The translations under genes were made by a program, and so were the position numbers. Positions 1-64,000 of a stretch of DNA of 64,000 nucleotides are shown here, piece by piece. The notes under the pieces are model-generated. The model worked only from the letters and a program-made list of their open reading frames with translations, was not told the DNA's origin and ran no database searches. Within the stretch, counting starts at the first letter, position 1; each line of letters begins with the position of its first letter. Source of the stretch: Candidatus Woesebacteria bacterium GW2011_GWF1_31_35 (GTDB lineage: Bacteria > Patescibacteriota > Microgenomatia > UBA8517); contig CP011214.1 in the NCBI GenBank assembly GCA_001029755.1, positions 273,564 to 337,563 on the forward strand. Reading direction: 5' to 3'.

Positions 1-44
1 TTTTTACATTTGGGTTTAAACCACCAGCTAGATAATTTTGCATA

Positions 45-413
45 TTAGTTAATTAATAATGAATTAAACATAGTTGTAAAATCCAAGATATCCGTAATAC
101 CTAGTAAAACACCAATTAATTTAATAATAAAGATTGCAAGTATTGTCACAGCAATTCCAATTACTCCAGAAGAAATCTTTTTCTTTGCAGATTCTAAAGA
201 ATTTTTATCTCCACCTGAGGATATAATTCCAACAGCACCTATTAAAAAGATAAAGATAAACCAAATAATTGCAATAATAGTAATAAGACCAATTGCTGAA
301 GAAAGAAAATTAACAAAAACAGAAACTCCATCCTGTCCACCTTCTAACCCAAGAGGGCCAAACCCTTTAAAACCTCCATCAGGTGATAATTTAATTTCTG
401 CTAGTTTATTCAT
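45..413 (-). CDS. Small two-TM T4SS-pilin-like protein (VirB2/TrbC-like), paralog 4 of a tandem array
   Basis: 122 aa. N-terminal ~30 aa, then a TM helix, a short Gly/Ser/Lys-rich loop (SSGGDKNSLESAKKKISSGVIG) and a second TM helix, which is the hairpin topology of VirB2/TrbC-type pilins. Start overlaps the stop of the upstream paralog (ATGA). Confidence 0.5.
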   Translation of the reverse strand: MNKLAEIKLSPDGGFKGFGPLGLEGGQDGVSVFVNFLSSAIGLITIIAIIWFIFIFLIGAVGIISSGGDKNSLESAKKKISSGVIGIAVTILAIFIIKLIGVLLGITDILDFTTMFNSLLIN

Positions 414-760
414 GGTTCTGGTATTACTGGTTGTAATAAAAACATAGGATCTCCAAATATTAACTGTCCAAAAATAGCTGCTAATACAAAAGATCCAGCC
501 GCAACAGCTAGACCTATTATTGTTTGAGTTATTTTAGCCCAAGCGCCTGCAACTTTTTTACTATCATCTCCTGCACTCATAAAAGCATATCCTGCTAAAA
601 CTAAATTAAATAATGCGTATATTCCTGCAACAACAATTAATGCACGAAGCGAAAATTGAATAAGCTTTCCTATTGCAATACCTGGGTTTGATCCAAATTT
701 ATCAAGCCCTTTTGGTAATTTTACTGTTCCAAATGGATTTTCTTGTGCTAATAAGTTCAT
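410..760 (-). CDS. T4SS-pilin-like two-TM protein, paralog 3
   Basis: 116 aa. Same architecture: TM1, loop MSAGDDSKKVAGAWAKITQTIIG, TM2. Coupled by 4-nt overlaps to both neighbours. Confidence 0.5.
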   Translation of the reverse strand: MNLLAQENPFGTVKLPKGLDKFGSNPGIAIGKLIQFSLRALIVVAGIYALFNLVLAGYAFMSAGDDSKKVAGAWAKITQTIIGLAVAAGSFVLAAIFGQLIFGDPMFLLQPVIPEP

Positions 761-1083
761 TTTTTTGAAATTCCTAACAAATTAAGTCCAGTTATACTTT
801 CAATTAATTTTACTATCCAATAGGACATAAACACAACTATAAAGCCAATTAATGCAGAAGTTACAGCTTTTTTACCCTTCTCTATCTTTTCAGGACTGTC
901 GCTTCCTGCTCCTGCAATCATTCCAATCCCACCCATGATAAGTAAAAACAAAAGTATTACTCCAGCAATTGAAATTGCTCCAGTTATTATCGCTGAAATA
1001 TAATTTCCAATATTTGTAGGATCTGTCAATTTACTGCCAGTTCCTAAAAAAGTCGTACCAATATCTATTGCTAATTTATTCAT
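757..1083 (-). CDS. T4SS-pilin-like two-TM protein, paralog 2
   Basis: 108 aa. TM1, loop AGAGSDSPEKIEKGKKAVTSALIG, TM2. 4-nt overlaps with neighbours. Confidence 0.5.
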   Translation of the reverse strand: MNKLAIDIGTTFLGTGSKLTDPTNIGNYISAIITGAISIAGVILLFLLIMGGIGMIAGAGSDSPEKIEKGKKAVTSALIGFIVVFMSYWIVKLIESITGLNLLGISKK

Positions 1084-1439
1084 ATTACGGGTGGAAGTAA
1101 ATCAACACCATTTTGTGTTCCAAACATTTGATTAAATATATCAATACCGAAAAATGTTCCAATAATTCTAATTATCCAAAAAGATACAAATAAAATTAAT
1201 ATTCCTATTATGGAACTTGTAATTTTTGATTGGGCTGCTTGCATTACCTTAGGTTCTCCAGCAGATGTCATCATTTGATATCCTGAAACAATAATATTTA
1301 AAAGTAAAATTATACCTGCAATTCCATAAACATAAGGAAGAATTTCAATAATTATGTCTGCTGGTTTATTAAAAACTGAACTTACAGATATTCCAGCTTT
1401 ATCCTCAATGTCATCTAGTCCTGGTGATAATGAAAGCAT
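1080..1439 (-). CDS. T4SS-pilin-like two-TM protein, paralog 1
   Basis: 119 aa. TM1, loop MTSAGEPKVMQAAQSKITSSIIG, TM2. First of four translationally coupled paralogs downstream of the Cys-rich fusion gene. Confidence 0.5.
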   Translation of the reverse strand: MLSLSPGLDDIEDKAGISVSSVFNKPADIIIEILPYVYGIAGIILLLNIIVSGYQMMTSAGEPKVMQAAQSKITSSIIGILILFVSFWIIRIIGTFFGIDIFNQMFGTQNGVDLLPPVI

Positions 1440-1448
1440 GTTTATTTT

Positions 1449-2102
1449 TTATTGTCCAAATCCAAATTTGTCTAATTTAAGTATATCAATTCCTATAAAT
1501 CTTAATATAAAAACTGAAAAAATCAACATAATTAAACCTGAAATAGCTGAGGTTAACAATTCTTGTCCAGCCTTTAATCTTTCAGGGTTTCCTTGTGATG
1601 TCATAACCATAAAAGAAGCATAAATAATTAATAAAAATGCAATTCCTCCACCTACACCAATTGCCCAACCCAATATCCAACCCATAAATTCATTAGTGTT
1701 TTCCACTGGTATACAACCAATCGCTGTATTTATACCTGTTTTGCCAGATTTGGCGATACATTCTGGATTTTTACTAGCTCCACTTCCATAACAGTCTTTG
1801 CTACATTCTCCAAGATTAGGGTAACTTCCGTTTGGATCTGCAATACATTGACCACTTACACAATTAAATTTAACTACAGGTGCTTGATATATACAACAAG
1901 TTCGAGGGATTTCCGTGTGATTACTGGCTTGCGGGGTACAATCCATTGTTCCTAAATCGGTGCTATTTGCATTACAAAATGTTAAACATTGTCCTTCAGC
2001 TGCATCACATAAAGGCCCCGCATAAATAGAATTAGGTTTTATTGAAAAATTAATTACTGTTAAGGTCAAAAATAAAAAAAAGATAATAATATTTTTTTTC
2101 AT
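1449..2102 (-). CDS. Secreted Cys-rich domain fused to a C-terminal T4SS-pilin-like two-TM module
   Basis: 217 aa. N-terminal signal peptide, a ~110-aa extracellular segment with 12 Cys (CDAAEGQCLTFC...CSKDCYGSG), then a C-terminal module with the same TM-loop-TM pattern as the four downstream paralogs (loop MTSQGNPERLKAGQELLTSAISG). Confidence 0.45.
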   Translation of the reverse strand: MKKNIIIFFLFLTLTVINFSIKPNSIYAGPLCDAAEGQCLTFCNANSTDLGTMDCTPQASNHTEIPRTCCIYQAPVVKFNCVSGQCIADPNGSYPNLGECSKDCYGSGASKNPECIAKSGKTGINTAIGCIPVENTNEFMGWILGWAIGVGGGIAFLLIIYASFMVMTSQGNPERLKAGQELLTSAISGLIMLIFSVFILRFIGIDILKLDKFGFGQ

Positions 2103-2182
2103 ATGTCAATTGTAGTTTAACACAAGCAAAGTATGTGGCAAATAGGTTTTTAAGAAAAGTTTGGATTGGTTATTAAGCTGTT

Positions 2183-2188
2183 ATAATT
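2183..2188 (+). promoter_or_regulatory. Candidate -10 box (TATAAT) 6 nt upstream of the SpoIID-like gene start, possibly a leaderless transcript
   Basis: Perfect TATAAT at 2183-2188 with TTTGGA/TTGGAT about 15-16 nt upstream, in the divergent intergenic region shared with the pilin operon. Confidence 0.25.
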
Positions 2189-2194
2189 AAATCT

Positions 2195-3961
2195 ATGTCC
2201 AAATTTAAAATACTAATGATTTTTGTTTTTATTCTAATTTTCTTATTAAGTATCTGGCATCTAACATCTGGCATTAATGTCTTAGCTGTGGATTGTTTAA
2301 ATATTAATCCAAATACAGTTTCTGCTGGTGATGCTGACTTTTGCATGACAGAATTGGAAAATATTAAAAAACAATATGCACCAGCTCAAGAAAAAAACAA
2401 ACAAGATTTAGCAAAATTACAATCAAAATTAAATGATTTAAATAAAAGAATTACAGTAATGACAACACTACTTAAAAATCTAGAATCAAATATTTCTAAA
2501 AGAGAAAAAGAATCTTCCTATGCACAGAAAATATTGGGGGAAAAAGCAGTAGGGCAATATATAGATATAAGACTATATGATCCTGTTATGTCTATAATAT
2601 CTGCGTCAGACGCCTTAGAAGTATTTAGAATAATTAAAATAAGAGAAAAAGTTGCCGATGCAGATAGAAAAACAATAGAAAAATATTCGGAGGAGATTAT
2701 TAATCTTAAAAATGACAAGTTAAGTCTTGAGAAAAACAAATTACTGTTAGCATCTTTGCAAAAACAAGTTAGTGAAGATACTAAATTTTTAGCAGGAGAA
2801 GTTGCTAAGGTGGACACTTATTTAGCAACTCTTTCAGCAAAACAACAATCATTTTTGGCACAAAAACTTGAATCATTAGGACTTTCTAGGTCTGCATATA
2901 ATATGAAGGGAGGATGCTCCAGTGATATAAATCCTTTTAAAAGTCCTGGATTTAGTCCTGCATTTGCATTCTTTAGTTTTGGTGTTCCAAATAGAGTTGG
3001 AATGAATCAGTTTGGAGCAAAAGGAAGAGCTGAAGCAAATCAGGATTACGAAGAAATACTTAGGGCTTACTATAATGCTGATATAACAAGAGGTTATAGT
3101 ACTGGAATAACTATCAATGTAGTTGGAACAAATGAATTTGGACAGTCATTTAATGAAAATTGGAACATAGAAGATTACGTAAAGCATGTCTACGAAATGC
3201 CTACAAGTTGGACAGCTAAAGATTCGGCTGCTCTTAAAGCTCAGGCTATTGCAGCCAGGTCATATGCTCTTTCATATACGAATAACGGTACTAAATCTAT
3301 TTGTCCTAGTCAAAAATGTCAAGTTGTGAAGAAGGAGATAAATGATGGTAACTGGCAAACTGCAGTAACTGCTACTAGTGGAGTTGTTCTCACAAATGGA
3401 GGAAAACCAGTAACTGCGTGGTTTTCATCGACACATGGAGGTTATGCTTATACATCAGGAGATATCGGTTGGTCAAATACTGCGTGGACAAAAAGGTTGA
3501 CTGACGCAATAGGAGGTATTAATGGTTTTTCAGATTTATTTAATAATGCTTACGACAAATCTTCGCCAACTTTTTATTGTGATTGGGGAAGCAGATCTCA
3601 ATACAACAAAACAGCATGGTTAAAACCTGATGAGATTGCAGATATTGCAAATGTTATTCTTCTTGCAAAAGCTGATGGTTCTACTCAAAGACATCTTGCC
3701 CAGCCAGATAAACCAAATCCTGATGGAGTCGATACTTGGGATGCCTCAAAAGTTAAAAATGAACTTACAAGTCGTGGAATAACACCATTTGATTCGGTTT
3801 CAAATATATCTATTGGTGTAGATTTTGGAAGTGGAAAAACAACTTCAGTTTCTATAGATGGAAGATCTTTTGACGGTCAAGATTTCAAAAGTTATTTTAA
3901 TCTTCGTGCGCCTTCTAATATTCAAATAGTTGGACCACTCTTTAATATAGAGAAAAGATAA
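2195..3961 (+). CDS. SpoIID/LytB-domain protein with N-terminal TM anchor and coiled coil
   Basis: 588 aa. N-terminal TM, ~200-aa coiled-coil region, and a C-terminal domain carrying SpoIID/LytB signatures (ALKAQAIAARSYALSY; KCQVV; AWFSSTHGGYAYTSGDIGW). Confidence 0.55.
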   Translation: MSKFKILMIFVFILIFLLSIWHLTSGINVLAVDCLNINPNTVSAGDADFCMTELENIKKQYAPAQEKNKQDLAKLQSKLNDLNKRITVMTTLLKNLESNISKREKESSYAQKILGEKAVGQYIDIRLYDPVMSIISASDALEVFRIIKIREKVADADRKTIEKYSEEIINLKNDKLSLEKNKLLLASLQKQVSEDTKFLAGEVAKVDTYLATLSAKQQSFLAQKLESLGLSRSAYNMKGGCSSDINPFKSPGFSPAFAFFSFGVPNRVGMNQFGAKGRAEANQDYEEILRAYYNADITRGYSTGITINVVGTNEFGQSFNENWNIEDYVKHVYEMPTSWTAKDSAALKAQAIAARSYALSYTNNGTKSICPSQKCQVVKKEINDGNWQTAVTATSGVVLTNGGKPVTAWFSSTHGGYAYTSGDIGWSNTAWTKRLTDAIGGINGFSDLFNNAYDKSSPTFYCDWGSRSQYNKTAWLKPDEIADIANVILLAKADGSTQRHLAQPDKPNPDGVDTWDASKVKNELTSRGITPFDSVSNISIGVDFGSGKTTSVSIDGRSFDGQDFKSYFNLRAPSNIQIVGPLFNIEKR

Positions 3962-3997
3962 TTTTTTTTGAGTTAATCTGATATAATTCAAATTAGA

Positions 3998-4732
3998 ATG
4001 CCAGACATTTTTATTTCAAGTAAGAATAACAAAAAAGAAGATATTAAAGATAATAAAGAATCCGGTTCTTTCGTTGAAGAAAAAAAAATAAAAACTGATA
4101 GAGGTTTTAACAAACCTCCTGTTGAGGAAATTCTCAAAAGAGAAGCTTATAGAGGACTTCATCCTATGCAGGGAAAAAAACCTCTTTCATCATTCCTTTT
4201 TAGTCCTGATGGAATTAATTTTGAGACCATGGAAGCGGAAGAAAAAGTAGTTCTCTTTTTAAGAAAACATTTAATTACAAATATTCCTTGGATTTTTGTG
4301 GGTCTACTTATGATTTTAGTCCCAACAGTAGTTTCAGCTCTTTCTATTTTTGACTCAGTTCCTGCTAATTTTAAATTTATCTTTGTTCTTATTTGGTATT
4401 TAATTACAATGGCCTACATTTTAGAAAGTTTTTTGACTTGGTTTTTCAATGTTTACATAGTAACCGATGAAAGAATAATTGATATTGATTTTTATAATTT
4501 AATTTATAAAGAAGTAAGTGACGCCAACATTGATAAAATTCAAGATGTCACTTATAAAATGGGAGGAGTTATTAGAACTCTATTTAATTATGGGGATGTA
4601 TTAATCCAAACTGCTTCAGAAGTTCCCAATTTTGATTTTTTAGCAGTTCCAAAGCCTGATATGATAGCCAGGGTTTTGCAAGACTTACGCATGGAAGAAC
4701 AACAAGAATTAGTAGAAGGGAGAATAAGATGA
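3998..4732 (+). CDS. Membrane protein with bacterial PH-like (bPH_2/YdbT-like) domain
   Basis: 244 aa. Two TM helices followed by a YIVTDERIIDID...GDVLIQTAS segment typical of bPH_2 domains. Confidence 0.4.
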   Translation: MPDIFISSKNNKKEDIKDNKESGSFVEEKKIKTDRGFNKPPVEEILKREAYRGLHPMQGKKPLSSFLFSPDGINFETMEAEEKVVLFLRKHLITNIPWIFVGLLMILVPTVVSALSIFDSVPANFKFIFVLIWYLITMAYILESFLTWFFNVYIVTDERIIDIDFYNLIYKEVSDANIDKIQDVTYKMGGVIRTLFNYGDVLIQTASEVPNFDFLAVPKPDMIARVLQDLRMEEQQELVEGRIR

Positions 4733-4947
4733 TACCAATAATTGGAATATCTGTTTGGGGAATATTAAAAATTGGTATTTTAATTTTACTAGCTCTTTAT
4801 ATAGTTTTTGCTTTTGTTATAGTCAGGCAAGTTCAATTGATGACAGCAACATTAGAAGTAGGTTTCGAATCTCAACTTAAATTTTTATCTTTCATGCACT
4901 TTCTTTTTGCTATAGCAGTTTTAATATTTTCATTTTTAATTTTGTGA
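4729..4947 (+). CDS. Small two-TM membrane protein
   Basis: 72 aa, hydrophobic, start overlaps the upstream stop by 4 nt. Confidence 0.3.
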   Translation: MIPIIGISVWGILKIGILILLALYIVFAFVIVRQVQLMTATLEVGFESQLKFLSFMHFLFAIAVLIFSFLIL

Positions 4948-4950
4948 GAA

Positions 4951-6384
4951 ATGCCCTTAAAACTAATATCAAACAAAGGTAAACTTTCTTCCCTTGGTGT
5001 TGGATCAATCTCCTACCATTTGGGAAAAATTCATATAAATTTAGAAAACTATTGTCAAGCCATTCTATTAAGAGATGGAAACAATATTAAACTTTTAGAA
5101 ACTAATTCTATAGGTTCTTCAATTACTGGAATACCTAAAGAAGGCGACGTTTATACATTGGGATCAATTGAAAATTTTAAGAATAATGAAAGTCTTGAAA
5201 TTTTAACTGTAAAAGTTGAAAAACAAAATTTCTCAATTCCTCTTCCTAAATTTCCTAGACAAAACTTCTTTGTTAATAATAATAACTCAAACAATGAAGC
5301 AACCCCACAAGCGAGAAAAACAACATTAACAGTTGGAGTGGTTTTATTGATTTTACTTTTAGTAAGTGTATTTTTTGGAGTAAGACAAAAAAGATTAAAT
5401 GAATTCCAAGAAAAATCCAAAGTTTTACTTACACAGGCATTATCAGATTATGAAAATTCAATTAATTCAATTTCAATTGATAAAGACAAATCTAGGGAAC
5501 TTTTTATTTCTTCAAAAGAAATTGCATTTAAATTAGAAAAAGATGGATTTAAAAGTGATGATCTAAAAAAATTAATAGAAAAAATAACTTCTCAAGAAGG
5601 AGAGATCTTGGGGGAAATAAAAGCAACAGTAAATGAATTTTTAGATTTAACTCTTCAGACGAGTGGTTTTAATGGCGATGAAATTGCATCCTCTGGTGAA
5701 GAAGTTTTTGTAATTGATAAGAAGAACAAAAATATAATTCAGATTGGAATTAAGACTAAAAATGCAACGATTGTAGCAGGATCAGGAGAAGTTGGAGAAA
5801 CAACCCAAATTGGAGCATATGAAGAAAGACTTTTCCTTCTTAAAAATGACGGAATTTATGAAGTTAATAATACAAGTAAAAAAGTATTAGAAAAAGACTG
5901 GAGTGATGTGTTGTTTTATTTATACGCTGGAAATATTTATTTAATTGATAAAACAAATAATACAATTTTAAGATATGCAGGAAGCTTAAATAGTTTTTCA
6001 GCAAAATCAGACTGGCTAGCTCCAGGAATTGAAGCTGATTTTTCAAAAGTTAAAGATATATCAATTGACGGAGCAATCTGGCTTCTTTCAAGTTCTGGAA
6101 AAGTAGCCAAATTTATACTAGGAAGTCCACAAGCTATATCCTTAAAAGGACTAATAGGTCAACTTGATAATCCAACTGCAATTTATACAAATGAAAATTT
6201 AAAAATGGTCTATATTTTAGAAAAGGACAAAGGAAGAATTGTTGTTATTGAAAAAAAAGGAGACTTTAAAATCCAATACACATCGGATGATATTAAAAAT
6301 GCAAAGGATTTAGTTGTTTCTGAAACTGAAGGCAAAATAATTCTTCTAACAGGACCAAAACTTATGTTTATAGAACTAAAATAA
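4951..6384 (+). CDS. Hypothetical single-TM protein
   Basis: 477 aa with a TM helix near residue 125-145; no motif I recognise. Confidence 0.3.
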   Translation: MPLKLISNKGKLSSLGVGSISYHLGKIHINLENYCQAILLRDGNNIKLLETNSIGSSITGIPKEGDVYTLGSIENFKNNESLEILTVKVEKQNFSIPLPKFPRQNFFVNNNNSNNEATPQARKTTLTVGVVLLILLLVSVFFGVRQKRLNEFQEKSKVLLTQALSDYENSINSISIDKDKSRELFISSKEIAFKLEKDGFKSDDLKKLIEKITSQEGEILGEIKATVNEFLDLTLQTSGFNGDEIASSGEEVFVIDKKNKNIIQIGIKTKNATIVAGSGEVGETTQIGAYEERLFLLKNDGIYEVNNTSKKVLEKDWSDVLFYLYAGNIYLIDKTNNTILRYAGSLNSFSAKSDWLAPGIEADFSKVKDISIDGAIWLLSSSGKVAKFILGSPQAISLKGLIGQLDNPTAIYTNENLKMVYILEKDKGRIVVIEKKGDFKIQYTSDDIKNAKDLVVSETEGKIILLTGPKLMFIELK

Positions 6385-6390
6385 TTAATT

Positions 6391-6760
6391 TGGTGGAGAT
6401 GGAGGGAATCGAACCCTCATCCGAAAAACTTAAAAACAAAACTTCTACAAGCTTATTTAGTTAATAATTTTTCCTTTAAATTTATCCAACTAACAGGAAT
6501 CTAAAGTAAGATTTAATTATCTTTTAAAAAATTTCTCTAAATCAAAAGAAATTAGTTAGCATCTCGAATTGGTTTACACCCAGTCAGTTCAGTCGAGAAC
6601 CAAACGTCAGGACGCTAATTAAGAATATGCCAAAGCATATTGGAAATTAGAAGCATAACTGTTAGGTTTTGCTTTTATTTTTTGATATCTTTTTACAAGT
6701 GTTTATCAAACTTGGCTTGCTGTTTTGTTAAAGAGCTTCCCGTCGAAACCGGTCATCCCC
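6391..6760 (-). ncRNA. ssrA: tmRNA (ssrA)
   Basis: Minus-strand 5' end GGGGATGACCGGTTTCGACGGG (canonical tmRNA start) at 6741-6760, and 3' tRNA-like end GGTTCGATTCCCTCCATCTCCACCA at 6391-6415. Lies directly downstream of smpB. Confidence 0.8.
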
Positions 6761-7184
6761 ATTTTTTCTCTCGTTCTATATCTCTTTCGATGTCTTTTTC
6801 CTTAATACTTTCTTTCTTCTCGAATCTTCTTTTAGGTTTTCCTAAAGTTAATTCAAGTTTAATAAGACGGCCTTTATTATACATCGCAGTAGGCACAATT
6901 TGCAACTTTTTCTGCTTTGTTTTTGTTTCTAATGATAAAATTTCATTTTTATGTAAAAGTAGTTTTCTCATCCTGGTAGGCTCATATTTTTCTATTCCAG
7001 TAGCTGGTATATTTGCATTAATTAAATAAACTTCTCCGTTTAGAATCCTTACATGTGATTGAGATAGATCTACTCTTTTATCTCTAAATGATTTGGCTTC
7101 AATTCCATGCAAAGATAAGCCAGCCTCAATTCTTTCAGGGGTTAATTCATATTCAAACCTAGCCTTTTTATTAATAATTCTCAT
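6753..7184 (-). CDS. smpB: SsrA-binding protein SmpB
   Basis: 143 aa. MRIINKKARFEYELTPERIEAGLSLHGIEAKS matches the SmpB N-terminus. Adjacent to tmRNA. Confidence 0.9.
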   Translation of the reverse strand: MRIINKKARFEYELTPERIEAGLSLHGIEAKSFRDKRVDLSQSHVRILNGEVYLINANIPATGIEKYEPTRMRKLLLHKNEILSLETKTKQKKLQIVPTAMYNKGRLIKLELTLGKPKRRFEKKESIKEKDIERDIEREKKWG

Positions 7185-7201
7185 ATAATGACAATTATAG
7201 T

Positions 7202-7807
7202 ATGGATTTAATAAATTTTCTTTTTCCCAAAGAATGTTTGGAATGTAAAGATACCGGAAGGTATATATGTAGTAATTGTGTCCAAAAAGTTAGAGTAGGT
7301 GGGTTAGTAGAAATTGGTAATTTAAAAGTTTATTCAGTTTGGAAATATGAAGGAGTAATTAGAAAAGCAATAATTTCCTTAAAATATAAATTTGCAACAG
7401 AGATTGCAGAAGAGTTGACTGTTAATATTTCTAATTATTTACCTTTAAAATCCAAGTCTTACATACTTGCTCCAATTCCTATGCATTGGCACAAGAAAAA
7501 TATTCGTGGATTTAATCAAACAGAAATAATTGGAGAGAAATTAGCAAAAATAATGGATTGGAAATATATTCCAAATTTATTACTTAAAAAATCAAAATCT
7601 CTGCCTCAAGTAGGTTTAAAGAGTGAGGTTCGTAGAGAGAACTTATCAGGTGTGTTTGAAATTAACTCAGAAATTAAAATATCTAAAACTTCTAAAATTT
7701 TACTTTTTGATGATGTTTTAACAACAGGTTCCACAATTGTTGAAGCTACAAAAGTTTTAAAGTCTTCTGGATTTAATAATATAATCGGATTAACTATCGC
7801 AAGATAA
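7202..7807 (+). CDS. comFC: ComF-family phosphoribosyltransferase with N-terminal zinc ribbon (ComFC-like)
   Basis: 201 aa. CLECKDTGRYICSNCV zinc finger, and a C-terminal PRTase motif ILLFDDVLTTGSTI. Confidence 0.65.
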   Translation: MDLINFLFPKECLECKDTGRYICSNCVQKVRVGGLVEIGNLKVYSVWKYEGVIRKAIISLKYKFATEIAEELTVNISNYLPLKSKSYILAPIPMHWHKKNIRGFNQTEIIGEKLAKIMDWKYIPNLLLKKSKSLPQVGLKSEVRRENLSGVFEINSEIKISKTSKILLFDDVLTTGSTIVEATKVLKSSGFNNIIGLTIAR

Positions 7808-7822
7808 TTTTATTATATTTTG

Positions 7823-7904
7823 CGGAGGGTACAGGGGTCGAACCTGTTAGAGCTTGCGCTCACGAGTTTTCAAGACTCGCGCGTTGCCGTCCCGCCCACC
7901 CTCC
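7823..7904 (-). tRNA. tRNA-Ser (anticodon TGA)
   Basis: Minus-strand cloverleaf: acceptor GGAGGGT/ACCCTCC, anticodon stem CGAGT/ACTCG with loop CTTGAAA, long variable arm (GAGC-GCAA-GCTC), T arm ACAGG-TTCGACC-CCTGT. Confidence 0.7.
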
Positions 7905-7929
7905 AAATATTTTTTTAGACGTTAATTAG

Positions 7930-8015
7930 CGGAGGATACAGGAGTCGAACCTGTCGGACGCAATTAAGCGTCAAAGTTTAGCAAACTTTTCCCTGAGCCG
8001 TTCGGGATATCCTCC
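7930..8015 (-). tRNA. tRNA-Ser (anticodon GCT)
   Basis: Acceptor GGAGGAT/ATCCTCC, anticodon loop TTGCTAA, long variable arm, T arm with TTCGACT loop. Confidence 0.7.
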
Positions 8016-8638
8016 AGCAAGGCAAATTTTCTCATAAATTCATTGAAAATACCAATTAATTTAAGCTGAATATTAATGTTGTAGTATTTAATTGTGCATG
8101 TACCAAGATATCCTTTTCTGTGTTTTTTATCAGTGGGTTTTGTGATAGTTGGTTTGTAAAATTTATCTGAAGAAATATTAAGTAGATCACTCCAAAATTT
8201 AACAAGATTATTATAATTTTGATTTGAATGAATTTGTAAATGAATTCTAAATTTAGATTCATCTAATTGAAAACTATCTCTCAATAAATTAATAAAACTT
8301 AATATTAAAAGAGGTTCGCTGTTAGTAAATCCTAAGTGTTTTGTGGCTGGGTATTTAGCCCCTTCACATCCATATATAACTCCACATAGTATTTTTTTAA
8401 AATCAGTATTAATATCTATTTTCTGAAATGATTTCGTTTCAGATTTTTTAACGATTTCTCTTTTTAACTCATTATTTTTTATTAGTTTGGTAAATTTACT
8501 AGAGGCCAATCCTCTACACCATGTTGATATGGTTGAGTTATCTATATTCAATCTTCTTCCTACTTCTCTATATGATAGATTGTCCTCAACAACCATTCTT
8601 CTGGCTTGTGTTATGTTGTGATTTGAGTACCTTTTCAT
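7964..8638 (-). CDS. HTH + single-motif LAGLIDADG-like (I-CreI-like) homing-endonuclease-family protein; its 3' end reads into tRNA-Ser(GCT)
   Basis: 224 aa. N-terminal HTH (LSYREVGRRLNIDNSTISTWCRG), then ILCGVIYGCEGAKY, a LAGLIDADG-like motif with Glu at the second acidic position. Clear paralog of 10390..10803 and 57920..58603 (shared YxCEGAK, LVxFW, KxYGT motifs). Its last ~17 codons are templated by the 5' half of tRNA-Ser(GCT). Confidence 0.4.
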   Translation of the reverse strand: MKRYSNHNITQARRMVVEDNLSYREVGRRLNIDNSTISTWCRGLASSKFTKLIKNNELKREIVKKSETKSFQKIDINTDFKKILCGVIYGCEGAKYPATKHLGFTNSEPLLILSFINLLRDSFQLDESKFRIHLQIHSNQNYNNLVKFWSDLLNISSDKFYKPTITKPTDKKHRKGYLGTCTIKYYNINIQLKLIGIFNEFMRKFALLEDIPNGSGKSLLNFDA

Positions 8639-8719
8639 TTGGCAGTTATAGTTAATACTAACTAAACCCGAATATTATGTCAATGATTAATGTGTATTTG
8701 TTTGCAATGAGGTATAATT

Positions 8720-9259
8720 ATGTCTATGGAAGCTGCCAATCAAGATAAAGAGGAAGAAAAGGGCACATTTAAAGAAAATAAGCCTGAAGTGGAGAAAGAT
8801 TTAGTTACTTGGACTGCTCCAGGAAGACCCTTCAAAAGAAGAGATAAACAATTTTATTTAACTACAATTTCAATTGTAGGTTTGGTAAGTTTAATTATCT
8901 TTTTAGCAGAAGGAGCAATGCCAGTAATTTTAATCATTTCATTAGTTTTTCTTTATTATGTTATGAGTACTGTTCCTCCTGAGAATATTGAATATAAAAT
9001 TACCAATAAAGGAGTTAAGGTTGCAGGCAAAAGAACAGACTGGGAAAGTTTTGGTAGATTTTGGTTTAGTAAAAGACATGATAGCGAACTTTTAATTTTT
9101 GAAACATTTCAAGTTCCAGGAAGAATGGAACTTGTGATTGATTCTAATTTTAAAGAACAAATTAAAAAAACTCTTTCAGAATACTTAACTGAAGAAGAAA
9201 TTTCTCCATCAACCCTAGATAAAGCAGTTGATTGGTTTTCTAAAAAACTACCCAACTAA
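8720..9259 (+). CDS. Hypothetical two-TM membrane protein
   Basis: 179 aa, acidic N-terminus, two TM helices. Confidence 0.3.
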   Translation: MSMEAANQDKEEEKGTFKENKPEVEKDLVTWTAPGRPFKRRDKQFYLTTISIVGLVSLIIFLAEGAMPVILIISLVFLYYVMSTVPPENIEYKITNKGVKVAGKRTDWESFGRFWFSKRHDSELLIFETFQVPGRMELVIDSNFKEQIKKTLSEYLTEEEISPSTLDKAVDWFSKKLPN

Positions 9260-9262
9260 ATT

Positions 9263-9334
9263 GTCCCCGTAGTTTAACGGATAAAATATCAGATTGCGGA
9301 TCTGAGGCTAGAGGTTCAATTCCTCTCGGGGACA
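9263..9334 (+). tRNA. tRNA-Arg (anticodon GCG)
   Basis: 72 nt. Acceptor GTCCCCG/CGGGGAC, anticodon stem TCAGA/TCTGA with loop TTGCGGA, T arm AGAGG-TTCAATT-CCTCT. Confidence 0.6.
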
Positions 9335-9370
9335 CAAGGTATAATTAATTTTTAATTAGAACTTTTTTTT

Positions 9371-9455
9371 GGAGGGTGGGCAGGACGGCAATGCGCGGGT
9401 TTCGAAAACCCGTGGGAGCAATCCCTAACAGGTTCGACTCCTGTATCCTCCGCCA
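9371..9455 (+). tRNA. tRNA-Ser (anticodon CGA), CCA encoded
   Basis: Near-identical paralog of the TGA tRNA-Ser at 7823-7904. Anticodon loop TTCGAAA, long variable arm, 3' CCA present. Confidence 0.7.
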
Positions 9456-9476
9456 ATCTGTGTTAAAATACCTTTT

Positions 9477-9914
9477 ATGAAAATTATTAATAATGAAATT
9501 TTGGTAGGTGGAGCTGTTATTTTTAAAGAAGGAAGAGGTAAAAAACATTTCTTACTTTCTAAAAATGCAGAAGGAAATTGGGAAATATTAAAAACTACAG
9601 TTAGAAGAGGTGAGTCTTCAGTTAGATCAGTTATTCGTTACACATCAGAACAAGGGAACATGGCTACAAGAGTTTTAGATGAAGTAGGAAGAGCAGTAGG
9701 AGCAGGAACAGTTAACAACAGAAGTATAACTTTTAAATATATTTATTATTTAATGCTTTTTAAAGCAGGTGCTGAAATTACTGGCATGGGTGAGATTTCT
9801 TGGTTTGATAAAGATCAAGCAATTAAAAAACTAACTTTAAAAAGAGAAAAAGATATGATTAAGACCGCAAATACAATGATTAAAGAATGGGAAAAGTTAA
9901 ACAAGAAAAAATAA
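9477..9914 (+). CDS. NUDIX-like protein (degenerate Nudix box)
   Basis: 145 aa. Position and size resemble the neighbouring NUDIX hydrolase but the GX5EX7REUXEEXGU box is not clearly conserved. Confidence 0.3.
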   Translation: MKIINNEILVGGAVIFKEGRGKKHFLLSKNAEGNWEILKTTVRRGESSVRSVIRYTSEQGNMATRVLDEVGRAVGAGTVNNRSITFKYIYYLMLFKAGAEITGMGEISWFDKDQAIKKLTLKREKDMIKTANTMIKEWEKLNKKK

Positions 9915-10336
9915 TTCGTGAGTTTTCTTCAGGGGGTGTAGTTTTTAAAAAGAATAAATGGTTAGTTACGAAATCTTCAGTTAGTGATCTTTATCCAAAA
10001 GCAGTTTGGAGGCTTCCCAAAGGTTGGATAGATGAAGGTGAAACTCTAGAGGAAACAGCAATTAGAGAAGTAAAAGAAGAAGGTGGAGTTGAAGCTAAAA
10101 TTATAGATAAAATTGAGACTATTAAGTATTTCTATAGCTCTTCAGGCAAAGGTAGGATTTTAAAATTTGTGACATTTTTCTTAATGGAATGGACAAAAGA
10201 TTTAATTGGAGGTTTTGGAGATGAAACATCAAAAACTATTTGGCTTCCTTTTGAAAAAGCATATAAACTTTTAAGTTTTTCTAGTGAGAAACAAATTCTT
10301 AAAGAAGCAAAAGAGATTTTAACCCGAGGGTTATAA
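9887..10336 (+). CDS. NUDIX hydrolase
   Basis: 149 aa. Nudix box GWIDEGETLEETAIREVKEEGGV. Confidence 0.65.
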   Translation: MGKVKQEKIIREFSSGGVVFKKNKWLVTKSSVSDLYPKAVWRLPKGWIDEGETLEETAIREVKEEGGVEAKIIDKIETIKYFYSSSGKGRILKFVTFFLMEWTKDLIGGFGDETSKTIWLPFEKAYKLLSFSSEKQILKEAKEILTRGL

Positions 10337-10389
10337 GAAAATACAAATTTGGTATTGCTTATTTATTCGGATTTAATTAGGATTAATTA

Positions 10390-10803
10390 ATGGGTATGTC
10401 TAATCGTGAGTTAACAATATTAGGTGCAGCACTGTATGCCTGTGAAGGTGCCAAAGAACGAATTGATAACAGAGGTAGAAAACAATATGCTATTGATTTT
10501 ACAAATAATGATCCTAGATTAATAAAGTGGTTTTTAAAATTTCTTAGAAATAATTTTAAAGTTGAAGAAGATCGAATTAAGGCACAACTTTTTATTTACC
10601 CTGACCATAATGAACAAAAATTAGTAAATTTTTGGGTAAAAACGACACAAATTCCAAAAATTAGGTTTAATAAGGTTATGCACTTGATTCAAAAAAGTGG
10701 ACGCTTTAAGCCAAGTATTTATGGAACAATGAAGGTGAGATATCATCATAAGGAGCACTTCTTAAAATTGAAAGGTATAATAGACAGAGTTTTCGAAATT
10801 TGA
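10390..10803 (+). CDS. Single-motif LAGLIDADG-like (I-CreI-like) endonuclease-family protein, immediately upstream of tRNA-Ser(GGA)
   Basis: 137 aa. N-terminal NRELTILGAALYACEGAKE parallels the I-CreI N-terminal motif region (EFLLYLAGFVDGDGS). Paralog of the proteins at 7964..8638 and 57920..58603. Stop codon is 4 nt before the tRNA. Confidence 0.4.
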   Translation: MGMSNRELTILGAALYACEGAKERIDNRGRKQYAIDFTNNDPRLIKWFLKFLRNNFKVEEDRIKAQLFIYPDHNEQKLVNFWVKTTQIPKIRFNKVMHLIQKSGRFKPSIYGTMKVRYHHKEHFLKLKGIIDRVFEI

Positions 10804-10807
10804 AAAT

Positions 10808-10900
<93 letters not shown>

Positions 10901-10919
10901 TAAGTTATATAATAAAAAT

Positions 10920-11222
10920 ATGAAAGGTTTTATAAATTTTATTAGAGAACAAGGTGTTGTTGGTTTAGCTGTTGGTTTTATTTTAGGTGGTGCTGTTTCT
11001 AAATTAGTTAGTGCAATTGTAACTGATTTGGTAAATCCTTTGGTTGGTTTTGCCTTAGGATCAATCGTAAATTTCAAAGATGCATATTTGAAAGTTGGTT
11101 CTGCAAAATTAATGTACGGTGATTTAATTGGCACCTTAATCGACTTTATTATTATTGCACTTGTTGTCTATTTTGGGGTAAAACTTTTAAAACTTGATAA
11201 ACTAGATAAGAAAAAAGAATAG
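10920..11222 (+). CDS. mscL: Large-conductance mechanosensitive channel MscL
   Basis: 100 aa from the in-frame ATG at 10920; the track ORF starting at 10842 runs through the tRNA. MKGFINFIREQGVVGLAVGFILGGAVSKLVSAIVTDLVNPLVG matches the MscL N-terminus and TM1. Confidence 0.75.
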   Translation: MKGFINFIREQGVVGLAVGFILGGAVSKLVSAIVTDLVNPLVGFALGSIVNFKDAYLKVGSAKLMYGDLIGTLIDFIIIALVVYFGVKLLKLDKLDKKKE

Positions 11223-11288
11223 TTATTATTTTATTCAAAAATATTAAATTCAGATTTACTTCGGTATTTATGTTAAACTACGCCTAGA

Positions 11289-13037
11289 ATGAACAACAAC
11301 CAAATAGAAGAAGTTAAAAGCAAGGTTGATATTGTTTCTTTAATTTCAGAATACATAGAACTTAAAAAAGCTGGAAGAAATTATAAAGCCAATTGTCCAT
11401 TCCACGGAGAAAAAACTCCCTCCTTTATGGTCTCTCCAGAACTTCAAATATATAAGTGTTTTGGCTGCGGTGAAAACGGTGATTGCTTCACTTTTTTAGA
11501 AAAACATGAAGGAATGGAATTTGGTGAAGCTTTAAAATATTTAGCTGATAAGGTTGGAGTTAAATTAATTTCTTTTAAATCCGATGCAGCAAGTGAAAAA
11601 GAAAAAATTATTGAAATTAATAAAAGTACTCTAAATTTCTATGAATATGTTCTATTAACTCACCCACAAGGTAAAAAAGCTTTAGAATATTTGATTAAAG
11701 ATAGAGGATTAAATCTTGAAACTATAAATAAATTTCAAATTGGGTTTTCTCCAGAAAGTTTTGATGCATTACCTAAATATTTGACTGAGAAGAAAAATTT
11801 TAAATCTATTGATTTGGAAAAAGCAGGAATAATTATTGGTGGTGGAGGAAGAGCCTTCGATAGATTTAGGGGCAGAGTAATTTTTCCTCTTTTTGATCAT
11901 AGGGGACAAGTTATTGGTTTTGCAGGAAGAATTCTACCTTGGGTAAGACAAGATATGGCTAAGTATATTAATTCTCCCGAAACTCCTGCATACCATAAAT
12001 CTAAAGTTTTATATGGCTTAAACATCACCAAGAATGAAATAAGAGATGAAAAGTATGCAATTGTTGTTGAGGGAGAACTTGACATGATTTCTTCTTACCA
12101 AGCAGGTATTAAAAATGTAATTGCTATTAAAGGTTCTGCATTAACTGAGGATCAAATTAGATTAATTGGAAGATTTGTTAAAAAGATTGTCCTTTGTCTT
12201 GACTCTGACTTTGCTGGGGACGAAGCAGCAAAAAGAGGAGCAATACTAGCTGAAAATTTGGGATTTGAAGTTAAAGTAGCACGTCTTATTGGATTTAAAG
12301 ATCCTGATGAAATTGCCCGTGCTAATCCCGAACTTTATAAAAAAGCAATTGAAGACTCAATTGGTATTTGGGATTTTTTAATAGATTTAACGTTTAAAAA
12401 ATATAATTCGGGAACTGGAGAAGGGAAGGCAAAAATAAGTGCTGAAATAATTCCTTTAATTTCTTTAATTCAAGATAATATTGTTAAGGCTCATTATATT
12501 GAAATTCTTTCAAGAAAACTTTCTGTTCCAGTTGAAGCTGTAACCGACGAAATCAATAAACAAGAAACTGACAAAACAAAAACTAAATTAGAAGATTTAA
12601 TAATTACTAAATTGCAAAAAAATAGAAAACAACTTTTAGAAGAAAGATTATTAATTAATGCGATTTCGACCAATCCAAGAGTAATCCTTAAAAAAGATAT
12701 TAAAAATTTATTTTCATCTGTTTTTCCTTTAAGAATTTTGGAAGAGCTTGAAAAATATTTTACCAATAATGACAGATTTAATTTGTCTAAGTTCACAAAC
12801 GACTTACCAAAAGAACTGGTTAGTGGTTTTTCTGAAATAGTTTTAGAAAACTCAGAAGATGAAAACATTGAAAATATTATTAAAGAATTAAGAATTGCAG
12901 ATCTAAGACATAAAATGGAGGAATTGGGTGCAAAAATTAGAGAATCCGAAGATGATAATGATTTAATTAAGCTTTCAAAATTACAAAATACATTTGCAGA
13001 TACAGCAAAAGATCTTTCTGCACTTGAGGAAGAATAA
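11289..13037 (+). CDS. dnaG: DNA primase DnaG
   Basis: 582 aa. Zinc-binding CPFHGEKTPSF...CFGCG and a TOPRIM region (VVEGELDM; LCLDSDFAGDEAAKR). Confidence 0.85.
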   Translation: MNNNQIEEVKSKVDIVSLISEYIELKKAGRNYKANCPFHGEKTPSFMVSPELQIYKCFGCGENGDCFTFLEKHEGMEFGEALKYLADKVGVKLISFKSDAASEKEKIIEINKSTLNFYEYVLLTHPQGKKALEYLIKDRGLNLETINKFQIGFSPESFDALPKYLTEKKNFKSIDLEKAGIIIGGGGRAFDRFRGRVIFPLFDHRGQVIGFAGRILPWVRQDMAKYINSPETPAYHKSKVLYGLNITKNEIRDEKYAIVVEGELDMISSYQAGIKNVIAIKGSALTEDQIRLIGRFVKKIVLCLDSDFAGDEAAKRGAILAENLGFEVKVARLIGFKDPDEIARANPELYKKAIEDSIGIWDFLIDLTFKKYNSGTGEGKAKISAEIIPLISLIQDNIVKAHYIEILSRKLSVPVEAVTDEINKQETDKTKTKLEDLIITKLQKNRKQLLEERLLINAISTNPRVILKKDIKNLFSSVFPLRILEELEKYFTNNDRFNLSKFTNDLPKELVSGFSEIVLENSEDENIENIIKELRIADLRHKMEELGAKIRESEDDNDLIKLSKLQNTFADTAKDLSALEEE

Positions 13038-13084
13038 TTTGAGCGTATAATTTGAAAAGAAGCACTAATAAAATTTAGTGCCAT

Positions 13085-14191
13085 TTGTATTTTTTAAAAA
13101 TTAAAATAAACATGATACGAAAACAGATTGTAGAAATTATTAAAAAGGCCAGAGATCAAGGATTTTTAACACAGGAAGAAATATTAGAAATTTTTCCAGA
13201 TGCTGAAAATCGTATTAATGAACTTGATGATTTGTATGATCAACTTCTTTCAGAAGGAATTGATGTTTTTGAATCAGTAACATCAGACGAAACAGATACA
13301 GTTGAAACTTCAAAGGAAAAACTTGATAAAGAAATAGAACTTCTAACAAGGCTTGAGGGTATTGAATCGACAGATCCAGTAAGACAGTATTTAAGAGAAA
13401 TAGGAAGAGTACCGCTTTTAAATGCTGAAGATGAAATTGAATATGCTAAACGATATGAGAAGGCTGATAAGAGGGCGAAAGATAAATTAACAGAGAGTAA
13501 TTTAAGATTAGTTGTTTCGATTGCCAAAAAATATATAGGCAGAGGTCTATCACTTCTTGATTTAATTCAGGAAGGAAATCAAGGACTTATTCGTGCTGTT
13601 GAAAAATATGACTGGAGAAAAGGATACAAGTTTTCAACCTATGCTACTTGGTGGATTAGGCAGGCAATAACTAGAGCAATTGCTGATCAAGCAAGAACAA
13701 TTAGAATTCCCGTCCACATGGTTGAAACTATAAATAAACTTTATAGGATTAGTAGAAGATTAATGCAAGAATTAGGCAGAGAACCTACTCCTGAGGAAAT
13801 TGGAGAAGAAGTAGAATTAGAACCAGATAGAGTCAGAGAAATATTTAAAATTGCTCAAGAAACTACTTCTCTTGAGGCTCCTGTAGGAGAAGATCAAGAA
13901 AGTATTTTGGGTGATTTTATTCCAGATGAAAGTCAACTTTCACCAGTTGATCAGGCTAGTAAACAACTTTTAAAAGATCATTTAGATGAAGTTTTAGGAA
14001 CATTAACTGAAAGAGAAGCTAAAGTTTTAAAACTTCGATTTGGTCTTGAAGGAACAAAACAAATGACACTTGAGGAAGTTGGAAAAGTTTTTGGAGTAAC
14101 CAGAGAAAGAATAAGACAAATTGAAGCCAAGGCATTAAGAAAACTTAAGCATCCAAGTCGTCGTAAAAAACTCCAAGATTATCTGGATTAA
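13085..14191 (+). CDS. rpoD: RNA polymerase sigma-70 factor RpoD/SigA
   Basis: Region 1.2/2 motifs [70 protein letters not shown], and region 4 HTH. Start may be the internal Met near 13112. Conserved dnaG-rpoD linkage. Confidence 0.9.
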
Positions 14192-14245
14192 TATCGGATA
14201 ATCTCAATATTTGACATATCCGATACGATATGTAACAATCAAAAT

Positions 14246-15175
14246 ATGATTTTAGATTTTAAAATTTTTACCAGTATTCAAGAAAAAAAGAAAAAAATAG
14301 ATGAAGTTCGGCCATTATCAAAATCTTTAGTTAATAAAATTAGAGAACAGGTTATCATTGAATGGACTTATAATTCGAATGCGATTGAAGGAACAAGGCT
14401 TTCTTTAAAAGAAACGGAACTTGTTATTGAACAAGGACTAACAATTAAAGGAATTCCCTTAAAGGATCATTTTGAAGCATTAAATCACAAAGAGGCAATT
14501 CTTTTTTTAGAAAAAACAATTAAAAAAGGGAATATAAAACTAGACAGTTTTCTTATCCGTCAAATTCATCGGCTAATTTTATATAAAATTGATCAGGAAA
14601 ATGCTGGAAAGTATAGAGATGTGCAAGTTAAGATTTCAGGTTCATCATATTTACCTCCATCAGCTTTGGAGGTGCCGATTAAAATGAGATCCTTTGACAA
14701 ATGGCTTAAAGATTCAAAAAATAAAAGGGATTTAATTGATTATTCTGCTTTAGCACATTTTAAATTAGTTAATATTCATCCTTTTATTGATGGTAATGGA
14801 AGAACTTCGCGGCTTTTGATGAATTTAATTTTAATGAATAAGGGATATCCTCCAACAATAATTTTAAAAAGTGATAGGCCAAAATATTATCAAGTTTTAG
14901 ATTTTGCACATAAAGGTAATGTAAAGCCTTTTATTGATTTCATTGGAAAAAATGTAGAAAGATCATTAACTTGGTATCTGGATGCAGTAACTCCTGAAAA
15001 GAGAAAGGAGGGTGTCGATAAATGGCAATTATTGTCACAAATTGCTCCCAAAACTCCATTTTCCCAAGAATATTTAAGTCTTTTGGCAAGAAGGGGAAGA
15101 ATTGAAGCGGTCAAAAAAAATAGAGATTGGTATTCAAATTTAAAAGCTGTTAATGAATATATTAAAAATAAATAA
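14246..15175 (+). CDS. Fic-family protein (AMPylator fold) with N-terminal inhibitory motif
   Basis: 309 aa. Fic motif HPFIDGNGRTSRLL and inhibitory-helix motif SNAIEGT. Confidence 0.8.
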   Translation: MILDFKIFTSIQEKKKKIDEVRPLSKSLVNKIREQVIIEWTYNSNAIEGTRLSLKETELVIEQGLTIKGIPLKDHFEALNHKEAILFLEKTIKKGNIKLDSFLIRQIHRLILYKIDQENAGKYRDVQVKISGSSYLPPSALEVPIKMRSFDKWLKDSKNKRDLIDYSALAHFKLVNIHPFIDGNGRTSRLLMNLILMNKGYPPTIILKSDRPKYYQVLDFAHKGNVKPFIDFIGKNVERSLTWYLDAVTPEKRKEGVDKWQLLSQIAPKTPFSQEYLSLLARRGRIEAVKKNRDWYSNLKAVNEYIKNK

Positions 15176-15184
15176 TTTAAAATA

Positions 15185-15799
15185 TTAATATCTTTGTCCT
15201 TTAGGTTTTGGAACAAATGGATGAATTTCTGAGACTTCTTTAGGCATTTGTTTATAAGTAAATAATATTTTATCAATGTAATTTCCCAGGTCTCTATAAA
15301 GATAAATATTATCTAATTCAATGTCATCTGCAGTTACAGTATTATTAAGTTCTTCATCCACTGTTTTAACTGTGGTTCTAGCATGAACTATGACAGTTCC
15401 AATTTTAAGTTGTTTCCAGAGCATGTTAGGAGAAAATGTTTTTACCTTTACCGCTTCGTCCCAACTTAAAGTTCTTACATTAGTTGCAAAAAAATTTGTT
15501 GGATCAAAACGAACAATTCTTCTATCTGTAATGTAGGAAATGTTTCTTTTTTGAAAATTATTAATAATTTTAGTGCCAATAATTAGTATAGTAATAGGTA
15601 CAATTACTCCTAAAATACGGAAAACATTTACTTCTTTAGGAATAGCACCTGCAAGATAAAAAAGTATGATAAAAGTGATGACTGTAACTAAATAAATTTT
15701 AATAAGGCCGACAATTCTTGCGATTGGATGAGGTTTTGTAACGTATAAAATTTTTTCGTTTTCTTGTTGCCCGTAAAATGATGTTTTTGTATTTATCAT
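15185..15799 (-). CDS. Membrane protein with bPH_2 (YdbT-like) domain
   Basis: 204 aa. YVTKPHP...two TM...YITDRRIVRFD pattern. Confidence 0.4.
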   Translation of the reverse strand: MINTKTSFYGQQENEKILYVTKPHPIARIVGLIKIYLVTVITFIILFYLAGAIPKEVNVFRILGVIVPITILIIGTKIINNFQKRNISYITDRRIVRFDPTNFFATNVRTLSWDEAVKVKTFSPNMLWKQLKIGTVIVHARTTVKTVDEELNNTVTADDIELDNIYLYRDLGNYIDKILFTYKQMPKEVSEIHPFVPKPKGQRY

Positions 15800-15851
15800 T
15801 TTAAATTTTTAATTGTAATTATTATTTTAACAAAGAGTTACAATAGTTGGT

Positions 15852-16403
15852 ATGGGACAATTTGTTTCAAGAGCTGGAGAAAAACTTCAGTTTGCGCTAG
15901 ATACTTTTAATTTTTCTCCAAAAGATTTAATTGTGGCTGATTTTGGAAGTTCTACTGGAGGATTTGTTGATTGTTTGCTTTTTAATGGGGCAAAAAAAGT
16001 TTATTCCGTCGATACTTCATACGGGGAACTTGCTTGGAAACTTAGAAATGATCCTAAGATTGTTGTCATGGAAAGAACTAATGCAATGCATGTTAGCTTA
16101 CCTTTAAAAGTAGACTTAATTACAATAGATACTGCCTGGACAAAACAAATATTAATTTTACCTAACGCATTTAATAATTTAAAAGAAAAAGGCATTATAA
16201 TTTCTTTAATTAAACCACATTATGAAGCTCCAAAAGAATATCTTGAAAAAGGAAGACTTAAAGATGAAAAGATAAATGAAGTATTAGAAAAAGTTAAAAA
16301 TGACATTATTGCAATTGGTGGAAATTTAATAAATTTAATAGAGTCTCCAATTGTAGGGGAGAAGGGAAAAAATAAAGAATTTTTAGCATTAATTTCAAAT
16401 TGA
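15852..16403 (+). CDS. TlyA-like FtsJ-family RNA 2'-O-methyltransferase (no S4 domain)
   Basis: 183 aa. SRAGEKLQFALDTF...ADFGSSTGGFVDCLL...KKVYSVDTSYGEL resembles the TlyA methyltransferase core. Confidence 0.55.
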   Translation: MGQFVSRAGEKLQFALDTFNFSPKDLIVADFGSSTGGFVDCLLFNGAKKVYSVDTSYGELAWKLRNDPKIVVMERTNAMHVSLPLKVDLITIDTAWTKQILILPNAFNNLKEKGIIISLIKPHYEAPKEYLEKGRLKDEKINEVLEKVKNDIIAIGGNLINLIESPIVGEKGKNKEFLALISN

Positions 16404-16404
16404 T

Positions 16405-17151
16405 TTGGAGAAATTAACTGGTATAATTTTTTTTAAACTAGTGAAAAAAATAAAAAGAGCAATTTTAAAACTAAGTGGAGAATTATTTAGTGAAAAGAGT
16501 AACCATATTAGTTTTCTTCAATATGACTTAGTTGCTAGAAAATTAATTAAAATCCAAAAAGAAACAAAAATAGAGCTAGCTGTTGTTGTTGGTGGGGGGA
16601 ATATCTTCAGGGGTAGAGAGGCAAATAATAGGGTTGACCATAATGAAGCTGATTCTATGGGGATGCTAGCAACTGTTATTAACGGTATAGGTCTAAAAGA
16701 AGCACTGGTAAGAAATGGAGCATCTGATACTAGATTAATGACTTCAATTAGTATTCCCCAAATGGCGGAGCTTTATATTAGAAATAAAGGCAGACATCAT
16801 TTAGCACATAGTAGATTAGTTATTATTGCAGGAGGATTGGGAATTCCAAATTTTTCAACAGATTCAGCTGTTGCTCAATTTGCAGATGAATTACGTTGCG
16901 AAATGATTTTTAAAGCAAGTACTGTTGATGGAGTATATGATTCTGATCCGAAGGAAAATAAAAGAGCTAAAAAATATTCTAATTTAACCTATCAACAAGC
17001 CTTAGATCAAAGACTTAAAGTAATTGATGCAACTGCCTTTACAATGTCGGAAAAATCAGGGATTCCAATATTTGTATTTAATATTAAAAAACTTCATAGA
17101 TTACCAGACATTATTAAAGGGGATTTATCTTTTGGAACTTTAATTAATTAA
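16405..17151 (+). CDS. pyrH: UMP kinase PyrH
   Basis: ILKLSGELF, VVVGGGNIFRG and DSMGMLATVINGIGL motifs. Confidence 0.8.
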   Translation: MEKLTGIIFFKLVKKIKRAILKLSGELFSEKSNHISFLQYDLVARKLIKIQKETKIELAVVVGGGNIFRGREANNRVDHNEADSMGMLATVINGIGLKEALVRNGASDTRLMTSISIPQMAELYIRNKGRHHLAHSRLVIIAGGLGIPNFSTDSAVAQFADELRCEMIFKASTVDGVYDSDPKENKRAKKYSNLTYQQALDQRLKVIDATAFTMSEKSGIPIFVFNIKKLHRLPDIIKGDLSFGTLIN

Positions 17152-17171
17152 ATTATTAATAATTTAAATTT

Positions 17172-18668
17172 TTATATTACAAGTAATCCAATAAAACCAA
17201 CAATAATTAGATAAATTAAACAGGGTATTATTACCGCCTTTAGTACAAATCTAGTTTTATTATGTAATCCAACAACTGCTTCTGCAGTAATGATATCAGC
17301 AAGAGCAATCATGTTTCCTGCTGCTGCACCAACTAAGCCCAGAGCAAGTATTTTTGCAGTATCAAAATTCATAACATGACTTGCAGTATTTAGAAAATTT
17401 CCAAACATAATGTTTGATACTGTTGCACTACCTGTTAAAAAGCTTCCAAATGCACCAACGAAAGGAGCTAAGAAAGGAAGGAATGAAACCTCAAATCCTT
17501 TAGCTATCATACTAAGTAAAGAAAGTTTTCCTGATAAATTAAATCCCGAATTAATAATTAATTGTGCAGCTACTGACATTAAAGCAATTACTATAAATGG
17601 CTCCAAACCTCTTCTAAATGCAATTTTCAAACTATTTGTTGTTAATTTTTTTCTACCCCAAAATAAAGAAACTGGTAGCCCTGCGAAAAGAAAGGCAAGA
17701 CCTGGATTAAAAAGATTTAAATTGTATATTAAACCCCAAGGAAAGTTAATTTTAATTTGTCCTAGACTAAATTTACCAACTATTAAAAGTAGAATTAACA
17801 GAAAATATGGAAGAACTATTTTATAGAAAGGAAGTTTCACTTCAGGAGCATTTGTGTCCTGCAAAGTTCTTATCTGTTTAGGTATAAAGATTTTTAAACG
17901 AATTGTAATTAACACTAACCCTAAACCAACTAAAGATCCAATTATTGATGGAAATTCTTGACCTAAGGGAACAATAAGTAAAGAGGGTACAACAAAAGCG
18001 ATACCTGACCAAATAGCAAAAGGTAAAGCCTCCCAAAAACTTCTTTTTCTATCATTTTGTTGGGAAGTAATAAACATAAGCATAAAGACAGGAACTAAAA
18101 ATCCGACTAAATTAAAAAGTGCTGCAAAATGTGGTACACCAGTAATATTAAGTCCTTCAAATCCTACTCTTATTGGTGTTCCTGCCGCGCCAAAGGCAAC
18201 AGATGTAGAGTTTCCAAGTAAAGATAATATTACAGCTGTTAGAGGTGAAGTTCCAAGACTAACCAGAAGGGGGGCGACAATTGTTGATGGTGTACCAAAT
18301 CCGGCTGTCCCTTCAATAAAATTTTCTAAAAACCAAGCAAGAAGTATTACTTGTACACGGTAATCTTTCAAAAAAGTTTCCATAAAAAAGCGGACGTTAT
18401 CAATTATTTTAATATCCTTTAAAACTTCTAAGAAAAATATTGCTCCTAATATAATTACAAATATATCTAAGGAAACGAGTGTTCCTTTTATGATTGAATT
18501 TATTAAATAAATAGGGATCATCTGCCAATAAAAAATTTGCAAGATCAAAATTACTAAAAACATAGTTAGTGTTGACCAGAGAAGTGGAACTTTTTTCCAA
18601 AGAAGAAGAAAAAGAAACAGTAAAAAGGGTAGTATTGATAGAAATGAAATAAAATTAAACTCCATCAC
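17172..18668 (-). CDS. Polytopic permease, L-lactate permease (LctP) family-like
   Basis: 498 aa, 12 or more TM helices. IEGTAGFGTPSTIVAPLLVSLG...VAFGAAGTPI resembles conserved LctP segments. Confidence 0.4.
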   Translation of the reverse strand: MMEFNFISFLSILPFLLFLFLLLWKKVPLLWSTLTMFLVILILQIFYWQMIPIYLINSIIKGTLVSLDIFVIILGAIFFLEVLKDIKIIDNVRFFMETFLKDYRVQVILLAWFLENFIEGTAGFGTPSTIVAPLLVSLGTSPLTAVILSLLGNSTSVAFGAAGTPIRVGFEGLNITGVPHFAALFNLVGFLVPVFMLMFITSQQNDRKRSFWEALPFAIWSGIAFVVPSLLIVPLGQEFPSIIGSLVGLGLVLITIRLKIFIPKQIRTLQDTNAPEVKLPFYKIVLPYFLLILLLIVGKFSLGQIKINFPWGLIYNLNLFNPGLAFLFAGLPVSLFWGRKKLTTNSLKIAFRRGLEPFIVIALMSVAAQLIINSGFNLSGKLSLLSMIAKGFEVSFLPFLAPFVGAFGSFLTGSATVSNIMFGNFLNTASHVMNFDTAKILALGLVGAAAGNMIALADIITAEAVVGLHNKTRFVLKAVIIPCLIYLIIVGFIGLLVI

Positions 18669-18745
18669 AAATAATTATATTATATTTATCTCTTTTTAGA
18701 ATAAAATCTTTTGTTAAAATTAAAAACTTGAGTAAGATTTTAAAG

Positions 18746-19336
18746 TTAACTAAGACCCTTAATTTTATTAATAATTTCAGTTGATGAAGTTGGATTTAAA
18801 AAGTCAGGCACAGTTCTTTCTACTTTTTTAAAATTAATCCCTAAATTGCTACAAAGTTTGGCTTTTATATCAATTGCCGAATCATCACTATTGATGACAA
18901 AAACATCAGGGTTTAGTAACTTTAATACTTTCCCAAAATCAACCTTTCCTTCTCCAATCTCTCTATTATTTAAAATTACATAGTCAACATCTTTGTATGA
19001 AGCTACTAAATACGCTCTATTCATTTCTGGATTAATTGGCCTACCTTCTCTTTTAAGTGTTTTTAAAGTTGAGTCTCTTCCTATACCCATAACTACAATT
19101 ATTTCAGTGTCATTTAATAACTTTCCTTTTTCTAAGGCAACACCTTCACCAACTAAACGTAATTGTTCTGTAAAAATGGGGTGTCCAGGTTGAGCAACAT
19201 CCATACATCCAGTAGCAAAAACAATTATTGAATTAGGATTTTCAATCTTTATATTAGAAATCTCTTGAATTCCCTCTGGAGTTTCAGAATCAAAAATTAT
19301 TTCTTTATATTTTCCTACCCCTTGTTCTTTATGCAT
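18746..19336 (-). CDS. Nucleotidyltransferase (cytidylyltransferase-like fold) protein
   Basis: 196 aa. Rossmann-like N-terminus with ATGCMDVAQPGH, which approximates a GxFDxxHxGH motif. Confidence 0.35.
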   Translation of the reverse strand: MHKEQGVGKYKEIIFDSETPEGIQEISNIKIENPNSIIVFATGCMDVAQPGHPIFTEQLRLVGEGVALEKGKLLNDTEIIVVMGIGRDSTLKTLKREGRPINPEMNRAYLVASYKDVDYVILNNREIGEGKVDFGKVLKLLNPDVFVINSDDSAIDIKAKLCSNLGINFKKVERTVPDFLNPTSSTEIINKIKGLS

Positions 19337-19398
19337 ACAAAGTATTTTAGCAAAAAAATCTATAAATTAAAGTTTAAACTATAGTTTAAACCAACTAA

Positions 19399-19983
19399 AT
19401 GTTTTTATTAAAGAAAAATTATTGGGAAATATTAAAAACAAAAGAAAAAGGTTATGGTGTTTTTCTTAAGAAAAAGATTACAAAAGGAACAATTATTGGT
19501 GATTATATTGGAAAGGTAATCGAAACTTCCAAATATAACTTGAAAAATGATAAAAATGGACTTTATTTAATGTACTATACAGACAAAGCAGCAATTTATC
19601 CAAATCTTAAAAAACCTGGAATTCATCTTCTAAATCATTCTTGTAAACCAAACTGTTGGATTTATACATATTGTGGCCATACTTTATTTTTTGCAATTAG
19701 AAATATTAAAGCAGGGGAGGAACTTACTATTTCATATTTACTTCCCCCAAAAGATGCGACTTGTAATCCTTGTACCCACAATTGTAGATGTGGAAGTAAA
19801 ACTTGCACGGGTACAATGCATTTAACTAAAGAAAAATTTAAAAAATGGCAAAAATTTCAAGACAAAGAGAAGAAAAAGACCAAAATAGCTAAGTTTGTAT
19901 TTGGAAAAAATCTTCTAAAACTTAAACTATATCCAAAAATAATTCCCAATAACTCAATTTATAAGGTAATTACTTACCTTTGA
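19399..19983 (+). CDS. SET-domain protein (putative lysine methyltransferase)
   Basis: 194 aa. NHSCKPNC, ELTISY and a Cys-rich post-SET region (CNPCTHNCRCGSKTC). Confidence 0.65.
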   Translation: MFLLKKNYWEILKTKEKGYGVFLKKKITKGTIIGDYIGKVIETSKYNLKNDKNGLYLMYYTDKAAIYPNLKKPGIHLLNHSCKPNCWIYTYCGHTLFFAIRNIKAGEELTISYLLPPKDATCNPCTHNCRCGSKTCTGTMHLTKEKFKKWQKFQDKEKKKTKIAKFVFGKNLLKLKLYPKIIPNNSIYKVITYL

Positions 19984-20158
19984 GCATTGTATTGAATCTT
20001 TGAAACTTCATCTTCTGCTTCTTGTCTAATTTTAGCTGTTTCTTCGTCTGCAGCCTTTTGTCTTTCATATGAAGCAGTCTTATCAGCTTCATCTTTTGTT
20101 TTTTGTGCCTGCTGATCTATTGCTATTTTTTGTTGTTGTAAATTCATCATGGTAGATT

Positions 20159-20407
20159 TTATCCACGTACTAATAATCTACTTACAAAAATTACCAACAA
20201 TGAGCCTGCTACTGCTACCACAAAAGACATTACATTAAATCCAGTGACTCCAACTCCAAAGAACTTTTGTCCTAAGTATCCACCTACAACAGCTCCAATA
20301 ATTCCTAGAACAATTGATCCTAAAATGCCTCCTTGAGAACTAGGTGCAATAAAGTTTGCAATAGCTCCTGCTATAAGTCCAAAAACAATCCAATAAATTA
20401 TATTCAT
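20159..20407 (-). CDS. GlsB/YeaQ/YmgE-family small membrane protein
   Basis: 82 aa, Gly-rich TM repeats (GGILGSIVLGIIGAVVGGYLGQ). Confidence 0.5.
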   Translation of the reverse strand: MNIIYWIVFGLIAGAIANFIAPSSQGGILGSIVLGIIGAVVGGYLGQKFFGVGVTGFNVMSFVVAVAGSLLVIFVSRLLVRG

Positions 20408-20464
20408 ATTTATTCACCTCCTTTTTTTTACAATGTACTCTCAAAAACTAAACACACCAAGAGA

Positions 20465-20857
20465 CTAATCTTCTTGCTGTGGTTTACCAGAGAGTATTCG
20501 TATTAATTTAACAACTCCCCAAGCTAAAACAGCGTACACAATGATCGCGACTAGTGTTGATGGTTCAATAACTGATGTTGTTTCAATTCCTTGTGTAAAT
20601 CCTCTACGAAATATTCCCTCAAAAGGTAGAATAAAAATTCTAGTTATACCATAAATTAAACCTACAAAAGTACTTCCTAAACTTGCCCCCATTAACTTAA
20701 GAATAAGACGAAAAGCTAATAGTATTTCCAATATTCCAAATAGAAAATAGACAATATATTCAGTTGTTTGAGAATTAGTTGCTTCTTTTTTAACTGGAGT
20801 TACTACGCCAGTACTATCTTCCTTGGTTGTTACAGTTTCTTTTATAATTTCTGCCAT
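20465..20857 (-). CDS. YggT-family membrane protein
   Basis: 130 aa with YggT-like repeats of TM plus an R/K-rich loop. Confidence 0.4.
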   Translation of the reverse strand: MAEIIKETVTTKEDSTGVVTPVKKEATNSQTTEYIVYFLFGILEILLAFRLILKLMGASLGSTFVGLIYGITRIFILPFEGIFRRGFTQGIETTSVIEPSTLVAIIVYAVLAWGVVKLIRILSGKPQQED

Positions 20858-20898
20858 ACTTCATTCACCCCCTCATATATTTTTTACTAACGATTTTA

Positions 20899-21069
20899 TT
20901 ATCTAATTTCAACCCTTTTAATTATTGTTTCTTTGGGTAAATAGGCAATTAAAACTTTTTCTACTAGAGTAGTTAAACTTAATTCTTCAATAATAGCTTG
21001 AGCTTTAGCATGCTTAACGATGGAAGGATTAATAAAAAGAGTGATCCTTTGCTTATCTGTTGTTGTCAT
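20899..21069 (-). CDS. Small ribbon-helix-helix (CopG-like) DNA-binding protein, below the ORF-track size cutoff
   Basis: 56 aa read from the minus strand: MTTTDKQRITLFINPSIVKHAKAQAIIEELSLTTLVEKVLIAYLPKETIIKRVEIR. N-terminal beta-strand RITLFI followed by two helices, typical RHH. Confidence 0.35.
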   Translation of the reverse strand: MTTTDKQRITLFINPSIVKHAKAQAIIEELSLTTLVEKVLIAYLPKETIIKRVEIR

Positions 21070-21129
21070 ACTTCATATACTACAACTAGTTGTAGTACTT
21101 GTCAATAGATTATTTTATACCTAGGTTAG

Positions 21130-21591
21130 TTATGAATGGAGTTGTTTTAAAGCTTCATCAATCAAAAATACTTGATTTTTTCGAAGAAGTGGAAGTTTGT
21201 CTTGTGTAAAAAAACCATATTCTGATACTTCAGAGGTTGGGGCAAAATCTCCACCAATTAAAACTCCTATATAACACATATCCAGTCGGGCAGTATCACG
21301 ATCGGTACGAGTTTTAAGAGATTCATCAACACTTACGACTAATCCTGATTCTTCCTTAATCTCTCTTTCTAAGGCTTCGCGTGGATGTTCACCAGATTTT
21401 AAGTAACCACCAGGTAAACTCCAAGCATGGGACCTATATGTGTGTTTGAAAAGAAGAATTTCATTTTTATCATTAAAAATAATTCCAGTTACACCAACCA
21501 GAAATTGATCTTGAAAAAAACGCATGATAGATAACTGTAAGTTTTTAGGAAGATGAAGGGCTTGATAGATTTTAGCTAGTAGTCTTTTCAC
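21130..21591 (-). CDS. NUDIX hydrolase
   Basis: Nudix box GGYLKSGEHPREALEREIKEESGL. Confidence 0.7.
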   Translation of the reverse strand: MKRLLAKIYQALHLPKNLQLSIMRFFQDQFLVGVTGIIFNDKNEILLFKHTYRSHAWSLPGGYLKSGEHPREALEREIKEESGLVVSVDESLKTRTDRDTARLDMCYIGVLIGGDFAPTSEVSEYGFFTQDKLPLLRKNQVFLIDEALKQLHS

Positions 21592-21932
21592 AATGCATTT
21601 TGGTCTTCTGGTTCAACACTTTTACTGTGTTTTAGTTTTTCGTTTTCTAGTTCCAATTGGTGTACTCGTTTGGTTAACTCTAAAACCTCATCTTTATCCT
21701 TTTTAATTTCCTTATTTTTACCTCTAAGTTTTAAAGAAGTGGAAACTACATGTACAAGGTAAAGAATGTAAGAAAGAACAAGACCTATTAACAATGAACT
21801 CACAATTACGTAAAATAGGGGAATATCTTTAAAAACATACATACCTAAATTAACAGAAACTGGCATGAAATTAAATTTTGAGATATATACTAGGGTTGAC
21901 CCGACAATCAAAAATAAGATTAAAGTAAACAT
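21588..21932 (-). CDS. LapA/DUF1049-like membrane protein with C-terminal coiled coil
   Basis: 114 aa. Two TM helices then a K/E-rich coiled coil. Confidence 0.3.
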   Translation of the reverse strand: MFTLILFLIVGSTLVYISKFNFMPVSVNLGMYVFKDIPLFYVIVSSLLIGLVLSYILYLVHVVSTSLKLRGKNKEIKKDKDEVLELTKRVHQLELENEKLKHSKSVEPEDQNAL

Positions 21933-22053
21933 ACAATACTTTTATTATACATTATCTTTTACTTTAACAAGAAAAAGTAATAAATATTTAATAAAATTTT
22001 TATTTTTTTAATTATCGTTTGACAATACTTTTTAAAAAATTCATACTGAAAGG

Positions 22054-23136
22054 GTGATTCAAGGATTAAAAAGATTACATCTTATCCATTATAGGTGGAT
22101 TTTAGCTATTACATTAGTTATTTTTGTTACTGTTGGAGTTGTCCTTTTTGGAATAGATTCCAAATCTGCGGAGCAAGCTGTAACAAAAGCTACCCAATAT
22201 AAACTTCTAGTTATGGCCAGAGCCTCTGCTCGATCAACTGAGAGAATGCTTGCAATGTTTAAATTGGAACTAACTGTACTAGAAAGAAAAGAAGAGATTA
22301 AAAATCAGAATATAGTTGGGACTAGAAATTTATTGACAAATGTACTTACAACTGTCAATTTACCAATAGTTCATCAGTTGGGTCTAGTTTCTAAAGACGG
22401 CACTCTTTTGGTTATCGCCAATAAGGAAGGAAAAATAACGGGTCAGGGAGATTCTCTGGTAGATAGAAAATATTTTCAGTGGGCTAAGACTGCAAAAGAG
22501 GGAGAATTTTTTTTAAGTGAACCAATAATTGGCCGTGCAGGTAGTAATAAAGACAAATGGGTTGTAGTTTTGATTACTCCAATTATTGATAAAAGCGGAA
22601 ACTTTAATGGTGGTCTTTTTGCTTCAATCCGTCTGGAGGATTTAACAACCGGTTACATAGATGTATTGAAAGTTACTCCAACGACAGTTGGATATGTAAT
22701 TAATGAAAATGGCATAGTACTAAGTGGCCAACCTGAAGACTTGGTTGGATCAAATATCAAAGAATATGCACAGAAAGAAAAATGGAAGAGATATGAGACG
22801 TATATAAATGTAATAGATCAAATAGCCAAGAAAGAGGAAGGTGTTGGAGATTATTACTTTGCTGGAGTAGACAAAAAAGTTGAGAGATGGATTACTGGTT
22901 ATGCTCCAGCTCAAGTTGATGGAGATACAATAATGATTATCATAGCTGTACCTTTTGAATGGACATTGGGTCTAATTGCTGACTTTTATAAAAATCAAAT
23001 AATCTGGTTGATATTTTTAATTGTCATAGGATCATTAATTGCCTTCTTTTGGATAAGTGGTTTATATTTAGCCAGATATGATGGTTATAACCATGGACTT
23101 AAAGATGGAGCAAATTTTAAAAAAGGAAAAGATTAG
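22054..23136 (+). CDS. Two-TM membrane protein with a large extracytoplasmic (Cache-like?) domain, no output domain
   Basis: 360 aa. TM at about 15-35 and 305-330, with a ~270-aa domain between them. Confidence 0.3.
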   Translation: MIQGLKRLHLIHYRWILAITLVIFVTVGVVLFGIDSKSAEQAVTKATQYKLLVMARASARSTERMLAMFKLELTVLERKEEIKNQNIVGTRNLLTNVLTTVNLPIVHQLGLVSKDGTLLVIANKEGKITGQGDSLVDRKYFQWAKTAKEGEFFLSEPIIGRAGSNKDKWVVVLITPIIDKSGNFNGGLFASIRLEDLTTGYIDVLKVTPTTVGYVINENGIVLSGQPEDLVGSNIKEYAQKEKWKRYETYINVIDQIAKKEEGVGDYYFAGVDKKVERWITGYAPAQVDGDTIMIIIAVPFEWTLGLIADFYKNQIIWLIFLIVIGSLIAFFWISGLYLARYDGYNHGLKDGANFKKGKD

Positions 23137-23417
23137 GATTTAATTTTTCTAGTTCGACAGGAGGGACAGACTTCATGTATTTCCCCCATTGGGGCAGCTG
23201 TTGGGTCATTACAAATGTCGCATTTAACAATGTGATATCGACTTAGATCCAATATTTCTTTAGAAGAATTATCAAAATTAAAAATAACAAAGATAATTCC
23301 AATTTGAATTGCTGGAAGCCCCAAAATCATGCTCCAACCAGGAATTCGTAAAGAAAGTAACCATACTCCACCTGCAAAAAGTATCATCGGAGCGATGTAA
23401 CGACTAATTTGTTTCAC
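23133..23417 (-). CDS. Membrane protein with C-terminal zinc ribbon
   Basis: 94 aa. Two TM helices, then CDICNDP...CPSCR. Confidence 0.3.
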   Translation of the reverse strand: MKQISRYIAPMILFAGGVWLLSLRIPGWSMILGLPAIQIGIIFVIFNFDNSSKEILDLSRYHIVKCDICNDPTAAPMGEIHEVCPSCRTRKIKS

Positions 23418-23482
23418 AATTAATATTGTACACGAGTGATAAAAAAGTCAAATCCTTGGCTTCACAGATTAGTGTCTATGAG

Positions 23483-23944
23483 TTATTTCTGTAATTTTTT
23501 AGCCCAAACCATAGCTCTTTCCAATTCATTGTTTGCAAGGGGTCCTTCTTTGTTTGTAACAATAAATCCTTCAGGAGGGACAATTAAATTTCCGCCTTTA
23601 TCCTCTAGTATCTCTGCAATCTTTGGAGCAGCATAGTTAAAAGTTTTAATAATTATTTTCAAGACAAAATTTACGTTCTTTTCTCCGAATCTTGTGTCAA
23701 ACACTGCAACTTTAACTTTAGTTAGTTTTCCTGCTGGAATTTGATCTAAAAACTGTTGTAGTGGTACTGTAGCTCTACCTCCTTGGGTAGGGGAACCAAC
23801 TATAAGTAATGTTACATTGTTTAAATCTTCAAGATTGGTTTTACTTATTTGTAGAAGTTTTGCAGAAGGAATATTTTTTGCAATAGCTTGTGCTATTTTC
23901 TCTGTATTCCCAAATTGTGAATCATAAATAATTAATACTTTCAT
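23483..23944 (-). CDS. Flavodoxin
   Basis: 153 aa. MKVLIIYDSQFGNTEKIAQAI flavodoxin signature. Confidence 0.65.
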   Translation of the reverse strand: MKVLIIYDSQFGNTEKIAQAIAKNIPSAKLLQISKTNLEDLNNVTLLIVGSPTQGGRATVPLQQFLDQIPAGKLTKVKVAVFDTRFGEKNVNFVLKIIIKTFNYAAPKIAEILEDKGGNLIVPPEGFIVTNKEGPLANNELERAMVWAKKLQK

Positions 23945-24236
23945 ATTTTATTTTATATATATTATGGAAGAAAACCAAAATCAATCTTATTGACGTCCTG
24001 TGATTATATTAAATTGTTCTAGATTAATTTTACCTGAGGCTAAATCAACCCTAGCCTTTTTTATTGCATCCAAATTAATTCTCTATCTAGTTCTACCTGT
24101 CTTGGACTTTGGCTTTTATGACCAATAGTTGGTCTTTAAAGCTTTTTTTTGAGCTGCCTCAATCAATTTTGATGATTCTGACATATGTATATTATAAAAC
24201 TAAAATAAAAAACAATCTATTAGATATATATCTGGA

Positions 24237-24289
24237 TCGAGAATCGTAGCACTAATCTAACCACGCAATTATCTTGTATTTTCAAGGCT
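24237..24289. repeat. Repeat B copy 1: degenerate tRNA-Asn T-arm/3'-end-like element (~55 bp core)
   Basis: TCGAGAATCGTAGCACTAATCTAACCACGCAATTATCTTGTATTTTCAAGGCT, about 85% identical to 26228-26280 and partially to 25957-25982. Its reverse complement resembles the tRNA-Asn 3' half (GGTT..GTACGATTCTCGAGCCA vs GGTTCGAGTCCTACCGGGGGAGCCA). Confidence 0.6.
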
Positions 24290-24344
24290 CTCTTTGACTT
24301 TAGGCTTGTAGCTCAAATTAGGGAAGAAATAAAGAAAATAAAAT

Positions 24345-24713
24345 TTACAATGCAAGTAATTCCTTGAATACAAATTTTCCGCCTTGGGAGGGAAGCCCAA
24401 ATCTATTTACTTCATGGCTACCTGGTTTGAAGAGCAAAATTATTCCCATAATTACATTTGCAAGAGGAACAAAAACTAGTAGACTTAGCCACCCTGATTT
24501 ATCTAAATCATGTAGCCTTCGTGTAAATACGGAAAACATAAACAAAAATAACAAAAGAGACAATATTGTTGAAATAATATTTATTAAAGTATTACTGGGT
24601 GTCATTTTCATGATTTCACTTGCAAGCCAAAAGGCACCCCAAGACATCAAATTACCAACTAGATAAGCTAGCGAACCTATTCTTCCTGAATATAATCTTT
24701 TGAAAAAATCCAT
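24345..24713 (-). CDS. DUF805-family inner-membrane protein
   Basis: 122 aa. FTRRLHDLDKSGWLSL motif typical of DUF805. Confidence 0.55.
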   Translation of the reverse strand: MDFFKRLYSGRIGSLAYLVGNLMSWGAFWLASEIMKMTPSNTLINIISTILSLLLFLFMFSVFTRRLHDLDKSGWLSLLVFVPLANVIMGIILLFKPGSHEVNRFGLPSQGGKFVFKELLAL

Positions 24714-24769
24714 AATTTCAGTTTATGCTTTGTTAAATTAAAAACAAGTTGTCATACGATAATTTTGGG

Positions 24770-24812
24770 TATATTAAGTGCCAACTGGCCCCGCGCAATA
24801 GACGATGTTCGA
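24770..24812. repeat. Repeat A copy 1: pseudo-copy of the tRNA-Asn 3' end plus downstream flank (att-like)
   Basis: TATATTAAGTGCCAACTGGC (identical 20-mer also at 26208 and 27088) followed by CCCCGCGCAATAGACGATGTTCGAAC, which on the minus strand reads GTTCGAAC...CGCGGGGCCAGTTGGCAC, a decayed copy of the tRNA-Asn T-arm/acceptor 3' strand. Confidence 0.6.
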
Positions 24813-24819
24813 ACTTATT

Positions 24820-25860
24820 TTATTTCTGTGGAGAGTACTTGAAATTCACGTTATGTTGTTTAACAGGAAGCTGATATCCATCAGTTTCAAAAGGATAAGC
24901 AAGAACTCCGCTGGGGAAAATTGCATCAGGACTATAACTTTGCCAATAGAAGAACGAGCCAGGTTGAACAAGGTGAAGATGTATGTCCCCCCTTTGAATG
25001 TTCGGATTTACTGATGTATCCGGTACATCGAAGTAGAAGTCAGCAAAGGAGTGAGTACCAACACTACCCAATGCCGGTACAGTGCCAGCAAATCCAATTA
25101 GTTCCCCACGTTTTACCTTGTATCCGATTAGGGCACCGTATGAAGCTGCATTACTCGTGGGTGAAACCGAATAGTTTCCATCCCAAAATATTTGGTATCC
25201 CTGGGCTGGCGCTGCCATGAGGTCGTTACTTGCCCTTTGAGTGTGTCCGGTCAATAGAGGTGAGGTTAATAAGTGATATACAGTCAAATACACTCCCGGC
25301 CAATCAGGACTTGTAGACTCGAAAAATAATTTCACATCATCGGAATGGGCAGATATTCCTCCCGACACAATCTGGGTACTGGTATCTCGAAAGCCAACTA
25401 GCATCATATCGAATGGTGCGAGTACCGGCGAACCGCCTTTATAAGTTTCAAAACTCATGCCAGGCTTATGTTGGTAAGGTTTCCAGCCTGGGTGGCCACC
25501 AACCTTTGGGCCTAGTGTAATTATGTCAGGGTCAGCACCCGTACCATATAACTCTGTATGGGTATTAATACCATCCATACTGGGTGGTGGTAAAGTTATT
25601 GCAGATGCGCTTGTTTTAGGCACGCTTTGAATAGGTATTGTAGTTGACGTAAGGGCGGAAGTGGGTGTTGAAGTCGGGGCTATGGCGGTATTTTTTATTA
25701 ACAGATACACACCTGCTCCAACAATGATCAAAAATATAATTATGATTAAAATCAATTTCCATTTATTTTTAATGGTAGGAATTTTGCTAATTGGTTGTGG
25801 GTTTGGTTGAGTTACTGGAATTTCATTTTGAATAGGATTGGGCGGAATATTGGGATCCAT
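24820..25860 (-). CDS. Secreted/membrane-anchored protein, possibly an M23/LytM-like metallopeptidase; GC-rich foreign gene
   Basis: 346 aa. Pro-rich N-terminus, one TM, a Thr/Ser/Pro linker, and a domain with SAHSDD and GDIHLHLV (HxH-like). GC content of this gene is roughly 45-50% versus ~30% elsewhere in the window. Confidence 0.35.
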   Translation of the reverse strand: MDPNIPPNPIQNEIPVTQPNPQPISKIPTIKNKWKLILIIIIFLIIVGAGVYLLIKNTAIAPTSTPTSALTSTTIPIQSVPKTSASAITLPPPSMDGINTHTELYGTGADPDIITLGPKVGGHPGWKPYQHKPGMSFETYKGGSPVLAPFDMMLVGFRDTSTQIVSGGISAHSDDVKLFFESTSPDWPGVYLTVYHLLTSPLLTGHTQRASNDLMAAPAQGYQIFWDGNYSVSPTSNAASYGALIGYKVKRGELIGFAGTVPALGSVGTHSFADFYFDVPDTSVNPNIQRGDIHLHLVQPGSFFYWQSYSPDAIFPSGVLAYPFETDGYQLPVKQHNVNFKYSPQK

Positions 25861-25956
25861 GAATTAATCATTCCAGAAAGCAACAAGGAAGTCAATCTGA
25901 GGCTAATTTACTCCCGTGACGGTCTAAGCCATTTTATGATTATAGTCCTATCTTGC

Positions 25957-25982
25957 TCGAGAATCGTAACTCTAATATAACC
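25957..25982. repeat. Repeat B partial copy (TCGAGAATCGTAACTCTAATATAACC)
   Basis: Matches the 5' part of repeat B at 24237 and 26228. Confidence 0.45.
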
Positions 25983-25991
25983 TAAGAATTG

Positions 25992-26198
25992 TCACTTGTT
26001 TAAATCGAAATTTGAAAGAAATACAAGAACATCGTTCATAGGATTACTAGATGGTTTTGGCAATATTTGACAATGATAGCCTTGTTTTTGATAACTTACC
26101 CCAACACAATCCCATTGAAAATATCTTGAAGTTAAATTCATCCAAAGAACAAATAAGATAAACGCAGATAATAATAATAAACCAACTTTCTTCATCAT
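25992..26198 (-). CDS. Small secreted hypothetical protein
   Basis: 68 aa with an N-terminal signal/TM segment; weak call. Confidence 0.2.
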   Translation of the reverse strand: MMKKVGLLLLSAFILFVLWMNLTSRYFQWDCVGVSYQKQGYHCQILPKPSSNPMNDVLVFLSNFDLNK

Positions 26199-26207
26199 AT
26201 TTTATTA

Positions 26208-26280
26208 TATATTAAGTGCCAACTGGCTCGAGAATCGTACCACTAATATAACCATGCAATTATCTCATATTCTCAAGGCT
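26208..26280. repeat. Repeat A copy 2 fused to repeat B copy 2 (pseudo tRNA-Asn 3' half plus flank)
   Basis: TATATTAAGTGCCAACTGGC followed by TCGAGAATCGTACCACTAATATAACCATGCAATTATCTCATATTCTCAAGGCT. Confidence 0.6.
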
Positions 26281-26368
26281 TTTGAAGATTTCAAATTGGT
26301 GTCCCAAGTTCGGGAGGAAATAGAGAGAGTAAAAATAATTGAAAAAATTGTGATAACATAGAATATAT

Positions 26369-27046
26369 ATGGAAAATCAAGATATTCAAAACCCAACTCC
26401 AGAATCAACCTTAACTCCAGTACAAGTTTCTGAACCAAGAGCCAAATTCCCTGTCGTGTACTTAGTTTTGTCTTTATTTGTTCTTGTACTTTTAGCTTCG
26501 ACGGTGTTTCTTTATTATCAAAACATACAACTCAAAAATATGCTTGCTAGCTACCAAACTCAGCCTGTAGTTTCACCTACCCCAACCACATATCAATCTC
26601 CAATTCCATCAACCACGGCGGACCTAACCGCCAATTGGAAAATATACACTGATAGCAAAGTGGGTTTCAGCCTAAAATATCCGAATGGGTGGTCTTACAA
26701 ACTAGGTGATACAAATTCGACTACTGGCAATGTAATCTTTGACACAAATTTGGCAAGTGGCAACAAAAATACGAATTATATATTTGATGTTAGTCTCGAG
26801 ACTATGGACAATCTAAACCAGTGGACAAAATATTCAACAACAACAGCTCTCGGTTCTCAGACGGTAAATGGATTGTCTTTTGAAAAATATGTCGTTGCTG
26901 ACATGTATTATTCATTGAATTACATTCTTAAACAAAACGGAAAAATTCTTCGATTCCTTTTATACCCGTATGATTCTAATCAATATCCGACAGAGCTAAA
27001 AACCAATATTGATCAAGTCCTCTCCACTTTTAAATTTATCAATTAA
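26369..27046 (+). CDS. Membrane-anchored extracytoplasmic protein, paralog family member 1 (conserved C-terminal [DN]Q[IV]LSTFKFI)
   Basis: 225 aa. Short cytoplasmic N-terminus, one TM, Pro/Thr linker, ~130-aa C-terminal domain (WKIYTDSKVGFSLKYPNGW ... DQVLSTFKFIN). Paralogs at 39185..39910 and 44771..45484. Confidence 0.4.
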   Translation: MENQDIQNPTPESTLTPVQVSEPRAKFPVVYLVLSLFVLVLLASTVFLYYQNIQLKNMLASYQTQPVVSPTPTTYQSPIPSTTADLTANWKIYTDSKVGFSLKYPNGWSYKLGDTNSTTGNVIFDTNLASGNKNTNYIFDVSLETMDNLNQWTKYSTTTALGSQTVNGLSFEKYVVADMYYSLNYILKQNGKILRFLLYPYDSNQYPTELKTNIDQVLSTFKFIN

Positions 27047-27087
27047 GTTTTGACCAGCCATTTAAGTCTTAATGAAGCTGAACTTGG

Positions 27088-27107
27088 TATATTAAGTGCC
27101 AACTGGC
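27088..27107. repeat. Repeat A copy 3: the authentic 3' flank and last nucleotides of tRNA-Asn
   Basis: TATATTAAGTGCCAACTGGC overlapping the 3' terminal GCCA of tRNA-Asn (27104-27107). Confidence 0.6.
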
Positions 27108-27179
27108 TCCCCCGGTAGGACTCGAACCTACAACCTTATTCTTAACAGGAATCTGCTCTGCCATTGAGCTACAGGGGAT
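27104..27179 (-). tRNA. tRNA-Asn (anticodon GTT), CCA encoded
   Basis: Minus strand: acceptor TCCCCTG/CGGGGGA, D arm GCTC-AATGGCA-GAGC, anticodon loop CTGTTAA, T arm GTAGG-TTCGAGT-CCTAC, 3' GCCA. Confidence 0.8.
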
Positions 27180-27248
27180 TATTAATGTACAAACGTGATT
27201 ATATCAATTAAGGCCACTTTTTGAAACAGTGATATAATAATTTTTTAT

Positions 27249-28412
27249 ATGTGGCTAACAGAAGAATTAAATAATCTAAAAAAATCAGGACTTTATAATA
27301 ATATTTTAACCATAGAAAGTCCTATTGGGGGAGAGATAATAATTGAAGGAAGGAAACTACTTAATTTTTGTTCTAATAACTATTTAGGTCTTGCAAATAA
27401 TCCTCGTCTTAAAAAAGCAGCAATCGCTGCAATTAATAAGTTTGGTGTTGGTCCTGCTGCAGTTAGAACAATTGCAGGAACTACTACTTTACATAAAAAA
27501 CTTGAAAAAGACTTGGCAAAGTTTAAAAAGTGTGAAGCTGTTCTTACCTTTCAAAGTGGTTTCATGGCAAATTTAGCTACAATTCCTGCTTTAGTTGGTG
27601 AAGGAGACTTGATTTTTTCGGATGAACTTAATCATGCCAGTATTATTGATGGTTGTAGAATCTCAAAAGCTACAGTTATTCGTTTTAAACACGCAGATAC
27701 TGTTGATTTAGAATCTTTACTTAAAAAAGCTTCTAAAAAAGTTAAGAAACTAGTAATTACTGATGGAGTATTTTCAATGGATGGAGATATTGCACCCTTA
27801 GATAAAATTTATAAAGTAACTTCAAAATATGGAGCACTTTTAATGGTTGATGATGCACATGGTGAGGGAGTATTAGGTAGAAATGGTAGAGGAATTGTTG
27901 ATCATTTTAATCTTCATGGAAAAGTTGATATTGAAGTTGGAACAATGAGTAAAGCCCTTGGAGTTGTTGGAGGTTTAGTTGCTGGTAAAGGTGAAATTAT
28001 AGAATGGTTAACCCAGCGCGCTAGACCATTTCTTTTTTCTTCAGCTATGACAATTCCTGATGTCGGAGCCTGTATTGAAGCTGTAAAAATTTTAGGAAGC
28101 TCCGGCGTCTTAGTTAAAAAACTTTGGAGTAATGCGGATTATTTAAGTAAAGGTTTAAGTAGATTTGGGTTTGATACAGGTAAAAGTCAAACTCCCATAA
28201 TTCCTTTAATGTTGGGGGAAGTTACTTTGGCAAAAGAATTTAGTAATTTACTTTTTGAAAACGGAGTATTTGCAAAAGCAATTGGCTATCCGACAGTTCC
28301 AGAAGGGAAAGCAAGAATTAGAATAATGAATACTGCGGTTCACACCAAAAAAGACCTTGATAAAGCTCTTTTGGTTTTTGAAAAAGTAGGTAAAACTTTA
28401 AAAGTAATTTAA
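27249..28412 (+). CDS. Pyridoxal-phosphate-dependent glycine C-acetyltransferase / 8-amino-7-oxononanoate synthase family enzyme (Kbl/BioF-like)
   Basis: 387 aa. [21 protein letters not shown]...[15 protein letters not shown] and the PLP-lysine region GTMSKALG. Confidence 0.7.
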
Positions 28413-29365
28413 CATCTTACATTAGCTCCACAATTCTGACAATTAGATATTAGTTGTCCAGATGGTCTTCTGTTAGTTGCACCACAACTTGGACAGGGAA
28501 ATTCTAAGGATCCATATTCATCTGAATATCCAAATGCAAGTGTTTGTGTTTCAGTATTTAGGCCATTTGTATTTAAAAGAGTGATATTTGATTTTCCACA
28601 TCCTGATTTTTCAAGATTCATTCCAAATCCTGCTTTTTCCATTTCTGTCTCAATATAGGCTCCATATTCAAATGGATTACTATAAATTACTGATAGGTTT
28701 TTCATAATTGGTTTATTTACAATAGTAGCTTTTTTTAAAGCTTTGGCTTTATTTTTGACAGCTGTTCCATCTAAAATACTTTGAAAAATTTCTTTTTCTG
28801 GTAATTTGATTATTTCAGACAGATAACTAAAAGGATCTTTCTCTGGTGGTATTTCTAATTTAATTACAATTGATTTTAAATCATCTAAATTTTGTGGAAA
28901 TAGATAATTATTTGAAGAAACAGATACAAGCAGTTGACCAAGTTTTAAACAATCATCTTTTGACAAAGTTGTACTTATTCCATAAGATTCAAAATATTCA
29001 AATTTTTTGCTTTTAGTAATTCTTTTTGCACCTATGTCAATTCTTGTTTCAGGCCAAGGATTTGGTGGACTAATCCAAACATAAGCAAAATTTTCGGTAT
29101 CTTCAAGAAGGAGTTTTCTTATTTCTTCACCAGCAGGAGTTAGAGGATCGTTTCTTACAAACATTTCTGAAACATCTCTTCTATCTATTCCTGGAGCAAT
29201 AACTTTATTTCTCTCTCTTTTTATATAATGATGTGGATTCACTCGTGGATTTCCAGTGTTTGAAGCTTCAATAACAAGAGAAGCTGTGTCATTATTTAAG
29301 GAAGCCAATTTCTGGGGAGTATCGTATCTTCTTAGATCTAGTGCAATAAATTGTTCTTTTGACAT
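28409..29365 (-). CDS. Hypothetical soluble protein with C-terminal double-CxxC zinc ribbon, preceded by a cobalamin-riboswitch-like leader
   Basis: 318 aa. C-terminus [28 protein letters not shown]. No other motif I recognise. Confidence 0.35.
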
Positions 29366-29445
29366 ATTTTCCTGCTCGGGTTTTAGTGGGTTCTGGGTTT
29401 ACAGTAGCGGCACTCCCACGGAATTTCACCGTGATTCACCAAATT
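29366..29445 (-). ncRNA. Candidate cobalamin (B12) riboswitch in the 5' leader of the 28409..29365 gene
   Basis: The minus-strand RNA reads GGUGAAAUUCCGUGGGAGUGCCGCUACUGUAAACCCAG...GAGCAGGAAAAUAUG. This matches the cobalamin-riboswitch core GGUGnAAnUCC...CCGCCACUGUAA (B12 box, one mismatch) and the 3' GCCAGGA-like element adjacent to the start codon. The segment is locally GC-rich. Confidence 0.45.
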
Positions 29446-29507
29446 TATTAACACATTACAGTTTATGTTACACTTTTTGTAAAGGGGTAATTTGAAATAA
29501 AAGGGGG

Positions 29508-29693
29508 GTGAATAAAGATATGAAGAAAAAAGATTCAGCTAAACTTTCAAAATTTTTAATGATAGGTGCTTTATTAGGGGTAATGTTTTCCTTTATAGGC
29601 TATTTTGGATTAGATATTTGGCTTGCATCAACTCAGTGGTTATTAGTTTCTGCGGTAATGGCTCTTTTTGGAGTTTATTTGAAGCTGACTTGA
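29508..29693 (+). CDS. Small two-TM membrane protein
   Basis: 61 aa, hydrophobic; weak call. Confidence 0.2.
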   Translation: MNKDMKKKDSAKLSKFLMIGALLGVMFSFIGYFGLDIWLASTQWLLVSAVMALFGVYLKLT

Positions 29694-29777
29694 GGCTAGC
29701 GGTAATCATGCGGAGAATATACGGTAATTACTCTTAAACTTGACATCTATTAGTGGTTAGGAGTATTTTTAGAGCAC

Positions 29778-30263
29778 ATGAAATCTAGCAGGAAAGACAT
29801 TGTTATTGGTTTTATATTAATTATTGCTTTAGTTGGTGGAATTTTCTTTTACAAAAATTTAAAAACTCCAAAAGTACTTCCAACTTCCACTCCATTAACA
29901 ATTAAATCAAAGATTGAAGGACTATTTAATTATGTTATCCCTGATGATTTGGATTCAATAGAACTTAAAGATGTTACTGGGGGAATATATAGAGGAATTG
30001 CTGCAAGAAAATTTGAAAAAAGAATCTTTACAATTACAGTATTAGCTGATCTACCAGATTTATCTTCAAATGAATTTTATGAAGGATGGGTATTTTCAGG
30101 TGATAAGTTTATTTCAATTGGAAAATTAAGAATTGCTAAGGGTGGATTTTTAGTTGATTTTACTTCAAATACTGATTATTCTTCTTACAATAAAGTTACT
30201 GTTACTAAAGAAAAGGTTAATGATAATAAACCTGAGAGCCTAATTCTTGAAGGATCTTTTTAA
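29778..30263 (+). CDS. Hypothetical N-terminally membrane-anchored protein
   Basis: 161 aa, one TM; no motif I recognise. Confidence 0.3.
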   Translation: MKSSRKDIVIGFILIIALVGGIFFYKNLKTPKVLPTSTPLTIKSKIEGLFNYVIPDDLDSIELKDVTGGIYRGIAARKFEKRIFTITVLADLPDLSSNEFYEGWVFSGDKFISIGKLRIAKGGFLVDFTSNTDYSSYNKVTVTKEKVNDNKPESLILEGSF

Positions 30264-30388
30264 ACTTTCTTTCTTGAGGTAAGATTATATTAATGAAAAA
30301 GTTCACTTTCATTCTAATACTTGGGATACTCTTCATTTCTTTTGCTATTTTTTTTCTTAATATTTATATTAAGGGGGTGGGTAGGTAA

Positions 30389-30631
30389 ATGCGGGTTACT
30401 ATATATTCAACTACAACATGTCCTTATTGTAAAATGTTAAAGGATTATTTAATTAGTAAAAATGTATCTTTTACTGAAAAGTTAGTAGATCAAGATGATT
30501 TAGTTAGAAATGAAATGGCAACTGAATCTGGTGGATTTTTAGGTGTTCCTTTTACTGTCGTTACTAAAGATGATAATACAAAAGAAACCATAATAGGGTT
30601 TGATAAAGGTAAAATAGATTCGATTATTTAA
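30389..30631 (+). CDS. Glutaredoxin-like protein (NrdH/Grx family)
   Basis: 80 aa. IYSTTTCPYCKMLKDYL CxxC thioredoxin-fold motif. Confidence 0.7.
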   Translation: MRVTIYSTTTCPYCKMLKDYLISKNVSFTEKLVDQDDLVRNEMATESGGFLGVPFTVVTKDDNTKETIIGFDKGKIDSII

Positions 30632-31291
30632 ATGATATTTGTAAATTTTAAAACCTATGAAAGTGGAACTGGTGGGAAAGCTTTATTGCTTTCAAAAATT
30701 ATTGAAGAAGTTTCAAAAGAATCTGGAGTTAAAATTATTCCAGTGGTTCAATCTTCTGATATAAAAGAGATTGCTTCAACTGTTTCTATTGAAGTTTGGA
30801 CACAAAAAATTGATCCAGTTGAGTTTGGTGCCCACACAGGGTCAATTATTCCAGAAGCAGTCTTTGAAGATGGTGCGATTGGAACATTTTTAAATCATTC
30901 AGAGAATAGATTTAATGATTTTGAATCCTTAGCCAAAGCTCATGATAGAGCAAAAGAAGTTGGACTTAAAACTTTAATTTTTGCTAAAGATTTAGAAGAA
31001 TTAACAAAAGTAAGTTCTTTAAAACCTGATTACATTTCCTACGAACCACCAGAATTAATTGGAAGTACTGATATCTCAGTTGCAACAGCCAAACCCGAAA
31101 TTATTCAAAAAGCTTCTGAAATATCAAAACAGGTTGGGATTCCTTTAATTGTTGGTGCTGGAGTACACTCTTTTCAGGATGTTAAAAAATGTTTAGAATT
31201 AGGAGCTGTTGGTATTGCTGTTGCATCAGACATTATGAATGCAGAAGACCCCAGAAAAGAACTCTTGGATTTAGTAGAAGGATATAGATAA
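30632..31291 (+). CDS. tpiA: Triosephosphate isomerase, short archaeal-type
   Basis: 219 aa. FLNHSENRF (catalytic His/Glu region), a size typical of archaeal TIMs, within the glycolytic cluster. Confidence 0.55.
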   Translation: MIFVNFKTYESGTGGKALLLSKIIEEVSKESGVKIIPVVQSSDIKEIASTVSIEVWTQKIDPVEFGAHTGSIIPEAVFEDGAIGTFLNHSENRFNDFESLAKAHDRAKEVGLKTLIFAKDLEELTKVSSLKPDYISYEPPELIGSTDISVATAKPEIIQKASEISKQVGIPLIVGAGVHSFQDVKKCLELGAVGIAVASDIMNAEDPRKELLDLVEGYR

Positions 31292-31296
31292 ATAAT

Positions 31297-31746
31297 ATGA
31301 AAATTTTTACAGGATCAGATCATAGAGGATATCTTTTAAAAGAAAAGGTAAATTCTTGGGTTTTTGATTTAGGTTATACTTTTGAAGATGTTGGGCCTTT
31401 AATAATTGATCCATTTGATGATTTTACAAAATATGTAAGTGAAGTAGCATCGTTGGTTGCAAATACAAAAGGTTCAAGAGGGGTGGTTCTTTGTGGGAGT
31501 GGGGTAGGAGCTGATATTTTAGCCAATAAGTTTGACGGAATTAGGGCTTCAATTGGAAAAGATAAAAACCAAATAAAAAAGGGTAGAAGTGATGATGATA
31601 TGAATGTATTAGTTTTAGCTGCAGATTTTACTAAAGATGAAGAAGCAAAAGAGATGTTAAAGGCATTTTTAGATACAAAATTTAAAGGTAAAAGTAGATT
31701 TAAGAGAAGGCTCAAAGAAATAGAAAAAATAGAAGCAAATAATTAA
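31297..31746 (+). CDS. rpiB: Ribose-5-phosphate isomerase B (RpiB/LacAB family)
   Basis: 149 aa. GSDHRGY, VLCGSGVGADILANKFDGIRAS. Confidence 0.75.
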   Translation: MKIFTGSDHRGYLLKEKVNSWVFDLGYTFEDVGPLIIDPFDDFTKYVSEVASLVANTKGSRGVVLCGSGVGADILANKFDGIRASIGKDKNQIKKGRSDDDMNVLVLAADFTKDEEAKEMLKAFLDTKFKGKSRFKRRLKEIEKIEANN

Positions 31747-31750
31747 ATTT

Positions 31751-31999
31751 TTACTTCAAACCTTTAATATCTGGACAATCATTTTGATCACAGTTAGGTT
31801 GTCTACATTCCATTGGACCAATATCTCTTGCAGTGAGAAAACTACAAAGCCCATTTTCAAATTTTTGTATTAAATCACCAGCGATATTAACACCAATAAT
31901 TTGAACATTTTCATTATTAAATTGTTTTTGAGTATTTAAAATTCCTTTTTCAATATCTCTTCTAGAGCTAACCTTGGATCTGTGTATACATTCTTTCAT
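31751..31999 (-). CDS. Hypothetical Cys-containing small protein
   Basis: 82 aa; no motif I recognise. Confidence 0.25.
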   Translation of the reverse strand: MKECIHRSKVSSRRDIEKGILNTQKQFNNENVQIIGVNIAGDLIQKFENGLCSFLTARDIGPMECRQPNCDQNDCPDIKGLK

Positions 32000-32058
32000 T
32001 TTGCGCGATTTTATCCTGTGTGTGTGAATGTCAATATCAGAGGTGATATTATTAAATA

Positions 32059-33018
32059 ATGCTTAATTTGCCCAAACTTACTGATTTAGATATTTCAAAT
32101 AAAAAAGTAATACTTCGACTTGATTTGGATTTAAAAGAATTTGACCCTAATGATTTAAGAATTAAGGCTTCGATTAAAACACTTGATTTTTTAAAAGAAA
32201 AGAACTGTCAAATTACAATAATCGCTCATAGAGGTAGGCCCGATGGAAAATTTGATCAAAGTTTAAGTTTTAAGGAATTCAGAAGCTATTTTAATAAATG
32301 GAATGCTAAGGTAGAAGAAAACTTAAGATTTGAGAGAGGTGAAGAAGAAAATAATATAGAATTTGCAAAAAAATTAGCTACATTAGGTGAAGTTTTTGTA
32401 AATGAAGCTTTTGCAAGTTCTCACAGAAATCATGCATCAATTGTTAGTCTTCCAAAACTTTTGCCTCATGCTTTTGGATTTAGGTTTATAGAGGAAGTGG
32501 AAAATTTAACTAAAGTTTTTGATAATCCCAAAAGGCCTGTAGTTACACTTTTAAGTGGTCTTAAAGAGGATAAATTAAAATATTTAGATGGATTAGAAGC
32601 TATTTCTGACAAAGTTTTAGTAGGAGGAAGACTACCTGATCTTTTAGGAGATAATACTTTAAGTGTTAGAAACCAAGAGGGTAAAGTTATAATTGGAAAC
32701 TTAGTAATGGATAAGGAAGATATAACAGTTAATACTATTGAAAGATTTGAAAAAGAAATTATAGGTGCTGGAACAATACTTCTTTCAGGACCTTTAGGTA
32801 AATTTGAAGAAGAGGGACATAGACAGGGGACTGAGAGGATCTTTAAAGCAATTTCCGCCTTACCTTCTTTTAAAGTTGCTGGTGGTGGAGAAACTGAAAA
32901 AGCAATTAACTTACTTAAAATCAGTGACAAGTTTAATTGGATTTCAGTTGGGGGTGGAGCTTTCTTAGAATTTTTAGTAAATAAAACATTACCTGGAATT
33001 AAAGCCTTTGATAATTAA
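32059..33018 (+). CDS. pgk: Phosphoglycerate kinase (unusually short)
   Basis: 319 aa. N-terminal KKVILRLDLDL...IIAHRGRP (PGK substrate-binding motif) and C-terminal GGGAFLEFLVNKTLPGIKAF. About 70 aa shorter than typical PGK. Confidence 0.65.
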   Translation: MLNLPKLTDLDISNKKVILRLDLDLKEFDPNDLRIKASIKTLDFLKEKNCQITIIAHRGRPDGKFDQSLSFKEFRSYFNKWNAKVEENLRFERGEEENNIEFAKKLATLGEVFVNEAFASSHRNHASIVSLPKLLPHAFGFRFIEEVENLTKVFDNPKRPVVTLLSGLKEDKLKYLDGLEAISDKVLVGGRLPDLLGDNTLSVRNQEGKVIIGNLVMDKEDITVNTIERFEKEIIGAGTILLSGPLGKFEEEGHRQGTERIFKAISALPSFKVAGGGETEKAINLLKISDKFNWISVGGGAFLEFLVNKTLPGIKAFDN

Positions 33019-33060
33019 CGTGCTATTATTAATTGATGGGGAAAGAAGGTGATAAATTAA

Positions 33061-33258
33061 ATGAAATTAAAAACAATTTCTAAATGGTTGGTTTTAATAG
33101 GTGCAGTAGAAATAGGATTAATGGGTATTATGAGTTTTGATCTAATAGGAAGTTTATTAGGTAGCTGGCCATTAGTAGTAAGAATAGTTTATGTCTTAAT
33201 TGGTTTCGCTGGTTTTTGGGGAATCTATGCGACCCTTACAAATAAGAAGAAAAGATAA
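33061..33258 (+). CDS. DUF378-like small two-TM membrane protein
   Basis: 65 aa. Two TM helices and a basic C-terminus. Confidence 0.35.
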   Translation: MKLKTISKWLVLIGAVEIGLMGIMSFDLIGSLLGSWPLVVRIVYVLIGFAGFWGIYATLTNKKKR

Positions 33259-33375
33259 ACCAATAGATATTCTCATATATAGTTAATTATACGCGATGGA
33301 TTTTTTTTGATTTAAAAGATATTATGTTATATATACTGCCCGTGGTAAGAAAATCTTACCATAGGGCTTAAGCCT

Positions 33376-34443
33376 ATGGTAAAAGTTGGAATAAATGGTT
33401 TTGGTAGAATTGGAAGATTAGCTTTCAGAATTGGTGTTACTAAACACTCGGACGAATTGACTTTTTCAGCAATAAATACTTCAGGAAGTATGCCTCCATC
33501 AGGTTGGGCACAACTAGTTAATTTCGATACTATGTATAGAAAATTTGAATATGAAGTTAAAAGTGATGAAACTTCTATTTCAATTCCAGAAAGGGGAATA
33601 AGTGTTCCAATTTTGGCAGAAAAAGATCCCGGTTTAATTCCTTGGGGAAAATATGGTGTTGAAGTTGTAATTGAAGCAACCGGAAAATTTACTTCTGAAG
33701 AAGATGCTAAAAAGCATGCATTAGGAGGGGCTAAAAGAGTAGTTATTTCAGCTCCTGCAAAGGGAGATAATGTAGGAACCTATGTGATAGGAGTTAATGA
33801 AACAAGTAAAGATGCTGTGATTCTATCAAATGCTAGTTGTACTACAAATTGTGTTGCCCCTGTTGCTGCCGTAATGCATGCAAAATTTGGAATTGAAAAA
33901 GCAATGATGACTACGGTTCATAGTTATACAGATGACCAAAATTTACAAGATGGATCGCACAAAGATTTAAGACGAGCTAGGGCAGCTGCTTGTAATATAG
34001 TTCCAACAACAACTGGAGCAGCAATTGCAACAACTGAAACCATACCAGATCTTAAAGGAATCTTTGACGGAATGGCTTTAAGGGTTCCAGTTGCAACCGG
34101 ATCCATAACTGATTTTACATTTCTTTTAAAGAAAGATGTGACAGTAGAAGAGGTAAATAATGCATTTAAAGAAGCATCAACAAACCCCATATATAAGGAT
34201 ATTTTGGCTGTTTCTGAGGGATTTTTAGTATCATCAGATATTATAGGAAGAAGTGAATCGGCAATTGTTGATTTGCCATTAACGCAAGTAGTTGCAGGAA
34301 ATATGGTCAAGGTTTTTGCATGGTATGACAATGAATGGGGGTATGCAAACCGTTTAGTAGAACAGGTAATTAGAGTAGGAAGAACACTAGAAGGTGGAAT
34401 AGCTCCAACTGACCCATTAACTCTAAGTCATACAAATGGATAA
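33376..34443 (+). CDS. gap: Glyceraldehyde-3-phosphate dehydrogenase
   Basis: MVKVGINGFGRIGR and ASCTTNC (catalytic Cys), full length. Confidence 0.9.
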   Translation: MVKVGINGFGRIGRLAFRIGVTKHSDELTFSAINTSGSMPPSGWAQLVNFDTMYRKFEYEVKSDETSISIPERGISVPILAEKDPGLIPWGKYGVEVVIEATGKFTSEEDAKKHALGGAKRVVISAPAKGDNVGTYVIGVNETSKDAVILSNASCTTNCVAPVAAVMHAKFGIEKAMMTTVHSYTDDQNLQDGSHKDLRRARAAACNIVPTTTGAAIATTETIPDLKGIFDGMALRVPVATGSITDFTFLLKKDVTVEEVNNAFKEASTNPIYKDILAVSEGFLVSSDIIGRSESAIVDLPLTQVVAGNMVKVFAWYDNEWGYANRLVEQVIRVGRTLEGGIAPTDPLTLSHTNG

Positions 34444-35056
34444 ATCTAAAAATAAAAAAAAGATAAAACAAATTAGTTATTTTGGTTTTGCAGATGCAGC
34501 TCCTAATGATCCACTTTATAAAGAAGCTTTTGAAGTTGCCAAATATATGGCCGAAAAAGGTTTTGTTGCAATAAATGGAGGAGGACCTGGAACAATGAGA
34601 GCAGTTTCAGAAGGAGCCAAAGCTGGTAAAGGAACCGCAGTTGGGGTTACTTTTTATCCTAAAGATATTACAAATTTTGAAGGAAGAGATCCTGAAAATC
34701 CAATGGATATGGAAATAAAATGTCCTAATTATCTTGAAAGAACTTTAAAACTTTTAGAATTAGGTGATGCATATGTCTTTTTTAGAGGAGGGACAGGAAC
34801 AATTTCTGAATTTGGTATGGCATGGGGCTTAGCTAGACTTTATTTTGGCCATCACAAGCCTCTAATTTTATTTGGAGATTATTGGAACAATATTATTAAA
34901 AGTTTTATAGATAATATGAGAATAAGATCGGAAGACTTGAAAGTATATAAAGTTGTTAATAGTCCAGAAGAAATTATTGACGCTATTGAATACTTTGATA
35001 GGGTGTTAACTGAAAACAAAGTTATTCATAATGATGAGAAGGCTTTTCAGATATAA
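34436..35056 (+). CDS. LOG-family (TIGR00730) Rossmann-fold protein
   Basis: 206 aa. NGGGPGTMRAVSEGA and FRGGTGTISE motifs. Confidence 0.6.
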   Translation: MDKSKNKKKIKQISYFGFADAAPNDPLYKEAFEVAKYMAEKGFVAINGGGPGTMRAVSEGAKAGKGTAVGVTFYPKDITNFEGRDPENPMDMEIKCPNYLERTLKLLELGDAYVFFRGGTGTISEFGMAWGLARLYFGHHKPLILFGDYWNNIIKSFIDNMRIRSEDLKVYKVVNSPEEIIDAIEYFDRVLTENKVIHNDEKAFQI

Positions 35057-35085
35057 ATTTTAGTTTATTTTTATATTTAATATTC

Positions 35086-35934
35086 ATGAAATACACAATT
35101 GAAGATCTGGAGAAAATTGCTATAGAGGTAAGAGAGGATATTGTCAAAATGATTTTAAAAGCAGGTGCAGGACATCCTGCAGGATCTTTAGGTATGGTTG
35201 AAGTCTTTGTGGCACTTTACTATGCCATTTTAAATCATGATCCTAAAAATCCCAATTGGGAAGATAGGGATAGATTAATTCTTTCAAATGGCCATATTTG
35301 TCCCGCTCGTTATGCAGTAATGAGTCATGTAGGTTATTTTGAACATAAAGAACTTTTAAAATTTGGTGGATTTGGCAGAATTTTGCAAGGTCATCCGGAC
35401 AAAAGATTTTTACCTTCTCTTGAAACAACTTCGGGGCCATTAGGCTGTGGACTTGCTCAAGGATGTGGTATTGCCATAGGGGCTAAGATGGATAAAAAAA
35501 GGTTTAGAACTTTTGTAATAACTTCAGATGGGGAACATGATGAAGGAAATCATTGGGAGGCTGTTGCCTTTGCTGGGAAAAACAATTTAAGTAATTTAAC
35601 TTTAATTGTTGATAGAAATAATATTCAGATTGATGGATTTACTGAAAATGTGATGCCACTTGAACCTTTAGCTTCTAAATACCAAGCTTTTGGTTGGTCT
35701 ACTATAGAAATTGATGGTCATAATTTTTCTGAAATTGTTAATGCAGCAAATAAAGCTCGTGCAATTTATGAAAACCCAACAGTAATTATTGCAAAAACAA
35801 TTCCAGGTAAAGGAGTTCCTTTTATGGAGGGAAATCCTAATTGGCATGCAAAGGCACCAAGTTCAGATGAAGCAAAACAGGCAATTATTGATATCAGAAC
35901 AATGCAGGGGAAAATCAAAACTTATGGGGAATAA
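35086..35934 (+). CDS. Transketolase, N-terminal subunit (split transketolase)
   Basis: 282 aa. GAGHPAGSLGMVEVFVALYY...SNGH thiamine-diphosphate-binding region. Confidence 0.85.
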   Translation: MKYTIEDLEKIAIEVREDIVKMILKAGAGHPAGSLGMVEVFVALYYAILNHDPKNPNWEDRDRLILSNGHICPARYAVMSHVGYFEHKELLKFGGFGRILQGHPDKRFLPSLETTSGPLGCGLAQGCGIAIGAKMDKKRFRTFVITSDGEHDEGNHWEAVAFAGKNNLSNLTLIVDRNNIQIDGFTENVMPLEPLASKYQAFGWSTIEIDGHNFSEIVNAANKARAIYENPTVIIAKTIPGKGVPFMEGNPNWHAKAPSSDEAKQAIIDIRTMQGKIKTYGE

Positions 35935-35946
35935 ATAAAAATTATT

Positions 35947-36942
35947 ATGGTTAACAATAAATTAAACTTATCAGATCAATTATTTAAAAAAGATATAGAA
36001 AAAAAATTCATGAGAGACGGATTTGGTGAGGGACTTTTAACGGCAGGTGAAAAGGATGAAAGAATTGTTGTTTTAACAGCTGATTTAAAAGAATCAACAA
36101 GGGTTAATCTTTTTGCAGATTCCTTTCCAGAAAGATTTATTGAAGTTGGAGTTTCCGAACAAGCGATGGTAACAATTGCATCAGGTCTTGCTAATTACGG
36201 AAAAATTCCATTTTGCAGTTCATATGCTGTCTTTAGCCCGGGAAGAAATTGGGAACAGATTAGAACAACAATTGGAATAGATAATTATCCTGTAAAAATA
36301 ATTGGAGCGCAATCAGGACTTAATATTGGTCATTATGGAGTAACACATCAAGGCCTGGAAGACATTGCTCTTGCCCGTGTTATTCCAAACATGAATGCTA
36401 TCGTTCCAAGTGATTATATTGAGGCAAAAAAAGCGACTTTAGAGATTGCAAAGAGTGATAAACCTTACTATATGAGACTACCTAGAATTGATAGTCCTGT
36501 CTATACCACAGATAAAACTCCATTTAAAATTGGAAAGGCCAATATTTTAACTGAAAGTAAAATTCCAGAAGTAGCAATTATTGCAACTGGTTTATTGGTT
36601 TATAAAGCGCTTTTAGCATATAAAGAACTAGAAAAAAATGGAATAGAAACAATTGTAGTAAATATGCATACAATAAAACCTTTAGATGAAGAAACAGTTA
36701 TAAGAAGTGCAAAATTAACAGGAGCTGTTGTTACAGTTGAAGAACATCAGATAATTGGTGGATTGGGATCCGCGATATCAGAAAGTTTATCTAAAAATTT
36801 TCCTGTACCAATGGAAATATTGGGAGTAAAAGATAGGTTTGGACAATCAGGAACTCCAAAAGAGTTATTTGAAGAATATAATTTGACTAAGGAAGACATT
36901 ATTAAAGCCGTTAAAAAAGTTATAAGCAGGAAAAATTCTTAA
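35947..36942 (+). CDS. Transketolase, C-terminal subunit (split transketolase)
   Basis: 331 aa. Pyrimidine-binding and C-terminal domains, immediately downstream of the N-terminal subunit. Confidence 0.85.
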   Translation: MVNNKLNLSDQLFKKDIEKKFMRDGFGEGLLTAGEKDERIVVLTADLKESTRVNLFADSFPERFIEVGVSEQAMVTIASGLANYGKIPFCSSYAVFSPGRNWEQIRTTIGIDNYPVKIIGAQSGLNIGHYGVTHQGLEDIALARVIPNMNAIVPSDYIEAKKATLEIAKSDKPYYMRLPRIDSPVYTTDKTPFKIGKANILTESKIPEVAIIATGLLVYKALLAYKELEKNGIETIVVNMHTIKPLDEETVIRSAKLTGAVVTVEEHQIIGGLGSAISESLSKNFPVPMEILGVKDRFGQSGTPKELFEEYNLTKEDIIKAVKKVISRKNS

Positions 36943-36944
36943 AA

Positions 36945-37223
36945 TTAATAAGCTCCACCTTTAAAATCGGGGTAATTCAATTTATACCAATTCATTGCTT
37001 CTTTACTACAATCATTCTTTACTGTCTCAATTGTAGGCATACAATCTATCCAGCCACCTTCAGGACAAGAATATGATGATACTTTAGGTTTATTGGTTGG
37101 AAGTATTTTGACTATTTTATTTTTTGGGTATACGAAAAAGAGAGCAACTAAGGTAGAAAGTAAAACTAAGATGGAGAGTAAAATGATCAAAAATTTTTTA
37201 TCACCACTAGAGTTTTTACTCAT
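36945..37223 (-). CDS. Small membrane-anchored Cys-containing hypothetical protein
   Basis: 92 aa, one TM. Confidence 0.25.
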   Translation of the reverse strand: MSKNSSGDKKFLIILLSILVLLSTLVALFFVYPKNKIVKILPTNKPKVSSYSCPEGGWIDCMPTIETVKNDCSKEAMNWYKLNYPDFKGGAY

Positions 37224-37246
37224 AATGTCATTATAATGTATATCAT

Positions 37247-38209
37247 ATGCAAGAAACTGTCCAGAAAATTTTAACGTCTAATAGAGGTATTTTAGCTGCA
37301 GATGAATCAACAAATACAATTACAAAAAGATTTTTATCATTAGGTTTAACTTCAACCCCAGAACTTAATAAAAAATACAGAGAAGTGCTTTTTTCAACTC
37401 CAGATCTCGAAAAATACATAAGTGGAGTGATTTTATTTGATGAAACAATTAGGCAAGGATTAGGTCAAATGTTAAATCAAAAGGGAATATTAATTGGTAT
37501 TAAAGTTGATGGGGGTTTAGAAAACTTTAATAATACGGAAGAACAAGTCACAAAAGGATTAGATGGTTTGTCAATTAGACTTGATGAATATAAAAAAATG
37601 GGTGCAACTTTTACTAAATGGAGGGGAGTAATTAAAATTTCAGATATTTTTCCAACAGATCAATTTTTAGATGAAACTTTAGGAGGAATGGTCAAGTATG
37701 CAAAATTAGTTCAGGAAAAGGAAATGATTCCAATAGTTGAACCTGAAATACTTTTAGATGGAAATCACACAACAACAAGATGTGGAGAGATAACTGGGAA
37801 AACATTAAAAAGATTATTTGAATTACTTTTAAAAGAAGGAGTTGACTTGACTAAAGTAATTTTAAAGACAAATATGGTTTTACCTGGAAAAGATAGTGGA
37901 GTTACAGCAGCCCCATTAGAAGTTGCTGGTGCAACCTTAAGGATATTAAATTTATCTGTTCCTAAAGAAATTCCAGGAATTGTTTTTCTTTCTGGTGGGC
38001 AAACTCCTGATCAAGCAACAAATAATTTAAATGAGATAGTTAAAACCAAAGGAGATTCTCCTTGGGATATTTCATTTTCATATGGTAGGGCTTTACAAGA
38101 AGAAGCAATGAAGACATGGGGTGGAAAAGATGAAAATAAACTTAATGCTCAAGAAGTTTTTACAAAAAGACTTCAAATTGTTTCTAAGGCTAGGATGGGA
38201 GAACTTTAG
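37247..38209 (+). CDS. Fructose-bisphosphate aldolase, class I (eukaryotic-type)
   Basis: 320 aa. GILAADESTNTITKRF...YREVLFSTP resembles class I FBA N-terminal motifs. Confidence 0.75.
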   Translation: MQETVQKILTSNRGILAADESTNTITKRFLSLGLTSTPELNKKYREVLFSTPDLEKYISGVILFDETIRQGLGQMLNQKGILIGIKVDGGLENFNNTEEQVTKGLDGLSIRLDEYKKMGATFTKWRGVIKISDIFPTDQFLDETLGGMVKYAKLVQEKEMIPIVEPEILLDGNHTTTRCGEITGKTLKRLFELLLKEGVDLTKVILKTNMVLPGKDSGVTAAPLEVAGATLRILNLSVPKEIPGIVFLSGGQTPDQATNNLNEIVKTKGDSPWDISFSYGRALQEEAMKTWGGKDENKLNAQEVFTKRLQIVSKARMGEL

Positions 38210-38211
38210 AT

Positions 38212-39204
38212 ATGAGTAATCTTGATTTACTTTCTGTAGGAGATGCTAATTTAGATGCATTTATTACACCTTCTGAATCAGAATCTCTTTGTGACATTAA
38301 TACTAAGGAGTGTCTAATTGCTTTTTCGTATGCAGATAAAATTCCTGTTAAAAATTTAGAATTTTCTGTTGGTGGAAATGCTGCAAATAATTTAGTTGGA
38401 ACTAAAAGATTAGGAGTTAATTCTGGTGCAGTACTAACCTTGGGGGATGATAGTACAGGAGTCCAAATTATTGAAAAATTAAGGCAGGAGAGTGTTGACT
38501 TAACCTATGTTATTCAACAACCATCGACGCTTTCAAACTTTAATATGGTAATTTCATATACAGGGGAGCGAACAATTTTTACATATCATGCCCCAAGATC
38601 ATATGAATTTCCAGTAAATCTACCTAAAGTTCCTTGGATGTATTTAACTTCGATGGGAGAATCTTTTAAACCTTTCTATAATCATATAACTGAGTGGTTA
38701 GTTAAAAATCCAGAAACTAAGCTTTCCTTTAATCCAGGAACTTGGCAATTAAGAGGTGGAATTGATGCAATTGAAAATGTATTTAAACTTTCTACTTTGG
38801 TTTTTGTAAATAAACAAGAAGCAGAGAAACTAACAGGATTTGAAGCTAAAGATAAAGTTACTAAAGAACTTCTAATGGCCCTTTCAGGATTGGGACCAAA
38901 AATAGCAGTTATTACTGATGGTGGAAACGGATCATTTGTTTTTGATGGTAATAGATTTTTACACTGTGGAATACTTCCGGTTGATGCATATGAAAGAACT
39001 GGAGCAGGAGATGCTTTTGGATCAGGATTTTTGTCAGCTGTAATCAAAGGCAAAACTTTAGAAGAAGCTTTAATTTGGGGAACAGTTAATTCAGCTTCAG
39101 TTATTGGTTATACAGGAGCACAAAGAGGATTATTAACAGAAGATGATATGAGTACATGGGTTGACAGGGCAAAATCTTCGGGAGTTATGGTTGAGGAGAT
39201 GTAG
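38212..39204 (+). CDS. PfkB-family carbohydrate kinase (ribokinase-like)
   Basis: 330 aa. GGNAANNLV and C-terminal GAGDAFGSGFLSAVIKG. Confidence 0.7.
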   Translation: MSNLDLLSVGDANLDAFITPSESESLCDINTKECLIAFSYADKIPVKNLEFSVGGNAANNLVGTKRLGVNSGAVLTLGDDSTGVQIIEKLRQESVDLTYVIQQPSTLSNFNMVISYTGERTIFTYHAPRSYEFPVNLPKVPWMYLTSMGESFKPFYNHITEWLVKNPETKLSFNPGTWQLRGGIDAIENVFKLSTLVFVNKQEAEKLTGFEAKDKVTKELLMALSGLGPKIAVITDGGNGSFVFDGNRFLHCGILPVDAYERTGAGDAFGSGFLSAVIKGKTLEEALIWGTVNSASVIGYTGAQRGLLTEDDMSTWVDRAKSSGVMVEEM

Positions 39205-39910
39205 TTGGTTCGGATTCAATAAACTTAATAGTAGATAGAATTTGATCAAAAACTTGAAAAAGATTTGGATCCTCTGTGCCTAGTTGGAAATAGTATCGTA
39301 TTCCATTATGGTCAAGCAAAACAAAAATTAGGTTTGGTCCTTTAAGGATTATTGATTTTTCCCCACCAAGTTCTGACTCAAATTTTTCTGTTCCAGGTTC
39401 TGCTCCAGGTTGGTTTAGTCTGTATGTTGCGTCTTGATCGAGTGATTTTTCTGGATTTTCATAAGAAAAAAGATAGAGGGTGGCAATCAAACCCTCTACC
39501 TCAACACTTTGGGAGCTGGGGTTGTCTACTGGGTAAGATATCCACGATCCATATCCACCATCGGGGGACCCTAATACTTCTTTGTGTGTATACCATTTTT
39601 CGGGTAATGCAATCGAGAGCCCTATTTTTGAGAAAATATGGACTTTCCAATCTGTAGTTGGATCTGTTGTTGGTATTGGTTCAGTCGATGTAATCGGAGT
39701 AGGGATAACCTGTAATTTTGTAATTTCTTTAACTAAATTTTGTGTTTGATATGCAAAAAAACCTGCAATTAAAACAGAAATGATAAGTAAAATTGAAAGT
39801 AAAATTACTAAAAAGCTACTATTTTTTTTAGGTTCAGCTGTTTCCATTTTTTGTGCTGGTTCTATTTGTGGTGTTGGTGTTTGTGTATTTGTGGTTATAT
39901 TTTGTTCCAT
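39185..39910 (-). CDS. Membrane-anchored extracytoplasmic protein, paralog family member 2 (C-terminal DQILSTIKFIE)
   Basis: 241 aa. Same architecture as 26369..27046 and 44771..45484 (cytoplasmic tail, TM, Pro/Thr linker, conserved W.....GLSIALPEKW and C-terminal motif). Confidence 0.4.
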   Translation of the reverse strand: MEQNITTNTQTPTPQIEPAQKMETAEPKKNSSFLVILLSILLIISVLIAGFFAYQTQNLVKEITKLQVIPTPITSTEPIPTTDPTTDWKVHIFSKIGLSIALPEKWYTHKEVLGSPDGGYGSWISYPVDNPSSQSVEVEGLIATLYLFSYENPEKSLDQDATYRLNQPGAEPGTEKFESELGGEKSIILKGPNLIFVLLDHNGIRYYFQLGTEDPNLFQVFDQILSTIKFIESEPTTSPQP

Positions 39911-39947
39911 GCTTTAATAATAACATAGGAAATGTTAAATTTAATGT

Positions 39948-40934
39948 ATGAAAGTCTTTGTAACCAGAAAAATTCCTGGAGAATCTCTTGAAGAACTTAA
40001 AAAAAATAATTTTGAAGTTACTGTCTCAGAATTTGATAGACCATTAACTTCTGAGGAACTTTTAGAAAAATCAAAAGGAGTTGATGCACTTCTCTGTCTT
40101 TTAACAGACAAAATTGATGGTGATTTAATGGATGCAATTGGACCACAACTTAAAATTATTAGTAACTATGCAGTTGGTTTTGACAATATAAACATTGCTG
40201 ACGCAACTGATCGTGGAATTGTTGTTACTAATACCTCATGTGTAGAAGTAGATGAAGCAGTAGCTGAACACACTTGGGCTTTAATTGCATCACTTACTAG
40301 AAGAATAGTTGAGGCAGATGAAACAACCAGAAGGGGAGCATTTAAGGGTTGGGAACCAAATATATTTTTAGGAGTTTCTTTAATTGGAAAAACCTTAGGA
40401 ATTATTGGTTTAGGAGGAATTGGGACCATGGTAGCAAGACGAGCAATAGGCTACAAGATGAATGTTATTTATAACAAAAGGAAAAGAGACGAAGAAGCAG
40501 AAAAAAATCTAGGAGTTAGATATTCCGACTTAGATACACTCTTTAAAGAAAGTGATGTTGTCACACTTCATGTTCCATTAACAGATGAAACTAGGCACAT
40601 GATTAATAAAGAAACTCTTAATAAAATGAAAAAAGGAAGTTTTTTGGTTAATACTGCAAGAGGACCTATTGTTGATGAACATTCCTTAGTTGAAAGTTTA
40701 AAAGATGGACATTTAACTGGTGCTGCACTAGATGTATTTGATAACGAACCAAATATAGACCCAGAACTTATTGGTATGCCAAATGTTATTACAACCCCAC
40801 ACATTGCATCTGCAACACATGAAGCAAGGGAAGCAATGGGAAAATTGGCAGTTTCAGCAATTTTAGAAACTTTTTCTTCTAAGGAACCTATTAATATTGT
40901 TAATAAAGAGGTTTGGGAAAAAAGGAGAAAATGA
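39948..40934 (+). CDS. D-isomer-specific 2-hydroxyacid dehydrogenase (glyoxylate/hydroxypyruvate reductase-like)
   Basis: 328 aa. NAD-binding GIIGLGGIGTMVARRA and a catalytic His region (TPHIASAT). Confidence 0.8.
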   Translation: MKVFVTRKIPGESLEELKKNNFEVTVSEFDRPLTSEELLEKSKGVDALLCLLTDKIDGDLMDAIGPQLKIISNYAVGFDNINIADATDRGIVVTNTSCVEVDEAVAEHTWALIASLTRRIVEADETTRRGAFKGWEPNIFLGVSLIGKTLGIIGLGGIGTMVARRAIGYKMNVIYNKRKRDEEAEKNLGVRYSDLDTLFKESDVVTLHVPLTDETRHMINKETLNKMKKGSFLVNTARGPIVDEHSLVESLKDGHLTGAALDVFDNEPNIDPELIGMPNVITTPHIASATHEAREAMGKLAVSAILETFSSKEPINIVNKEVWEKRRK

Positions 40935-41926
40935 TATTTTCAAGAGGAAAGGATGCTGATTTTGAAGATGAAGTTGAGGAAGAAGAGATTCCTAAGAGAA
41001 AATTTAGAGATTTAAGACCAGAAAACCGTAGAGCTCGTAAAGAACCTCCAAAGCCGTGGGGTAAAAAAGAAAGATTAATTGTTTTAATAATACTTTTAGT
41101 TACAGTATTAACTTCAGGAATATTAGCTTTAACTGCAAGAAATTTTAAATTACCAAATTTTCCCAAAATTGGCATTCCGAATCTTTCTAATTTTAATATT
41201 TTTAAAGAACAGGTAATAATTGTGGGGAATAAGGGGACAAAGGTAAACTTAGCTAAAATTGAAAACACCAAAAAACAATTTAAAAGTTTAACTGATGATT
41301 ATTCAGGAATTTATGCATTTTATATCTATGATCTAAATGGAAATTATTTTTATGGAGAAAATTATCAAGAAAAAATGCAAGCAGCATCATTAATTAAACT
41401 GCCTGTAATTTACTTAACATACCTAGAAAGTCAAAAAGGAAACCTTGATATAAATGAATATAGGTCTTACTTAGAAGCAATGGGTAAAAGATCAGATAAT
41501 CAAGCTTTTATAAAAATGGTTTCTATTTTAGGCAAAGAAAATATTAATAAAGCAATAATTAATCTTGGAATGAGTAAAACCTCTTTAGAGGAAAATATTA
41601 CAACACCTGAAGATATCGGTTTGTTTTTTAAGAAACTAAAAAATTATGAAATTTTAAATAAAGAAAATACAGATGAATTTTTAGAATTTTTAACTGATAC
41701 TTCTTTTGAAAAATGGCTAAGACCAGGAATACCATCTGAAATTAGACTTGCCCATAAATATGGTAGAGAAGTACATGCAGTAAATGATGCTGGGATAGTT
41801 TTTAGTGATAAACCTTTTGTTCTTGTAATAATGACTGATGGAGTAGTAGAAAGTGAAGCTGATAAAATATTTCCAGAACTTAGTAAATTATTGTATAATG
41901 ATCAAATAAATGAAAAAACCAATTGA
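40913..41926 (+). CDS. Serine beta-lactamase-like (class A / PenP-like) hydrolase with N-terminal TM
   Basis: 337 aa. SxxK motif (AASLIK) and a KYG region; overlaps the upstream gene by 22 nt. Confidence 0.45.
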   Translation: MGKKEKMIFSRGKDADFEDEVEEEEIPKRKFRDLRPENRRARKEPPKPWGKKERLIVLIILLVTVLTSGILALTARNFKLPNFPKIGIPNLSNFNIFKEQVIIVGNKGTKVNLAKIENTKKQFKSLTDDYSGIYAFYIYDLNGNYFYGENYQEKMQAASLIKLPVIYLTYLESQKGNLDINEYRSYLEAMGKRSDNQAFIKMVSILGKENINKAIINLGMSKTSLEENITTPEDIGLFFKKLKNYEILNKENTDEFLEFLTDTSFEKWLRPGIPSEIRLAHKYGREVHAVNDAGIVFSDKPFVLVIMTDGVVESEADKIFPELSKLLYNDQINEKTN

Positions 41927-42575
41927 GTACATAAAGGAATCTTGGACTATCTACACTAAAAGAGAAAATTTTCTATTTTTCTCAAAAGTCATGGCTATCC
42001 TTGTAATTGTTTCCACAGGTTTAAGTTATCTAATTAATTACCTTTATCCAATTAATGTCTGGAAAGATTTTAAGTTTGATAATACTCCAATGTTAGTTGG
42101 TTTTACTTTTTTAATGTTACTTTCAATCGTAATTGGATTCTGGGTTAAAACGGTAACCTATTTGGCTATCTTAACTAAACCTACTGATGATATAAAAACT
42201 TTCTTTAAAAAAGGATTAAAAAGTATTTGGAAGTTTTACTTAATTTCTCTAGTAATTGGAATATTGATATTTTTAGGAAGTTTACTATTAATTATTCCAG
42301 GGATTATTTTCGCGGTTTGGTTTTCCTTCTCAATCTTTTTAATTTTAGATAAAAATTTAAAAATTAAAGACTCTTTATTAAAAAGTAAGTCGTTAGTTAA
42401 AGGAAAGTTTTTAAAAATCTTTGGAAGATTTATTGTATTTGGTTTTGTGATCTTAATAATCCAAACCATATTAGGCTTAATTCCATATATGGGGACAATA
42501 TTAGTAAGTTTTCTGGCTCCTCTTTTTATACTTCCTTTCTATTTACTTTATAGAGATCTACTCGTTAGTAGTTGA
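41910..42575 (+). CDS. Polytopic membrane protein (unknown)
   Basis: 221 aa, about 5 TM helices. Confidence 0.3.
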   Translation: MKKPIEYIKESWTIYTKRENFLFFSKVMAILVIVSTGLSYLINYLYPINVWKDFKFDNTPMLVGFTFLMLLSIVIGFWVKTVTYLAILTKPTDDIKTFFKKGLKSIWKFYLISLVIGILIFLGSLLLIIPGIIFAVWFSFSIFLILDKNLKIKDSLLKSKSLVKGKFLKIFGRFIVFGFVILIIQTILGLIPYMGTILVSFLAPLFILPFYLLYRDLLVSS

Positions 42576-44732
42576 GGGGGCTGGTTCTAAAATTTTAGGG
42601 CAAGACAGTTGTTTTTCTTCTAAAAACCATTCCATTCTACTAAAACATTCTTTTTTTATTAATCCTTCTGGTGGAATCCAATTAACAGAATCTTTGTTAT
42701 TAAGTAGGCTTCTTGTAATTTTATTCCAAATTGGTGCAGCTCCTGTTATTCCTGAGGCAATTCTACTCATTGGTGTTCCATCATTATTTCCTACCCAAAC
42801 AGCAACTAAATAATCTTTATTAAATCCAATTGTTAAATTGTCTTTTAAGTCATTACTGGTTCCAGTCTTAACTGCAACTTCAGGATGGTTTGGAATAACC
42901 AACATAGAATTTAATCCAAACGATGGAGATCTTGCTATATTATCTTTAAGTACATCTATTAACAAAAATGCAACTCTTGGATCAAGAACTTTTAAATCTT
43001 CAACATTAAATCTACTCTCCTTTTGAGATAAGAGATTCTCTTTATAATTTTTAACTTCAGTAATTACTTTAATTTCATTTTTAACTCCCATATTTGCAAT
43101 AACAGAATAAACTTGTGCTAAATCTACTAATTTTACTTCTCCTCCACCCAGTGTTAATGAAAGGCCAAATCTAGATCTATCGGTCCAGGTAGTAATTCCC
43201 ATTTTTTCACCCAGATCAATCATCTTACTAACCCCGTAGGAAGCCAATATTTTAACTGCTGGAATATTTCTAGATTCAGCTAGAGCTGATCTTACTGAAA
43301 TCTTACCTCTATAAGTTCCATCATAGTTTTTGGGAGTGTAAGGAGGAAGTCCAGAAACTGAAAAAGTTATTGGAGAATCATCAATAGTTGAGGCAAGTGT
43401 TAAACTATTTGACAAGCTTAAAGCATAGTTTATTACTTTTATTGAAGAGCCAGGTTGTCTTAATCTTGTTGTAACATTTACATTTCCTCCGTTTTTTGTA
43501 TCAAAATAATCTTTACTTCCAACCATGGCTAATACCTCACCATTTTTAGGATCAACTACTAAAACAGCTGCATTTCCTACGTTTAAATTTTTAAGTTTTT
43601 CTAACTCTTCTTTAACTACTTTTTCAGCCATTTCCTGGATTTTAAGATCAAGAGTAGTTGTAACAATTAAACCTCCTTTTAAAACCATTTCTTCACCATA
43701 TTCATCAATAAGTTTTTCTCTAACATACATTACAAAATGGGGGGCTTTGATGTCAGTTTTATTAGGAGCAAAAGTAATTCTTTCTGATAAAAAAACCTCT
43801 TCTTCTTCGGAAGTTATAAACTTGTTAACTCTCATTAGGTGTAAAACTTCTCTTTGTCTTGAAAAAGTTAGATCAGGATTTGGTCCAAAAGGGGAATATC
43901 TGGTAGGACTTTGGGGAAGCCCTGCTAATAGTGCTGACTCTGAAAGAGTTAGACTCCCAACATCTTTTCCAAAATAAAGTCTGGCTGCTTCTTGTATTCC
44001 ATATGCAGTACCTCCATAAGAAACTTCATTTAGGTACATTTCCAGTATTTGGTCTTTAGAAAAATTTAATTCAACACCGATTGATAAAATTAATTCTCTT
44101 AATTTTCTAACATATGTTTTCTCAGATGATAAAAGTGCGTTTTTAACAAGCTGTTGGGTTATGGTTGAGCCACCATTAAGTTTTCCTTCCTTAAGATTTT
44201 TAATTGAAGCTCGAATTATTCCTCTAATTGAAAAGCCGGGATGTTGATAAAATTCAGCATCTTCTGCGGCTAAAGTTGCAAGTCGTGTATTTTCTGGTAT
44301 TTGGGATAGAGTTACTGGAGTCCTGTTTTTATCTTTGTAGATGGTATATAAAAGTTCACCGTTTCTATCATATATTTTTGTAGAAACTGATTGTTCTCTG
44401 GTAATTAAGTCTCTAGGGGAGGGAAGGCCTTTTAAAACTAAAAAGTAGAAGGTAAAAGAAAAAACTAATAGAAAAATAAAAGGCAATAATAATCTTTTTT
44501 TAATTTTAAATTTTGGTAATTTAACACTAACTTTAGGAATAGAAATTTTAATAGGTTTTAATTTTATTTTAAAAGTTAAATTAATAATTCGTCCTATTGC
44601 ATAGAAAATAAAGATAGTAGCTATTAAAATATGGGTTAGGCAAAAATAAAAAGGTTTACCTACAACAATTAAGATTTTAGTAAGTAAACTAAAGGCAGTG
44701 GTGGTTTTTTTAATTTTTCCAGCCACAGGCAT
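42558..44732 (-). CDS. Class A penicillin-binding protein (PBP1-type glycosyltransferase + transpeptidase)
   Basis: 724 aa. GT51 motifs (EDAEFYQHPGF; GGSTITQQLVKN) and transpeptidase SSIK, SxN, KTG. Confidence 0.85.
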   Translation of the reverse strand: MPVAGKIKKTTTAFSLLTKILIVVGKPFYFCLTHILIATIFIFYAIGRIINLTFKIKLKPIKISIPKVSVKLPKFKIKKRLLLPFIFLLVFSFTFYFLVLKGLPSPRDLITREQSVSTKIYDRNGELLYTIYKDKNRTPVTLSQIPENTRLATLAAEDAEFYQHPGFSIRGIIRASIKNLKEGKLNGGSTITQQLVKNALLSSEKTYVRKLRELILSIGVELNFSKDQILEMYLNEVSYGGTAYGIQEAARLYFGKDVGSLTLSESALLAGLPQSPTRYSPFGPNPDLTFSRQREVLHLMRVNKFITSEEEEVFLSERITFAPNKTDIKAPHFVMYVREKLIDEYGEEMVLKGGLIVTTTLDLKIQEMAEKVVKEELEKLKNLNVGNAAVLVVDPKNGEVLAMVGSKDYFDTKNGGNVNVTTRLRQPGSSIKVINYALSLSNSLTLASTIDDSPITFSVSGLPPYTPKNYDGTYRGKISVRSALAESRNIPAVKILASYGVSKMIDLGEKMGITTWTDRSRFGLSLTLGGGEVKLVDLAQVYSVIANMGVKNEIKVITEVKNYKENLLSQKESRFNVEDLKVLDPRVAFLLIDVLKDNIARSPSFGLNSMLVIPNHPEVAVKTGTSNDLKDNLTIGFNKDYLVAVWVGNNDGTPMSRIASGITGAAPIWNKITRSLLNNKDSVNWIPPEGLIKKECFSRMEWFLEEKQLSCPKILEPAPSTTNE

Positions 44733-44770
44733 ATTATATCAAATTATGGGATAAAGTGGATATGAGAAAG

Positions 44771-45484
44771 TTAATCTGTTAATTTAAAAGTTGAGAGGAT
44801 TTGGTTTATTAAAGATTCCTGTGGCTCATTTGATGTAAAATCTGAAGTATTAAAATTAATAACGTAGTTTTTATTTGTGGTAATTAAATAGTTACTTAAG
44901 CCAGTACTTTGTAATTTAAAATAAACAGGATCTTGAGATGCCCAAACAAAATTGTTATTTTTAATATTAAGATTAACAAAACTTACGTATTTACTAATAC
45001 TTTGTGGATCTTGAGGGTCAATCTGTCTCAAAAAGTAATCTTTAGTAGGATATTTGTCACCATTATATCCAATAATAACTGTGATAGCTTTGTTTTGATC
45101 GATTAAAGTAAACGTTGTGTTAGTAGTATCTCCTAGAATTTTAGTGTTATTTGGGTAACGAAATGAGAAACCATATTTATCACTTGTATACATCTTTGTA
45201 TTTATATTTGGTTCAGGAGTTGTGTTTGGTGTAATTGTAGGTTCAATTTGGACAACTGGAGTCGGAGTTGAAGTACCTACTGTTTTTAATTCTGTTAGTT
45301 CCTTTGTTAATTTCTGTGTTTGAAATATTAGAAAACCTATTATAGTTATAGAAACAAACAAAAGAATTGATAATAAAATAGTTAGAAAATTACTTTTTTT
45401 GGGTTTTTCTGGTGTTACCATCTGTTGGTTATCAACTACAGGTATTGTTGATGTTGCTGGTATTGTAGATATTTGATTTTCCAT
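44771..45484 (-). CDS. Membrane-anchored extracytoplasmic protein, paralog family member 3 (C-terminal NQILSTFKLTD), between the two PBP genes
   Basis: 237 aa. Same architecture and conserved motifs (YTSDKYGFSFRYPNN ... QILSTFK) as the other two family members. Confidence 0.4.
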   Translation of the reverse strand: MENQISTIPATSTIPVVDNQQMVTPEKPKKSNFLTILLSILLFVSITIIGFLIFQTQKLTKELTELKTVGTSTPTPVVQIEPTITPNTTPEPNINTKMYTSDKYGFSFRYPNNTKILGDTTNTTFTLIDQNKAITVIIGYNGDKYPTKDYFLRQIDPQDPQSISKYVSFVNLNIKNNNFVWASQDPVYFKLQSTGLSNYLITTNKNYVINFNTSDFTSNEPQESLINQILSTFKLTD

Positions 45485-45508
45485 ACTTTTTTAAATTATA
45501 TATTTAAT

Positions 45509-47719
45509 TTATTTTAACGGATATCTGATCATTGCGCTAGAGGAAGCAATTGGACAGTTCATACAATATATCGTTTTTAATGGATCTGTGTATGTTGGTC
45601 TATTTTGGGTTTCAATGTTTTCTGGAGGAGTATCTTTTCCTGAAATCTGTCCTGTTGTTTTATCCAACTGTAAATCTAATGGAACAATATTTGAAGTTGT
45701 TGGCACGGTTCCTTCTATAAAATATTCAAATCTTAAAGGACATCCTGCCTGGGCAGGGTCAGTTGAAAGTGGTGCTCCTCCAGTGTCTGCACAAATATTA
45801 GCTCCAACTACACCACTTGGCTGTAATGGCCAAGAGTGTCCATCATCCTCTGAATCGTAAGTTCCTTTTTCTGATCTATCAAGTGTAAATTTCATAATTT
45901 TATTCCAGATAGGAGACGCTCCTGATACTCCAGAAACTGCTCCACCCATCGGGGTGTTGTTATTATTTCCAACCCAAACAACAACAACTGCTTGTTTGGT
46001 GTAACCAACTGTCCAATTGTCTTTTCTATCATTAGTGGTACCTGTTTTAACAGATACCTCGGGATGATTCTTAACAACTAAATATGAGTTTTCTCCAAAA
46101 GCTTGGCTTCTGGCGTTATTATCGTAAAGGATGTGAGAAATTAGAAAAGTTACGGTTGAATCAATTATCCTTTCTCCTGTTAATTTGTTATTTGAGACTT
46201 TATATTCTTCTAAAACTTTTCCTCTCCAATCGGCTACTTTAGTTATTGCAACAAGTTCTTGTTTGATTCCATCATTTGCAAAAACACCAAAAGCACTTGC
46301 CATATCGTATGGTCTTACTTCTCCACCACCTAAAGTTAACGATAGACCGTAATTTTCAGGATCAATAAAAGTTGTTAAACCCATTTTATTTGCAAATTCA
46401 ACAAAGTTTTCAAGTCCATTTAAGGCTAGTGTTCTTACGGCTGGAATATTATATGAATTACCTAGTGCAAAACGGGTTTGAGTAAGTCCGTGATATGTTC
46501 CATCATAGTTTCTGGGGCAATAAAGAGATTGACCAGCAACTGAAAAACAAGTTGGTACATCAGTAAAAGTTGTAGCAGCAGTAATTTTTTTATCTTTCAA
46601 AGCTAGTGCGTAGTTAATAGGTTTTATAGAAGAACCTGGTTGTCTTTTGGAAAGAATGACATTTACTTTTCCATCTTCATCTTCTGCAAAATAGTCTTTA
46701 CTTCCAACCATTGCCAAGATTTCTCCTGTTGATGGATGAACGACAATTGCAGCACCATTTCCAACTTTTTGTTTTTTTAATTTAGCAACCTCTGTAGCTA
46801 CCTGATCCTGGGCAAATTCTTGTAGGTCTAAATCAAGAGTGGTTGTGACACGAAGTCCACCCTGTTCAACCATTCTCTCTCCATATTTTTCAACTAATTG
46901 ATCTTTTACCCAAAGTGCAAAATGGGGGGCTTTGGGCGTCTCTATTTTTGCATATTTTAATTCTTCCTTAGCTGCATTATCTGCTTCTTCTTGTGTTAAG
47001 TATTTATTATCCACCATTTGTTTTAGAACTTGGGCTTGTCTTTCCTTCGCCAGTTCTGGATGTGCCCCAAATGGAGAATATCTCGTGGGACTTTGGGGAA
47101 GACCTGCAATTAAAGTAGCCTCAGCTAAAGTTAGATCTTTTGCTGTTTTATTAAAATAAAGTTCACTTGCAGATTCAATACCATATGCTGTTGAACCGTA
47201 TGGTATTTGATTTAAATACATTTCTAGTATTTGATCTTTGGAATATATTCCTTCAACTACCATTGTTAGAAAAAATTCTCTTATTTTTCTTCTAATAGTT
47301 CTCTCTGGTGTTAGAAGTGAGTTTTTTACTAACTGTTGTGTAAGTGTTGACCCTCCTTCAAGTTTTCCTCTAGTTATAATTTTGTAAAGAGCTCTTGCCA
47401 TACCTGTGTATGAAAAACCATAGTGTTTGTAAAATTCTTTATCCTCAATTGCAATTGTTGAAGTTTTAACATAGTTGGGTAAATCATTTAGATTTACAGG
47501 ACTTCTTCTCGTATTTGTATAAATTTCAAATATTAATTTTCCATTTCTATCAAGTAATCTAGTTGAAACAGGTATATCGGGGGAGGAAAGTTTTGTTGGA
47601 AGCGGAATTCCCCAAAAAAGCCAGGTGGAAAAAATAATAAGCACTGAGAAGAAGATAACTTTTTTTCTATTTCTTTCTTTTGAAAGATAGCCTTTGATTT
47701 TTGATAAAAATTTCTTCAT
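45509..47719 (-). CDS. Class A penicillin-binding protein, second paralog
   Basis: GT51 motifs (EDKEFYKHYGF; GGSTLTQQLVKN) and transpeptidase GSSIKP. The track ORF runs to 47830, but the likely start is the internal Met (MKKFLSKIKGY) at 47719, immediately before the TM helix. Confidence 0.8.
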   Translation of the reverse strand: MKKFLSKIKGYLSKERNRKKVIFFSVLIIFSTWLFWGIPLPTKLSSPDIPVSTRLLDRNGKLIFEIYTNTRRSPVNLNDLPNYVKTSTIAIEDKEFYKHYGFSYTGMARALYKIITRGKLEGGSTLTQQLVKNSLLTPERTIRRKIREFFLTMVVEGIYSKDQILEMYLNQIPYGSTAYGIESASELYFNKTAKDLTLAEATLIAGLPQSPTRYSPFGAHPELAKERQAQVLKQMVDNKYLTQEEADNAAKEELKYAKIETPKAPHFALWVKDQLVEKYGERMVEQGGLRVTTTLDLDLQEFAQDQVATEVAKLKKQKVGNGAAIVVHPSTGEILAMVGSKDYFAEDEDGKVNVILSKRQPGSSIKPINYALALKDKKITAATTFTDVPTCFSVAGQSLYCPRNYDGTYHGLTQTRFALGNSYNIPAVRTLALNGLENFVEFANKMGLTTFIDPENYGLSLTLGGGEVRPYDMASAFGVFANDGIKQELVAITKVADWRGKVLEEYKVSNNKLTGERIIDSTVTFLISHILYDNNARSQAFGENSYLVVKNHPEVSVKTGTTNDRKDNWTVGYTKQAVVVVWVGNNNNTPMGGAVSGVSGASPIWNKIMKFTLDRSEKGTYDSEDDGHSWPLQPSGVVGANICADTGGAPLSTDPAQAGCPLRFEYFIEGTVPTTSNIVPLDLQLDKTTGQISGKDTPPENIETQNRPTYTDPLKTIYCMNCPIASSSAMIRYPLK

Positions 47720-47724
47720 AGTAT

Positions 47725-48252
47725 ATGAAGTATAATAAAAGTATGGACTTAAAGCTAGAAAAAAGAATTTGGTGGAATTATATAGAAGAGGATTTACAGG
47801 AACTATTGGTTCTTTCTGAGTTTCTATCAAACGTAGTTAAAAGCTGGGGAGGGAATTTGCCTGCTGGAAGTAAGGTCTTTCATGATTATTCATTTGTTGT
47901 TTTTCCATCAGCTAAAGCATATGAAGGTTTTTTAAAAAAAGTATTTTTAGATATGGGATTTATTACAAATGAAGATTATCTTGGGAAACATTTTAGAATA
48001 GGAAAATCTCTAAATCCATATCTAGAAGAAAGATTTAGAAATGGTGAAAGTGTTTATGATAGATTGGTTAAATTTTGTGGAGGCAAAGAATTAGCCGATA
48101 CTTTGTGGAATGCGTGGACTACAAGTCGAAACCTTGTGTTTCATTGGTTTCCAAACGAGAAGAAAGCAATTTCTTTTGAGGAAGCTGAAGTGAGAATAAA
48201 ACTTATCATCGACGCTATGGATATGGCATTTAAAGGGTGTAAACTTAAGTAA
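47725..48252 (+). CDS. Hypothetical soluble protein
   Basis: 175 aa; no motif I recognise. Start may be the downstream Met (MDLKLEK). Confidence 0.25.
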   Translation: MKYNKSMDLKLEKRIWWNYIEEDLQELLVLSEFLSNVVKSWGGNLPAGSKVFHDYSFVVFPSAKAYEGFLKKVFLDMGFITNEDYLGKHFRIGKSLNPYLEERFRNGESVYDRLVKFCGGKELADTLWNAWTTSRNLVFHWFPNEKKAISFEEAEVRIKLIIDAMDMAFKGCKLK

Positions 48253-48263
48253 CTGTTGTTATT

Positions 48264-48902
48264 ATGAAATCTTTTAAAAACGCAATAGGGCTCGCTGTTT
48301 ATTTATTAATAGTTTGGGGATTTTATAGATTTTTATTTCAACTTCCAGAAACAATTGAAGAAATATTTATTAAACCTGTTGTTTGGCTTCTTCCTGTTTT
48401 TTTCTTATTAAGAAGTGAAAAAGAAAAAATTTCATCCCTTGGAGTCACAGTTAAAAACCTCTTTCCAGCGGTTTACTATGCATTAGGCTTGGGTGCATTT
48501 TTTGTTATGGAAGCAATGGTAGTTAACTTTGTTAAATATGGTGGGCAATTTAATTTAGGTGCAAACATTGGAAAACTACCATTTGTTACTTCTTTAGGTC
48601 TTTCATTTGTAACCGCATTTTCAGAAGAAATCACTTTTAGAGGTTATATTTTTACAAGAGTTTGGAAATATTTAAAAAATGAAGTTTTAGCAAATGTTTT
48701 AACAAGTCTTTTCTGGGGGATAGTCCATGTTCCAATTGCTTTTTTTGTTTGGAAATTAGATTTAACTTCAGCTTTAATTTATTTATTTTTAACCACACTT
48801 TTTGGGATGGGAAGTGCCTTTGTATATGCCAGAACCAAAAATATTCTTTCTCCAATCCTTCTCCATGTTCTTTGGCAGTGGCCAATAATACTATTTAGAT
48901 AA
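48264..48902 (+). CDS. CPBP-family (CAAX protease / Abi) intramembrane metalloprotease
   Basis: 212 aa. EEITFRGYIF (EExxxR), FWGIVH (FxxxH) and LLHVLWQ motifs, multiple TM helices. Confidence 0.7.
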   Translation: MKSFKNAIGLAVYLLIVWGFYRFLFQLPETIEEIFIKPVVWLLPVFFLLRSEKEKISSLGVTVKNLFPAVYYALGLGAFFVMEAMVVNFVKYGGQFNLGANIGKLPFVTSLGLSFVTAFSEEITFRGYIFTRVWKYLKNEVLANVLTSLFWGIVHVPIAFFVWKLDLTSALIYLFLTTLFGMGSAFVYARTKNILSPILLHVLWQWPIILFR

Positions 48903-48914
48903 GTTTGCAGAGGT

Positions 48915-49553
48915 TTGCTAAGAGGTATATACTTGCAAGTACTCATGAAAGCAAAAATCGTAGGAATAATTACTACACTAATCGTAGCTTTCACCGTACT
49001 TACGGTATCGGTTTTAAAGAGTGCCTCAGTTCCTTATGCCTTTTCTCCCATGGTACTTTCTGAATCAAAAGTAACCGATAAAGACATAAAGATTGATTAT
49101 GTTTTAGCCTACCCCGGAGGAATTCTTCCTGATAGTCCTCTTTGGTATATTAAAGCCTTAAGAGATAAAATCTGGTATGTAGTTACCTTAAATCCTTCCA
49201 AAAAAGTTGAGTTAAATTTACTTTTTGCTGACAAAAGACTTTCTATGGCAGCAAGTTTATTTAAGCAGAATAAACCTGATTTAGGGTTTTCAACTCTTAC
49301 TAAAGCTGAAAAGTATTTAATTAAGGCTATACCTAAAGATGCAAAAGACACAGCCTATCTTAATAAGCTTGCTTTAGCTTCTCTTAAACATAGAGAGGTC
49401 ATTGAAAATGAGATACTTCCTATTTCTTCAGAAGATTTAAAGCCTGAAGTTATTAAATCTATAGATTATTCAAAGGAAACATACAAAAAAGTACGTGATT
49501 TATTAAGGTCCGTTGGGCTAAATCCTTCCCCAAATCCATTCGAAGTGGAGTAA
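48915..49553 (+). CDS. Hypothetical N-terminally anchored protein
   Basis: 212 aa, one TM; no motif I recognise. Confidence 0.25.
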   Translation: MLRGIYLQVLMKAKIVGIITTLIVAFTVLTVSVLKSASVPYAFSPMVLSESKVTDKDIKIDYVLAYPGGILPDSPLWYIKALRDKIWYVVTLNPSKKVELNLLFADKRLSMAASLFKQNKPDLGFSTLTKAEKYLIKAIPKDAKDTAYLNKLALASLKHREVIENEILPISSEDLKPEVIKSIDYSKETYKKVRDLLRSVGLNPSPNPFEVE

Positions 49554-49707
49554 TAAAGTGATCAAAATTTATTTTTGATTTCCGTTTAATTTCCGCGAGC
49601 AATTTCCCCCTTGACTTTTTTGTGGCTAATTTAGCTTAGAGGTGATATATTTTGAATTAAAAGTTGATAGTTGACTGCCTACCCCTAGTGTTAGATTATC
49701 AATTTTA

Positions 49708-49723
49708 TCACTAGTCCTAGTGT
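49708..49723 (+). promoter_or_regulatory. NrdR-box-like palindrome upstream of nrdR-nrdJ
   Basis: tCACTAGTCCTAGTGt, a 14-bp perfect palindrome resembling the NrdR box consensus acaCwAtATaTwGtgt. A second CTAGTG half-site lies at 49685. About 50 nt upstream of the nrdR start. Confidence 0.35.
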
Positions 49724-49772
49724 TTTTTATTTACATACGTGAAATGAAAAAACATTGTTATTTAAGTAAAAT

Positions 49773-50219
49773 ATGAATTGTCCATTTTGTAATACAAATG
49801 ATACACAAGTCCTTGAATCAAGGGTAACTGATGATGGGCAAAGTTTAAGAAGGAGAAGGGAATGCAGCAAATGTGGTAAAAGATTCACTACACATGAATC
49901 TGTAAAACAATCAGTATTGTGGGTAATTAAAAAGGACGGAAGAAGAGAACCTTTTGATAGAGAAAAAGTTAAAAGGGGAGTTTTAAGATCAATTGAGAAA
50001 AGGCCAGTTTCTTTAGAACTAATTAATGAAATTGTAGATGAGGTTGAAAGAGAGATGTTAAAGGCCGAAAAAGAAGAGATTTCAAGTAAAACAATTGGCA
50101 ATGCAGTTTTAAAAAGACTTAAAAAAATTGATAAAGTAGCTTGGCTTAGGTTTGCAAGTGTTTATTTGGAATTTGAAGATTTAACGGATTTCGAAAAGTT
50201 AATAGAAAAAAATTCTTAA
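49773..50219 (+). CDS. nrdR: Transcriptional repressor NrdR
   Basis: 148 aa. MNCPFCNTNDTQVLESR...CSKCGKRFTTHE zinc ribbon plus ATP-cone. Confidence 0.9.
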   Translation: MNCPFCNTNDTQVLESRVTDDGQSLRRRRECSKCGKRFTTHESVKQSVLWVIKKDGRREPFDREKVKRGVLRSIEKRPVSLELINEIVDEVEREMLKAEKEEISSKTIGNAVLKRLKKIDKVAWLRFASVYLEFEDLTDFEKLIEKNS

Positions 50220-50223
50220 AAAA

Positions 50224-53200
50224 ATGGTAAGACTTAAAAATAAAAAAATTAAAAAACAAATAAGTTTTGAAAGTTTTAAAGCTCCAACATACGAAAAGAT
50301 TAAAACTCTAATTAATAAAAAGATTGGTGCAAGACCTAGTATTCCTGATGATTTAGCAAAAGGGGATTGGACTGAACAAGCATTAAAAGTTTTAGAGGAA
50401 AGATATTTAATTAAAGATAACGATTTAAAACCAATAGAAACTCCTGAAGACATGCTTTGGAGAGTCTCTTGGGAAATTGCATCTTCAGAAGCAAGATGGG
50501 GAACTACTAAAAAAGATGTAGAAAAGATAGCACGAGATTTTTATGGTCTCATGGTTTCAAGAAAATTTTTACCAAATTCTCCAACCTTAATGAATGCTGG
50601 AACAAATAATGGTTTACAGTATTCTGCTTGTTTTGTTCTTCCAATAGAAGATTCAATGGAAGGAATTTTTGATGCTTTAAAATATCAAGCAATTATTCAT
50701 AAAACTGGAGGAGGAACAGGATTTGCATTTAGTCGATTAAGACAAAATGGATCGGTTGTTAAAACTTCAAGCGGTACTGCTTCAGGACCAATTTCTTTTA
50801 TGAGGATTTTTGATGCTGCAACAAATGAAGTTAAACAAGGGGGAAAAAGAAGAGGGGCTAATATGGGAATTTTGCGAGTTGATCATCCTGATGTATTGGA
50901 ATTTATTCATTGTAAAGAAGAGGGAGGTATTACTAATTTTAATATTTCGATTGCCTTAACTGATGCCTTTATGAAGGCTTATCAAAATGGAGAAAATTAT
51001 GACTTGATAAGTCCTAAAAACAAAGAAGTTGTTGGAAGCCTTTCTGCAAAGTTGGTTTTTGATGAGATTGCAGATGGAGCTTGGAGAACTGGAGATCCTG
51101 GTTTAATTTTTATTGATAAAATTAATAGTAGTACTGCTAATCCTGTACCATCAATTGGTGCAATTGAAGCTACTAATCCATGTGTAACAGGAAACACTTT
51201 GGTGTCTACAAACAGAGGATTAGTAAAAATTGAAAATCTTTACTTAGATAAAAGAAATACAAAAATTTTAACAGATAGTAGACTTTCAGATATTAAGTTT
51301 CAGATTCCTTCTAGGATTTTGCAGACAGGTAAAAAACAGGTTTACAAATTAACAACATTTGAGGGGTATGAATTAAGCCTTACAGGGAATCATAAAGTTT
51401 TAACTGAAAGAGGTTGGGTTGAAGCTTTAAAGTTGAGAGAAAATGACAAAATATTTATTTCTAATAGGAAGGGTAGTTTTGGTGTTGAAGGATCTCTGGA
51501 TGAAGGACAAATTATTGGATGGTTGGTTGGTGACGGAACAATGAAAAGGACTCAAGCGATTCTATCCTTTTTTGGTTACGAAAAACAGGAATTGGCACCA
51601 AAGTTTGCTCAAATGGTGGAACATTTAGTTGATGGAAAACAAATGTTAGCTAGGAATTATTCTGTTTCAGTAATTAATATTAATGACAGGGATGAAGCAA
51701 GAGTTCAATCTACAAGGTTAGCTAGATATATGAATGAAATTGGTATAGATAAAGATTCAAAATTAAAAGTTCCAGAAACAGTTTTGTTAGGAAACGAGGA
51801 GATGCAAAAAGGATTTTTGCAAGCATTATTTACCGCAGATGGTCATGTTGGTGGGAATGCAGAAAAAAGTGTCAGTGTGAGATTAACATCTATTTCAGAT
51901 TCATTATTAAAAGATGTACAGAGAATCCTTCTAAATTTTGGGATTGTAAGTAAAATTTACACAGAAAGAAGAAAAGAACAAAAAAGATTTTTACCAAATG
52001 GTCGTGGGGGATCTAAGGAATATTTGTGTAAATCATATAGTGACTTAGTAATTTCAAAATCATCTTTAAAAGTTTTTAAAGATAATATTGGTTTCTTGTC
52101 TGAATGTAAAAATATAAAACTTGTTACATTGTTAAATGAATACAAAGAAGGGCCTTATAAAGAAAATTTTATTGCTAGATTTAAAAAATTAATAAAAGAA
52201 GGCGTTGAAATGGTCTATGATTTAACTGAGCCATCTACGTCATCCTTTATAGCTAATGGTTTAGTTGTTCATAATTGTGGAGAACAGCCGTTATATCCAT
52301 TTGATGCCTGTAATTTAGGGAGCATATTTCTAACATATTTTATTAAAGATGGAGAAATTGATTGGGATGAACTAAAAAAAGTTACTAGAACCTCAGTTAG
52401 ATTTTTGGATAATGTAATTGAAGTTAATCCATATCCATTAGAGCAGATTAGAAAAACAGTCTTTGCAATAAGAAGAATTGGTTTAGGTATTGGAGGTTGG
52501 GCTGATATGCTTTTGGAACTTGGGATTCCATATGATTCAGAAGAAGCAATAACCCTAGCTGAAAAAATAATGAAGACTATTCAAGACGAAGCAGTTGAAG
52601 AAAATGAAAAATTAGCCAAAATTAGAGGAGCATTCCCACTTTTTAAGAGTTCAATCTATAAAAATGGAAAACCTAGAAGAAACTCAACCGTTACAACCAT
52701 TGCCCCAACTGGAACAATATCGATAATTGCAGGAGCATCATCAGGAATTGAACCACTTTTTGCAATTGCTTATCAACATATTGTTAAAGATAAACATTTA
52801 GATAGAAAGATGACATTTGTAAATCCTAAATTTGAAGAAGTTTCACGAAAAGAAGGTTTTTGGAGTAAAGAACTAATGGACAAAGTGGGAGAATTAGGAG
52901 TTATTCGTGGTATTAATGAAGTACCTCAAAAGATAAAAGATATTTTTGGTACAGCTCATGAGATTAATCCTGAATGGCATATAAAAACACAAGCAATTTT
53001 CCAAAAATATACAGAAAATGCTGTTAGTAAGACAATTAATTTAAAAAGTGATGCAACTGTTGATGATGTTAAAAAAGTATATCTTGACGCATGGAATGCA
53101 GAATGTAAGGGAATAACAGTTTTTAGAGATGGATGTAAAGATACTCAAGTTTTAAACCTTGGTATCAATAGTCAAAAGAAAGAAATTGAAAAAGAAGAAG

Positions 53201-53799
53201 AAAAATCTGAAGAGCCTTTAAGACATAGGCCATATGTTGTTAGAGGTTCAACATATAGGTTGTCAACTCCTGTTGGTACTGCTTTTATAACCATAAATGA
53301 AGATGAAGAAGGTCAACCCTTAGAAGTATTTATTAATGTAGGAAAAGCTGGTTCAGATGTTGCAGCAATGGCAGAAGCCTTGGGTAGAACAATTTCAACA
53401 ACCTTAAAATTTAGAGGAAATATATCAGCTAAAGAAAAGGCAAGAGAAATTGCAGAACAGTTAGCGGGGATTGGCGGGAGAAGATCAATCGGTTTTGGAC
53501 CTACTAAAATAAGGTCTCTTCCCGATGCTATAGCAGGAGCAATTTCAGTTCATTATAACTTTGGTATTAATGGATATCATAATAGTCCAAATATTTTTGG
53601 AGGAAATCAATCAAATGGAAATATTGTAAGTGAAGTAATTGCATCAGCACCACATGTTGAAGAAAAACAACAAGAGAGCCTCTTTTTGCAAGCATCTAAA
53701 GAAAAAGTGGGAGATATATGTCCATCTTGTGGAGCTTCTGCCTTAGTATTTGAAGAAGGTTGTAGTAAGTGTCATGCGTGTGGTCATTCTGAATGTTAA
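50224..53799 (+). CDS. nrdJ: Adenosylcobalamin-dependent ribonucleotide reductase (class II, NrdJ) interrupted by an intein
   Basis: 1191 aa. The extein active-site motif ATNPC|GEQPL is split by a 365-aa insertion. B12-dependent RNR features are present, including the C-terminal CPSCG...CSKCHACGHSEC. Confidence 0.85.
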   Translation: MVRLKNKKIKKQISFESFKAPTYEKIKTLINKKIGARPSIPDDLAKGDWTEQALKVLEERYLIKDNDLKPIETPEDMLWRVSWEIASSEARWGTTKKDVEKIARDFYGLMVSRKFLPNSPTLMNAGTNNGLQYSACFVLPIEDSMEGIFDALKYQAIIHKTGGGTGFAFSRLRQNGSVVKTSSGTASGPISFMRIFDAATNEVKQGGKRRGANMGILRVDHPDVLEFIHCKEEGGITNFNISIALTDAFMKAYQNGENYDLISPKNKEVVGSLSAKLVFDEIADGAWRTGDPGLIFIDKINSSTANPVPSIGAIEATNPCVTGNTLVSTNRGLVKIENLYLDKRNTKILTDSRLSDIKFQIPSRILQTGKKQVYKLTTFEGYELSLTGNHKVLTERGWVEALKLRENDKIFISNRKGSFGVEGSLDEGQIIGWLVGDGTMKRTQAILSFFGYEKQELAPKFAQMVEHLVDGKQMLARNYSVSVININDRDEARVQSTRLARYMNEIGIDKDSKLKVPETVLLGNEEMQKGFLQALFTADGHVGGNAEKSVSVRLTSISDSLLKDVQRILLNFGIVSKIYTERRKEQKRFLPNGRGGSKEYLCKSYSDLVISKSSLKVFKDNIGFLSECKNIKLVTLLNEYKEGPYKENFIARFKKLIKEGVEMVYDLTEPSTSSFIANGLVVHNCGEQPLYPFDACNLGSIFLTYFIKDGEIDWDELKKVTRTSVRFLDNVIEVNPYPLEQIRKTVFAIRRIGLGIGGWADMLLELGIPYDSEEAITLAEKIMKTIQDEAVEENEKLAKIRGAFPLFKSSIYKNGKPRRNSTVTTIAPTGTISIIAGASSGIEPLFAIAYQHIVKDKHLDRKMTFVNPKFEEVSRKEGFWSKELMDKVGELGVIRGINEVPQKIKDIFGTAHEINPEWHIKTQAIFQKYTENAVSKTINLKSDATVDDVKKVYLDAWNAECKGITVFRDGCKDTQVLNLGINSQKKEIEKEEEKSEEPLRHRPYVVRGSTYRLSTPVGTAFITINEDEEGQPLEVFINVGKAGSDVAAMAEALGRTISTTLKFRGNISAKEKAREIAEQLAGIGGRRSIGFGPTKIRSLPDAIAGAISVHYNFGINGYHNSPNIFGGNQSNGNIVSEVIASAPHVEEKQQESLFLQASKEKVGDICPSCGASALVFEEGCSKCHACGHSEC
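51181..52275 (+). mobile_element. Intein (365 aa) with LAGLIDADG homing-endonuclease domain inside NrdJ
   Basis: Starts with Cys (CVTGNTLVST), ends with VVHN followed by extein Cys (CGEQPL). Two LAGLIDADG motifs: IIGWLVGDGTM and FLQALFTADGHV. Inserted within the conserved NPC|GEQ catalytic motif of the RNR. Confidence 0.85.
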
Positions 53800-53812
53800 A
53801 TGTTAAAATATT

Positions 53813-54307
53813 TTGATATTCATGTCAGTTTATACACGAACAGGGGATAAAGGGAAAACAGGAACTTTTAATGGAAAAAGAATTTCCAAATCTTCAACAT
53901 TGATTAATACAATTGGTAGTTTAGATGAATTAAATTCATATTTAGGCATTATTGGGGGATTAACCGAAATTCAAAAAAATATATTTACAATAAATTCAAT
54001 TTTATCAGGAGCAAAACTTACTTTTCCAAAAACTGAAACTTTAAAGTTAGAAGAAGAAATTGATGCTATGGAGAAAAAACTTCCAGTTTTAGCTAGTTTT
54101 ATAATCTATGGAGGAACTTCAAAAGCATCCCAAATTTATTTTGCAAGAAGCCTTTGCCGTCGTGCAGAAAGATCATTGGTTAAGTTAGAAATTATGGACC
54201 AAAAATTAATAGTATTAGCTTATATAAATAGACTCTCAGATTATTTATTTACTTTAGCTCGTTTTACTAATTTTAGGAAAAAAGTTAAGGAAGGTACTTG
54301 GAAATAA
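53813..54307 (+). CDS. ATP:cob(I)alamin adenosyltransferase, PduO-type
   Basis: 164 aa. VYTRTGDKGKTGTFNGKRISKSSTLINTIGSLDELNSYLG matches the PduO-type N-terminus. Confidence 0.75.
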   Translation: MIFMSVYTRTGDKGKTGTFNGKRISKSSTLINTIGSLDELNSYLGIIGGLTEIQKNIFTINSILSGAKLTFPKTETLKLEEEIDAMEKKLPVLASFIIYGGTSKASQIYFARSLCRRAERSLVKLEIMDQKLIVLAYINRLSDYLFTLARFTNFRKKVKEGTWK

Positions 54308-54323
54308 TGCTACAATTAAAAGC

Positions 54324-54650
54324 ATGGGACTACTGCCTGAAAGAGAACCAATTAAAAAAAGTTATGAGAATCCTGACGAGGCTTCTCCTTTAAATATTGA
54401 AAGAAAAGAAGTTGTTTCTCCAGTTCTGACTCATTTTAAAGCTCAAGTTAAAAATGATAAAGGACAAAACTTGATCGAGACTCCTGAAGGAAGAAAGATG
54501 GAAATAAAGATTCCTGAAGATAGTAAAGAATCTTTGGAAGGAAAAATTAAAGGATCAAAAGATGAATCTTCAGCTTGGTCAGCCGGATATTGGTTAAGAA
54601 TAATAAAAAAAGCTATATACTTTGGATGGAAGGTGGTGTTTGATAAATGA
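54324..54650 (+). CDS. Hypothetical protein, start-stop coupled to the downstream ATPase
   Basis: 108 aa, acidic, with an amphipathic C-terminus. Confidence 0.2.
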   Translation: MGLLPEREPIKKSYENPDEASPLNIERKEVVSPVLTHFKAQVKNDKGQNLIETPEGRKMEIKIPEDSKESLEGKIKGSKDESSAWSAGYWLRIIKKAIYFGWKVVFDK

Positions 54651-56974
54651 TTGTTCCTGATTTAAATTCAATAATTTTATTTTTAATTTTAATTATCTTT
54701 TTGGTGTTTTTGATTGCCACTGTTAGTTATGTAGTCTTTGTTATTTTTAGGTTTAGAGGAAGGGAGGAAAAATCAGTTGATTCAGTATATTTACAAGTTT
54801 CAGTTCCACGACTAAACGAAACAAAGACTGATGCCATGGAACAACTCTTTTCATCTCTTTATTCGATGAAAAAAGGAGGTTGGAAACAAAAATTTTCAGT
54901 GCAACCATCCATTTCTTTTGAGATTATTGCCAAAGAAGAAGATATTAAATTTTATGTTTGGACACCTACAGAATATAAAGATTTGGTTGAAAAACAAATT
55001 CATGGTGCATATTCTGATGCTGAGATTATGGAGGTTCCTGAAGTTAATATCTTTGAAACTGATGGTAAAGTTTCCTATAAATCTTTACAGTTATCAAAAG
55101 CAAATTATTATCCATTAAAGACTTTTAAAGATTTACCAACTGATATTTTAGCCTCACTTACATCATCTCTTGCTAAATTAACAGAAGGTGAGGGGGCTGC
55201 AATTCAGATATTAATTTCACCGGCAGAATCTGAATGGCAAAAATCAGGTAGTAAATATATATCAGATACTAAAAAACAGGAAAGCAGTTCAGAAAGTGCC
55301 AAATATGCAGTTTCTGGTAAAGCCTTGGAAGCAATTGAAAATAAAGTAAGCAAAATAGGTTTTTTAACTTCGATTAGAATTGTTGTTACCTCAAAAACTA
55401 AAGAAATTGCCAAGATGAATCTTGATAATATTGTTTCTTCCTTAGGTCAAACATCTGGAGAATTTAATAATTTAGGCAGTAGAAAAATATACAATAAAGG
55501 TGGCTTCATGCAAGATTTCCTTTATAGGTACCAACCAATGTTTAATGTGTTTAAAAATCATATTTCAATTTTAAATTCTGAAGAGTTGGCAACCATTTTT
55601 CATTTTCCAAATAGACAAATTACAACACCACATATCCATTGGTTACACTCAAAAACTGCTCCAGCTCCAGCAGAGATTCCTGAAGAAGGAATTTATTTGG
55701 GTAAAAGTATTTATAGGGGAATGACAAGAAAGATTGCGATTGGGGATGAAGATAGAAGGCGCCATGTTTATATTATTGGAGCGACAGGTGTTGGAAAAAC
55801 AGAATTAATGAAAGGTATGATTATGCAGGATATAAATGCAGGACGTGGAGTTTGTTTTATGGATCCACATGGAGATGCTGTTGAAGATATCTTAAAACTT
55901 ATTCCACCAGAACGTGCTGAAGATGTTATTTATTTTAGACCATCAGATACAGAAAGACCAATGGGGTTAAATTTGATGGAAGCAAATACTGAGGATGAAA
56001 AACATTTTGTAGCCTCATCAATTATTAATATGATGTATAAACTTTTTGATCCTTATAAAACTGGAATTGTAGGACCCCGTTTTGAACATGCAGTTAGAAA
56101 TGCAATGCTTACTATCATGTGTGAAAAGGGTGCTACCTTTGTTGAACTAATGAGAGCCCTAACTGATGCAAGGTATGTCCAAGAATTACTTCCTAAGGTC
56201 ACAGACCCAATTATTAGACGCTACTGGACAGACCAGATAGCTCAGACTTCTGATTTTCATAAATCGGAAGTATTAGATTACATAACTTCCAAGTTTGGAA
56301 GATTTGTTACTAATAAAATGATCAGAAACATTATTGGTCAATCTGAATCTTCATTTTCGTTTAGAGATGTTATGGATAATGGAAAGATACTTCTTATTAA
56401 CCTTGCAAAAGGAGAATTGGGAGAAGAAAATTCTAATTTTTTAGGTTTAATATTAGTTCCTAGAATATTAATGGCAGCCATGAGTAGAAGTGATACTCCA
56501 GAAGAAAATAGACGTGATTTCTATTTTTATGCTGATGAGTTTCAAAACTTTGCAACACCTGATTTTGCAGTAATTTTGTCTGAGGCTAGAAAATATAGAT
56601 TAAATCTAACTGTTGCCAATCAGTTTATAGGCCAAATTGAAGAAGAAGTCAAAAATGCAGTCTTTGGAAATGTGGGTACAAAAGTTTCATTTAGAGTAGG
56701 CGTTACTGATGCTAATTATTTACAACATGAATTTACTCCAACTTTTGGTGAAGATGATTTATTAAATGTAGAAAGATATCATGCATATGTTAAAACAATT
56801 GTTCATAATCAGCCTCAAACTCCATTTTCAATTGATACAACAGTAGATAGAGCTAAAATTAAAGATATGGAAAATCCCAGAACTGCTGAAATAATTAAAG
56901 AAATGAGTAGATTAAAATATGGAAGAGATGCAAGACTTGTAGAAGCGGAAATCACTAGACGTGCAAAACTTTAA
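54647..56974 (+). CDS. T4SS-type AAA ATPase with N-terminal TM helix (VirD4/TraG coupling-protein-like; VirB4-like not excluded)
   Basis: 775 aa. N-terminal TM, Walker A IIGATGVGKTE, FMDPHGDAVEDIL (resembling the T4CP DPKGD region), Walker B FYFYADEFQNF. Confidence 0.45.
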   Translation: MIVPDLNSIILFLILIIFLVFLIATVSYVVFVIFRFRGREEKSVDSVYLQVSVPRLNETKTDAMEQLFSSLYSMKKGGWKQKFSVQPSISFEIIAKEEDIKFYVWTPTEYKDLVEKQIHGAYSDAEIMEVPEVNIFETDGKVSYKSLQLSKANYYPLKTFKDLPTDILASLTSSLAKLTEGEGAAIQILISPAESEWQKSGSKYISDTKKQESSSESAKYAVSGKALEAIENKVSKIGFLTSIRIVVTSKTKEIAKMNLDNIVSSLGQTSGEFNNLGSRKIYNKGGFMQDFLYRYQPMFNVFKNHISILNSEELATIFHFPNRQITTPHIHWLHSKTAPAPAEIPEEGIYLGKSIYRGMTRKIAIGDEDRRRHVYIIGATGVGKTELMKGMIMQDINAGRGVCFMDPHGDAVEDILKLIPPERAEDVIYFRPSDTERPMGLNLMEANTEDEKHFVASSIINMMYKLFDPYKTGIVGPRFEHAVRNAMLTIMCEKGATFVELMRALTDARYVQELLPKVTDPIIRRYWTDQIAQTSDFHKSEVLDYITSKFGRFVTNKMIRNIIGQSESSFSFRDVMDNGKILLINLAKGELGEENSNFLGLILVPRILMAAMSRSDTPEENRRDFYFYADEFQNFATPDFAVILSEARKYRLNLTVANQFIGQIEEEVKNAVFGNVGTKVSFRVGVTDANYLQHEFTPTFGEDDLLNVERYHAYVKTIVHNQPQTPFSIDTTVDRAKIKDMENPRTAEIIKEMSRLKYGRDARLVEAEITRRAKL

Positions 56975-56996
56975 ATGATATCCTTCAATAGTTTAT

Positions 56997-57875
56997 ATGA
57001 ATAAACCAAACTCGATTACAAATAAAATTGGAATTATCGGTTGGGGATTTGTGGGGGAGGCAACTGGAGTGGGTTTTTCGAAAAATAAACAAAATAAAAT
57101 TTTTTGGTTTGATAAATTTAAGGAAAGCCCAAACACTTTTGATGAAGTGATAGAAAATTCTGAATATATTTTTATTTGTGTTCCAACCCCAATGTTTAGA
57201 GATTATTCTGGGATGGATATATCAATTGTTAAGGGAGTGGTTGAAACAATTGCTAGTAAAGTTATAAATACTTCAAAAGTAATAATTATCAAATCAACTG
57301 TTCTTCCTGGAACAACCTTTGAATTTGCCAAAAAATATCCAAATGTAAATTTTGCCATGAATCCCGAGTTTTTAACTCAAAATAAAGCAAAGGAAGATTT
57401 TTTAAATCCTGCTAGAACTGTTGTTGGTGTTACCAAAAAAGAAGTTGGAGAAAGAATTAAAAAACTTTATTCAAGTATACTTCCAAAAGATCAGCCATAT
57501 TTTATTACTGATTTAGTTTCAGCAGAACTTATTAAATATATGAGTAATGTAACTTTAGCTTCAAAGGTGCTGCTTGCAAATGAATTCTATGAACTTGCAA
57601 ATAAAATTGGTGCAAATTATGAGGAAGTTTATAAAGCAGTAGAAGCGGATCCTAGAATTGGTAAACATTTAAGGGTTCCAGGTCCAGACGGAGATTTAGG
57701 ATTTGGGGGAGCTTGTTTTCCAAAAGATACTTTAGGACTTTTATCTTTTGCAAAAAATAATAAAGTTGATATGAGTGCCCTTGACGCTATTTGGAAGAAA
57801 AACTTAAAAATTAGAAAAGTAAGAGATTGGGAACATATGGATAATGCTTTTGGTAGGGGAGCTTCAAAAAAGTAA
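56997..57875 (+). CDS. UDP-glucose/GDP-mannose dehydrogenase-family protein, short form
   Basis: 292 aa. N-terminal GIIGWGFVGEATG Rossmann fold and catalytic-Cys motif GGACFPKD. Lacks the usual ~130-aa C-terminal domain. Confidence 0.6.
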   Translation: MNKPNSITNKIGIIGWGFVGEATGVGFSKNKQNKIFWFDKFKESPNTFDEVIENSEYIFICVPTPMFRDYSGMDISIVKGVVETIASKVINTSKVIIIKSTVLPGTTFEFAKKYPNVNFAMNPEFLTQNKAKEDFLNPARTVVGVTKKEVGERIKKLYSSILPKDQPYFITDLVSAELIKYMSNVTLASKVLLANEFYELANKIGANYEEVYKAVEADPRIGKHLRVPGPDGDLGFGGACFPKDTLGLLSFAKNNKVDMSALDAIWKKNLKIRKVRDWEHMDNAFGRGASKK

Positions 57876-57919
57876 TAATTTGACTTAGAAATTAATTTCT
57901 GTAATACTTATTCTAGTGT

Positions 57920-58603
57920 TTGATTATGACAAAATTTTTGGAAAGAAGCGAGGTAATTAAATTAAGACTTCAGGGTAAAAGTTATAGTGAAATAAAGCAA
58001 ATTGTGAATGTATCTAAAAGTTCATTAAGTTTATGGCTTAGAAATGTTCAACTTACAGAAAAACAAATCTCTGGATTAAAAGAGAAAAAAATAAGATCGG
58101 TTGAAAGATTTATTAAATCAATGAAAATAAAAAGACAGATTCGATTGGAAACATACTTAAATAATCAAAAACACAAATGGTTACCGCTTTCTGAAAGAGA
58201 AGAATTTATTGCTGGACTTTTTCTTTATTCAGGAGAGGGAAATAAAGTAAGTTCAAATAGTATTTCGATATCAAATACTGACCCATCTGTTATTAAATTT
58301 TCGTACTATTGGATGCAAAATTGTTTACTAATTCCGAGAGAAAAAATATTTTTAAAATTACATCTATATGATGACATGAATATTGAGGAAGAAACAAATT
58401 TTTGGTCCAAAGAAATAGGAATAGATAAAAAACAATTTAAGCGACCATACATAAAAAAATCTTCAAGAATTGATATCGATCAAAAGGGATATGGTCATGG
58501 AACTTGTGGAGTTTGGGCATTCAAAACAGAGATAAAAGAAAATATACTTATGGCTCTAATGGCAATTTTAAATCATTATGCTTCTAAAATGACTCGACTT
58601 TGA
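57920..58603 (+). CDS. HTH + single-motif LAGLIDADG-like endonuclease-family protein, immediately upstream of tRNA-Ile(UAU)
   Basis: 227 aa. HTH (GKSYSEIKQIVNVSKSSLSLWLRNV) plus EEFIAGLFLYSGEGNK motif. Paralog of 7964..8638 and 10390..10803 (shared NFW, KQFK, YGxGTC motifs). Stop is 15 nt before the tRNA. Confidence 0.4.
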   Translation: MIMTKFLERSEVIKLRLQGKSYSEIKQIVNVSKSSLSLWLRNVQLTEKQISGLKEKKIRSVERFIKSMKIKRQIRLETYLNNQKHKWLPLSEREEFIAGLFLYSGEGNKVSSNSISISNTDPSVIKFSYYWMQNCLLIPREKIFLKLHLYDDMNIEEETNFWSKEIGIDKKQFKRPYIKKSSRIDIDQKGYGHGTCGVWAFKTEIKENILMALMAILNHYASKMTRL

Positions 58604-58618
58604 TATAATCATTAAATT

Positions 58619-58691
58619 GGCTCGGTAACTCAGTGGTCAGAGTGCCAACCTTATAAGTTGGAAGTCGATGGTCCGATCCCATCCCGAGCCA
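58619..58691 (+). tRNA. tRNA-Ile (anticodon TAT / UAU)
   Basis: 73 nt. Acceptor GGCTCGG/CCGAGCC, D arm ACTC-AGTGGTCA-GAGT, anticodon stem CCAAC/GTTGG with loop CTTATAA, T arm GATGG-TCCGATC-CCATC. No encoded CCA. A TATAAT box lies at 58603-58608. Confidence 0.65.
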
Positions 58692-58709
58692 CTAAATTAT
58701 TATTAACCA

Positions 58710-58898
58710 ATGGATAAAAATACAAAACTTCTAGAATTAATAAAGAAAAGAGATGACTATAAAGAGAAACTTACTCAGATGTATAAATATTTTCATGGAG
58801 TAAAACACGAAAGCGCTCATTCTGAACTACAATACTCTGAAATTAAAGTATATGAGGACATGTTAAATTCTGTTGTGGAAGAGATAAATAATTTATAA
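58710..58898 (+). CDS. Hypothetical small protein
   Basis: 62 aa, predicted helical. Confidence 0.2.
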   Translation: MDKNTKLLELIKKRDDYKEKLTQMYKYFHGVKHESAHSELQYSEIKVYEDMLNSVVEEINNL

Positions 58899-58899
58899 A

Positions 58900-59130
58900 T
58901 TAATTTTTATCGGGATTTGAGAAATTGTTGATTGCTTTTATAATTGCATTAAATGCATTTTGATGATCTGTCCATTCATCAAATGACATTGGGCCAGTAC
59001 ATTCTGTGAGAGGGGGGCGATTCTCGAAATTGTCTAGATATTCTTGATAATCAACACGAGATTGTATTAGTGCATTAAAATCTGGTAAATCACTTTTTTC
59101 TCCTTGATTTTGTAATATATCTTTTCTCAC
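58900..59130 (-). CDS. Hypothetical small protein
   Basis: 76 aa, directly downstream of the recombinase gene on the minus strand. Confidence 0.2.
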   Translation of the reverse strand: MRKDILQNQGEKSDLPDFNALIQSRVDYQEYLDNFENRPPLTECTGPMSFDEWTDHQNAFNAIIKAINNFSNPDKN

Positions 59131-59135
59131 TATGG

Positions 59136-59999
59136 TTATAGCTCAATTAAAGACTGTTTTTTACTTGATTCTGTAGTTCCTGCAAGTTCAATATATCTTT
59201 CTGTGGTTGAAAGTCTTTTATGTCCTGCAACTTGAGAAATTAAAATTAAATCAACTCCATTTTTAATGTTTTCTACAATAAATGTGGTTCTTAAATCGTT
59301 TACAGAATATTTTGGAAGTTCTGCTTTTTGAATAAATCTGTCAACTGATGCTCTTATATTTCTAACTGCAAGTGGTTTTCCGGTCTTACTGATAAAAATA
59401 TATTCGGAAACCACTTTTGGTCTTTCAATCATATACTTTTCAATTGCTTCTTTTGCTGGTTTATTTAAAGGAATTGTTCTTTCAGGTTGTGTTGCATAGC
59501 CCTCAATCTTTATAGTTTCTTCATTAATATCAGCAGTTTTAATATTAGCTACTTCTGAAATTCTTAAACCAGTTTGAAGTATTAATTCAATCATTGCAGA
59601 TATTCTAGGATCATTTCTTACAGCATCTCTTAAAGCTCTATACTCTAAAGGAGTTAAAAACTTAGGCATTGAAGCCTCCACCTTAGGATGAGATACACTT
59701 TTAGATAAATCAGTTGAAAGATAGTTTTGTTCTACCATCCATCTAAAGAATGTTTTAACAGCATTTAATTTTCTAGAAACTGATTTTGGTGTATATTTTT
59801 CAGAAAGTAGGGTATCTCTAAATGAATCTAAATTAGAAAGTTTAACTTGGTCTGGAGTTGCAATACTACCTTTAGTCAAAAATTCCACTAATTGCTCAAG
59901 ATCAGATCTATACGCTAAAATCGTGGCTGGAGACCTACCTTTTTCAGCCAAACTTGCCATGAATTTTGGCAATAAACTTTTAATTGTATCCTGTGTCAT
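59136..59999 (-). CDS. Tyrosine site-specific recombinase (XerC/XerD-like)
   Basis: 287 aa. N-terminal SAM-like domain and a C-terminal catalytic region with R...HxxR...Y (GHKRLSTTERYIE). Confidence 0.75.
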   Translation of the reverse strand: MTQDTIKSLLPKFMASLAEKGRSPATILAYRSDLEQLVEFLTKGSIATPDQVKLSNLDSFRDTLLSEKYTPKSVSRKLNAVKTFFRWMVEQNYLSTDLSKSVSHPKVEASMPKFLTPLEYRALRDAVRNDPRISAMIELILQTGLRISEVANIKTADINEETIKIEGYATQPERTIPLNKPAKEAIEKYMIERPKVVSEYIFISKTGKPLAVRNIRASVDRFIQKAELPKYSVNDLRTTFIVENIKNGVDLILISQVAGHKRLSTTERYIELAGTTESSKKQSLIEL

Positions 60000-60055
60000 A
60001 ATATAAATACCTTAGGCTTGGGGCAAAACTTTCAAGTCTAAGTCATAATTATACA

Positions 60056-60424
60056 GTGAATAAAAAATTAGTCAACATTATAGGTTTCCTAGTTTTATTA
60101 ATACTTTCAGTTGTTTTAGTCTCATCTTTTTTCAAAAGTATCAAAAGAATTAGAGAAGGTGACGCAATAATTGAAAAAACAAAGGTAAAACTTGAAAAAT
60201 TAAATGAAGAAAATAAAAAACTAGAAGAACAACTTAAAATTACTCAAAGTGAAGAATTTGTAGAAAAACAACTTCGAAATAAACTAGGTCTTGCTAAAGA
60301 AGGGGAGATTGTCCTAGTCTTACCAGACAATGAAACATTAAAAAAATTAGCTCCAGTAATCCCAGATGAAGAAGAAGTAACATTAAAACCTAATTGGAAG
60401 AAATGGATTGATCTATTTAAATGA
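60056..60424 (+). CDS. FtsB/DivIC-like septum-formation initiator
   Basis: 122 aa. N-terminal TM, coiled coil, and EFVEKQLRNKLGLAKEGEIVLVLPD motif. Confidence 0.5.
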   Translation: MNKKLVNIIGFLVLLILSVVLVSSFFKSIKRIREGDAIIEKTKVKLEKLNEENKKLEEQLKITQSEEFVEKQLRNKLGLAKEGEIVLVLPDNETLKKLAPVIPDEEEVTLKPNWKKWIDLFK

Positions 60425-60432
60425 CTCCCTTG

Positions 60433-60692
60433 TTGCGGAGCTGGGAGTTGAACCCAGCCTGCGAGATTATGCTGTTCTGTAATCTCCAATTACTTGGAGT
60501 GCCGGACTATATCTTCATCCTATTTTTAGGAGCTCGGCGTGTAGTCTCTAGGGGGTCATTTTTAGACTTCCCTCGGGATTGACCTTTTAAAAAAAAGGCG
60601 TTCCCCGATATAGCCAAGTTTCACTTTTAACATTACTATTAAAGTGGCCCAATTTTAGTTAAGCCTCGCGTGCAGCCGTACACTACCCCGCA
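60433..60692 (-). tRNA. tRNA (anticodon CAT; Met or Ile2 type) interrupted by a group I intron in the anticodon loop
   Basis: Minus-strand 5' exon TGCGGGGTAGTGTACGGCTGCACGCGAGGCT (60662-60692) and 3' exon CATAATCTCGCAGGCTGGGTTCAACTCCCAGCTCCGCAA (60433-60471). These reconstitute acceptor TGCGGGG/CTCCGCA, anticodon stem CGAGG/TCTCG, loop CT|CATAA and T arm CTGGG-TTCAACT-CCCAG. The exact splice junctions are inferred. Confidence 0.55.
60472..60661 (-). mobile_element. Group I intron (about 190 nt) within the tRNA(CAU) gene
   Basis: The minus-strand sequence carries group I core elements: an R-like AGAGACTACA, an exact S element AAGATATAGTCC (GACTA/TAGTC form P7), a P-like AAATTGGGCC, a Q-like AATCCCGAGG, and a terminal G. 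It is locally GC-rich. No ORF inside. Confidence 0.6.
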
Positions 60693-60749
60693 TATAAAAA
60701 CGTTGTTATTATAACATATGAGTTAATAATTTGGTAAAATACCAAGTAC

Positions 60750-60823
60750 GGCAGGGTAGCTCAGTTGGTTAGAGCACTGGATTCATATCCCAGAGGTCGT
60801 GGGTTCGATCCCCACCCCTGCTA
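60750..60823 (+). tRNA. tRNA-Met-type (anticodon CAT), intronless
   Basis: 74 nt. D arm GCTC-AGTTGGTTA-GAGC, anticodon loop TTCATAT, T arm GTGGG-TTCGATC-CCCAC, acceptor GGCAGGG/CCCTGCT (G1·U72 wobble). Confidence 0.75.
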
Positions 60824-60832
60824 CTTAATTAG

Positions 60833-60861
60833 ATCCGCCACAATTTGGCGGATTTTTTGTT
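60833..60861 (+). terminator. Rho-independent terminator after the tRNA(CAU) gene
   Basis: ATCCGCCA-CAATT-TGGCGGAT hairpin followed by TTTTTTGTT. Confidence 0.6.
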
Positions 60862-60873
60862 AGAATAGAAGAT

Positions 60874-61854
60874 ATGAAAAGAGTTTTGTCAGGAATTAGA
60901 GCAACAGGCAGGCTTCATTTGGGAAATTACCTTGGGGCGGTTCTTGGTATGCTTGAATTACAAGAAAGAAATGATCTTGAAACTTTATATATGGTTGCTG
61001 ATCTACATACTTTAACAACACCATATGACAAAAATGAATTAAAAAACAATGTTAGAAATGTAGTTTTAGATTATTTAGCAGCAGGTTTGGATCCTTTAAA
61101 ATCAACTATTTTTATACAGTCACAGGTTCCAGAACACACAGAACTATTTTATTTATTTTCAACTGTTGTGTCTTTAGCTCGCATGATGCACCTTCCAACA
61201 TATAAAGATAAATTAAAACAGTATCCAAATGCTTCAACTGTTGCTCTTCTTAATTATCCTGTATTAATGGCTGCTGATATTTTAATTTATAAAGCAAGTT
61301 TAGTTCCTGTAGGGATTGATCAAGAACCTCACCTAGAAGTTTCAAGGGAAATTGCCAGGAAAATGAATGAAATTTATAAAACAGATTTTCCAGAACCAAT
61401 TAGATTTGCAACAAAAGGAGAATATGTACCATCTTTAACAGGGGAGGGGAAAATGAGCAAGTCAGTCGAAGGAAGTTATATAAATTTAACAGATGATTTA
61501 GAAACTATTAAGAAAAGATTGGCAGGAGCACCAACAGATTCTGGAGTAGGTAAAAAGATTCCAGAAACTGGAGGAGTAGCTAATTTACTTAAATTTGTTG
61601 AGTTATTTGAGGATATAGAAAAACGCAAAAAATACGAATTAAGTTATCTTAGTGATGGAATTAAATACTCAGAACTTAAAGAAGAATTAGCAGATGCAAT
61701 TTATAAAAAATTACTACCAATTCAAGAAAAAAGAAAACAATTTGAAGAAGATCCGAGAGAAGTAGATGGAATAATTAAAGAAGGTGCAGAAAAAGCAAGA
61801 AAAATTGCAGGTGATACATTAAAAGAAATAAAAGAAAAGATGGGATTGTTATGA
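60874..61854 (+). CDS. trpS: Tryptophanyl-tRNA synthetase
   Basis: 326 aa. HIGH-type motif (TGRLHLGNY) and KMSKS. Confidence 0.9.
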   Translation: MKRVLSGIRATGRLHLGNYLGAVLGMLELQERNDLETLYMVADLHTLTTPYDKNELKNNVRNVVLDYLAAGLDPLKSTIFIQSQVPEHTELFYLFSTVVSLARMMHLPTYKDKLKQYPNASTVALLNYPVLMAADILIYKASLVPVGIDQEPHLEVSREIARKMNEIYKTDFPEPIRFATKGEYVPSLTGEGKMSKSVEGSYINLTDDLETIKKRLAGAPTDSGVGKKIPETGGVANLLKFVELFEDIEKRKKYELSYLSDGIKYSELKEELADAIYKKLLPIQEKRKQFEEDPREVDGIIKEGAEKARKIAGDTLKEIKEKMGLL

Positions 61855-62198
61855 TAAATTTCGAAGAATTTCAAAATGTTGACATAAGAGTTGGAACTAT
61901 TCTTTCTGCTGAGGTTCCAGAATGGAGTCATTGGGTTATTAGATTAAAAGTTGATTTAGGAGAAGAATTGGGTGAAAAAACTGCATTTTCGGGCATAATG
62001 AAGTTTTATAAGCCAGAAGATTTAATAGGAAAACAATTTCCATTTGTAGTTAATCTTGAACCTAAAAAGATTGGACCTGAAAATGAATTTTCAGAAGTTA
62101 TGATGATAATGGCGACTCCTGGAGAAGACGATAATGAAGTTGCCCCCGTTCTTTTCAAACTTTCTAAAAAAGTACCAAATGGTACAAAAGTAAGATAG
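61851..62198 (+). CDS. tRNA-binding domain protein (CsaA/Myf/EMAP-like OB fold)
   Basis: 115 aa. FQNVDIRVGTILSAE...FSGI. Start overlaps the trpS stop. Confidence 0.6.
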   Translation: MINFEEFQNVDIRVGTILSAEVPEWSHWVIRLKVDLGEELGEKTAFSGIMKFYKPEDLIGKQFPFVVNLEPKKIGPENEFSEVMMIMATPGEDDNEVAPVLFKLSKKVPNGTKVR

Positions 62199-62199
62199 A

Positions 62200-64000
62200 A
62201 TGTATAATTTGCAAAGTATGAAACCTTTAGAAAATAATAATATGAAACTTACTGGAAACGGTAAAAAAACTAACAAGAAACAGGTAATGGTTAAACTAAA
62301 AATTAATATCTGGACTGTTGTTTTTGGAATTCTTTTACTATTTTTTTTCCTTCCACCTATTTTTTCCCTTCTTGGCATTGGTTCTCCTGTTAGTACAAAA
62401 ATTGATTTATCAGTTGCTTTAAACGATATAAAAAATGAAAAGGTTGAAAAGGTTGTTATTGAAAAAGATAACATCCTATTGACTTATAAAGATGGAAAAA
62501 ACCTAACAGCAGTTAAAGAAGAGGGGGAAAGTTTTGCAGATTTGCTTCAAAAATCAGAAATTGATCCTACAAAAATAAATTTTTCAATAACAGATCAAAC
62601 TTTAGCTAAAGCTTTAGCTGAAATTTTAGGAATTGTACTTCCAATTATTCTTTTAGGTGGACTATTTCTTTATATGATGAAATCTCAAACTAAAGGTGCA
62701 CAAGATATTTTCTCCTTTGGTAGAAGTAAAGCAAAGATCTTTGCAAAAGGAAAACAAAGTATAACTTTTGCAGATGTTGCAGGAGTTGATGAAGCTAAAA
62801 AAGAATTGGTTGAAGTAGTTGATTTTTTGAAAAATCCTGAAAAATATAGAAAAATTGGAGCAAGAACACCAAAGGGAGTTTTATTATTCGGTCCGAGTGG
62901 TGTGGGAAAATGTGTAATTGGTGATTCATTAGTGTCGACTTCTAAGGGTCTTTTGGAGATTAGAGATATTCCAAAATATTTTTCGGTTGAAGAAAACGGA
63001 TTTGTTCATGGGGCGACGTTGTCTTCGTTTGATTTCTCTAATTCTATCGATACTATTGCAAAGGCGTCACATTGGTACGATTTAGGTATATCAGATACCT
63101 TAAAACTTCAGACTTATATGGGACATGAAATAGAAGGAACACTAGAACATCCGTTGGTATTTATAAATGATCAAGGAAAGTTAGAATTCAAAAGGTTAGA
63201 TCAAGCTAAAGTTGGTGATTGGATACCAGTAAAAACAAACAATCAGATGTTTGGTAATTATAAAGTGTTGGATACAAAAACAAGTTACTTATTGGGTTTA
63301 CTCACTGGTGACGGGGGAATGTCGATTAAGGATAGAATTTATTTTTCGACAGCAGATAAAGAATTATTATTATTTTTTAAAACATATTTTAAAAACAAAT
63401 TTGAATATTCAATCAAGAAAGCTAATAGTAAATATGATTATTATATAAGCTCTTCAAATATTAAGTCCGAAATTACACATTATGGAATGGACGAATCTTA
63501 TTCACGAAATAAAAAAATTCCAGATCAGATAATGTTATCTCCGAAAGAAAATGTAGTTGCCTTTTTACAAGGGTTATTCGATACAGACGGTTCTGTATAT
63601 AAAACTGGAAAAGTAGAATATTCAACGAGCAGTAAAAAACTAGCCAGGCAAGTAAGTGCTTTATTATTAAATTTAGGAGTGATGCATAAATTTAGAGAAA
63701 AAGGCGATAATCAATATTCGAGTTCATATGTTATTTTAATTTCAGGAACCAGTTTAATTAATTTTACTGAACAAATTGGTTTTAGATTGAAAAGAAAGCA
63801 AGATAAATTGGATTTATATCTTTCAAAAATTAAATTAAGGACGAATGTTGATTTATTTCCATTACAGGGACCTCGAATTAAAAAAATATGGAGGTATTTA
63901 GTTGAGAATGGTAAAAAACCGTCTAAGTTTGTTGACGAAAACTTTCATAAACAGATTTGTAGATACGCTGATAATGGTCGAAGACCATCTAGAGAAAGTT
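62200..64000 (+). CDS. ftsH: ATP-dependent zinc metalloprotease FtsH (5' partial), interrupted by an intein in the Walker A motif; continues past the window end
   Basis: Not in the ORF track because there is no stop inside the window. Translation from 62200 gives an N-terminal TM, a periplasmic domain, a second TM, then FADVAGVDEAKKELVEVVDFLKNPEKYRKIGARTPKGVLLFGPSGVGK, followed directly by CVIGDSLVSTSKGLLEI, an intein. Confidence 0.75.
   Translation, partial: MYNLQSMKPLENNNMKLTGNGKKTNKKQVMVKLKINIWTVVFGILLLFFFLPPIFSLLGIGSPVSTKIDLSVALNDIKNEKVEKVVIEKDNILLTYKDGKNLTAVKEEGESFADLLQKSEIDPTKINFSITDQTLAKALAEILGIVLPIILLGGLFLYMMKSQTKGAQDIFSFGRSKAKIFAKGKQSITFADVAGVDEAKKELVEVVDFLKNPEKYRKIGARTPKGVLLFGPSGVGKCVIGDSLVSTSKGLLEIRDIPKYFSVEENGFVHGATLSSFDFSNSIDTIAKASHWYDLGISDTLKLQTYMGHEIEGTLEHPLVFINDQGKLEFKRLDQAKVGDWIPVKTNNQMFGNYKVLDTKTSYLLGLLTGDGGMSIKDRIYFSTADKELLLFFKTYFKNKFEYSIKKANSKYDYYISSSNIKSEITHYGMDESYSRNKKIPDQIMLSPKENVVAFLQGLFDTDGSVYKTGKVEYSTSSKKLARQVSALLLNLGVMHKFREKGDNQYSSSYVILISGTSLINFTEQIGFRLKRKQDKLDLYLSKIKLRTNVDLFPLQGPRIKKIWRYLVENGKKPSKFVDENFHKQICRYADNGRRPSRES
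62911..64000 (+). mobile_element. Intein (partial, continues beyond window) with LAGLIDADG endonuclease domain inside the FtsH P-loop
   Basis: Begins with Cys right after GPSGVGK. The N-terminal splicing block (CVIGDSLVST) resembles that of the NrdJ intein (CVTGNTLVST). LAGLIDADG motifs LLGLLTGDGGM and FLQGLFDTDGSV. Confidence 0.75.

What the first reader, a model, noticed from the sequence alone, without database searches (positions are those of the whole stretch)
24237..27179. tRNA-Asn-anchored islet with at least four decayed copies of the tRNA 3' end, indicating serial site-specific integrations
The intact tRNA-Asn(GTT) is at 27104-27179 (minus). Its 3' terminus plus downstream flank (GCCAGTTGGCACTTAATATA) recurs as an exact 20-mer at 24770 and 26208. 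At both sites the adjacent sequence, read on the tRNA strand, is a degenerate T-arm/acceptor (GTTCGAAC…CGCGGGGCCA at 24770; GGTACGATTCTCGAGCCA at 26208). A ~55-110-bp repeat containing the same decayed T-arm occurs at 24237, 26228 and partially at 25957. This pattern is what repeated integrase-mediated insertion at a tRNA attB leaves behind, with each event regenerating a tRNA 3' segment. The segments between the repeats carry cargo-like genes: a DUF805 membrane protein, a GC-rich secreted M23-like protein, a small secreted ORF and one member of the extracytoplasmic paralog family. No integrase remains inside the islet. The nearest tyrosine recombinase is at 59136.
Basis: seen in the sequence. 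Interest (0 to 1): 0.65.

Follow-up and report, generated by a model that had tools for sequence, protein, structure and literature searches.

The report
Serine-recombinase cassette array at tRNA-Asn
The repeats next to this tRNA-Asn gene are attachment sites left by a widespread family of large serine recombinases in Microgenomates (CPR) bacteria; they bound four single-gene inserts whose recombinase genes are gone, an ordinary kind of island built by an apparently undescribed element family.

Summary
The sequence observation is real. The exact 20-mer occurs three times, at 24770, 26208 and 27088, and the R repeat three times. The closest relative carries a different 9.5-kb insert at the same tRNA-Asn.

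The repeats are not decayed tRNA ends. Only G+CCA of the 20-mer is tRNA. The same 20-mer occurs exactly in more than 119 metagenome contigs, in 105 distinct contexts. There it encodes GILSANW near the C-terminus of a ~520-aa large serine recombinase (LSR) that reads antisense into tRNA-Asn.

To its right lies either the tRNA or one of about eight arm families that continue the LSR frame. R is family (a). The "GTTCGAAC" segment is family (d). Full-length LSRs with these tails exist.

The window keeps five such sites, four single-gene cassettes and only 16 LSR codons. Similar arrays occur in 23 of 119 loci, and two window cassettes recur elsewhere with different neighbours.

Verdict: serial site-specific integration is supported. 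The "decayed tRNA copies" and tyrosine-integrase readings are not. This is a new variant of a known kind, closest to the Dehalococcoides ssrA islands, tycheposons and phage Mx8 (attP inside its integrase gene).

The parts
27104..27178 (-). tRNA-Asn(GTT), intact, with encoded CCA (27104-27106) and discriminator G (27107). It anchors the array.
   Evidence: ARAGORN. Rfam tRNA model, 63.5 bits. Homology with relatives L001-L006 starts at 27106.
27086..27109 (+). Site c5: the conserved att half 'X' (GGTATATTAAGTGCCAACTGGC) plus the proposed central TC. It matches the family consensus exactly. It overlaps the tRNA's last two acceptor nucleotides, the discriminator and CCA.
27068..27118 (+). Remnant of the 3' end of a large serine recombinase gene (LNEAELGILSANWLPR*). 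It reads antisense into the tRNA.
   Evidence: tblastn with the LSR C-terminus of L137: 15/16 identical, E=5e-6. Frame analysis.
26369..27046 (+). Cargo of cassette 4: a 225-aa ORF with an N-terminal transmembrane segment and no family assignment.
   Evidence: The cassette is shared with L175: both ends 82% identical in DNA, including the 40-nt LSR remnant, and 50% protein identity. The N-terminal half is shared with L006.
26208..26229 (+). Site c4: exact 20-mer plus TC. The flank to its left is not LSR-like.
26227..26361 (+). R2: arm/tail family (a), complete. It reads LENRTTNITMQLSHILKAFEDFKLVSQVREEIERVKIIEKIVIT* in the LSR frame.
   Evidence: A tail (a) consensus built from other metagenomes hits here at E=1.7e-14. 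Frame analysis.
25992..26198 (-). Cargo of cassette 3: a 68-aa ORF with a hydrophobic N-terminus.
   Evidence: No family hit.
25944..26000 (+). Site c3: a degenerate X (AGTCCTATCTTGCTC, 14 of 18 matching c4) followed by a truncated tail (a), R3, with an in-frame stop (LENRNSNIT*ELSLV).
   Evidence: E=0.003.
24820..25860 (-). Cargo of cassette 2: a 346-aa ORF with an N-terminal transmembrane segment, G+C 0.42-0.47 against about 0.31 background, and no family assignment. The 'M23-like' label is unsupported.
24768..24791 (+). Site c2: GG plus the exact 20-mer, followed by CC instead of the family's TC.
24789..24842 (+). Arm/tail family (d), reading PRAIDDVRTYFISVEST* in the LSR frame.
   Evidence: Frame analysis. 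The tail (d) consensus hits 24798-24830 at E=0.004. Relatives in L129, L169, L155 and L201.
24345..24713 (-). Cargo of cassette 1: a 122-aa DUF805 membrane protein.
   Evidence: Pfam PF05656, E=5e-17. The whole cassette (tail a plus DUF805) is 81% identical over 489 nt to a cassette bounded by X sites in L130/L205.
24224..24238 (+). Site c1: the outermost site. Only ...ATATAT and CTGG-ATC of X remain, with 10 nt (TAAGTGCCAA) absent. It may be the original junction with the chromosome.
   Evidence: Alignments. The same junction plus 37 nt of left flank is shared with L130.
24236..24367 (+). R1: arm/tail family (a), complete. It reads IENRSTNLTTQLSCIFKALFDFRLVAQIREEIKKIKFTMQVIP* and overlaps the 3' end of the DUF805 gene on the other strand.
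   Evidence: The tail (a) consensus hits here at E=3e-14. More than 50 of the fetched loci hold homologous copies.

Best explanation
The islet (24224-27178) is what remains of several rounds of recombination by large serine recombinases (LSRs) at the 3' end of tRNA-Asn.

**Layout of the att site in this family**
- One half, X, is GGTATATTAAGTGCCAACTGGC.
- X is followed by a probable crossover dinucleotide, TC. This corresponds to tRNA acceptor positions 72-71.
- The other half is either the antisense tRNA-Asn acceptor/T-arm or an element-borne arm about 27 bp long.
- X is also the codons G-ILSANW at the end of the LSR gene. The gene sits at the element's end and reads into the tRNA.
- X supplies the tRNA's discriminator G and CCA.

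**Consequence of recombination**
Every exchange swaps what follows ...ILSANW-L in the LSR reading frame. That is either a short tRNA-antisense tail or a 30-50-residue tail encoded by the arm.

**State of the window**
Five sites survive in one orientation: c1 to c4, each followed by an arm, and c5 followed by the tRNA. They bound four single-gene cassettes. Every LSR gene has been lost except for 16 terminal codons at c5.

**Shown**
- The repeats.
- Their identity with the LSR 3' end and arm families in many other genomes.
- Coding constraint on the arms.
- Variability of the locus.
- Recurrence of such arrays and of two of these cassettes elsewhere.

**Inferred**
- The crossover position.
- The order of events.
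- Whether LSR-less cassettes move on their own, with an LSR supplied in trans, or are deletion remnants.
For: **1. The repeats are real and local.**
- The 20-mer occurs three times exactly and nowhere else in the 64 kb.

**2. The 20-mer is widespread.**
- These represent 105 contexts less than 85% alike.
- Conservation is confined to ctaAAcTTGG + 20-mer + TC.

**3. It lies inside a recombinase gene.**
- In six loci it sits in frame at the end of an intact 512-527-codon ORF.
- That ORF carries Resolvase, Recombinase and Zn_ribbon_recom domains.

**4. It is linked to tRNA-Asn.**
- To its right, ARAGORN calls a tRNA-Asn in 11 cases.
- At least 7 more are intron-containing tRNA-Asn genes.
- Otherwise the right flank belongs to a recurrent arm family.

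**5. The recombinase family ends on tRNAs or in tails.**
- Among 115 LSR homologues, down to about 30% identity, most end in tRNA-antisense peptides such as LPRVDSNHEP.
- About 20 are full-length LSRs continuing in frame into tails (a), (c), (e) or (g).

**6. The window's repeats belong to these arm families.**
- R1, R2 and R3 match the tail (a) consensus at E=3e-14, 1.7e-14 and 0.003.
- The c2 flank matches tail (d) at E=0.004.

**7. Tail (a) shows two kinds of constraint (23 copies).**
- There is 1 in-frame stop, against 68 and 87 in the other forward frames.
- Codon-position diversity is 0.20/0.12/0.29.
- The first 9 codons (about 27 bp) show no synonymous variation.
- Later invariant residues use 2-4 codons each.

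**8. The locus is variable.**
- The closest relative (Kbl 91%) has 9.5 kb of unrelated DNA between LapA and tRNA-Asn. It includes another LSR ending on the tRNA.
- Homology with the window resumes at 27106.

**9. Arrays are common.**
- 23 of 119 loci have two or more sites in direct orientation.
- Spacing is 117-5376 nt, and segments mostly hold one ORF. About 0.5 extra sites are expected by chance.

**10. Cassettes recur with different neighbours.**
- The DUF805 cassette recurs in L130/L205 and the 225-aa cassette in L175.

**11. Encoded CCA tracks X.**
- tRNA-Asn in L002 and L006, which lack X, has no encoded CCA. The window's tRNA has one.
Against: - No LSR gene is present in the window, so activity here cannot be claimed.
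- The dyad-symmetry signal that places the crossover at TC is modest. Mean match is 6.1 of 16 at one offset against about 4 elsewhere, and the best-offset score is not above shuffles.
- The left flanks of c2 and c4 show no LSR remnant. Simple deletion of an end-located LSR gene does not predict this.
- In L213 the intact element is the one farthest from the tRNA, so insertion is not always next to the tRNA.
- No circular or viral contig carrying the LSR was found.
- AlphaFold gives the tail low confidence, pLDDT 33-55.
- All 119 matches are exact by construction of the search. Exactness of the 20-mer across contigs is therefore partly a selection effect.
Confidence: 0.8

Rival explanations
1. 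A tyrosine integrase inserted elements repeatedly into the tRNA-Asn attB. Each event regenerated the tRNA 3' segment and left a displaced tRNA 3' end that then decayed. R and the GTTCGAAC segment would be those decayed tRNA ends.
For: - The location at a tRNA 3' end and the direct repeats fit.
- In other loci, true displaced tRNA-Asn 3' fragments do sit before the 20-mer. L125 and L111 show ...CGAATCCTACCGGGCGAG-CCA about 85 nt after an intact tRNA.
- 10 of 70 non-tRNA flanks in the metagenome set are significantly tRNA-like, z>3.
- The pooled non-tRNA flanks keep a weak tRNA-like consensus, CTCccc..ggAc...ttc.aac.
Against: - Only 4-6 nt of the repeat are tRNA sequence.
- The window's four flanks are not tRNA-like: z = -0.4 to 1.0.
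- They belong to arm families with a protein-coding substitution pattern in the LSR frame.
- The associated enzyme is a serine recombinase.
- The only tyrosine recombinase in the window is Xer-like and 32 kb away.
Confidence: 0.07
2. The repeats are a host regulatory or structural element that is merely reiterated between genes. Candidates are a promoter, a terminator, a tRNA 3' processing signal or a small RNA.
For: - The 20-mer contains TTGGCA and TATA-like hexamers. It lies about 10-60 nt upstream of two minus-strand ORFs, DUF805 and the 68-aa ORF.
- An 8-bp inverted repeat follows it in many contigs: CCAAGTTT...AAACTTGG.
Against: - There is no consistent -35/-10 spacing across the three copies.
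- No Rfam family other than the tRNA matches.
- The motif is absent from the rest of the 64-kb window.
- The locus is variable between relatives.
- In other genomes the motif is coding sequence of a recombinase.
- The flanks show a codon-position pattern.
Confidence: 0.04
3. A purely local history. One intergenic segment (core plus R) was duplicated in tandem with neighbouring genes and then diverged, without any site-specific recombinase.
For: - R1 and R2 are 76% identical over 112 nt.
- R3 is a partial copy.
- A paralogue-like 225-aa ORF family exists in the window.
Against: - Neutral divergence would not leave three exact 20-mers with sharply unalignable flanks.
- The same core and arms occur in over 100 other contexts.
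- Two cassettes recur in other genomes with different neighbours.
Confidence: 0.04
4. The array of arms is a functional reservoir of alternative recombinase C-termini. It would resemble orphan toxin-tip modules or shufflon segments, used to change the specificity or directionality of an LSR.
For: - The arms are coding and fall into several families, all joined at the same ILSANW-L point.
- Full-length LSRs carrying different tails exist.
Against: - The window has no LSR to serve.
- The sites are direct repeats, so exchange deletes rather than inverts.
- The tail is predicted with low confidence.
- One window tail contains a stop codon (R3), and the core before R1 (site c1) is degenerate.
Confidence: 0.05

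Closest known systems
Dehalococcoides ssrA genomic islands (McMurdie et al. 2011, PMC3146451, read)
   Same: - Tandem islands lie downstream of a single-copy tRNA-like gene, each bounded by a 20-bp direct repeat.
- A roughly 540-aa serine recombinase (DsiB) sits at the island edge, with a second small serine recombinase beside it. L213 likewise has a 220-aa resolvase next to the LSR.
- Many islands lack any integration module and are interpreted as cis-mobilizable elements gathered by accretion.
   Different: - The target there is tmRNA (the T-loop of ssrA), not the acceptor end of tRNA-Asn.
- The repeat there is a copy of the ssrA 3' end. Here only G+CCA is tRNA.
- Those islands are multi-kb and carry rdhA operons. 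Here the cassettes are 0.25-1.2 kb with one gene each.
- That paper does not report an att site inside the recombinase reading frame.
Tycheposons of Prochlorococcus (bioRxiv 10.1101/2020.12.28.424599)
   Same: - Serial integrations occur at a tRNA in a streamlined genome.
- Incoming elements push older ones further into the island.
- Degenerate remnants and fragmented integrases are left behind.
- A minority of elements use large serine recombinases.
   Different: - Tycheposons mostly use tyrosine recombinases.
- Their repeats are partial tRNAs.
- Their elements carry replication modules and multi-gene cargo.
Myxophage Mx8 IntP/IntX (review PMC6070905)
   Same: attP lies inside the integrase coding sequence. 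Integration next to a tRNA gene therefore gives the integrase gene a new 3' end and a different C-terminus.
   Different: - Mx8 Int is a tyrosine recombinase.
- It is a single phage and single event, not a family with many alternative tails or cassette arrays.
SSV-type archaeal integrases and 'gene capture' (from my own knowledge: She et al. 2001; not read here)
   Same: - The att site lies within the int gene, so integration into a tRNA splits the gene.
- Captured elements and int fragments accumulate next to tRNA genes.
   Different: - These are tyrosine recombinases in archaea.
- The att core there is about 44 bp of tRNA sequence.
- The int gene is split near its N-terminus.
Integrons
   Same: The array is unidirectional, made of mostly single-gene, promoter-poor cassettes, each carrying one recombination site.
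   Different: - There is no IntI tyrosine recombinase, no attI and no Pc promoter.
- The sites are not attC hairpins but about 50 bp LSR-type sites.
- Cassette capture is unproven here.
- This is a functional analogy only.
Canonical phage large serine integrases (Bxb1, phiC31, A118; PMC3783163 listed, not read in detail)
   Same: - The domain set is the same: Resolvase, Recombinase and zinc ribbon, with a long coiled coil. The predicted structure is confident to about residue 510.
- The inferred att length is about 50 bp, with an asymmetric central dinucleotide.
   Different: - One half-site is identical in all site types here, so attL and attR would look like attP and attB.
- The target is a tRNA end.
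- The att site lies inside the recombinase's own gene.

Membership tests
tRNA-anchored genomic island built by serial site-specific integration | Lies directly at the 3' end of a tRNA gene | tested here: met
   tRNA-Asn lies at 27104-27178, and site c5 overlaps its last nucleotides.
tRNA-anchored genomic island built by serial site-specific integration | Direct repeats of the att core at the tRNA, at the far end and between segments | tested here: met
   Three exact and two degenerate copies, all in one orientation.
tRNA-anchored genomic island built by serial site-specific integration | Content differs between related genomes while the flanks are syntenic | tested here: met
   L001/L002 align at 21586-21958 and again from 27106 onward. 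Between these points lie 9.5 kb of unrelated DNA. L006 has other cassettes.
tRNA-anchored genomic island built by serial site-specific integration | A recombinase gene inside or at the edge of the island | tested here: not met
   Only 16 terminal codons remain in the window. Intact genes are present at the equivalent place in L122, L137, L171, L174 and L185.
Large serine recombinase integrative element | Recombinase with Resolvase, Recombinase and zinc-ribbon domains linked to the repeats | tested here: met
   Pfam on the L137 protein gives E = 5e-27, 3e-16 and 1e-8. The 20-mer lies in frame in its last codons. This holds for related loci, not for the window itself.
Large serine recombinase integrative element | att sites of about 40-50 bp with imperfect dyad symmetry around an asymmetric central dinucleotide | tested here: inconclusive
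   The conserved left half is 22-24 bp. The arm shows DNA-level constraint for about 27 bp. An inverted copy of the left half is enriched at a single offset, which puts the centre at C[TC]N, but the signal is weak.
Large serine recombinase integrative element | Recombination between the sites demonstrated (circular form, empty site) | not testable with these tools
   No circular or viral contig was found. No reads are available.
Partial-tRNA repeats left by tyrosine integrases | The repeat is a copy of the tRNA's 3' segment (typically 15 nt or more of tRNA sequence) | tested here: not met
   Only 4 nt (G+CCA) of the 20-mer lie in the tRNA, or 6 nt counting the TC beside it. The flanks are not tRNA-like, z between -0.4 and 1.0.
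Integron | IntI-type tyrosine recombinase with attI and Pc next to the array; attC sites with R''-L''/L'-R' structure | tested here: not met
   No such gene is found near the array. The sites are LSR coding sequence, not attC. No dedicated attC model was run.
att site inside the recombinase gene (Mx8-like arrangement) | Recombination changes the 3' end and C-terminus of the recombinase | tested here: met
   The same ...ILSANW-L junction is followed by tRNA-antisense peptides in most homologues and by tails (a), (c), (e) or (g) in about 20 full-length proteins. The enzyme class differs from Mx8.

The most novel reading that the evidence does not exclude
Microgenomates (CPR) bacteria may carry an integron-like gene-capture system run by large serine recombinases at tRNA-Asn.
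- Small single-gene cassettes, each carrying a roughly 50-bp site (the X half plus a tRNA-mimicking arm), would be inserted, stacked, shuffled and lost at the tRNA's acceptor end by recombinases supplied in trans.
- Because one half-site is common to all site types, each insertion would regenerate a usable target.
- The element would supply the tRNA's discriminator and CCA.
- Each exchange would rewrite the recombinase's own C-terminal 30-50 residues, which could act as a built-in directionality or activity switch.
Probability: 0.25. Interest if true: 0.75.

Novelty: new variant of a known kind. Interest (0 to 1): 0.55.

Why it matters
For this window, the result turns an unexplained set of repeats into a dated scar. 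It marks four genes as accessory: DUF805, a GC-rich 346-aa membrane or secreted protein, a 68-aa ORF and a 225-aa ORF. It also explains why this tRNA-Asn has an encoded CCA when its relatives' do not.

More broadly, mobile elements of CPR bacteria are poorly known. Here a single 20-mer links more than a hundred contigs from groundwater, sediment and other metagenomes to one LSR family with a defined target (the tRNA-Asn acceptor end), a defined roughly 50-bp site and a recurrent array architecture.

LSRs are sought-after genome-engineering tools. A family whose att site is readable directly from its own gene, and whose C-terminus changes with the recombination state, would give many natural enzyme/site pairs and a testable idea about directionality control without a separate factor.

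Tried and rejected
- **Promoter reading of the 20-mer.** TTGGCA as -35 gives inconsistent -10 elements at the three copies, so it was rejected.
- **Rfam search of the islet at E<=10.** Only the tRNA matched.
- **Exact look-ups of the window's own Kbl and 225-aa proteins and of P0001.** None is on record, so no strain-level comparison was possible.
- **Viral-contig scans.** The 17-mer gave 7 hits, all in unrelated phage coding sequence and at chance level. The R pattern gave none, and the LSR gave no relatives.
- **Genome scan with Kbl.** Only L014 was useful: tRNA-Asn next to kbl, with CCA and a partial X-like flank.
- **Testing whether the tail is homologous to the C-terminal segment of the L002-type LSR.** BLASTP was not significant, E=40.
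- **Looking for the left end of the intact element in L213 by X similarity or repeats.** It was not found.
- **AlphaFold model of an LSR with tail (a).** The body is confident and the tail is not, so it says nothing about tail function.
- **A 14-nt match between the tRNA anticodon region and 24860-24873.** About one such match is expected by chance, so it was discarded.
- **The in-frame continuity between the 225-aa ORF and the LSR remnant.** I judged it coincidental. There is no protein similarity, and a 1-nt indel separates the remnant from the LSR frame further upstream (read).

Full report
**1. What is in the sequence**

ARAGORN and Rfam place an intact tRNA-Asn(GTT) at 27104-27178 on the minus strand. 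Its CCA is encoded.

The 20-mer GCCAGTTGGCACTTAATATA occurs exactly at 24770, 26208 and 27088. It occurs nowhere else in the 64 kb even with three mismatches, against 0.01 expected.

Read on the tRNA strand, the 20-mer is the discriminator G, CCA and 16 nt of downstream flank. Only four of its bases are tRNA.

Repeat R is present at 24232-24343 and 26223-26334 (76% identity over 112 nt). A partial copy lies at 25944-26000.

Alignment shows that R1 and R3 are each preceded by a degenerate copy of the 20-mer:
- c1 at 24224-24238 has 10 nt missing.
- c3 at 25944-25958 matches c4 at 14 of 18 positions.

There are therefore five sites in one orientation. Four are followed by something other than the tRNA. 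Between them lie four segments of 0.25-1.2 kb, each dominated by one ORF:

| Segment | ORF | Strand |
|---|---|---|
| 1 | DUF805, 122 aa | - |
| 2 | 346 aa, GC-rich | - |
| 3 | 68 aa | - |
| 4 | 225 aa | + |

The 'M23-like' label for the 346-aa ORF has no support in Pfam, NCBIfam or PDB sequence searches.

**2. The organism and the locus in relatives**

The neighbouring glycine C-acetyltransferase (Kbl) is about 100% identical (rounded BLASTP value) to a protein of Candidatus Woesebacteria RIFOXYC1_FULL_31_51, a Microgenomates (CPR) bacterium.

Contigs of the closest available relative (Kbl 91% identical; L001-L004) align with the window at 21586-21958 (LapA-domain gene) and again from 27106 onward (tRNA-Asn, kbl). 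Between those points they carry 9.5 kb of unrelated DNA. That DNA holds:
- a restriction-modification system;
- a 527-aa large serine recombinase whose last codons overlap the tRNA-Asn 3' end.

A more distant relative (L006, 85%) has other cassettes, flanked by decayed relatives of R.

The locus is therefore a variable hot spot.

**3. The 20-mer is the signature of a recombinase family**

These are not copies of one locus. A total of 105 contexts are less than 85% identical over 110 nt. Conservation collapses outside ctaAAcTTGG + 20-mer + TC.

On the strand opposite the tRNA, the 20-mer reads (G)-I-L-S-A-N-W. In six loci this is the end of an intact ORF of 512-527 codons. Its C-terminus is ...YLHFFFQKIWVQNKKIMEVEYTPALQVLNEAKLGILSANWL.

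Pfam finds Resolvase, Recombinase and Zn_ribbon_recom domains in it. It is a large serine recombinase (LSR).

The window contains no such gene. It does retain LNEAELGILSANWLPR* at 27068-27118, which is 15 of 16 identical to the family C-terminus.

**4. What lies to the right of the site**

In the metagenome set, 11 sites abut an ARAGORN-called tRNA-Asn. At least seven more abut tRNA-Asn genes interrupted by a group I intron. That intron is a feature already described for Patescibacteria (PMC13011429).

The remaining sites are followed by recurrent sequence families that continue the LSR reading frame for 15-50 codons. The main ones are:
- (a) LENRNSNITTQLSxIIKAFSDFRLVAQIREEIEKVK
- (b) LRVPSFALTTALSHVLKAFQNPIWSEQARERLKQIK
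- (c) LERWYDYRTIDWANQLEYPEF
- (d) LPVVDDVRTY
- several others, here called (e) to (h)

A consensus of family (a), built only from other metagenomes, finds the window's repeats:

| Window copy | Family | E-value |
|---|---|---|
| R2 | (a) | 1.7e-14 |
| R1 | (a) | 3e-14 |
| R3 | (a) | 0.003 |
| 24798-24830 | (d) | 0.004 |

Nothing else in the window matches.

Aligned directly to the window's tRNA-Asn 3' half, they score no better than shuffles, with z between -0.4 and 1.0. Some metagenomic flanks (10 of 70) are genuinely tRNA-like. The pooled arms also keep a faint tRNA-like consensus.

**5. The arms are both DNA sites and coding sequence**

This rests on 23 distinct ungapped copies of arm (a):
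- The LSR frame has one stop codon. The other two forward frames have 68 and 87.
- Diversity by codon position is 0.20/0.12/0.29.
- The first nine codons (about 27 bp) show essentially no synonymous variation: AAT x19, CGT x21, AAT x23, ATA x22, ACC x23.
- Later invariant residues use two to four codons each. Examples are L = TTG/TTA, V = GTA/GTT/GTG/GTC and R = AGA/AGG/CGG/CGT.

Family (b) shows the same pattern over KAFQNPIW.

I read this as a DNA-level constraint over a half-site about 27 bp long, followed by a protein-level constraint.

The protein database confirms that the tails are translated as part of the recombinase. Among 115 homologues, most end in tRNA-antisense peptides such as ...WLPRVDSNHEP and ...LRGQDSNLEP, even at 30% identity. 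About 20 are full-length LSRs of 550-580 aa that run in frame into a tail:

| Tail | Proteins |
|---|---|
| (a) | P0167, P0168; a variant lacking 'NWL' in P0154, P0163, P0192, P0211 |
| (c) | P0157, P0209 |
| (e) | P0174, P0190 |
| (g) | P0161, P0165, P0193, P0198, P0200 |

An AlphaFold model of P0167 is confident for the LSR body to about residue 510. The tail is not confident, with pLDDT 33-55. What the tail does is therefore open.

**6. Anatomy of the site (partly inferred)**

The conserved half, which I call X, is GGTATATTAAGTGCCAACTGGC. The two bases after it, TC, are nearly invariant, with information content 1.7 and 1.6 bits.

Right flanks carry a weak inverted copy of the inner part of X at one preferred offset. 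Mean match is 6.1 of 16, against about 4 at other offsets. This places the dyad centre at C[TC]N.

On the tRNA strand, TC is the last two bases of the acceptor stem. X then supplies the discriminator, CCA and the downstream flank.

This fits an observation from the relatives. tRNA-Asn in L002 and L006, which lack X, has no encoded CCA. The window's tRNA has one.

If X is common to all site types, the two products of an insertion have the same half-site make-up as the two substrates. A usable target would then persist next to the tRNA. That would explain stacking, but it is an inference. The symmetry signal is modest, and the best-offset score is not above shuffled controls.

**7. Arrays and cassettes elsewhere**

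Of the 119 loci, 23 contain two or more X-like sites (at most 5 mismatches of 22) in direct orientation. About 0.5 extra sites are expected by chance. Spacing runs from 117 to 5376 nt, with a median near 800. Most segments are filled by one ORF on either strand.

L134 and L130/L205 are close analogues of the window: X-arm(a) ... X-arm(a) ... X-tRNA-Asn.

Two of the window's cassettes recur as units:
- Arm (a) plus DUF805 is 81% identical over 489 nt to a cassette bounded by X sites in L130/L205. There it is followed by another arm (a) cassette rather than by arm (d) and the 346-aa gene.
- Arm (a) plus the 225-aa ORF, the 40-nt LSR remnant and X recurs in L175, with 82% identity at both ends. 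There it is followed by another arm instead of the tRNA.

L130 also shares the window's outermost junction (c1 with its deleted X) and 37 nt of left flank. c1 may therefore be the original junction with the chromosome. Relative to L130, the window appears to have lost one cassette between two arm (a) copies.

In L213, an intact element lies at the end of the array far from the tRNA. It carries Prim-Pol, a 220-aa resolvase and an LSR with arm (a). Insertion is therefore not always next to the tRNA.

**8. How the islet most likely arose**

Elements of structure [arm ... cargo ... LSR ending in X] recombined at X-TC next to tRNA-Asn several times. The LSR genes were then lost, leaving four cargo genes and five sites.

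Alternatively, LSR-less derivatives that kept an intact site were moved by recombinases supplied in trans. Two observations favour some selection for an intact site, hence mobilisable cassettes:
- X is preserved exactly at c2 and c4 although nothing LSR-like remains to its left.
- The same holds in most metagenomic contexts.

The 40-nt remnant at c5 looks like a plain deletion scar.

Several sites now look inactive:
- c2 has CC instead of TC.
- The tail after c3 (R3) has an in-frame stop codon.
- c1 and c3 have degenerate cores.

With no LSR in 64 kb, the array is probably frozen at present.

**9. Comparison with known systems**

The general phenomenon is well known. Examples are the tandem ssrA islands of Dehalococcoides and the tycheposons of Prochlorococcus.
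- The ssrA islands have 20-bp repeats, a CcrB-like serine recombinase and integrase-less islands ascribed to accretion (PMC3146451).
- In tycheposons, newcomers push older elements inward and leave partial tRNAs and broken integrases.

An att site inside the integrase gene that changes the enzyme's C-terminus on integration is known for the tyrosine integrase of phage Mx8 (PMC6070905). From my own knowledge, it is also known for SSV-type archaeal integrases.

What I did not find described is this combination:
- an LSR family in CPR bacteria that targets the acceptor end of tRNA-Asn;
- an att half-site that doubles as the enzyme's own codons and as the tRNA's G-CCA;
- a set of alternative coding arms;
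- arrays of single-gene cassettes.

The resemblance to integrons is functional only. No IntI, attI or attC is present.

**10. Verdict**

It is wrong on three points: what the repeats are, which enzyme made them, and the relevance of the Xer-like gene at 59136.

The window's islet is itself an ordinary decayed island. The element family it points to is a new variant of a known kind, and its mechanism is directly testable.

Noticed in passing
L002 971-9866 (also L001, L003): The closest relative carries an 8.8-kb element at the same tRNA-Asn. It holds N6_Mtase and Methylase_S genes, an HTH protein and a 527-aa LSR only 22% identical to the 20-mer family. Its own 17-nt core, AGATTGATAATACGACC, also lies in the LSR's last codons, 36 nt from the tRNA. 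Decayed copies of the core sit at 1106 and 1221.
   Followed up: partly
L095, L131, L137, L138, L164, L184, L190 (upstream of the 20-mer): These tRNA-Asn genes are interrupted by a group I intron in the anticodon loop and are missed by ARAGORN. This matches the recently described Patescibacteria tRNA-Asn introns at position 35/36 (PMC13011429).
   Followed up: partly
window 24000-24186 (-): A broken small ORF lies just outside the array. It reads MSESSKLIEAAQKKALKTNYWS*, continues in other frames and ends ...RINLDAIKKARVDLASGKINLEQFNIITGRQ*. It looks like a frameshifted small regulator or antitoxin gene.
   Followed up: no
window 28409-29365 (-): This 318-aa ORF lies on the other side of kbl. 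It shares only its last 41 residues with the 272-aa gene at the same position in L001-L005. It is a second variable spot flanking kbl.
   Followed up: no
window 58619-59999: The tyrosine recombinase at 59136-59999 (-) is a 287-aa Xer-like protein. It lies about 440 nt beyond the end of a tRNA called Ile(TAT) by ARAGORN. No link to the islet was found.
   Followed up: partly
L096, L186, L182, L163; L214 12480-20416: Small GIY-YIG nuclease ORFs end immediately before a pseudo-tRNA 3' end plus the 20-mer. In L214, GIY-YIG ORFs are also interspersed among tRNA genes.
   Followed up: no
L125, L111 (upstream of the 20-mer): An intact tRNA-Asn without encoded CCA is followed by about 85 nt that begin with CAG (CAGGAG in L125; CAGAAT, as in L002, in L111). 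A displaced fragment ...CGAATCCTACCGGGCGAG-CCA plus the 20-mer follows. A second element type has inserted within the tRNA and left a true partial-tRNA repeat.
   Followed up: partly
P0145 (568-nt contig): The arm (a) peptide is fused in frame to a C-terminus resembling a tyrosine recombinase catalytic domain (HGLRHAYAQRLY...LGHERLPVVAIY).
   Followed up: no
L006 9826-9856: The sequence directly after tRNA-Asn in L006 (CAATTAACGCATTCAGG) matches arm family (g), but in the opposite orientation to that seen in arrays. This hints at an inversion event.
   Followed up: no
L214 11480-11520; P0154, P0163, P0192, P0211, P0231: A clade of full-length LSRs carries tail (a) but lacks 9 nt (codons NWL) at the proposed crossover. 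In L214 a separate X site next to tRNA-Asn lies 711 nt downstream of the gene's end. These may be 'locked' fusions or an ancestral form.
   Followed up: partly
L213 6650-11740: An intact element in a Woesebacteria genome (GCA_003531655.1) combines a Prim-Pol replication protein and a 220-aa small resolvase with the LSR. The pairing recalls the DsiA/DsiB pair of the Dehalococcoides ssrA islands.
   Followed up: partly

Follow-up and report, generated by a model that had tools for sequence, protein, structure and literature searches.

The gene at 24820..25860 of the window (the whole 64-kb stretch of DNA analyzed here) belongs to an unannotated protein family that CPR bacteria, Chloroflexi, and archaea have exchanged with one another. 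This M23-like gene is genuine and evolves under purifying selection, its horizontal acquisition is strongly supported, and around it lie putative attachment-site scars left by a tRNA-Asn-targeting element with a large serine recombinase. Its product is membrane-anchored and faces outward, with a predicted M23/LytM fold that lacks the canonical zinc-binding residues; it most likely acts autonomously on wall peptides outside the cell, hydrolyzing or binding them through a rewired active site that we infer to be catalytically competent. The family is labeled "hypothetical protein" everywhere and is among the most conserved exported proteins of CPR, DPANN/other archaea, and Dehalococcoidia, hosts that cohabit groundwater and sediments and whose cell–cell interactions are poorly understood.

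The gene and its product

The product is deposited at NCBI as a hypothetical protein (AKM83145.1/KKP23168.1, Candidatus Woesebacteria). It has 423 homologues at E ≤ 1e-3, and dN/dS for the gene is ~0.16. The gene, the regions of its product, and its flanks are as follows.

24820..25860 (−): M23-like gene, complete, 346 aa plus stop, ATG start (ORF calling and homologue search)
25861..25912 (−): 5′ flank, 52 nt, co-moving with the gene and common to the Woesebacteria locus L001 (DNA comparison)
25759..25860 (−): aa 1–34, Pro-rich cytoplasmic tail with 9 prolines and C-end KNKWK; varies among homologues
25693..25758 (−): aa 35–56, single transmembrane (TM) helix, signal anchor (AlphaFold helix 33–56)
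25621..25692 (−): aa 57–80, Thr/Ser/Pro-rich linker (sequence; pLDDT below 50)
25486..25620 (−): aa 81–125, family-specific conserved N-terminal extension, VPxTSASAITxPPxSMxGINTH...ITLGPK (low-confidence model)
25000..25485 (−): aa 126–287, M23/LytM-like beta core, with Y129, K132, E138, D151, D175, Y195-H196, R251, H270, and N285-P286
24823..24999 (−): aa 288–346, conserved C-terminal extension past the canonical M23 domain, with H296, Q299, W306, and E325; ...LHxVQPGSFFYW...GVLAYPFE...NFKY
24783..24819 (−): 3′ flank, 37 nt, co-moving with the gene (DNA comparison)

The translation is exactly as the original prediction had described it, with a Pro-rich N-terminus, a TM anchor, a Thr/Ser/Pro linker, SAHSDD (beginning at aa 170), and GDIHLHLVQPG (beginning at aa 291). 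Its claim of an exported, anchored protein agrees both with the TM helix, for which the positive charges of aa 1–34 indicate an N-in orientation, and with the homologues, where lipoprotein-type (...GAC/...GC) or twin-arginine (Tat) leaders replace that helix. AlphaFold2 modeled the core (aa 130–300) at pLDDT 80–96, while in the C-terminal extension a strand was predicted at 295–298 and the remainder was of low confidence. The 52-nt 5′ flank contains a promoter-like TTGACT-17-AATGAT (25895->25867), and the 37-nt 3′ flank, joined to a repeat copy (X3, described below), terminates in ...GCGCGGGGCCAG, a sequence similar to the acceptor 3′ end of a tRNA.

Composition, distribution, and transfer

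The gene had been predicted to be compositionally foreign, and windowed GC analysis agreed: its GC content is 42.9%, compared to a window mean of 31.7% (z = 4.5, with an sd of 2.5% from 1041-nt windows of the 64-kb stretch). It is the highest-GC 1041-nt window in the 64 kb, the runner-up reaching 37.5%, and 120-nt windows from ~24900 to 25740 stand at 0.42–0.50 GC. A native, vertically inherited Woesebacteria gene, whose GC content follows from a Gly/Pro/Ala-rich and highly constrained protein, would account for the raised GC1 and GC2 (z of 1.4 and 2.6, respectively, vs. window ORFs). However, GC3 is also an outlier (0.346 vs. 0.175 ± 0.036 for the 63 other ORFs; z 4.7), and amino acid composition is therefore not the sole source of the GC excess. 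A second GC3 outlier (0.314) is the neighboring ORF at 26369..27046 (+).

The original prediction had named the uniform presence of homologues at this locus among relatives as evidence against lateral transfer. Such a pattern is seen in part, since the related Woesebacteria loci L001 and L012 also carry the gene downstream of tRNA-Asn, as vertical descent would have it. Yet when the window was compared with L001, third-codon identity was 0.78 for the M23-like gene (dS 0.39), while for the NUDIX backbone gene it was 0.37, with dS saturated. DNA homology with L001 is confined to 25912->24783, where the cassette is ~85% identical, noncoding flanks included, and the surrounding genes differ. A cassette of such identity in a backbone that is saturated at silent sites is better explained by transfer into a hot spot that these genomes share than by vertical descent. 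Where the host is GC-rich, moreover, the gene has a lower GC content than the DNA beside it. Native origin is already contradicted by this evidence, and we consider it very improbable.

The family, for which there is no Pfam or NCBIfam model, is rare (73/185,579 species genomes). Its hosts, with archaeal and other taxon labels taken from metagenome-assembled genome (MAG) records, comprise many CPR classes, Dehalococcoidia and other Chloroflexi, and, among archaea, DPANN, Bathyarchaeia, and Hadarchaeota; of the Pfam families annotated in the L048 and L057 flanks, none was taxon-diagnostic. Across 67 loci, domain GC ranges from 0.39 to 0.59 and is mostly ~0.45, with flanks at 0.29–0.66 and a slope of 0.24. 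In a neighbor-joining tree without support values, CPR, Chloroflexi (Dehalococcoidia), and archaeal members are interleaved. The lateral transfer that had been proposed is thus borne out by GC3, by the steady GC content of the gene in hosts of widely differing GC, by the mixed tree, and by third-codon identity. No conserved neighbor gene was present in 9 annotated contexts. ORF225, considered as a partner gene, is without similarity to the gene downstream in L001.

Fold, conserved residues, and candidate function

The resemblance to M23/LytM metallopeptidases that had been noted holds for the fold, while the reading of the motifs does not. The model has the M23/LytM beta-sandwich, with EnvC, a non-catalytic LytM domain, as the best structural match. 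A profile that includes distant relatives matches M23 chains in the PDB at 2e-5 to 1e-3, among them zoocin A (2.3e-5), LytU (2.6e-5), and lysostaphin (3e-4). The distant relatives themselves (P0195–P0206) score 24–31 bits against Pfam Peptidase_M23, for which the threshold is 28.7. Like M23 proteins of the lysostaphin-type/LytM family (PF01551), the window protein is exported and has "gtPVlAp.D," "YxHL," "kvk.GelIGf.G.tG," a terminal "DP" (N285-P286), and a Tyr upstream of the first motif (Y129). Unlike them, it scores below Pfam detection, with no match to Peptidase_M23 (PF01551), and searches of Pfam, NCBIfam, PHROGs, and PDB (phmmer) returned nothing for its domain. Since an hhalign comparison of the close family with an approximate sequence of the lysostaphin catalytic domain (21 columns, probability 38%) was too weak to fix the motif register, HMMER alignments were used.

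Residue conservation was counted over 68 family sequences from bacteria and archaea. Y129, D175, Y195, H196, R251, H270, H296, Q299, and W306 are invariant (68/68), E138 is kept in 67/68, K132 in 64/68 (the other 4 have H), and H101 of the N-terminal extension in 63/68. The first M23 catalytic motif, H(x)nD, supplies two zinc ligands (PMC9662197). In the alignments to zoocin A, LytU, and lysostaphin its His falls on K132 and its Asp on the variable position 136 (E in 36, S in 12, G in 10, V in 4, and D in 3 of 68). The HxH motif, whose second His is a zinc ligand, aligns to positions 272 and 274, which hold F/M and D/S/P/A, and the retained, invariant His of this region lies two residues earlier, at 270. 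A sister subgroup ("GNNPHIGF") has a His at 272. Two further catalytic features of the LytM type are present: the additional His, which in this type precedes HxH by ~30 residues and is here part of Y195-H196 ("VYHL"), where H196 corresponds to LytM His260, and the Tyr, where Y129 pairs with the zoocin Tyr in "GYPGH" and, in a register that we infer, with LytM Tyr204. Also unlike M23 are the conserved extensions of ~45 aa (N-terminal) and ~60 aa (C-terminal), in which further His, Gln, Trp, and Glu residues are invariant.

The motifs that the original prediction had singled out lie elsewhere. SAHSDD, taken as HxxxD, is placed after the PVLAP strand, and its H172 occurs in 20/68 members of the broad family. 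HLH, taken as HxH, falls outside the canonical domain, with H294 in 15/68 and H296 10 residues past N285-P286. Since the motifs are not canonical and a Pfam M23 match is absent, a lytic or predatory function is possible only.

The protein might nevertheless be a conventional zinc M23 endopeptidase whose ligands have been misaligned and are supplied by other conserved residues, e.g., H196, H270, and H296, or H101 and E138. The conservation of these five residues and the clear M23 fold speak for such an enzyme. Two independent HMM alignments (one with zoocin A, the other with lysostaphin/LytU) nonetheless agree in placing the HxxxD ligands on K132 and position 136, the assignment of the HxH pair to 272/274 comes from an ungapped family alignment, and the missing Pfam match points the same way. 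We therefore consider a zinc enzyme of the usual kind quite unlikely.

Absence of the canonical H(x)nD and HxH ligands is instead what would be expected of a non-catalytic ("degenerate") LytM protein, i.e., an exported peptidoglycan-binding scaffold or hydrolase activator (EnvC, NlpD, DipM, ActS) or a host adhesin of an ultrasmall cell, and degenerate LytM folds have been described as functional protein hubs (review, PMC9662197). The M23-like protein shares an M23 fold and an incomplete zinc site with the degenerate factors EnvC, NlpD, ActS/YgeR, DipM, Csd2, and SpoIIQ. These are, however, chromosomal housekeeping proteins tied to partners (amidases, FtsEX, Csd1, SpoIIIAH), and known LytM activators need a cognate amidase and division machinery in the same cell. 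In contrast, the M23-like gene is a single mobile gene that moves alone across phyla and domains, and neither a cognate partner nor a stable context of the EnvC/NlpD type was found in the 9 annotated contexts. It is also kept in Dehalococcoidales and archaeal MAGs; Dehalococcoidales and archaea lack peptidoglycan (PMC10284905, PMC5744192), so that a role in division of the own wall is unlikely in those hosts. Finally, it keeps non-ligand catalytic residues: Tyr, His196, His270, and other His, Asp, Arg, and Gln residues are invariant across 45%-identical bacterial and archaeal members, and such invariance is found more typically in an active site than in a groove for docking. A degenerate LytM factor is a credible but less probable reading; should the protein prove inactive, it would be the first such factor that is mobile and needs no partner.

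We somewhat favor the interpretation that the gene is a horizontally acquired, autonomous cargo encoding an exported M23-fold protein whose rewired center acts on wall peptide. The cargo would be a self-contained unit of ~1.13 kb (promoter-like site, ORF, and short 3′ flank), lodged downstream of tRNA-Asn in a variable islet that appears to have been scarred by a serine-recombinase integrative element, which is also the presumed means of mobilization. One N-terminal helix would anchor the product, displaying the M23/LytM-fold domain and its family-specific N- and C-terminal extensions outside. There the protein would act alone, extracellularly, on a peptide substrate common in the environment, most likely the peptide part of other cells' peptidoglycan, and it might serve to attack a host or competitor or to digest wall debris. 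The rewired center would consist of the retained non-ligand M23 residues Tyr129, His196, and His270 together with the new invariant His296, with Lys132 in place of the first zinc ligand. If active, the protein would extend M23 chemistry past its defining zinc site.

Rather unlikely, in our estimate, is a metal-independent M23 derivative in which K132 replaces the metal and H196, H270, Y129, and H296 complete the center of a self-sufficient one-gene cassette. Subsurface CPR, Chloroflexi, and archaea would then exchange a wall-peptide hydrolase on a single gene, as a weapon against, or a feeding tool on, walled bacteria, even where the owners are free of peptidoglycan.

For wall-directed exoproteins there is a precedent in the GH25 lysozyme family, which has spread among the domains of life (Metcalf et al. 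2014, PMC4241558), and after which an active M23-like protein would be the second example of a wall-directed gene crossing domains. Like GH25, the M23-like gene would encode a cell-wall-directed exoprotein, with patchy occurrence in bacteria and archaea and repeated lateral transfer. It differs in its M23-like fold, in that its wall activity is predicted, and in a spread centered on subsurface CPR, DPANN, and Chloroflexi.

Probable scars beside the tRNA-Asn gene

The gene had been placed in a tRNA-Asn islet, and a tRNA-Asn gene indeed lies on the same strand, with repeats of two types, X and Y, on either side of the M23-like gene.

27104..27178 (−): tRNA-Asn(GTT), anchor of the islet, same strand as the gene (tRNA call, Rfam)
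27047..27107 (+): X1, remnant of a recombinase C-terminus, 22 codons (...LNEAELGILSANWL), attR-like junction
26197..26227 (+): X2, second repeat copy, fused to Y3 in an attP-like arrangement
24759..24789 (+): X3, att-side repeat copy (GCCAGTTGGCACTTAATATA on the minus strand)
24208..24349 (+): Y1, ~140-nt repeat, other arm of the attP-like site, adjoining DUF805
25935..26001 (+): Y2, truncated Y copy, directly upstream of the gene's 5′ flank
26191..26338 (+): Y3, Y copy fused to X2

X1, X2, and X3 are exact 20–22-mers, i.e., direct repeats of the kind sought for cargo at a tRNA site, and GTTGGCACTTAATATA occurs in 3 exact copies in the window vs. 0.08 expected. In other contigs, GTTGGCACTTAATATA forms the 3′ end of a gene for a large serine recombinase (520–550 aa), and that gene abuts tRNA-Asn; this arrangement was found in L126, L160, L163, and other loci, and the recombinase has a YARISTLDQ motif and a zinc ribbon. 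X1 runs into the 3′ end of tRNA-Asn, and the plus strand of X3 reads as an 8–9-codon remnant (...LGILSANW) of the end of such a gene. The recombinase itself is absent from the window islet, where remnants of 7–22 codons are left. The context thus points to a family of tRNA-Asn-targeting large-serine-recombinase elements in Microgenomates in which the att site and the end of the recombinase gene overlap, and such elements would explain why foreign single genes pile up at one hot spot in small CPR genomes.

Across the family, the integration context adds to the case for lateral transfer. An upstream same-strand tRNA was present at 22 loci, vs. 4 tRNAs placed elsewhere (p = 2.9e-10), and significant host-specific direct repeats of 15–176 nt bracket the gene in 14/57 loci. 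L005, L014, L030, and L055 have repeats of their own tRNA 3′ ends. Among ~80 loci, no recombinase was found within 5 kb of the M23-like gene, and none of the recombinase-bearing contigs carried the gene, so the route of mobilization is indirect.

Tandem, decayed site-specific integrative elements at tRNA or tmRNA 3′ ends include the cis-mobilizable elements (CIMEs) of streptococci and the serine-recombinase ssrA-specific islands of Dehalococcoides. The islet is similar to such arrays in that short cargo segments lie between attachment-site repeats in an islet without a recombinase, while other genomes have intact members of the recombinase family at the same tRNA. It differs in that the repeat includes the last 7–22 codons of the recombinase gene, a consequence of the overlap between the att site and the gene's 3′ end, and in that the M23-like gene was found in no intact element.

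A location among the scars of an integrative element would also suit a prophage leftover, with the protein as a phage endolysin or tail-associated lysin. Against this, no relative was found among 2.9 million viral contigs, no locus had phage genes nearby, and PHROGs gave no match at the level of the domain, two weak matches (E 0.003 and 0.017) falling on the N-terminal TM/linker region. Its N-terminal membrane anchor or lipoprotein leader, a fixed feature, also sets the family apart from most endolysins, and a phage origin appears remote.

Several other identities for the islet sequences were considered and rejected. For the Y repeats, structured RNA and attC were both dropped, since Rfam reported only the tRNA and RNAalifold gave no consensus pairs. 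As a small protein gene, Y does have a conserved opposite-strand peptide, but a homologue search returned 37 tiny ORFs and no parent gene; this peptide-like conservation is better explained by the continuation of the recombinase reading frame through X-Y. The 3′ end of the M23-like gene was rejected as a tRNA-Asn copy embedded there: the conserved protein dictates the sequence of the 14 nt that match the tRNA anticodon arm, and the spacing is 30 nt longer than such a copy would have. A search for an empty site, by exact-protein look-up of DUF805 and of the aminotransferase, returned nothing. An integron cassette was likewise set aside, as Y is without a consensus secondary structure and GTTRRRY/RYYYAAC cores were not found by inspection. 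The sole tyrosine recombinase in the window is 33 kb off, at 59136..59999.

Composition, fold and export of the M23-like protein

The 346-aa ORF at 24820..25860 on the minus strand was confirmed exactly as first described. It is deposited as AKM83145.1 / KKP23168.1 (Candidatus Woesebacteria) under the label "hypothetical protein," and the architecture claimed in the original prediction was borne out in the stated order:

aa 1-34, Pro-rich tail (9 Pro)
aa 35-56, hydrophobic helix
after the helix, Thr/Ser/Pro linker
aa 170, SAHSDD
aa 291, GDIHLHLVQPG

The expected GC richness was equally clear, since the ORF (42.9% GC vs. a window mean of 31.7%) ranked first of all 1041-nt windows (z 4.5), the runner-up in this window-wide scan having 37.5%. 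GC3 reached 34.6% (z 4.7), compared with 17.5 ± 3.6% in 63 other ORFs from the window, and the deviations of GC1 (z 1.4) and GC2 (z 2.6) were smaller; this GC3 outlier shows that the anomaly is more than a by-product of a Gly/Pro/Ala-rich protein. A promoter-like TTGACT-17-AATGAT ends 7 nt before the ATG, within the 5' flank conserved with L001, the homologous locus of another Woesebacterium. ORF225 (26369-27046, +), whose GC3 of 0.314 makes it the window's second outlier, is built like the M23-like protein, with a Pro/Thr-rich tail followed by a TM helix, an S/T/P linker and a ~130-aa domain; it has no family match. A 318-aa ORF (28409-29365, -) carries a C-terminal CxxC…CxxC zinc ribbon and matches nothing in Pfam, NCBIfam or PHROGs.

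Direct searches of Pfam, NCBIfam, PHROGs and PDB sequences with the M23-like domain returned no match, and all 423 homologues at E<=1e-3 were unannotated and free of Pfam domains. The family is narrow: when 1.84 billion representatives were searched exhaustively with a profile, only 93 clusters came back. Its most distant members, P0195-P0206, scored 24-31 bits against Pfam Peptidase_M23 (threshold 28.7), and PDB matches to a profile including them were zoocin A (2.3e-5), LytU (2.6e-5) and lysostaphin (3e-4). An AlphaFold2 model built from 83 sequences was confident over aa 130-300 (pLDDT 80-96) and poor over the conserved segments 81-121 and 305-346. Together, the modeled core, the Pfam scores and the PDB matches establish the "M23-like" call as correct for fold and remote homology.

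The protein had also been predicted to be secreted and anchored, and its leaders agree. In the window protein, positive charges before the single helix imply an N-in, C-out anchor, while homologues replace the helix segment with lipoprotein-type leaders (…LLGAC, …LVGC) or, in Dehalococcoidales, a twin-arginine leader. The leader thus appears fitted to each host, and the conserved module, from ~aa 81, is predicted always to lie outside the cytoplasm.

Loss of the zinc ligands and predicted function

M23 peptidases are defined by H(x)nD and HxH, in which two His and one Asp bind a zinc ion, and their catalysis is also aided by a Tyr and by a His ~30 residues upstream of HxH (PMC9662197). HMM alignments with zoocin A, LytU and lysostaphin placed the first His at K132 and the Asp at position 136; HxH falls at positions 272/274 by ungapped within-family alignment, where a sister subgroup reads GNNPHIGF.

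Residues at canonical M23 positions, counted over 68 sequences taken from genomes of bacteria and archaea
Position 132; first Zn-His; K 64, H 4
Position 136; Zn-Asp; E 36, S 12, G 10, V 4, D 3
Position 272; first His of HxH; F/M
Position 274; second His of HxH, Zn ligand; D 27, S 20, P 15, A 6

All three zinc ligands (132, 136 and 274) are therefore lost as conserved features. The strings originally read as catalytic are not the M23 motifs: H172 of SAHSDD, located after the PVLAP strand, is present in 20/68 sequences, and H294 of HLH in 15/68, the invariant H296 lying 10 residues past N285-P286, which aligns to the C-terminal "DP" of canonical M23 domains. The M23-like reading thus held for fold and remote homology and failed for the catalytic motifs. 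We conclude that this is a previously unannotated M23/LytM-fold family without the defining metal ligands; its residues place the protein outside M23 by formal definition, leaving two options: a degenerate LytM domain, or a derivative whose center has been rebuilt. Despite the shared fold, a conventional zinc enzyme whose ligands go unrecognized in the alignment is quite improbable. P0195-P0206 form a sister group of ~260-aa lipoproteins in which HxxxD is likewise replaced by K…S and the HxH site reads "H-F/I-S", yet they score at the Pfam M23 threshold; given these altered motifs, zinc-ligand loss may predate the present family and extend beyond it.

Other positions are strictly kept. Y129, Y195-H196 (H196 being the equivalent of LytM His260) and H270 are invariant in the 68 sequences, as are D175, R251, H296, Q299 and W306, with E138 and D151 each in 67/68 and H101 in 63/68. 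These invariant His, Tyr, Asp, Arg and Gln residues are common to bacterial and archaeal copies, and a dN/dS of ~0.16 indicates strong purifying selection on the domain. The gene travels alone and is kept in Dehalococcoidales, members of which have lost peptidoglycan synthesis (PMC10284905), and in archaea, without peptidoglycan (PMC5744192). A non-catalytic binder or regulator would accord with the lost ligands, but we consider it less likely: an always-exported, strongly selected, solo-traveling domain retained in such hosts is a poor match for an EnvC/NlpD-type division factor that depends on a partner. Autonomous extracellular activity fits these features better, and we lean toward an autonomous wall-directed protein with a rebuilt center. 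It would act on its own outside the cell, the fold making peptidoglycan peptides of other cells the likeliest substrate, and it may serve either to attack hosts or competitors or to feed on the debris of walls. Catalytic competence is the weak spot of this functional reading. Cross-domain transfer has a precedent in the GH25 lysozymes, which have moved across the domains of life (PMC4241558), and CPR and DPANN are also reported to have exchanged membrane-related genes (PMC12455944, citing Jaffe et al. 2016). Three features would surprise a specialist: that the family spans domains, that hosts without walls retain it, and that a lysine occupies the metal position.

Lateral transfer across CPR, Chloroflexi and archaea

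Lateral transfer, proposed from the outset, is strongly supported by synteny, composition, distribution and rates, and its genomic setting is now concrete. No neighbor was common to the nine annotated contexts. Across 67 loci, domain GC stayed at 0.39-0.59 (mostly ~0.45) against flank GC of 0.29-0.66, with a slope of 0.24; copies are GC-rich in AT-rich hosts (window, L001, L037) and GC-poor in GC-rich ones (L061, 0.47 vs. 0.65; L026, 0.45 vs. 0.58). Between the window and L001, DNA similarity is limited to 25912->24783 (the ORF plus flanks of 52 nt on its 5' side and 37 nt on its 3' side; 85% identity).

Divergence between the window and L001
M23-like domain; aa identity 87%; third-codon identity 78%; dS 0.39
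NUDIX, syntenic backbone; aa 60-61%; third-codon 37%; dS saturated, incalculable
LapA-like, syntenic backbone; aa 33-34%; dS ~3.4

A single scan of 185,579 species genomes gave 73 loci. Those at >=70% identity span many CPR classes; the 45-58% band includes Dehalococcoidia and other Chloroflexi, archaea (Hadarchaeota, Bathyarchaeia, Aenigmatarchaeota, Nanoarchaeota, Micrarchaeota, Woesearchaeota and a Thaumarchaeota MAG) and single Planctomycetota, Nitrospirales and actinobacterial MAGs, and an Oligoflexus locus matched at 38%. No relative turned up among viral contigs. The phylogenetic placement that had been suggested as a check, a neighbor-joining tree without support values whose taxa are MAG labels, interleaves CPR, Chloroflexi and archaea, with Moranbacteria among Nanoarchaeota and Aenigmatarchaeota and a Dehalococcoidales copy nested in the CPR clade. 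In three MAGs titled "uncultured Gammaproteobacteria" (L011, L014, L030), the copies lying downstream of tRNA-Asn are of CPR type (54-89% identity across the conserved domain) and are accompanied by GIY-YIG, Fic and NUDIX cassettes; these labels may be wrong.

tRNA sites and recombinase scars

In the window, tRNA-Asn(GTT) lies 1.2 kb upstream of the gene on the same strand, and L001, L005 and L006 likewise have an upstream same-strand tRNA-Asn. Over all loci, 22 had an upstream same-strand tRNA vs. only 4 tRNAs elsewhere (binomial p = 2.9e-10): tRNA-Asn at 11, tRNA-Asp and tRNA-Ser at 3 each, tRNA-Gln at 2 and tRNA-Arg, tRNA-Gly and tRNA-Ala at 1 each. Host-specific direct repeats of 15-176 nt, 1.1-1.6 kb apart, bracket the gene in 14/57 testable loci, and in L005, L014, L030, L034 and the Nanoarchaeota locus L055 they copy the host's own tRNA 3' end. 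Small GIY-YIG genes (~100 aa) recur beside tRNA-Asn and the cassette (L001 7606-7905, L014 3604-4301, L074), and the 176-nt repeat bracketing the gene in L074 (3705-3880, 5014-5191) takes in the 3' end of such a GIY-YIG gene; a role for these genes in cassette movement is conceivable.

The window contains three exact copies of the 16-mer GTTGGCACTTAATATA (0.08 expected):

X1, fused to the real tRNA-Asn
X2, upstream of the 68-aa ORF (ORF68)
X3, directly after the 3' flank of the M23-like gene

A second repeat, Y (~110-140 nt, 76% identity between copies), occurs three times in the window, in the islet only. L001 has one or two copies and L006 five, interspersed with cassettes. Y matches no Rfam family and lacks a conserved secondary structure. 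When the opposite strand is read, X and Y form one open frame, …ILSANW-LENRNTNITTQLSHI…REEIEKV*. A contig scan found the 20-mer of X in >119 contigs, from metagenomes of several aquifers and sediments; where contigs are long enough, X makes up the final 20 nt of a 520-550-aa gene running into the tRNA-Asn 3' end. Its hallmarks (…YARISTLDQ… catalytic motif, CxxC…C zinc ribbon, coiled coil and C-terminus …EVEYTPALQVLNEAKLGILSANWL) point to a large serine recombinase. Intact genes, reading into the tRNA-Asn complement (…ANWLPREDSNLQP…), are found at:

L126 6928-8574
L163 3-1571
L111 10671-12242
L160 4135-5763
L141 and L174

Since X is the recombinase gene end abutting tRNA-Asn, the X-tRNA junction (27047-27107), which keeps 22 recombinase codons (…LNEAELGILSANWL), resembles an attR scar, and since Y continues the reading frame from X, the X-Y junctions look like attP scars. 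The attachment site would then overlap the recombinase gene end, and the enzyme's C-terminus would differ between integrated and excised forms. These scars suggest that the islet (24208-27107), now carrying ORF225, ORF68, the M23-like gene and DUF805, is a decayed array of integration events. Scar arrays lie at window 24208-27178, L006 4046-12283, L001 7458-7599 and L123. The recombinase gene is absent from the window islet; ORF225 sits where it would be, its frame continuing past the stop codon into the recombinase remnant. No recombinase was found within 5 kb of the M23-like gene in ~80 loci, and all recombinase-bearing contigs lacked the M23-like gene, which thus rides along at integration hot spots and is no regular part of that serine-recombinase element. 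The way in which the 1.13-kb unit itself moves is inferred.

By consensus match, X carries a putative outward promoter, TTGGCA-17-TATGAT / TATCGT (26222->26194 and 24784->24756, minus strand), facing the next downstream gene, ORF68 or DUF805. Window 6391-10899 has a tmRNA gene plus a tRNA cluster (four tRNA-Ser, one tRNA-Arg), the cluster lying ~16 kb from tRNA-Asn; similar clusters (four tRNA-Ser, two tRNA-Arg) in L101 (1560-9073) and L158 (774-8211) lie 3.3-5.4 kb from their own tRNA-Asn, with a copy of X ~0.3-2.4 kb beyond it. ARAGORN called a tRNA-Ile with anticodon TAT, unusual for bacteria, at 58619-58692 (+). Beside it is the sole tyrosine recombinase of the window, XerD-like (59136-59999, -; phmmer 1.7e-22), followed by tRNA-Met at 60750-60824.

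Follow-up and report, generated by a model that had tools for sequence, protein, structure and literature searches.

Three paralogs with a common membrane anchor

In the 64,000-nucleotide stretch of Woesebacteria DNA (candidate phyla radiation, CPR) analysed here (the window), the three open reading frames claimed by an earlier sequence-only reading as a paralog family are all present (Table 1). Their strands, left out of that reading, are plus for copy 1 and minus for copies 2 and 3. Copy 1 precedes a tRNA-Asn gene, copy 2 is flanked by PfkB and 2-hydroxyacid dehydrogenase genes and itself lies on the opposite strand, and copy 3 lies between two class A PBP genes.

Table 1. Genes, RNA, repeats and conserved DNA motifs discussed in the text (positions in the window)
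Feature	Position	Strand	Remarks
Copy 1	26369..27046	+	225 aa; cytoplasmic tail 1-28, TM/juxtamembrane helix 29-64, Pro/Thr linker ~65-85, PsbP-like ectodomain ~86-225
Copy 2	39185..39910	-	241 aa
Copy 3	44771..45484	-	237 aa
92-aa ORF	36945..37223	-	HMM match to the family anchor only
PBP_A, class A PBP	45509..47719	-	Transgly 2.8e-61, Transpeptidase 1.2e-21; upstream neighbour of copy 3
PBP_B, class A PBP	42558..44732	-	Transgly 2.9e-60, Transpeptidase 4.5e-19; downstream neighbour of copy 3
C-terminal motif DNA of copy 1 (CAAGTCCTCTCCACTTTTAAATTT)	27014..27037	+	instance of the nucleotide-conserved core CAAATCCTCTCCACTTT
Copy 3 equivalent of the CAAATCCTCTCCACTTT core	44787-44800	-	
tRNA-Asn(GTT)	27104..27178	-	ARAGORN; Rfam 63.5 bits
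Direct repeat, ~25-31-nt unit (TATATTAAGTGCCAACTGGC), three copies	24759-24789, 26197-26227, 27077-27107		repeat search and alignment
112-nt repeat, two copies	24232-24343, 26223-26334		

Copies 2 and 3 share the architecture of copy 1, which carries an anchor of the YYQNxQLKNMLASYQ type; copy 2 has an additional C-terminal ESEPTTSPQP tail. Hydropathy analysis identified a single strongly hydrophobic 19-mer per protein (KD 2.7-3.1, residues ~29-54), with two to three K/R within the 15 residues preceding it in all three proteins. In the AF2 models of copies 1 and 3 the TM segment forms one long helix (residues 29-64 and 33-68, respectively), followed by a disordered Pro/Thr linker. Both sequence and AF2 models fit a bitopic type II protein, with a single, presumably uncleaved hydrophobic helix and positive charge on its N side, and an N-in/C-out topology is predicted for the family proteins.

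The similarity among the copies is not a low-complexity artefact, because pairwise BLASTP remains significant under composition adjustment (E 2e-10 for copies 1 and 2, 9e-13 for copies 1 and 3, and 1e-18 for copies 2 and 3). It comes from the anchor and linker, from the first hairpin and from the final ~12 residues, and the ~100-aa cores alone display no significant pairwise similarity (z from -0.5 to 1.8, 500 shuffles). These divergent cores and the low-complexity linkers are what could be said for unrelated ORFs that merely share an AT-rich, Pro/Thr-rich composition; this reading is refuted by BLASTP E values on the order of 1e-10 to 1e-18, by homologues numbering in the hundreds to thousands, by the one fold common to the confident AF2 models and by ectodomain-only comparisons (z ~9 for copy 1 against copies 2 and 3), and we give it practically no credence. 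BLASTP, hydropathy and AF2 thus support the claim of a membrane-anchored extracytoplasmic paralog family with a conserved C-terminal motif. Taken literally, the N-terminal motif of that reading has no exact match in any of the three proteins. The C-terminal pattern fits copies 1 and 2 and fails in copy 3, where the end reads KL instead of KF.

A fourth ORF, at 36945..37223, is similar to the family in its anchor (E 8e-7 and 3e-8) and continues into a small Cys-rich ectodomain (CPxGGWxDCMP...NWY..N.PDFKGGAY), which recurs in other genomes as a C-terminal extension of family proteins (P0004, P0042 and P0047). It sits at the aldolase-transketolase junction, where many relatives hold a family gene.

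A divergent PsbP-type ectodomain

The ectodomain, which the sequence-only reading did not recognise, was resolved by profile searches and structure models as a divergent PsbP/Mog1-type binding fold. The models have the alpha-beta-alpha sandwich of the Mog1/PsbP-like superfamily, in which a central antiparallel sheet is combined with a hairpin at the N-terminus and a helix at the C-terminus, and their structural similarity to PsbP or Mog1 is significant. The two motifs noted earlier mark the structural ends of this fold: one corresponds to the first beta-hairpin, the other to the terminal helix with the last strand, and the sheet and loops between them would be free to vary.

The corresponding Pfam family is PsbP_2 (PF18933, 'PsbP-like protein'), whose gathering cut-off is 27 bits. 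Copies 1 and 3 score below it (15.3 and 21.7 bits, respectively), and copy 2 had no match to PsbP_2 in the Pfam HMM search. The profile of the copy 2 ectodomain aligns with the copy 1 subfamily at an hhalign probability of 96.8% (E 2.8e-10). Among 82 family members, 44 match PsbP_2 at E<=0.01 (best E 1.8e-12), and representatives from an exhaustive search pass the Pfam cut-off; for example, P0222 matches PsbP_2 at 2e-63 (214 bits), PsbP at 3e-34 and DcrB at 3e-15. Since these homologues reach the cut-off, the window proteins belong to PsbP_2 by transitive homology rather than by direct score. A family profile also aligned with CyanoP (2lnj), weakly but along the full length of the ectodomain, with both motifs covered. 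The best PDB match of the full-length profile, the PAC channel, was rejected as an artefact of the TM helix, and the ectodomain-only profile (A6) yielded only weak spurious matches to PDB sequences, such as HPF.

No NCBIfam model covers the window proteins, and with the PSII_PsbP model the score is 14.1 bits where 60 would be required, so that at the equivalog level they are not photosystem II PsbP. No photosystem genes were found in the window, and CPR bacteria are not known to be phototrophic. The literature was searched for PF18933 and for PsbP in CPR or Patescibacteria, which gave no relevant match.

Exhaustive searches yielded 26,152 family representatives with a threshold of E<=1e-3, of which 8,106 remain at E<=1e-10; many representatives carry two to six tandem domains. 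Judged from these sequence searches, the family is very large, and the window contains only a minute part of it.

Gene neighbourhoods at the PBP genes and the tRNA-Asn gene

Copy 3 is indeed co-oriented with the two class A PBP genes that flank it, at gaps of 24 and 38 nt. No terminator-like site was found between copy 3 and the PBP genes, and a promoter scan around it scored at the level of shuffled sequence and was uninformative. In this operon-like arrangement, co-transcription of copy 3 and the PBP genes is probable; the sequence-only reading had taken the arrangement to suggest a cell-envelope or PBP-accessory role. According to the accessory scenario, copy 3 and the family genes found at the same junction would bind one or both flanking PBPs and regulate them, the tethered ectodomain acting like LpoA/LpoB or MacP. 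Besides the tight spacing, several observations agree with it: the identical arrangement in the same strain from another sample (L089), a family gene between the PBP genes in L001, L028, L030, L034, L042 and L046, and the fold itself, a protein-binding module with an envelope biogenesis role for some members (LpqN, DcrB).

However, linkage to the PBP genes is not conserved. Among 65 related loci holding both PBP genes, the two are directly adjacent in 50, including four of the five closest relatives of the window (L005, L006, L007 and L013), whereas the fifth (L008) has a PIN toxin-antitoxin pair at this junction. Family genes lie between the PBP genes in five of the 65 loci, in one to six copies, none of them an orthologue of copy 3, and other inserts are found in ten, among them four PIN toxin-antitoxin pairs, including that of L008. 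A PBP_A tree (single-gene NJ, no support values) shows a patchy occupancy of the junction, with family genes in at least four separate places, some as arrays of five to six. Searches with the copy 3 ectodomain alone returned only four homologues, all on contigs shorter than 2 kb, leaving limited room for testing the synteny of true orthologues; the nearest ones from other organisms have no PBP gene on the readable flank. At 61-62% identity, a Bro-N protein is encoded upstream of one such homologue (L087) and another family gene downstream of a second (L088). In the examined locus sample, moreover, the family is commoner at glycolytic-gene junctions than between PBP genes. A junction that takes from zero to six non-orthologous family members, as well as unrelated inserts, makes an accessory role distinctly unlikely. 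The position of copy 3 is best read as an insertion hot spot rather than a conserved partnership, and copy 3 is unlikely to be a dedicated, conserved PBP cofactor. The recurrence of family genes at this junction could nevertheless reflect selection for co-expression with the PBPs rather than mere permissiveness.

Across Woesebacteria, the backbone gene order is kept and family genes sit at three variable junctions. This distribution suggests that gain, loss and amplification of these genes take place where a gene order that is otherwise rigid has a few permissive junctions.

Copy 1, with the tRNA-Asn gene 58 nt downstream, had been described as cargo of a tRNA-Asn islet. One copy of the TATATTAAGTGCCAACTGGC repeat (27077-27107) takes in only the CCA end, approximately the last 6 nt of the tRNA, plus downstream sequence, and the repeats spanning 24759..27107, together with the 112-nt repeats, bracket copy 1 and a neighbouring anchored protein (24820..25860). 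Rfam searches of the 23.9-27.4 kb region found the tRNA only; the 112-nt repeat is therefore not a known RNA. In L092 and L145, the tRNA-Asn gene lies next to the aminotransferase gene without a family gene, and relatives sharing this arrangement have a serine-recombinase element at the tRNA instead of copy 1; in L092 it comprises a large serine recombinase, an AAA_25 protein and a primase zinc-ribbon protein. The islet description is thus supported in part: repeats that take in the tRNA 3' end flank copy 1 and relatives lack the gene, but no integrase or recombinase was found between 19.4 and 27.1 kb of the window.

Mosaicism, possible function and known relatives

Family genes are mosaic in both directions: anchors with 81-85% identity are paired with cores of ~20% identity, and cores with 70-75% identity are paired with anchors of 27-47% identity. 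For example, copy 1 and L003 have 82-93% nucleotide identity across codons 1-80 and 33-47% beyond them. The three window copies share no long DNA repeats and hence show no sign of recent gene conversion inside this genome. At the 3' end, the CAAATCCTCTCCACTTT motif is conserved at the nucleotide level, including synonymous sites, and rare codons are kept. Within the window it occurs in family genes only, and it is absent from viral contigs. Two explanations of this conserved DNA were rejected, a -1 frameshift site, as the heptamer pattern is out of the reading frame, and a DNA uptake sequence, as the motif is confined to family genes in the window.

We tentatively propose, as a possible but rather doubtful scenario, that the 5' anchor module and CAAATCCTCTCCACTTT serve as homology arms of a cassette-exchange system swapping PsbP-fold cores, which would be undescribed in CPR. 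Exchange among paralogs and between Woesebacteria genomes would generate a diversified surface-protein repertoire at a few hot spots. If mosaicism and synonymous-site conservation do reflect such exchange, the genes would serve as a tractable marker for surface variation and for recombination among uncultured episymbionts, and the PBP-PBP and glycolytic junctions would be defined hot spots for metagenomic time series.

To our knowledge, every characterised member of the fold binds a protein or an envelope lipid or ligand (PsbP/CyanoP, Mog1, Tsi3/TplEi, LpqN, DcrB), and because all of them act by binding, the paralogs are likewise predicted to be binding modules. We conclude, with reasonable but not strong confidence, that the window genes are divergent members of a bitopic PsbP-fold family expanded in Microgenomates, encoding tethered binding modules of an accessory envelope repertoire. 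The signal-anchor and flexible Pro/Thr stalk would hold one Mog1/PsbP-fold (PsbP_2-type) domain on the outer side of the cytoplasmic membrane, so that each paralog may be a membrane-tethered module with its own ligand. The family would form part of a variable, presumably accessory, envelope repertoire, evolving by ectodomain-cassette exchange behind the conserved 5' anchor module. With this reading, a large set of CPR envelope proteins so far called 'hypothetical' gains a fold and a family (PsbP_2, Mog1/PsbP), and a tempting, unsupported link to peptidoglycan synthases is removed.

Two other functions were considered besides such accessory binding modules. As immunity-like decoys, comparable to Tsi3 and Tli4/TplEi, tethered PsbP-fold proteins would neutralise exogenous envelope-targeting toxins (peptidoglycan hydrolases, lipases) and pile up as diverse orphan arrays. 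No cognate effector genes adjoin any window copy, the neighbours being PBP genes, glycolytic enzymes and a tRNA, nor did the related loci show effector-like genes; we consider this role unlikely. As housekeeping helpers in envelope biogenesis or lipid handling, their ligands would be lipids or precursors at the membrane surface, as for LpqN or DcrB. That role predicts conserved orthologues and stable synteny, yet the paralog cores are unrecognisably diverged and presence differs among close relatives, which leaves it very unlikely.

The logic of the proposed cassette exchange is comparable to that of pilin or Vlp/Vsa-type variable surface-protein systems. The PBP cofactors LpoA, LpoB, LpoP and MacP resemble copy 3 as small membrane-anchored envelope proteins, copy 3 adjoining class A PBP genes. 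Compared with Pfam PsbP_2, the three window proteins fall under the gathering score, and the hallmarks of their branch are the conserved signal-anchor and Pro/Thr stalk, the near-invariant DQILSTFKF end, a mosaic mode of evolution and a 3' motif conserved at the nucleotide level. PsbP/CyanoP (2xb3, 2lnj) and PnsL1 are lumenal extrinsic subunits of photosystem II and NDH, whereas the window proteins use a TM anchor instead of a lipoprotein or transit signal, in a neighbourhood encoding only enzymes of glycolysis and the pentose-phosphate pathway. With the T6SS immunity proteins Tsi3 (4luq_C), TplEi/Tli4 (5h7y) and PA3488 (7wdk_B) they share 6-16% sequence identity. Finally, mycobacterial LpqN, MTC28 and Apa and enterobacterial DcrB are lipid-anchored via a lipobox Cys and encoded by conserved single-copy genes, whereas the window proteins have a predicted uncleaved TM helix without the Cys and belong to a shuffling multigene family.

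A PsbP-like ectodomain on a membrane anchor

All three family genes (copies 1–3) are present as open reading frames exactly as listed in the table. Pairwise comparison of their products (BLASTP, composition-adjusted; E-values 9e-13, 2e-10 and 1e-18) confirms that they are paralogs, as the sequence-only reading had proposed. By hydropathy, each has a single strongly hydrophobic segment (KD 2.7–3.1 over 19 residues) preceded by 2–3 Lys/Arg; behind it come a stretch rich in Pro/Thr and then a ~140-residue ectodomain. What the three share lies mainly in the anchor, linker, first hairpin and final ~12 residues; compared on their own, the cores of ~100 residues have no significant pairwise similarity (z -0.5 to 1.8 versus shuffles). 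The motifs described earlier do exist, although only approximately: no copy contains the N-terminal pattern exactly, and the C-terminal pattern [DN]Q[IV]LST[FI]KF[IT] does not hold for copy 3, whose motif ends in KL instead of KF. When all ORFs of the window were searched with HMMs, no further full-length family member was found.

The ectodomain, which had not been recognized from sequence alone, is assigned a PsbP-like (Mog1/PsbP) fold by profile searches and structure prediction. The window proteins have only sub-threshold Pfam matches, to PsbP_2 (PF18933) and PsbP, and among 82 aligned family members 44 match PsbP_2 (best E-value 1.8e-12) and five match PsbP. The family profile aligns weakly with CyanoP Sll1418 (2lnj) across the whole ectodomain, placing the N-terminal motif block on YsDtkdGYeFlYPnGW and the C-terminal motif on lFDtvaSSF. 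In AF2 models of copies 1 and 3 (pLDDT 83.5, confident, and 72.4, acceptable), a long transmembrane/juxtamembrane helix leads through a disordered linker to a beta-hairpin and an antiparallel sheet, followed by a terminal helix with a short strand. The ectodomain profile of copy 2 matches that of the copy-1 subfamily with 96.8% probability. What is conserved, then, is the two structural ends of a fold that is already known; the blocks do not define a new domain.

An exhaustive search with a profile of the ectodomains only retrieved 26,152 cluster representatives with an E-value of 1e-3 or lower, 8,106 of them at E<=1e-10, so that the supposed three-member family, whose members are indeed related, makes up just a small part of a very large one. 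Many representatives carry 2–6 tandem domain copies, and the top ones pass the PsbP_2 cut-off, one of them scoring 2e-63 for PsbP_2, 3e-34 for PsbP and 3e-15 for DcrB. The family is annotated everywhere as hypothetical; named homologues come from Woesebacteria, Gottesmanbacteria, Microgenomates and CPR3.

Coordinates of the features discussed (L-numbers denote related loci)
Feature	Sequence	Coordinates	Strand	Evidence
Copy 1	window	26369..27046	+	ORF
Copy 2	window	39185..39910	-	ORF
Copy 3	window	44771..45484	-	ORF
92-aa ORF, family TM anchor and small Cys-rich ectodomain (CPxGGWxDCMP...PDFKGGAY)	window	36945..37223	-	HMM searches
82-aa ORF with Cys-rich end CRQPNCDQNDCPDIKG	window	31751-31999	-	
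346-aa anchored protein	window	24820..25860	-	
DNA for QILSTFKF motif	window; also loci L008-L088	27014-27037; 44787-44800	+; -	
Tandem class A PBP genes	window; also loci L005-L084	42558-47719	-	
PIN toxin-antitoxin pair between PBPs	L008; L035; L063; L064	10255-10925; 2279-2982; 10312-11007; 10224-10794		Pfam
Family gene arrays	L030; L046	10192-15128; 10324-16109		
tRNA-Asn(GTT)	window	27104..27178	-	
~25-nt unit with tRNA-Asn CCA end	window	24759-24789; 26197; 27077-27107		
Direct repeats around tRNA-Asn	window	24232-24343; 24759-24789; 25944-26000; 26197-26334; 27077-27107		
Integrated mobile element	L092	1-4901		
tmRNA, four tRNA-Ser, one tRNA-Arg	window	6391-10899		

Mosaic genes and a 3' motif with conserved codons

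When the 82 proteins were divided at the linker/hairpin boundary, anchors 81–85% identical to that of copy 1 were found on cores only ~20% identical, and cores 70–75% identical to that of copy 1 had anchors just 27–47% identical. Copies 2 and 3 display the same incongruence. In nucleotide sequence, copy 1 and the family gene of L003 are 82–93% identical over codons 1–80 and 33–47% identical thereafter. Rate variation alone is ruled out by the reciprocal nature of this incongruence, which indicates that ectodomain cassettes have probably been exchanged among family genes.

The 92-aa ORF has only the anchor in common with the family. Elsewhere, its Cys-rich module extends the C-terminus of family proteins (P0004, P0042, P0047 and in L027 and L046), fused after their PsbP-like domains, and appears to be a mobile module; the ORF suggests either shuffling of modules or loss of a PsbP-like domain by deletion. 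The 82-aa ORF lies on the opposite strand between the RpiB and PGK genes, and its Cys-rich end resembles the PDFKGGAY tail module; this ORF could be a further remnant located at a junction of glycolytic genes.

Family genes from different loci, 29 in all, encode the C-terminal motif Q-I-L-S-T-F-K-F as CAA ATC CTC TCC ACT TTT AAA TTT and keep it at synonymous sites with the rare codons CTC, TCC and ATC. CTC encodes Leu in 76% of motifs versus a background of 10% in the long ORFs of these loci, TCC encodes Ser in 72% versus 14%, and ACT encodes Thr in 83% versus 30%. The flanking codons are not conserved, and the N-terminal motif has a mild codon bias only. By comparison, the orthologous PBP_A genes of these loci use common codons at their conserved Leu/Ser/Thr/Ile columns, with a majority-codon share of at most 0.62. 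The far stronger bias of the motif indicates a probable nucleotide-level constraint. A recombination junction, a pause at conserved rare codons or an RNA element could account for it; in the last case, the pyrimidine tract CCUCUCC might pair with a Shine-Dalgarno sequence.

Chromosomal settings of the family genes

Copy 3 has the same orientation as the class A PBP genes on either side of it (PBP_A upstream, PBP_B downstream). Only 24 and 38 nt separate it from them, and there is no terminator-like site around it, an arrangement that makes co-transcription with both likely. The window PBP gene is 65–78% identical to those of Candidatus Woesebacteria and Microgenomates MAGs, and the G+C content of the window is 31.7%; with the named homologues, this places the source of the window among Woesebacteria-like CPR bacteria. 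A PBP-centred scan covered 80 Microgenomates loci, 65 of them with both PBP genes, and the backbone order is strongly conserved (large protein, DUF5667, Rce1-like, HEPN-like, PBP_A, PBP_B, unk221, beta-lactamase-like, 2-hydroxyacid dehydrogenase, PfkB, aldolase, transketolase). The tandem paralogous PBP pair, within a block that includes the DUF5667, Rce1-like, HEPN/RNase LS-like and beta-lactamase-like genes, is near-universal in Woesebacteria and related Microgenomates.

The co-oriented position had suggested a PBP-accessory role, but the comparison makes it unlikely that copy 3 is a dedicated PBP cofactor. The PBP genes are directly adjacent in 50/65 loci; five hold family genes between them (1, 1, 1, 2 and 6 copies) and ten hold other inserts. 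Synteny with the PBP genes is patchy: four of the window's five closest relatives (L005, L006, L007, L013) have adjacent PBPs, the fifth (L008) has a PIN toxin-antitoxin pair there, and none has a family gene at this position. Junctions occupied by family genes are scattered over four or more separate positions on the neighbour-joining PBP_A tree, and their occupants are different family members rather than orthologues of copy 3. Apart from identical sequences, the copy 3 ectodomain has homologues (61–62% identity) only on short contigs, where one adjoins a Bro-N protein and the other precedes a further family gene. Four of the ten other inserts are Pfam-confirmed PIN pairs from separate Microgenomates genomes, which argues for a general hot spot for accessory genes. 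We therefore regard the PBP|PBP junction as a permissive hot spot and the family as presumably accessory.

In L046, at least five family genes follow the PBP gene before the contig end. Tandem arrays of 5–6 diverse family genes lie between or after the PBPs in L030 and L046, where some members are two-domain and one has a Cys-rich tail. Two further junctions of the backbone hold family genes, namely 2-hydroxyacid dehydrogenase|PfkB (copy 2, as well as L005 and L008) and aldolase|transketolase (~20 loci and L085), where the window has the 92-aa Cys-rich ORF with the family anchor only.

Copy 1 ends 58 nt from the tRNA-Asn gene. A ~25-nt unit with the tRNA CCA end occurs three times, bracketing copy 1 and the neighbouring 346-aa protein; a 112-nt repeat nearby has 76% identity. 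Rfam identified no RNA family in these repeats, which may be remnants of serial integration. L092 and L145 (75% identity), found in an aminotransferase-centred scan, share the tRNA-Asn/aminotransferase arrangement without a family gene. In L092, the tRNA 3' end is directly flanked by genes for a large serine recombinase (Resolvase and Recombinase), an AAA_25 protein and a primase zinc-ribbon protein. These genes form an integrated mobile element where the window has copy 1, which points to the tRNA flank as an integration hot spot in the lineage. The earlier description of copy 1 as islet cargo is thus plausible from the repeats and the relatives lacking the gene, but unproven, since the window has no recombinase. 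The 346-aa protein resembles the family in overall architecture (one TM helix, a Pro/Thr/Ser linker, a Pro-rich tail), and its ectodomain has no match in Pfam, NCBIfam or the family HMM. Elsewhere in the window, a tmRNA gene and five tRNA genes cluster within ~4.5 kb.

The best-supported reading is that the copies are membrane-tethered Mog1/PsbP-fold proteins that would serve outside the cytoplasm as binding modules on a flexible stalk, forming part of a variable accessory envelope repertoire whose members may be renewed as cassettes are swapped at a small number of hot spots. The data show the fold, the architecture, the size of the family, its patchy synteny and its mosaicism; topology, binding function and accessory role are inferred. 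An immunity-like role and a PBP-accessory role are the rival readings, both unlikely. The three window genes are new members of a known fold family, to which mosaicism and synonymous-site conservation add the main interest.
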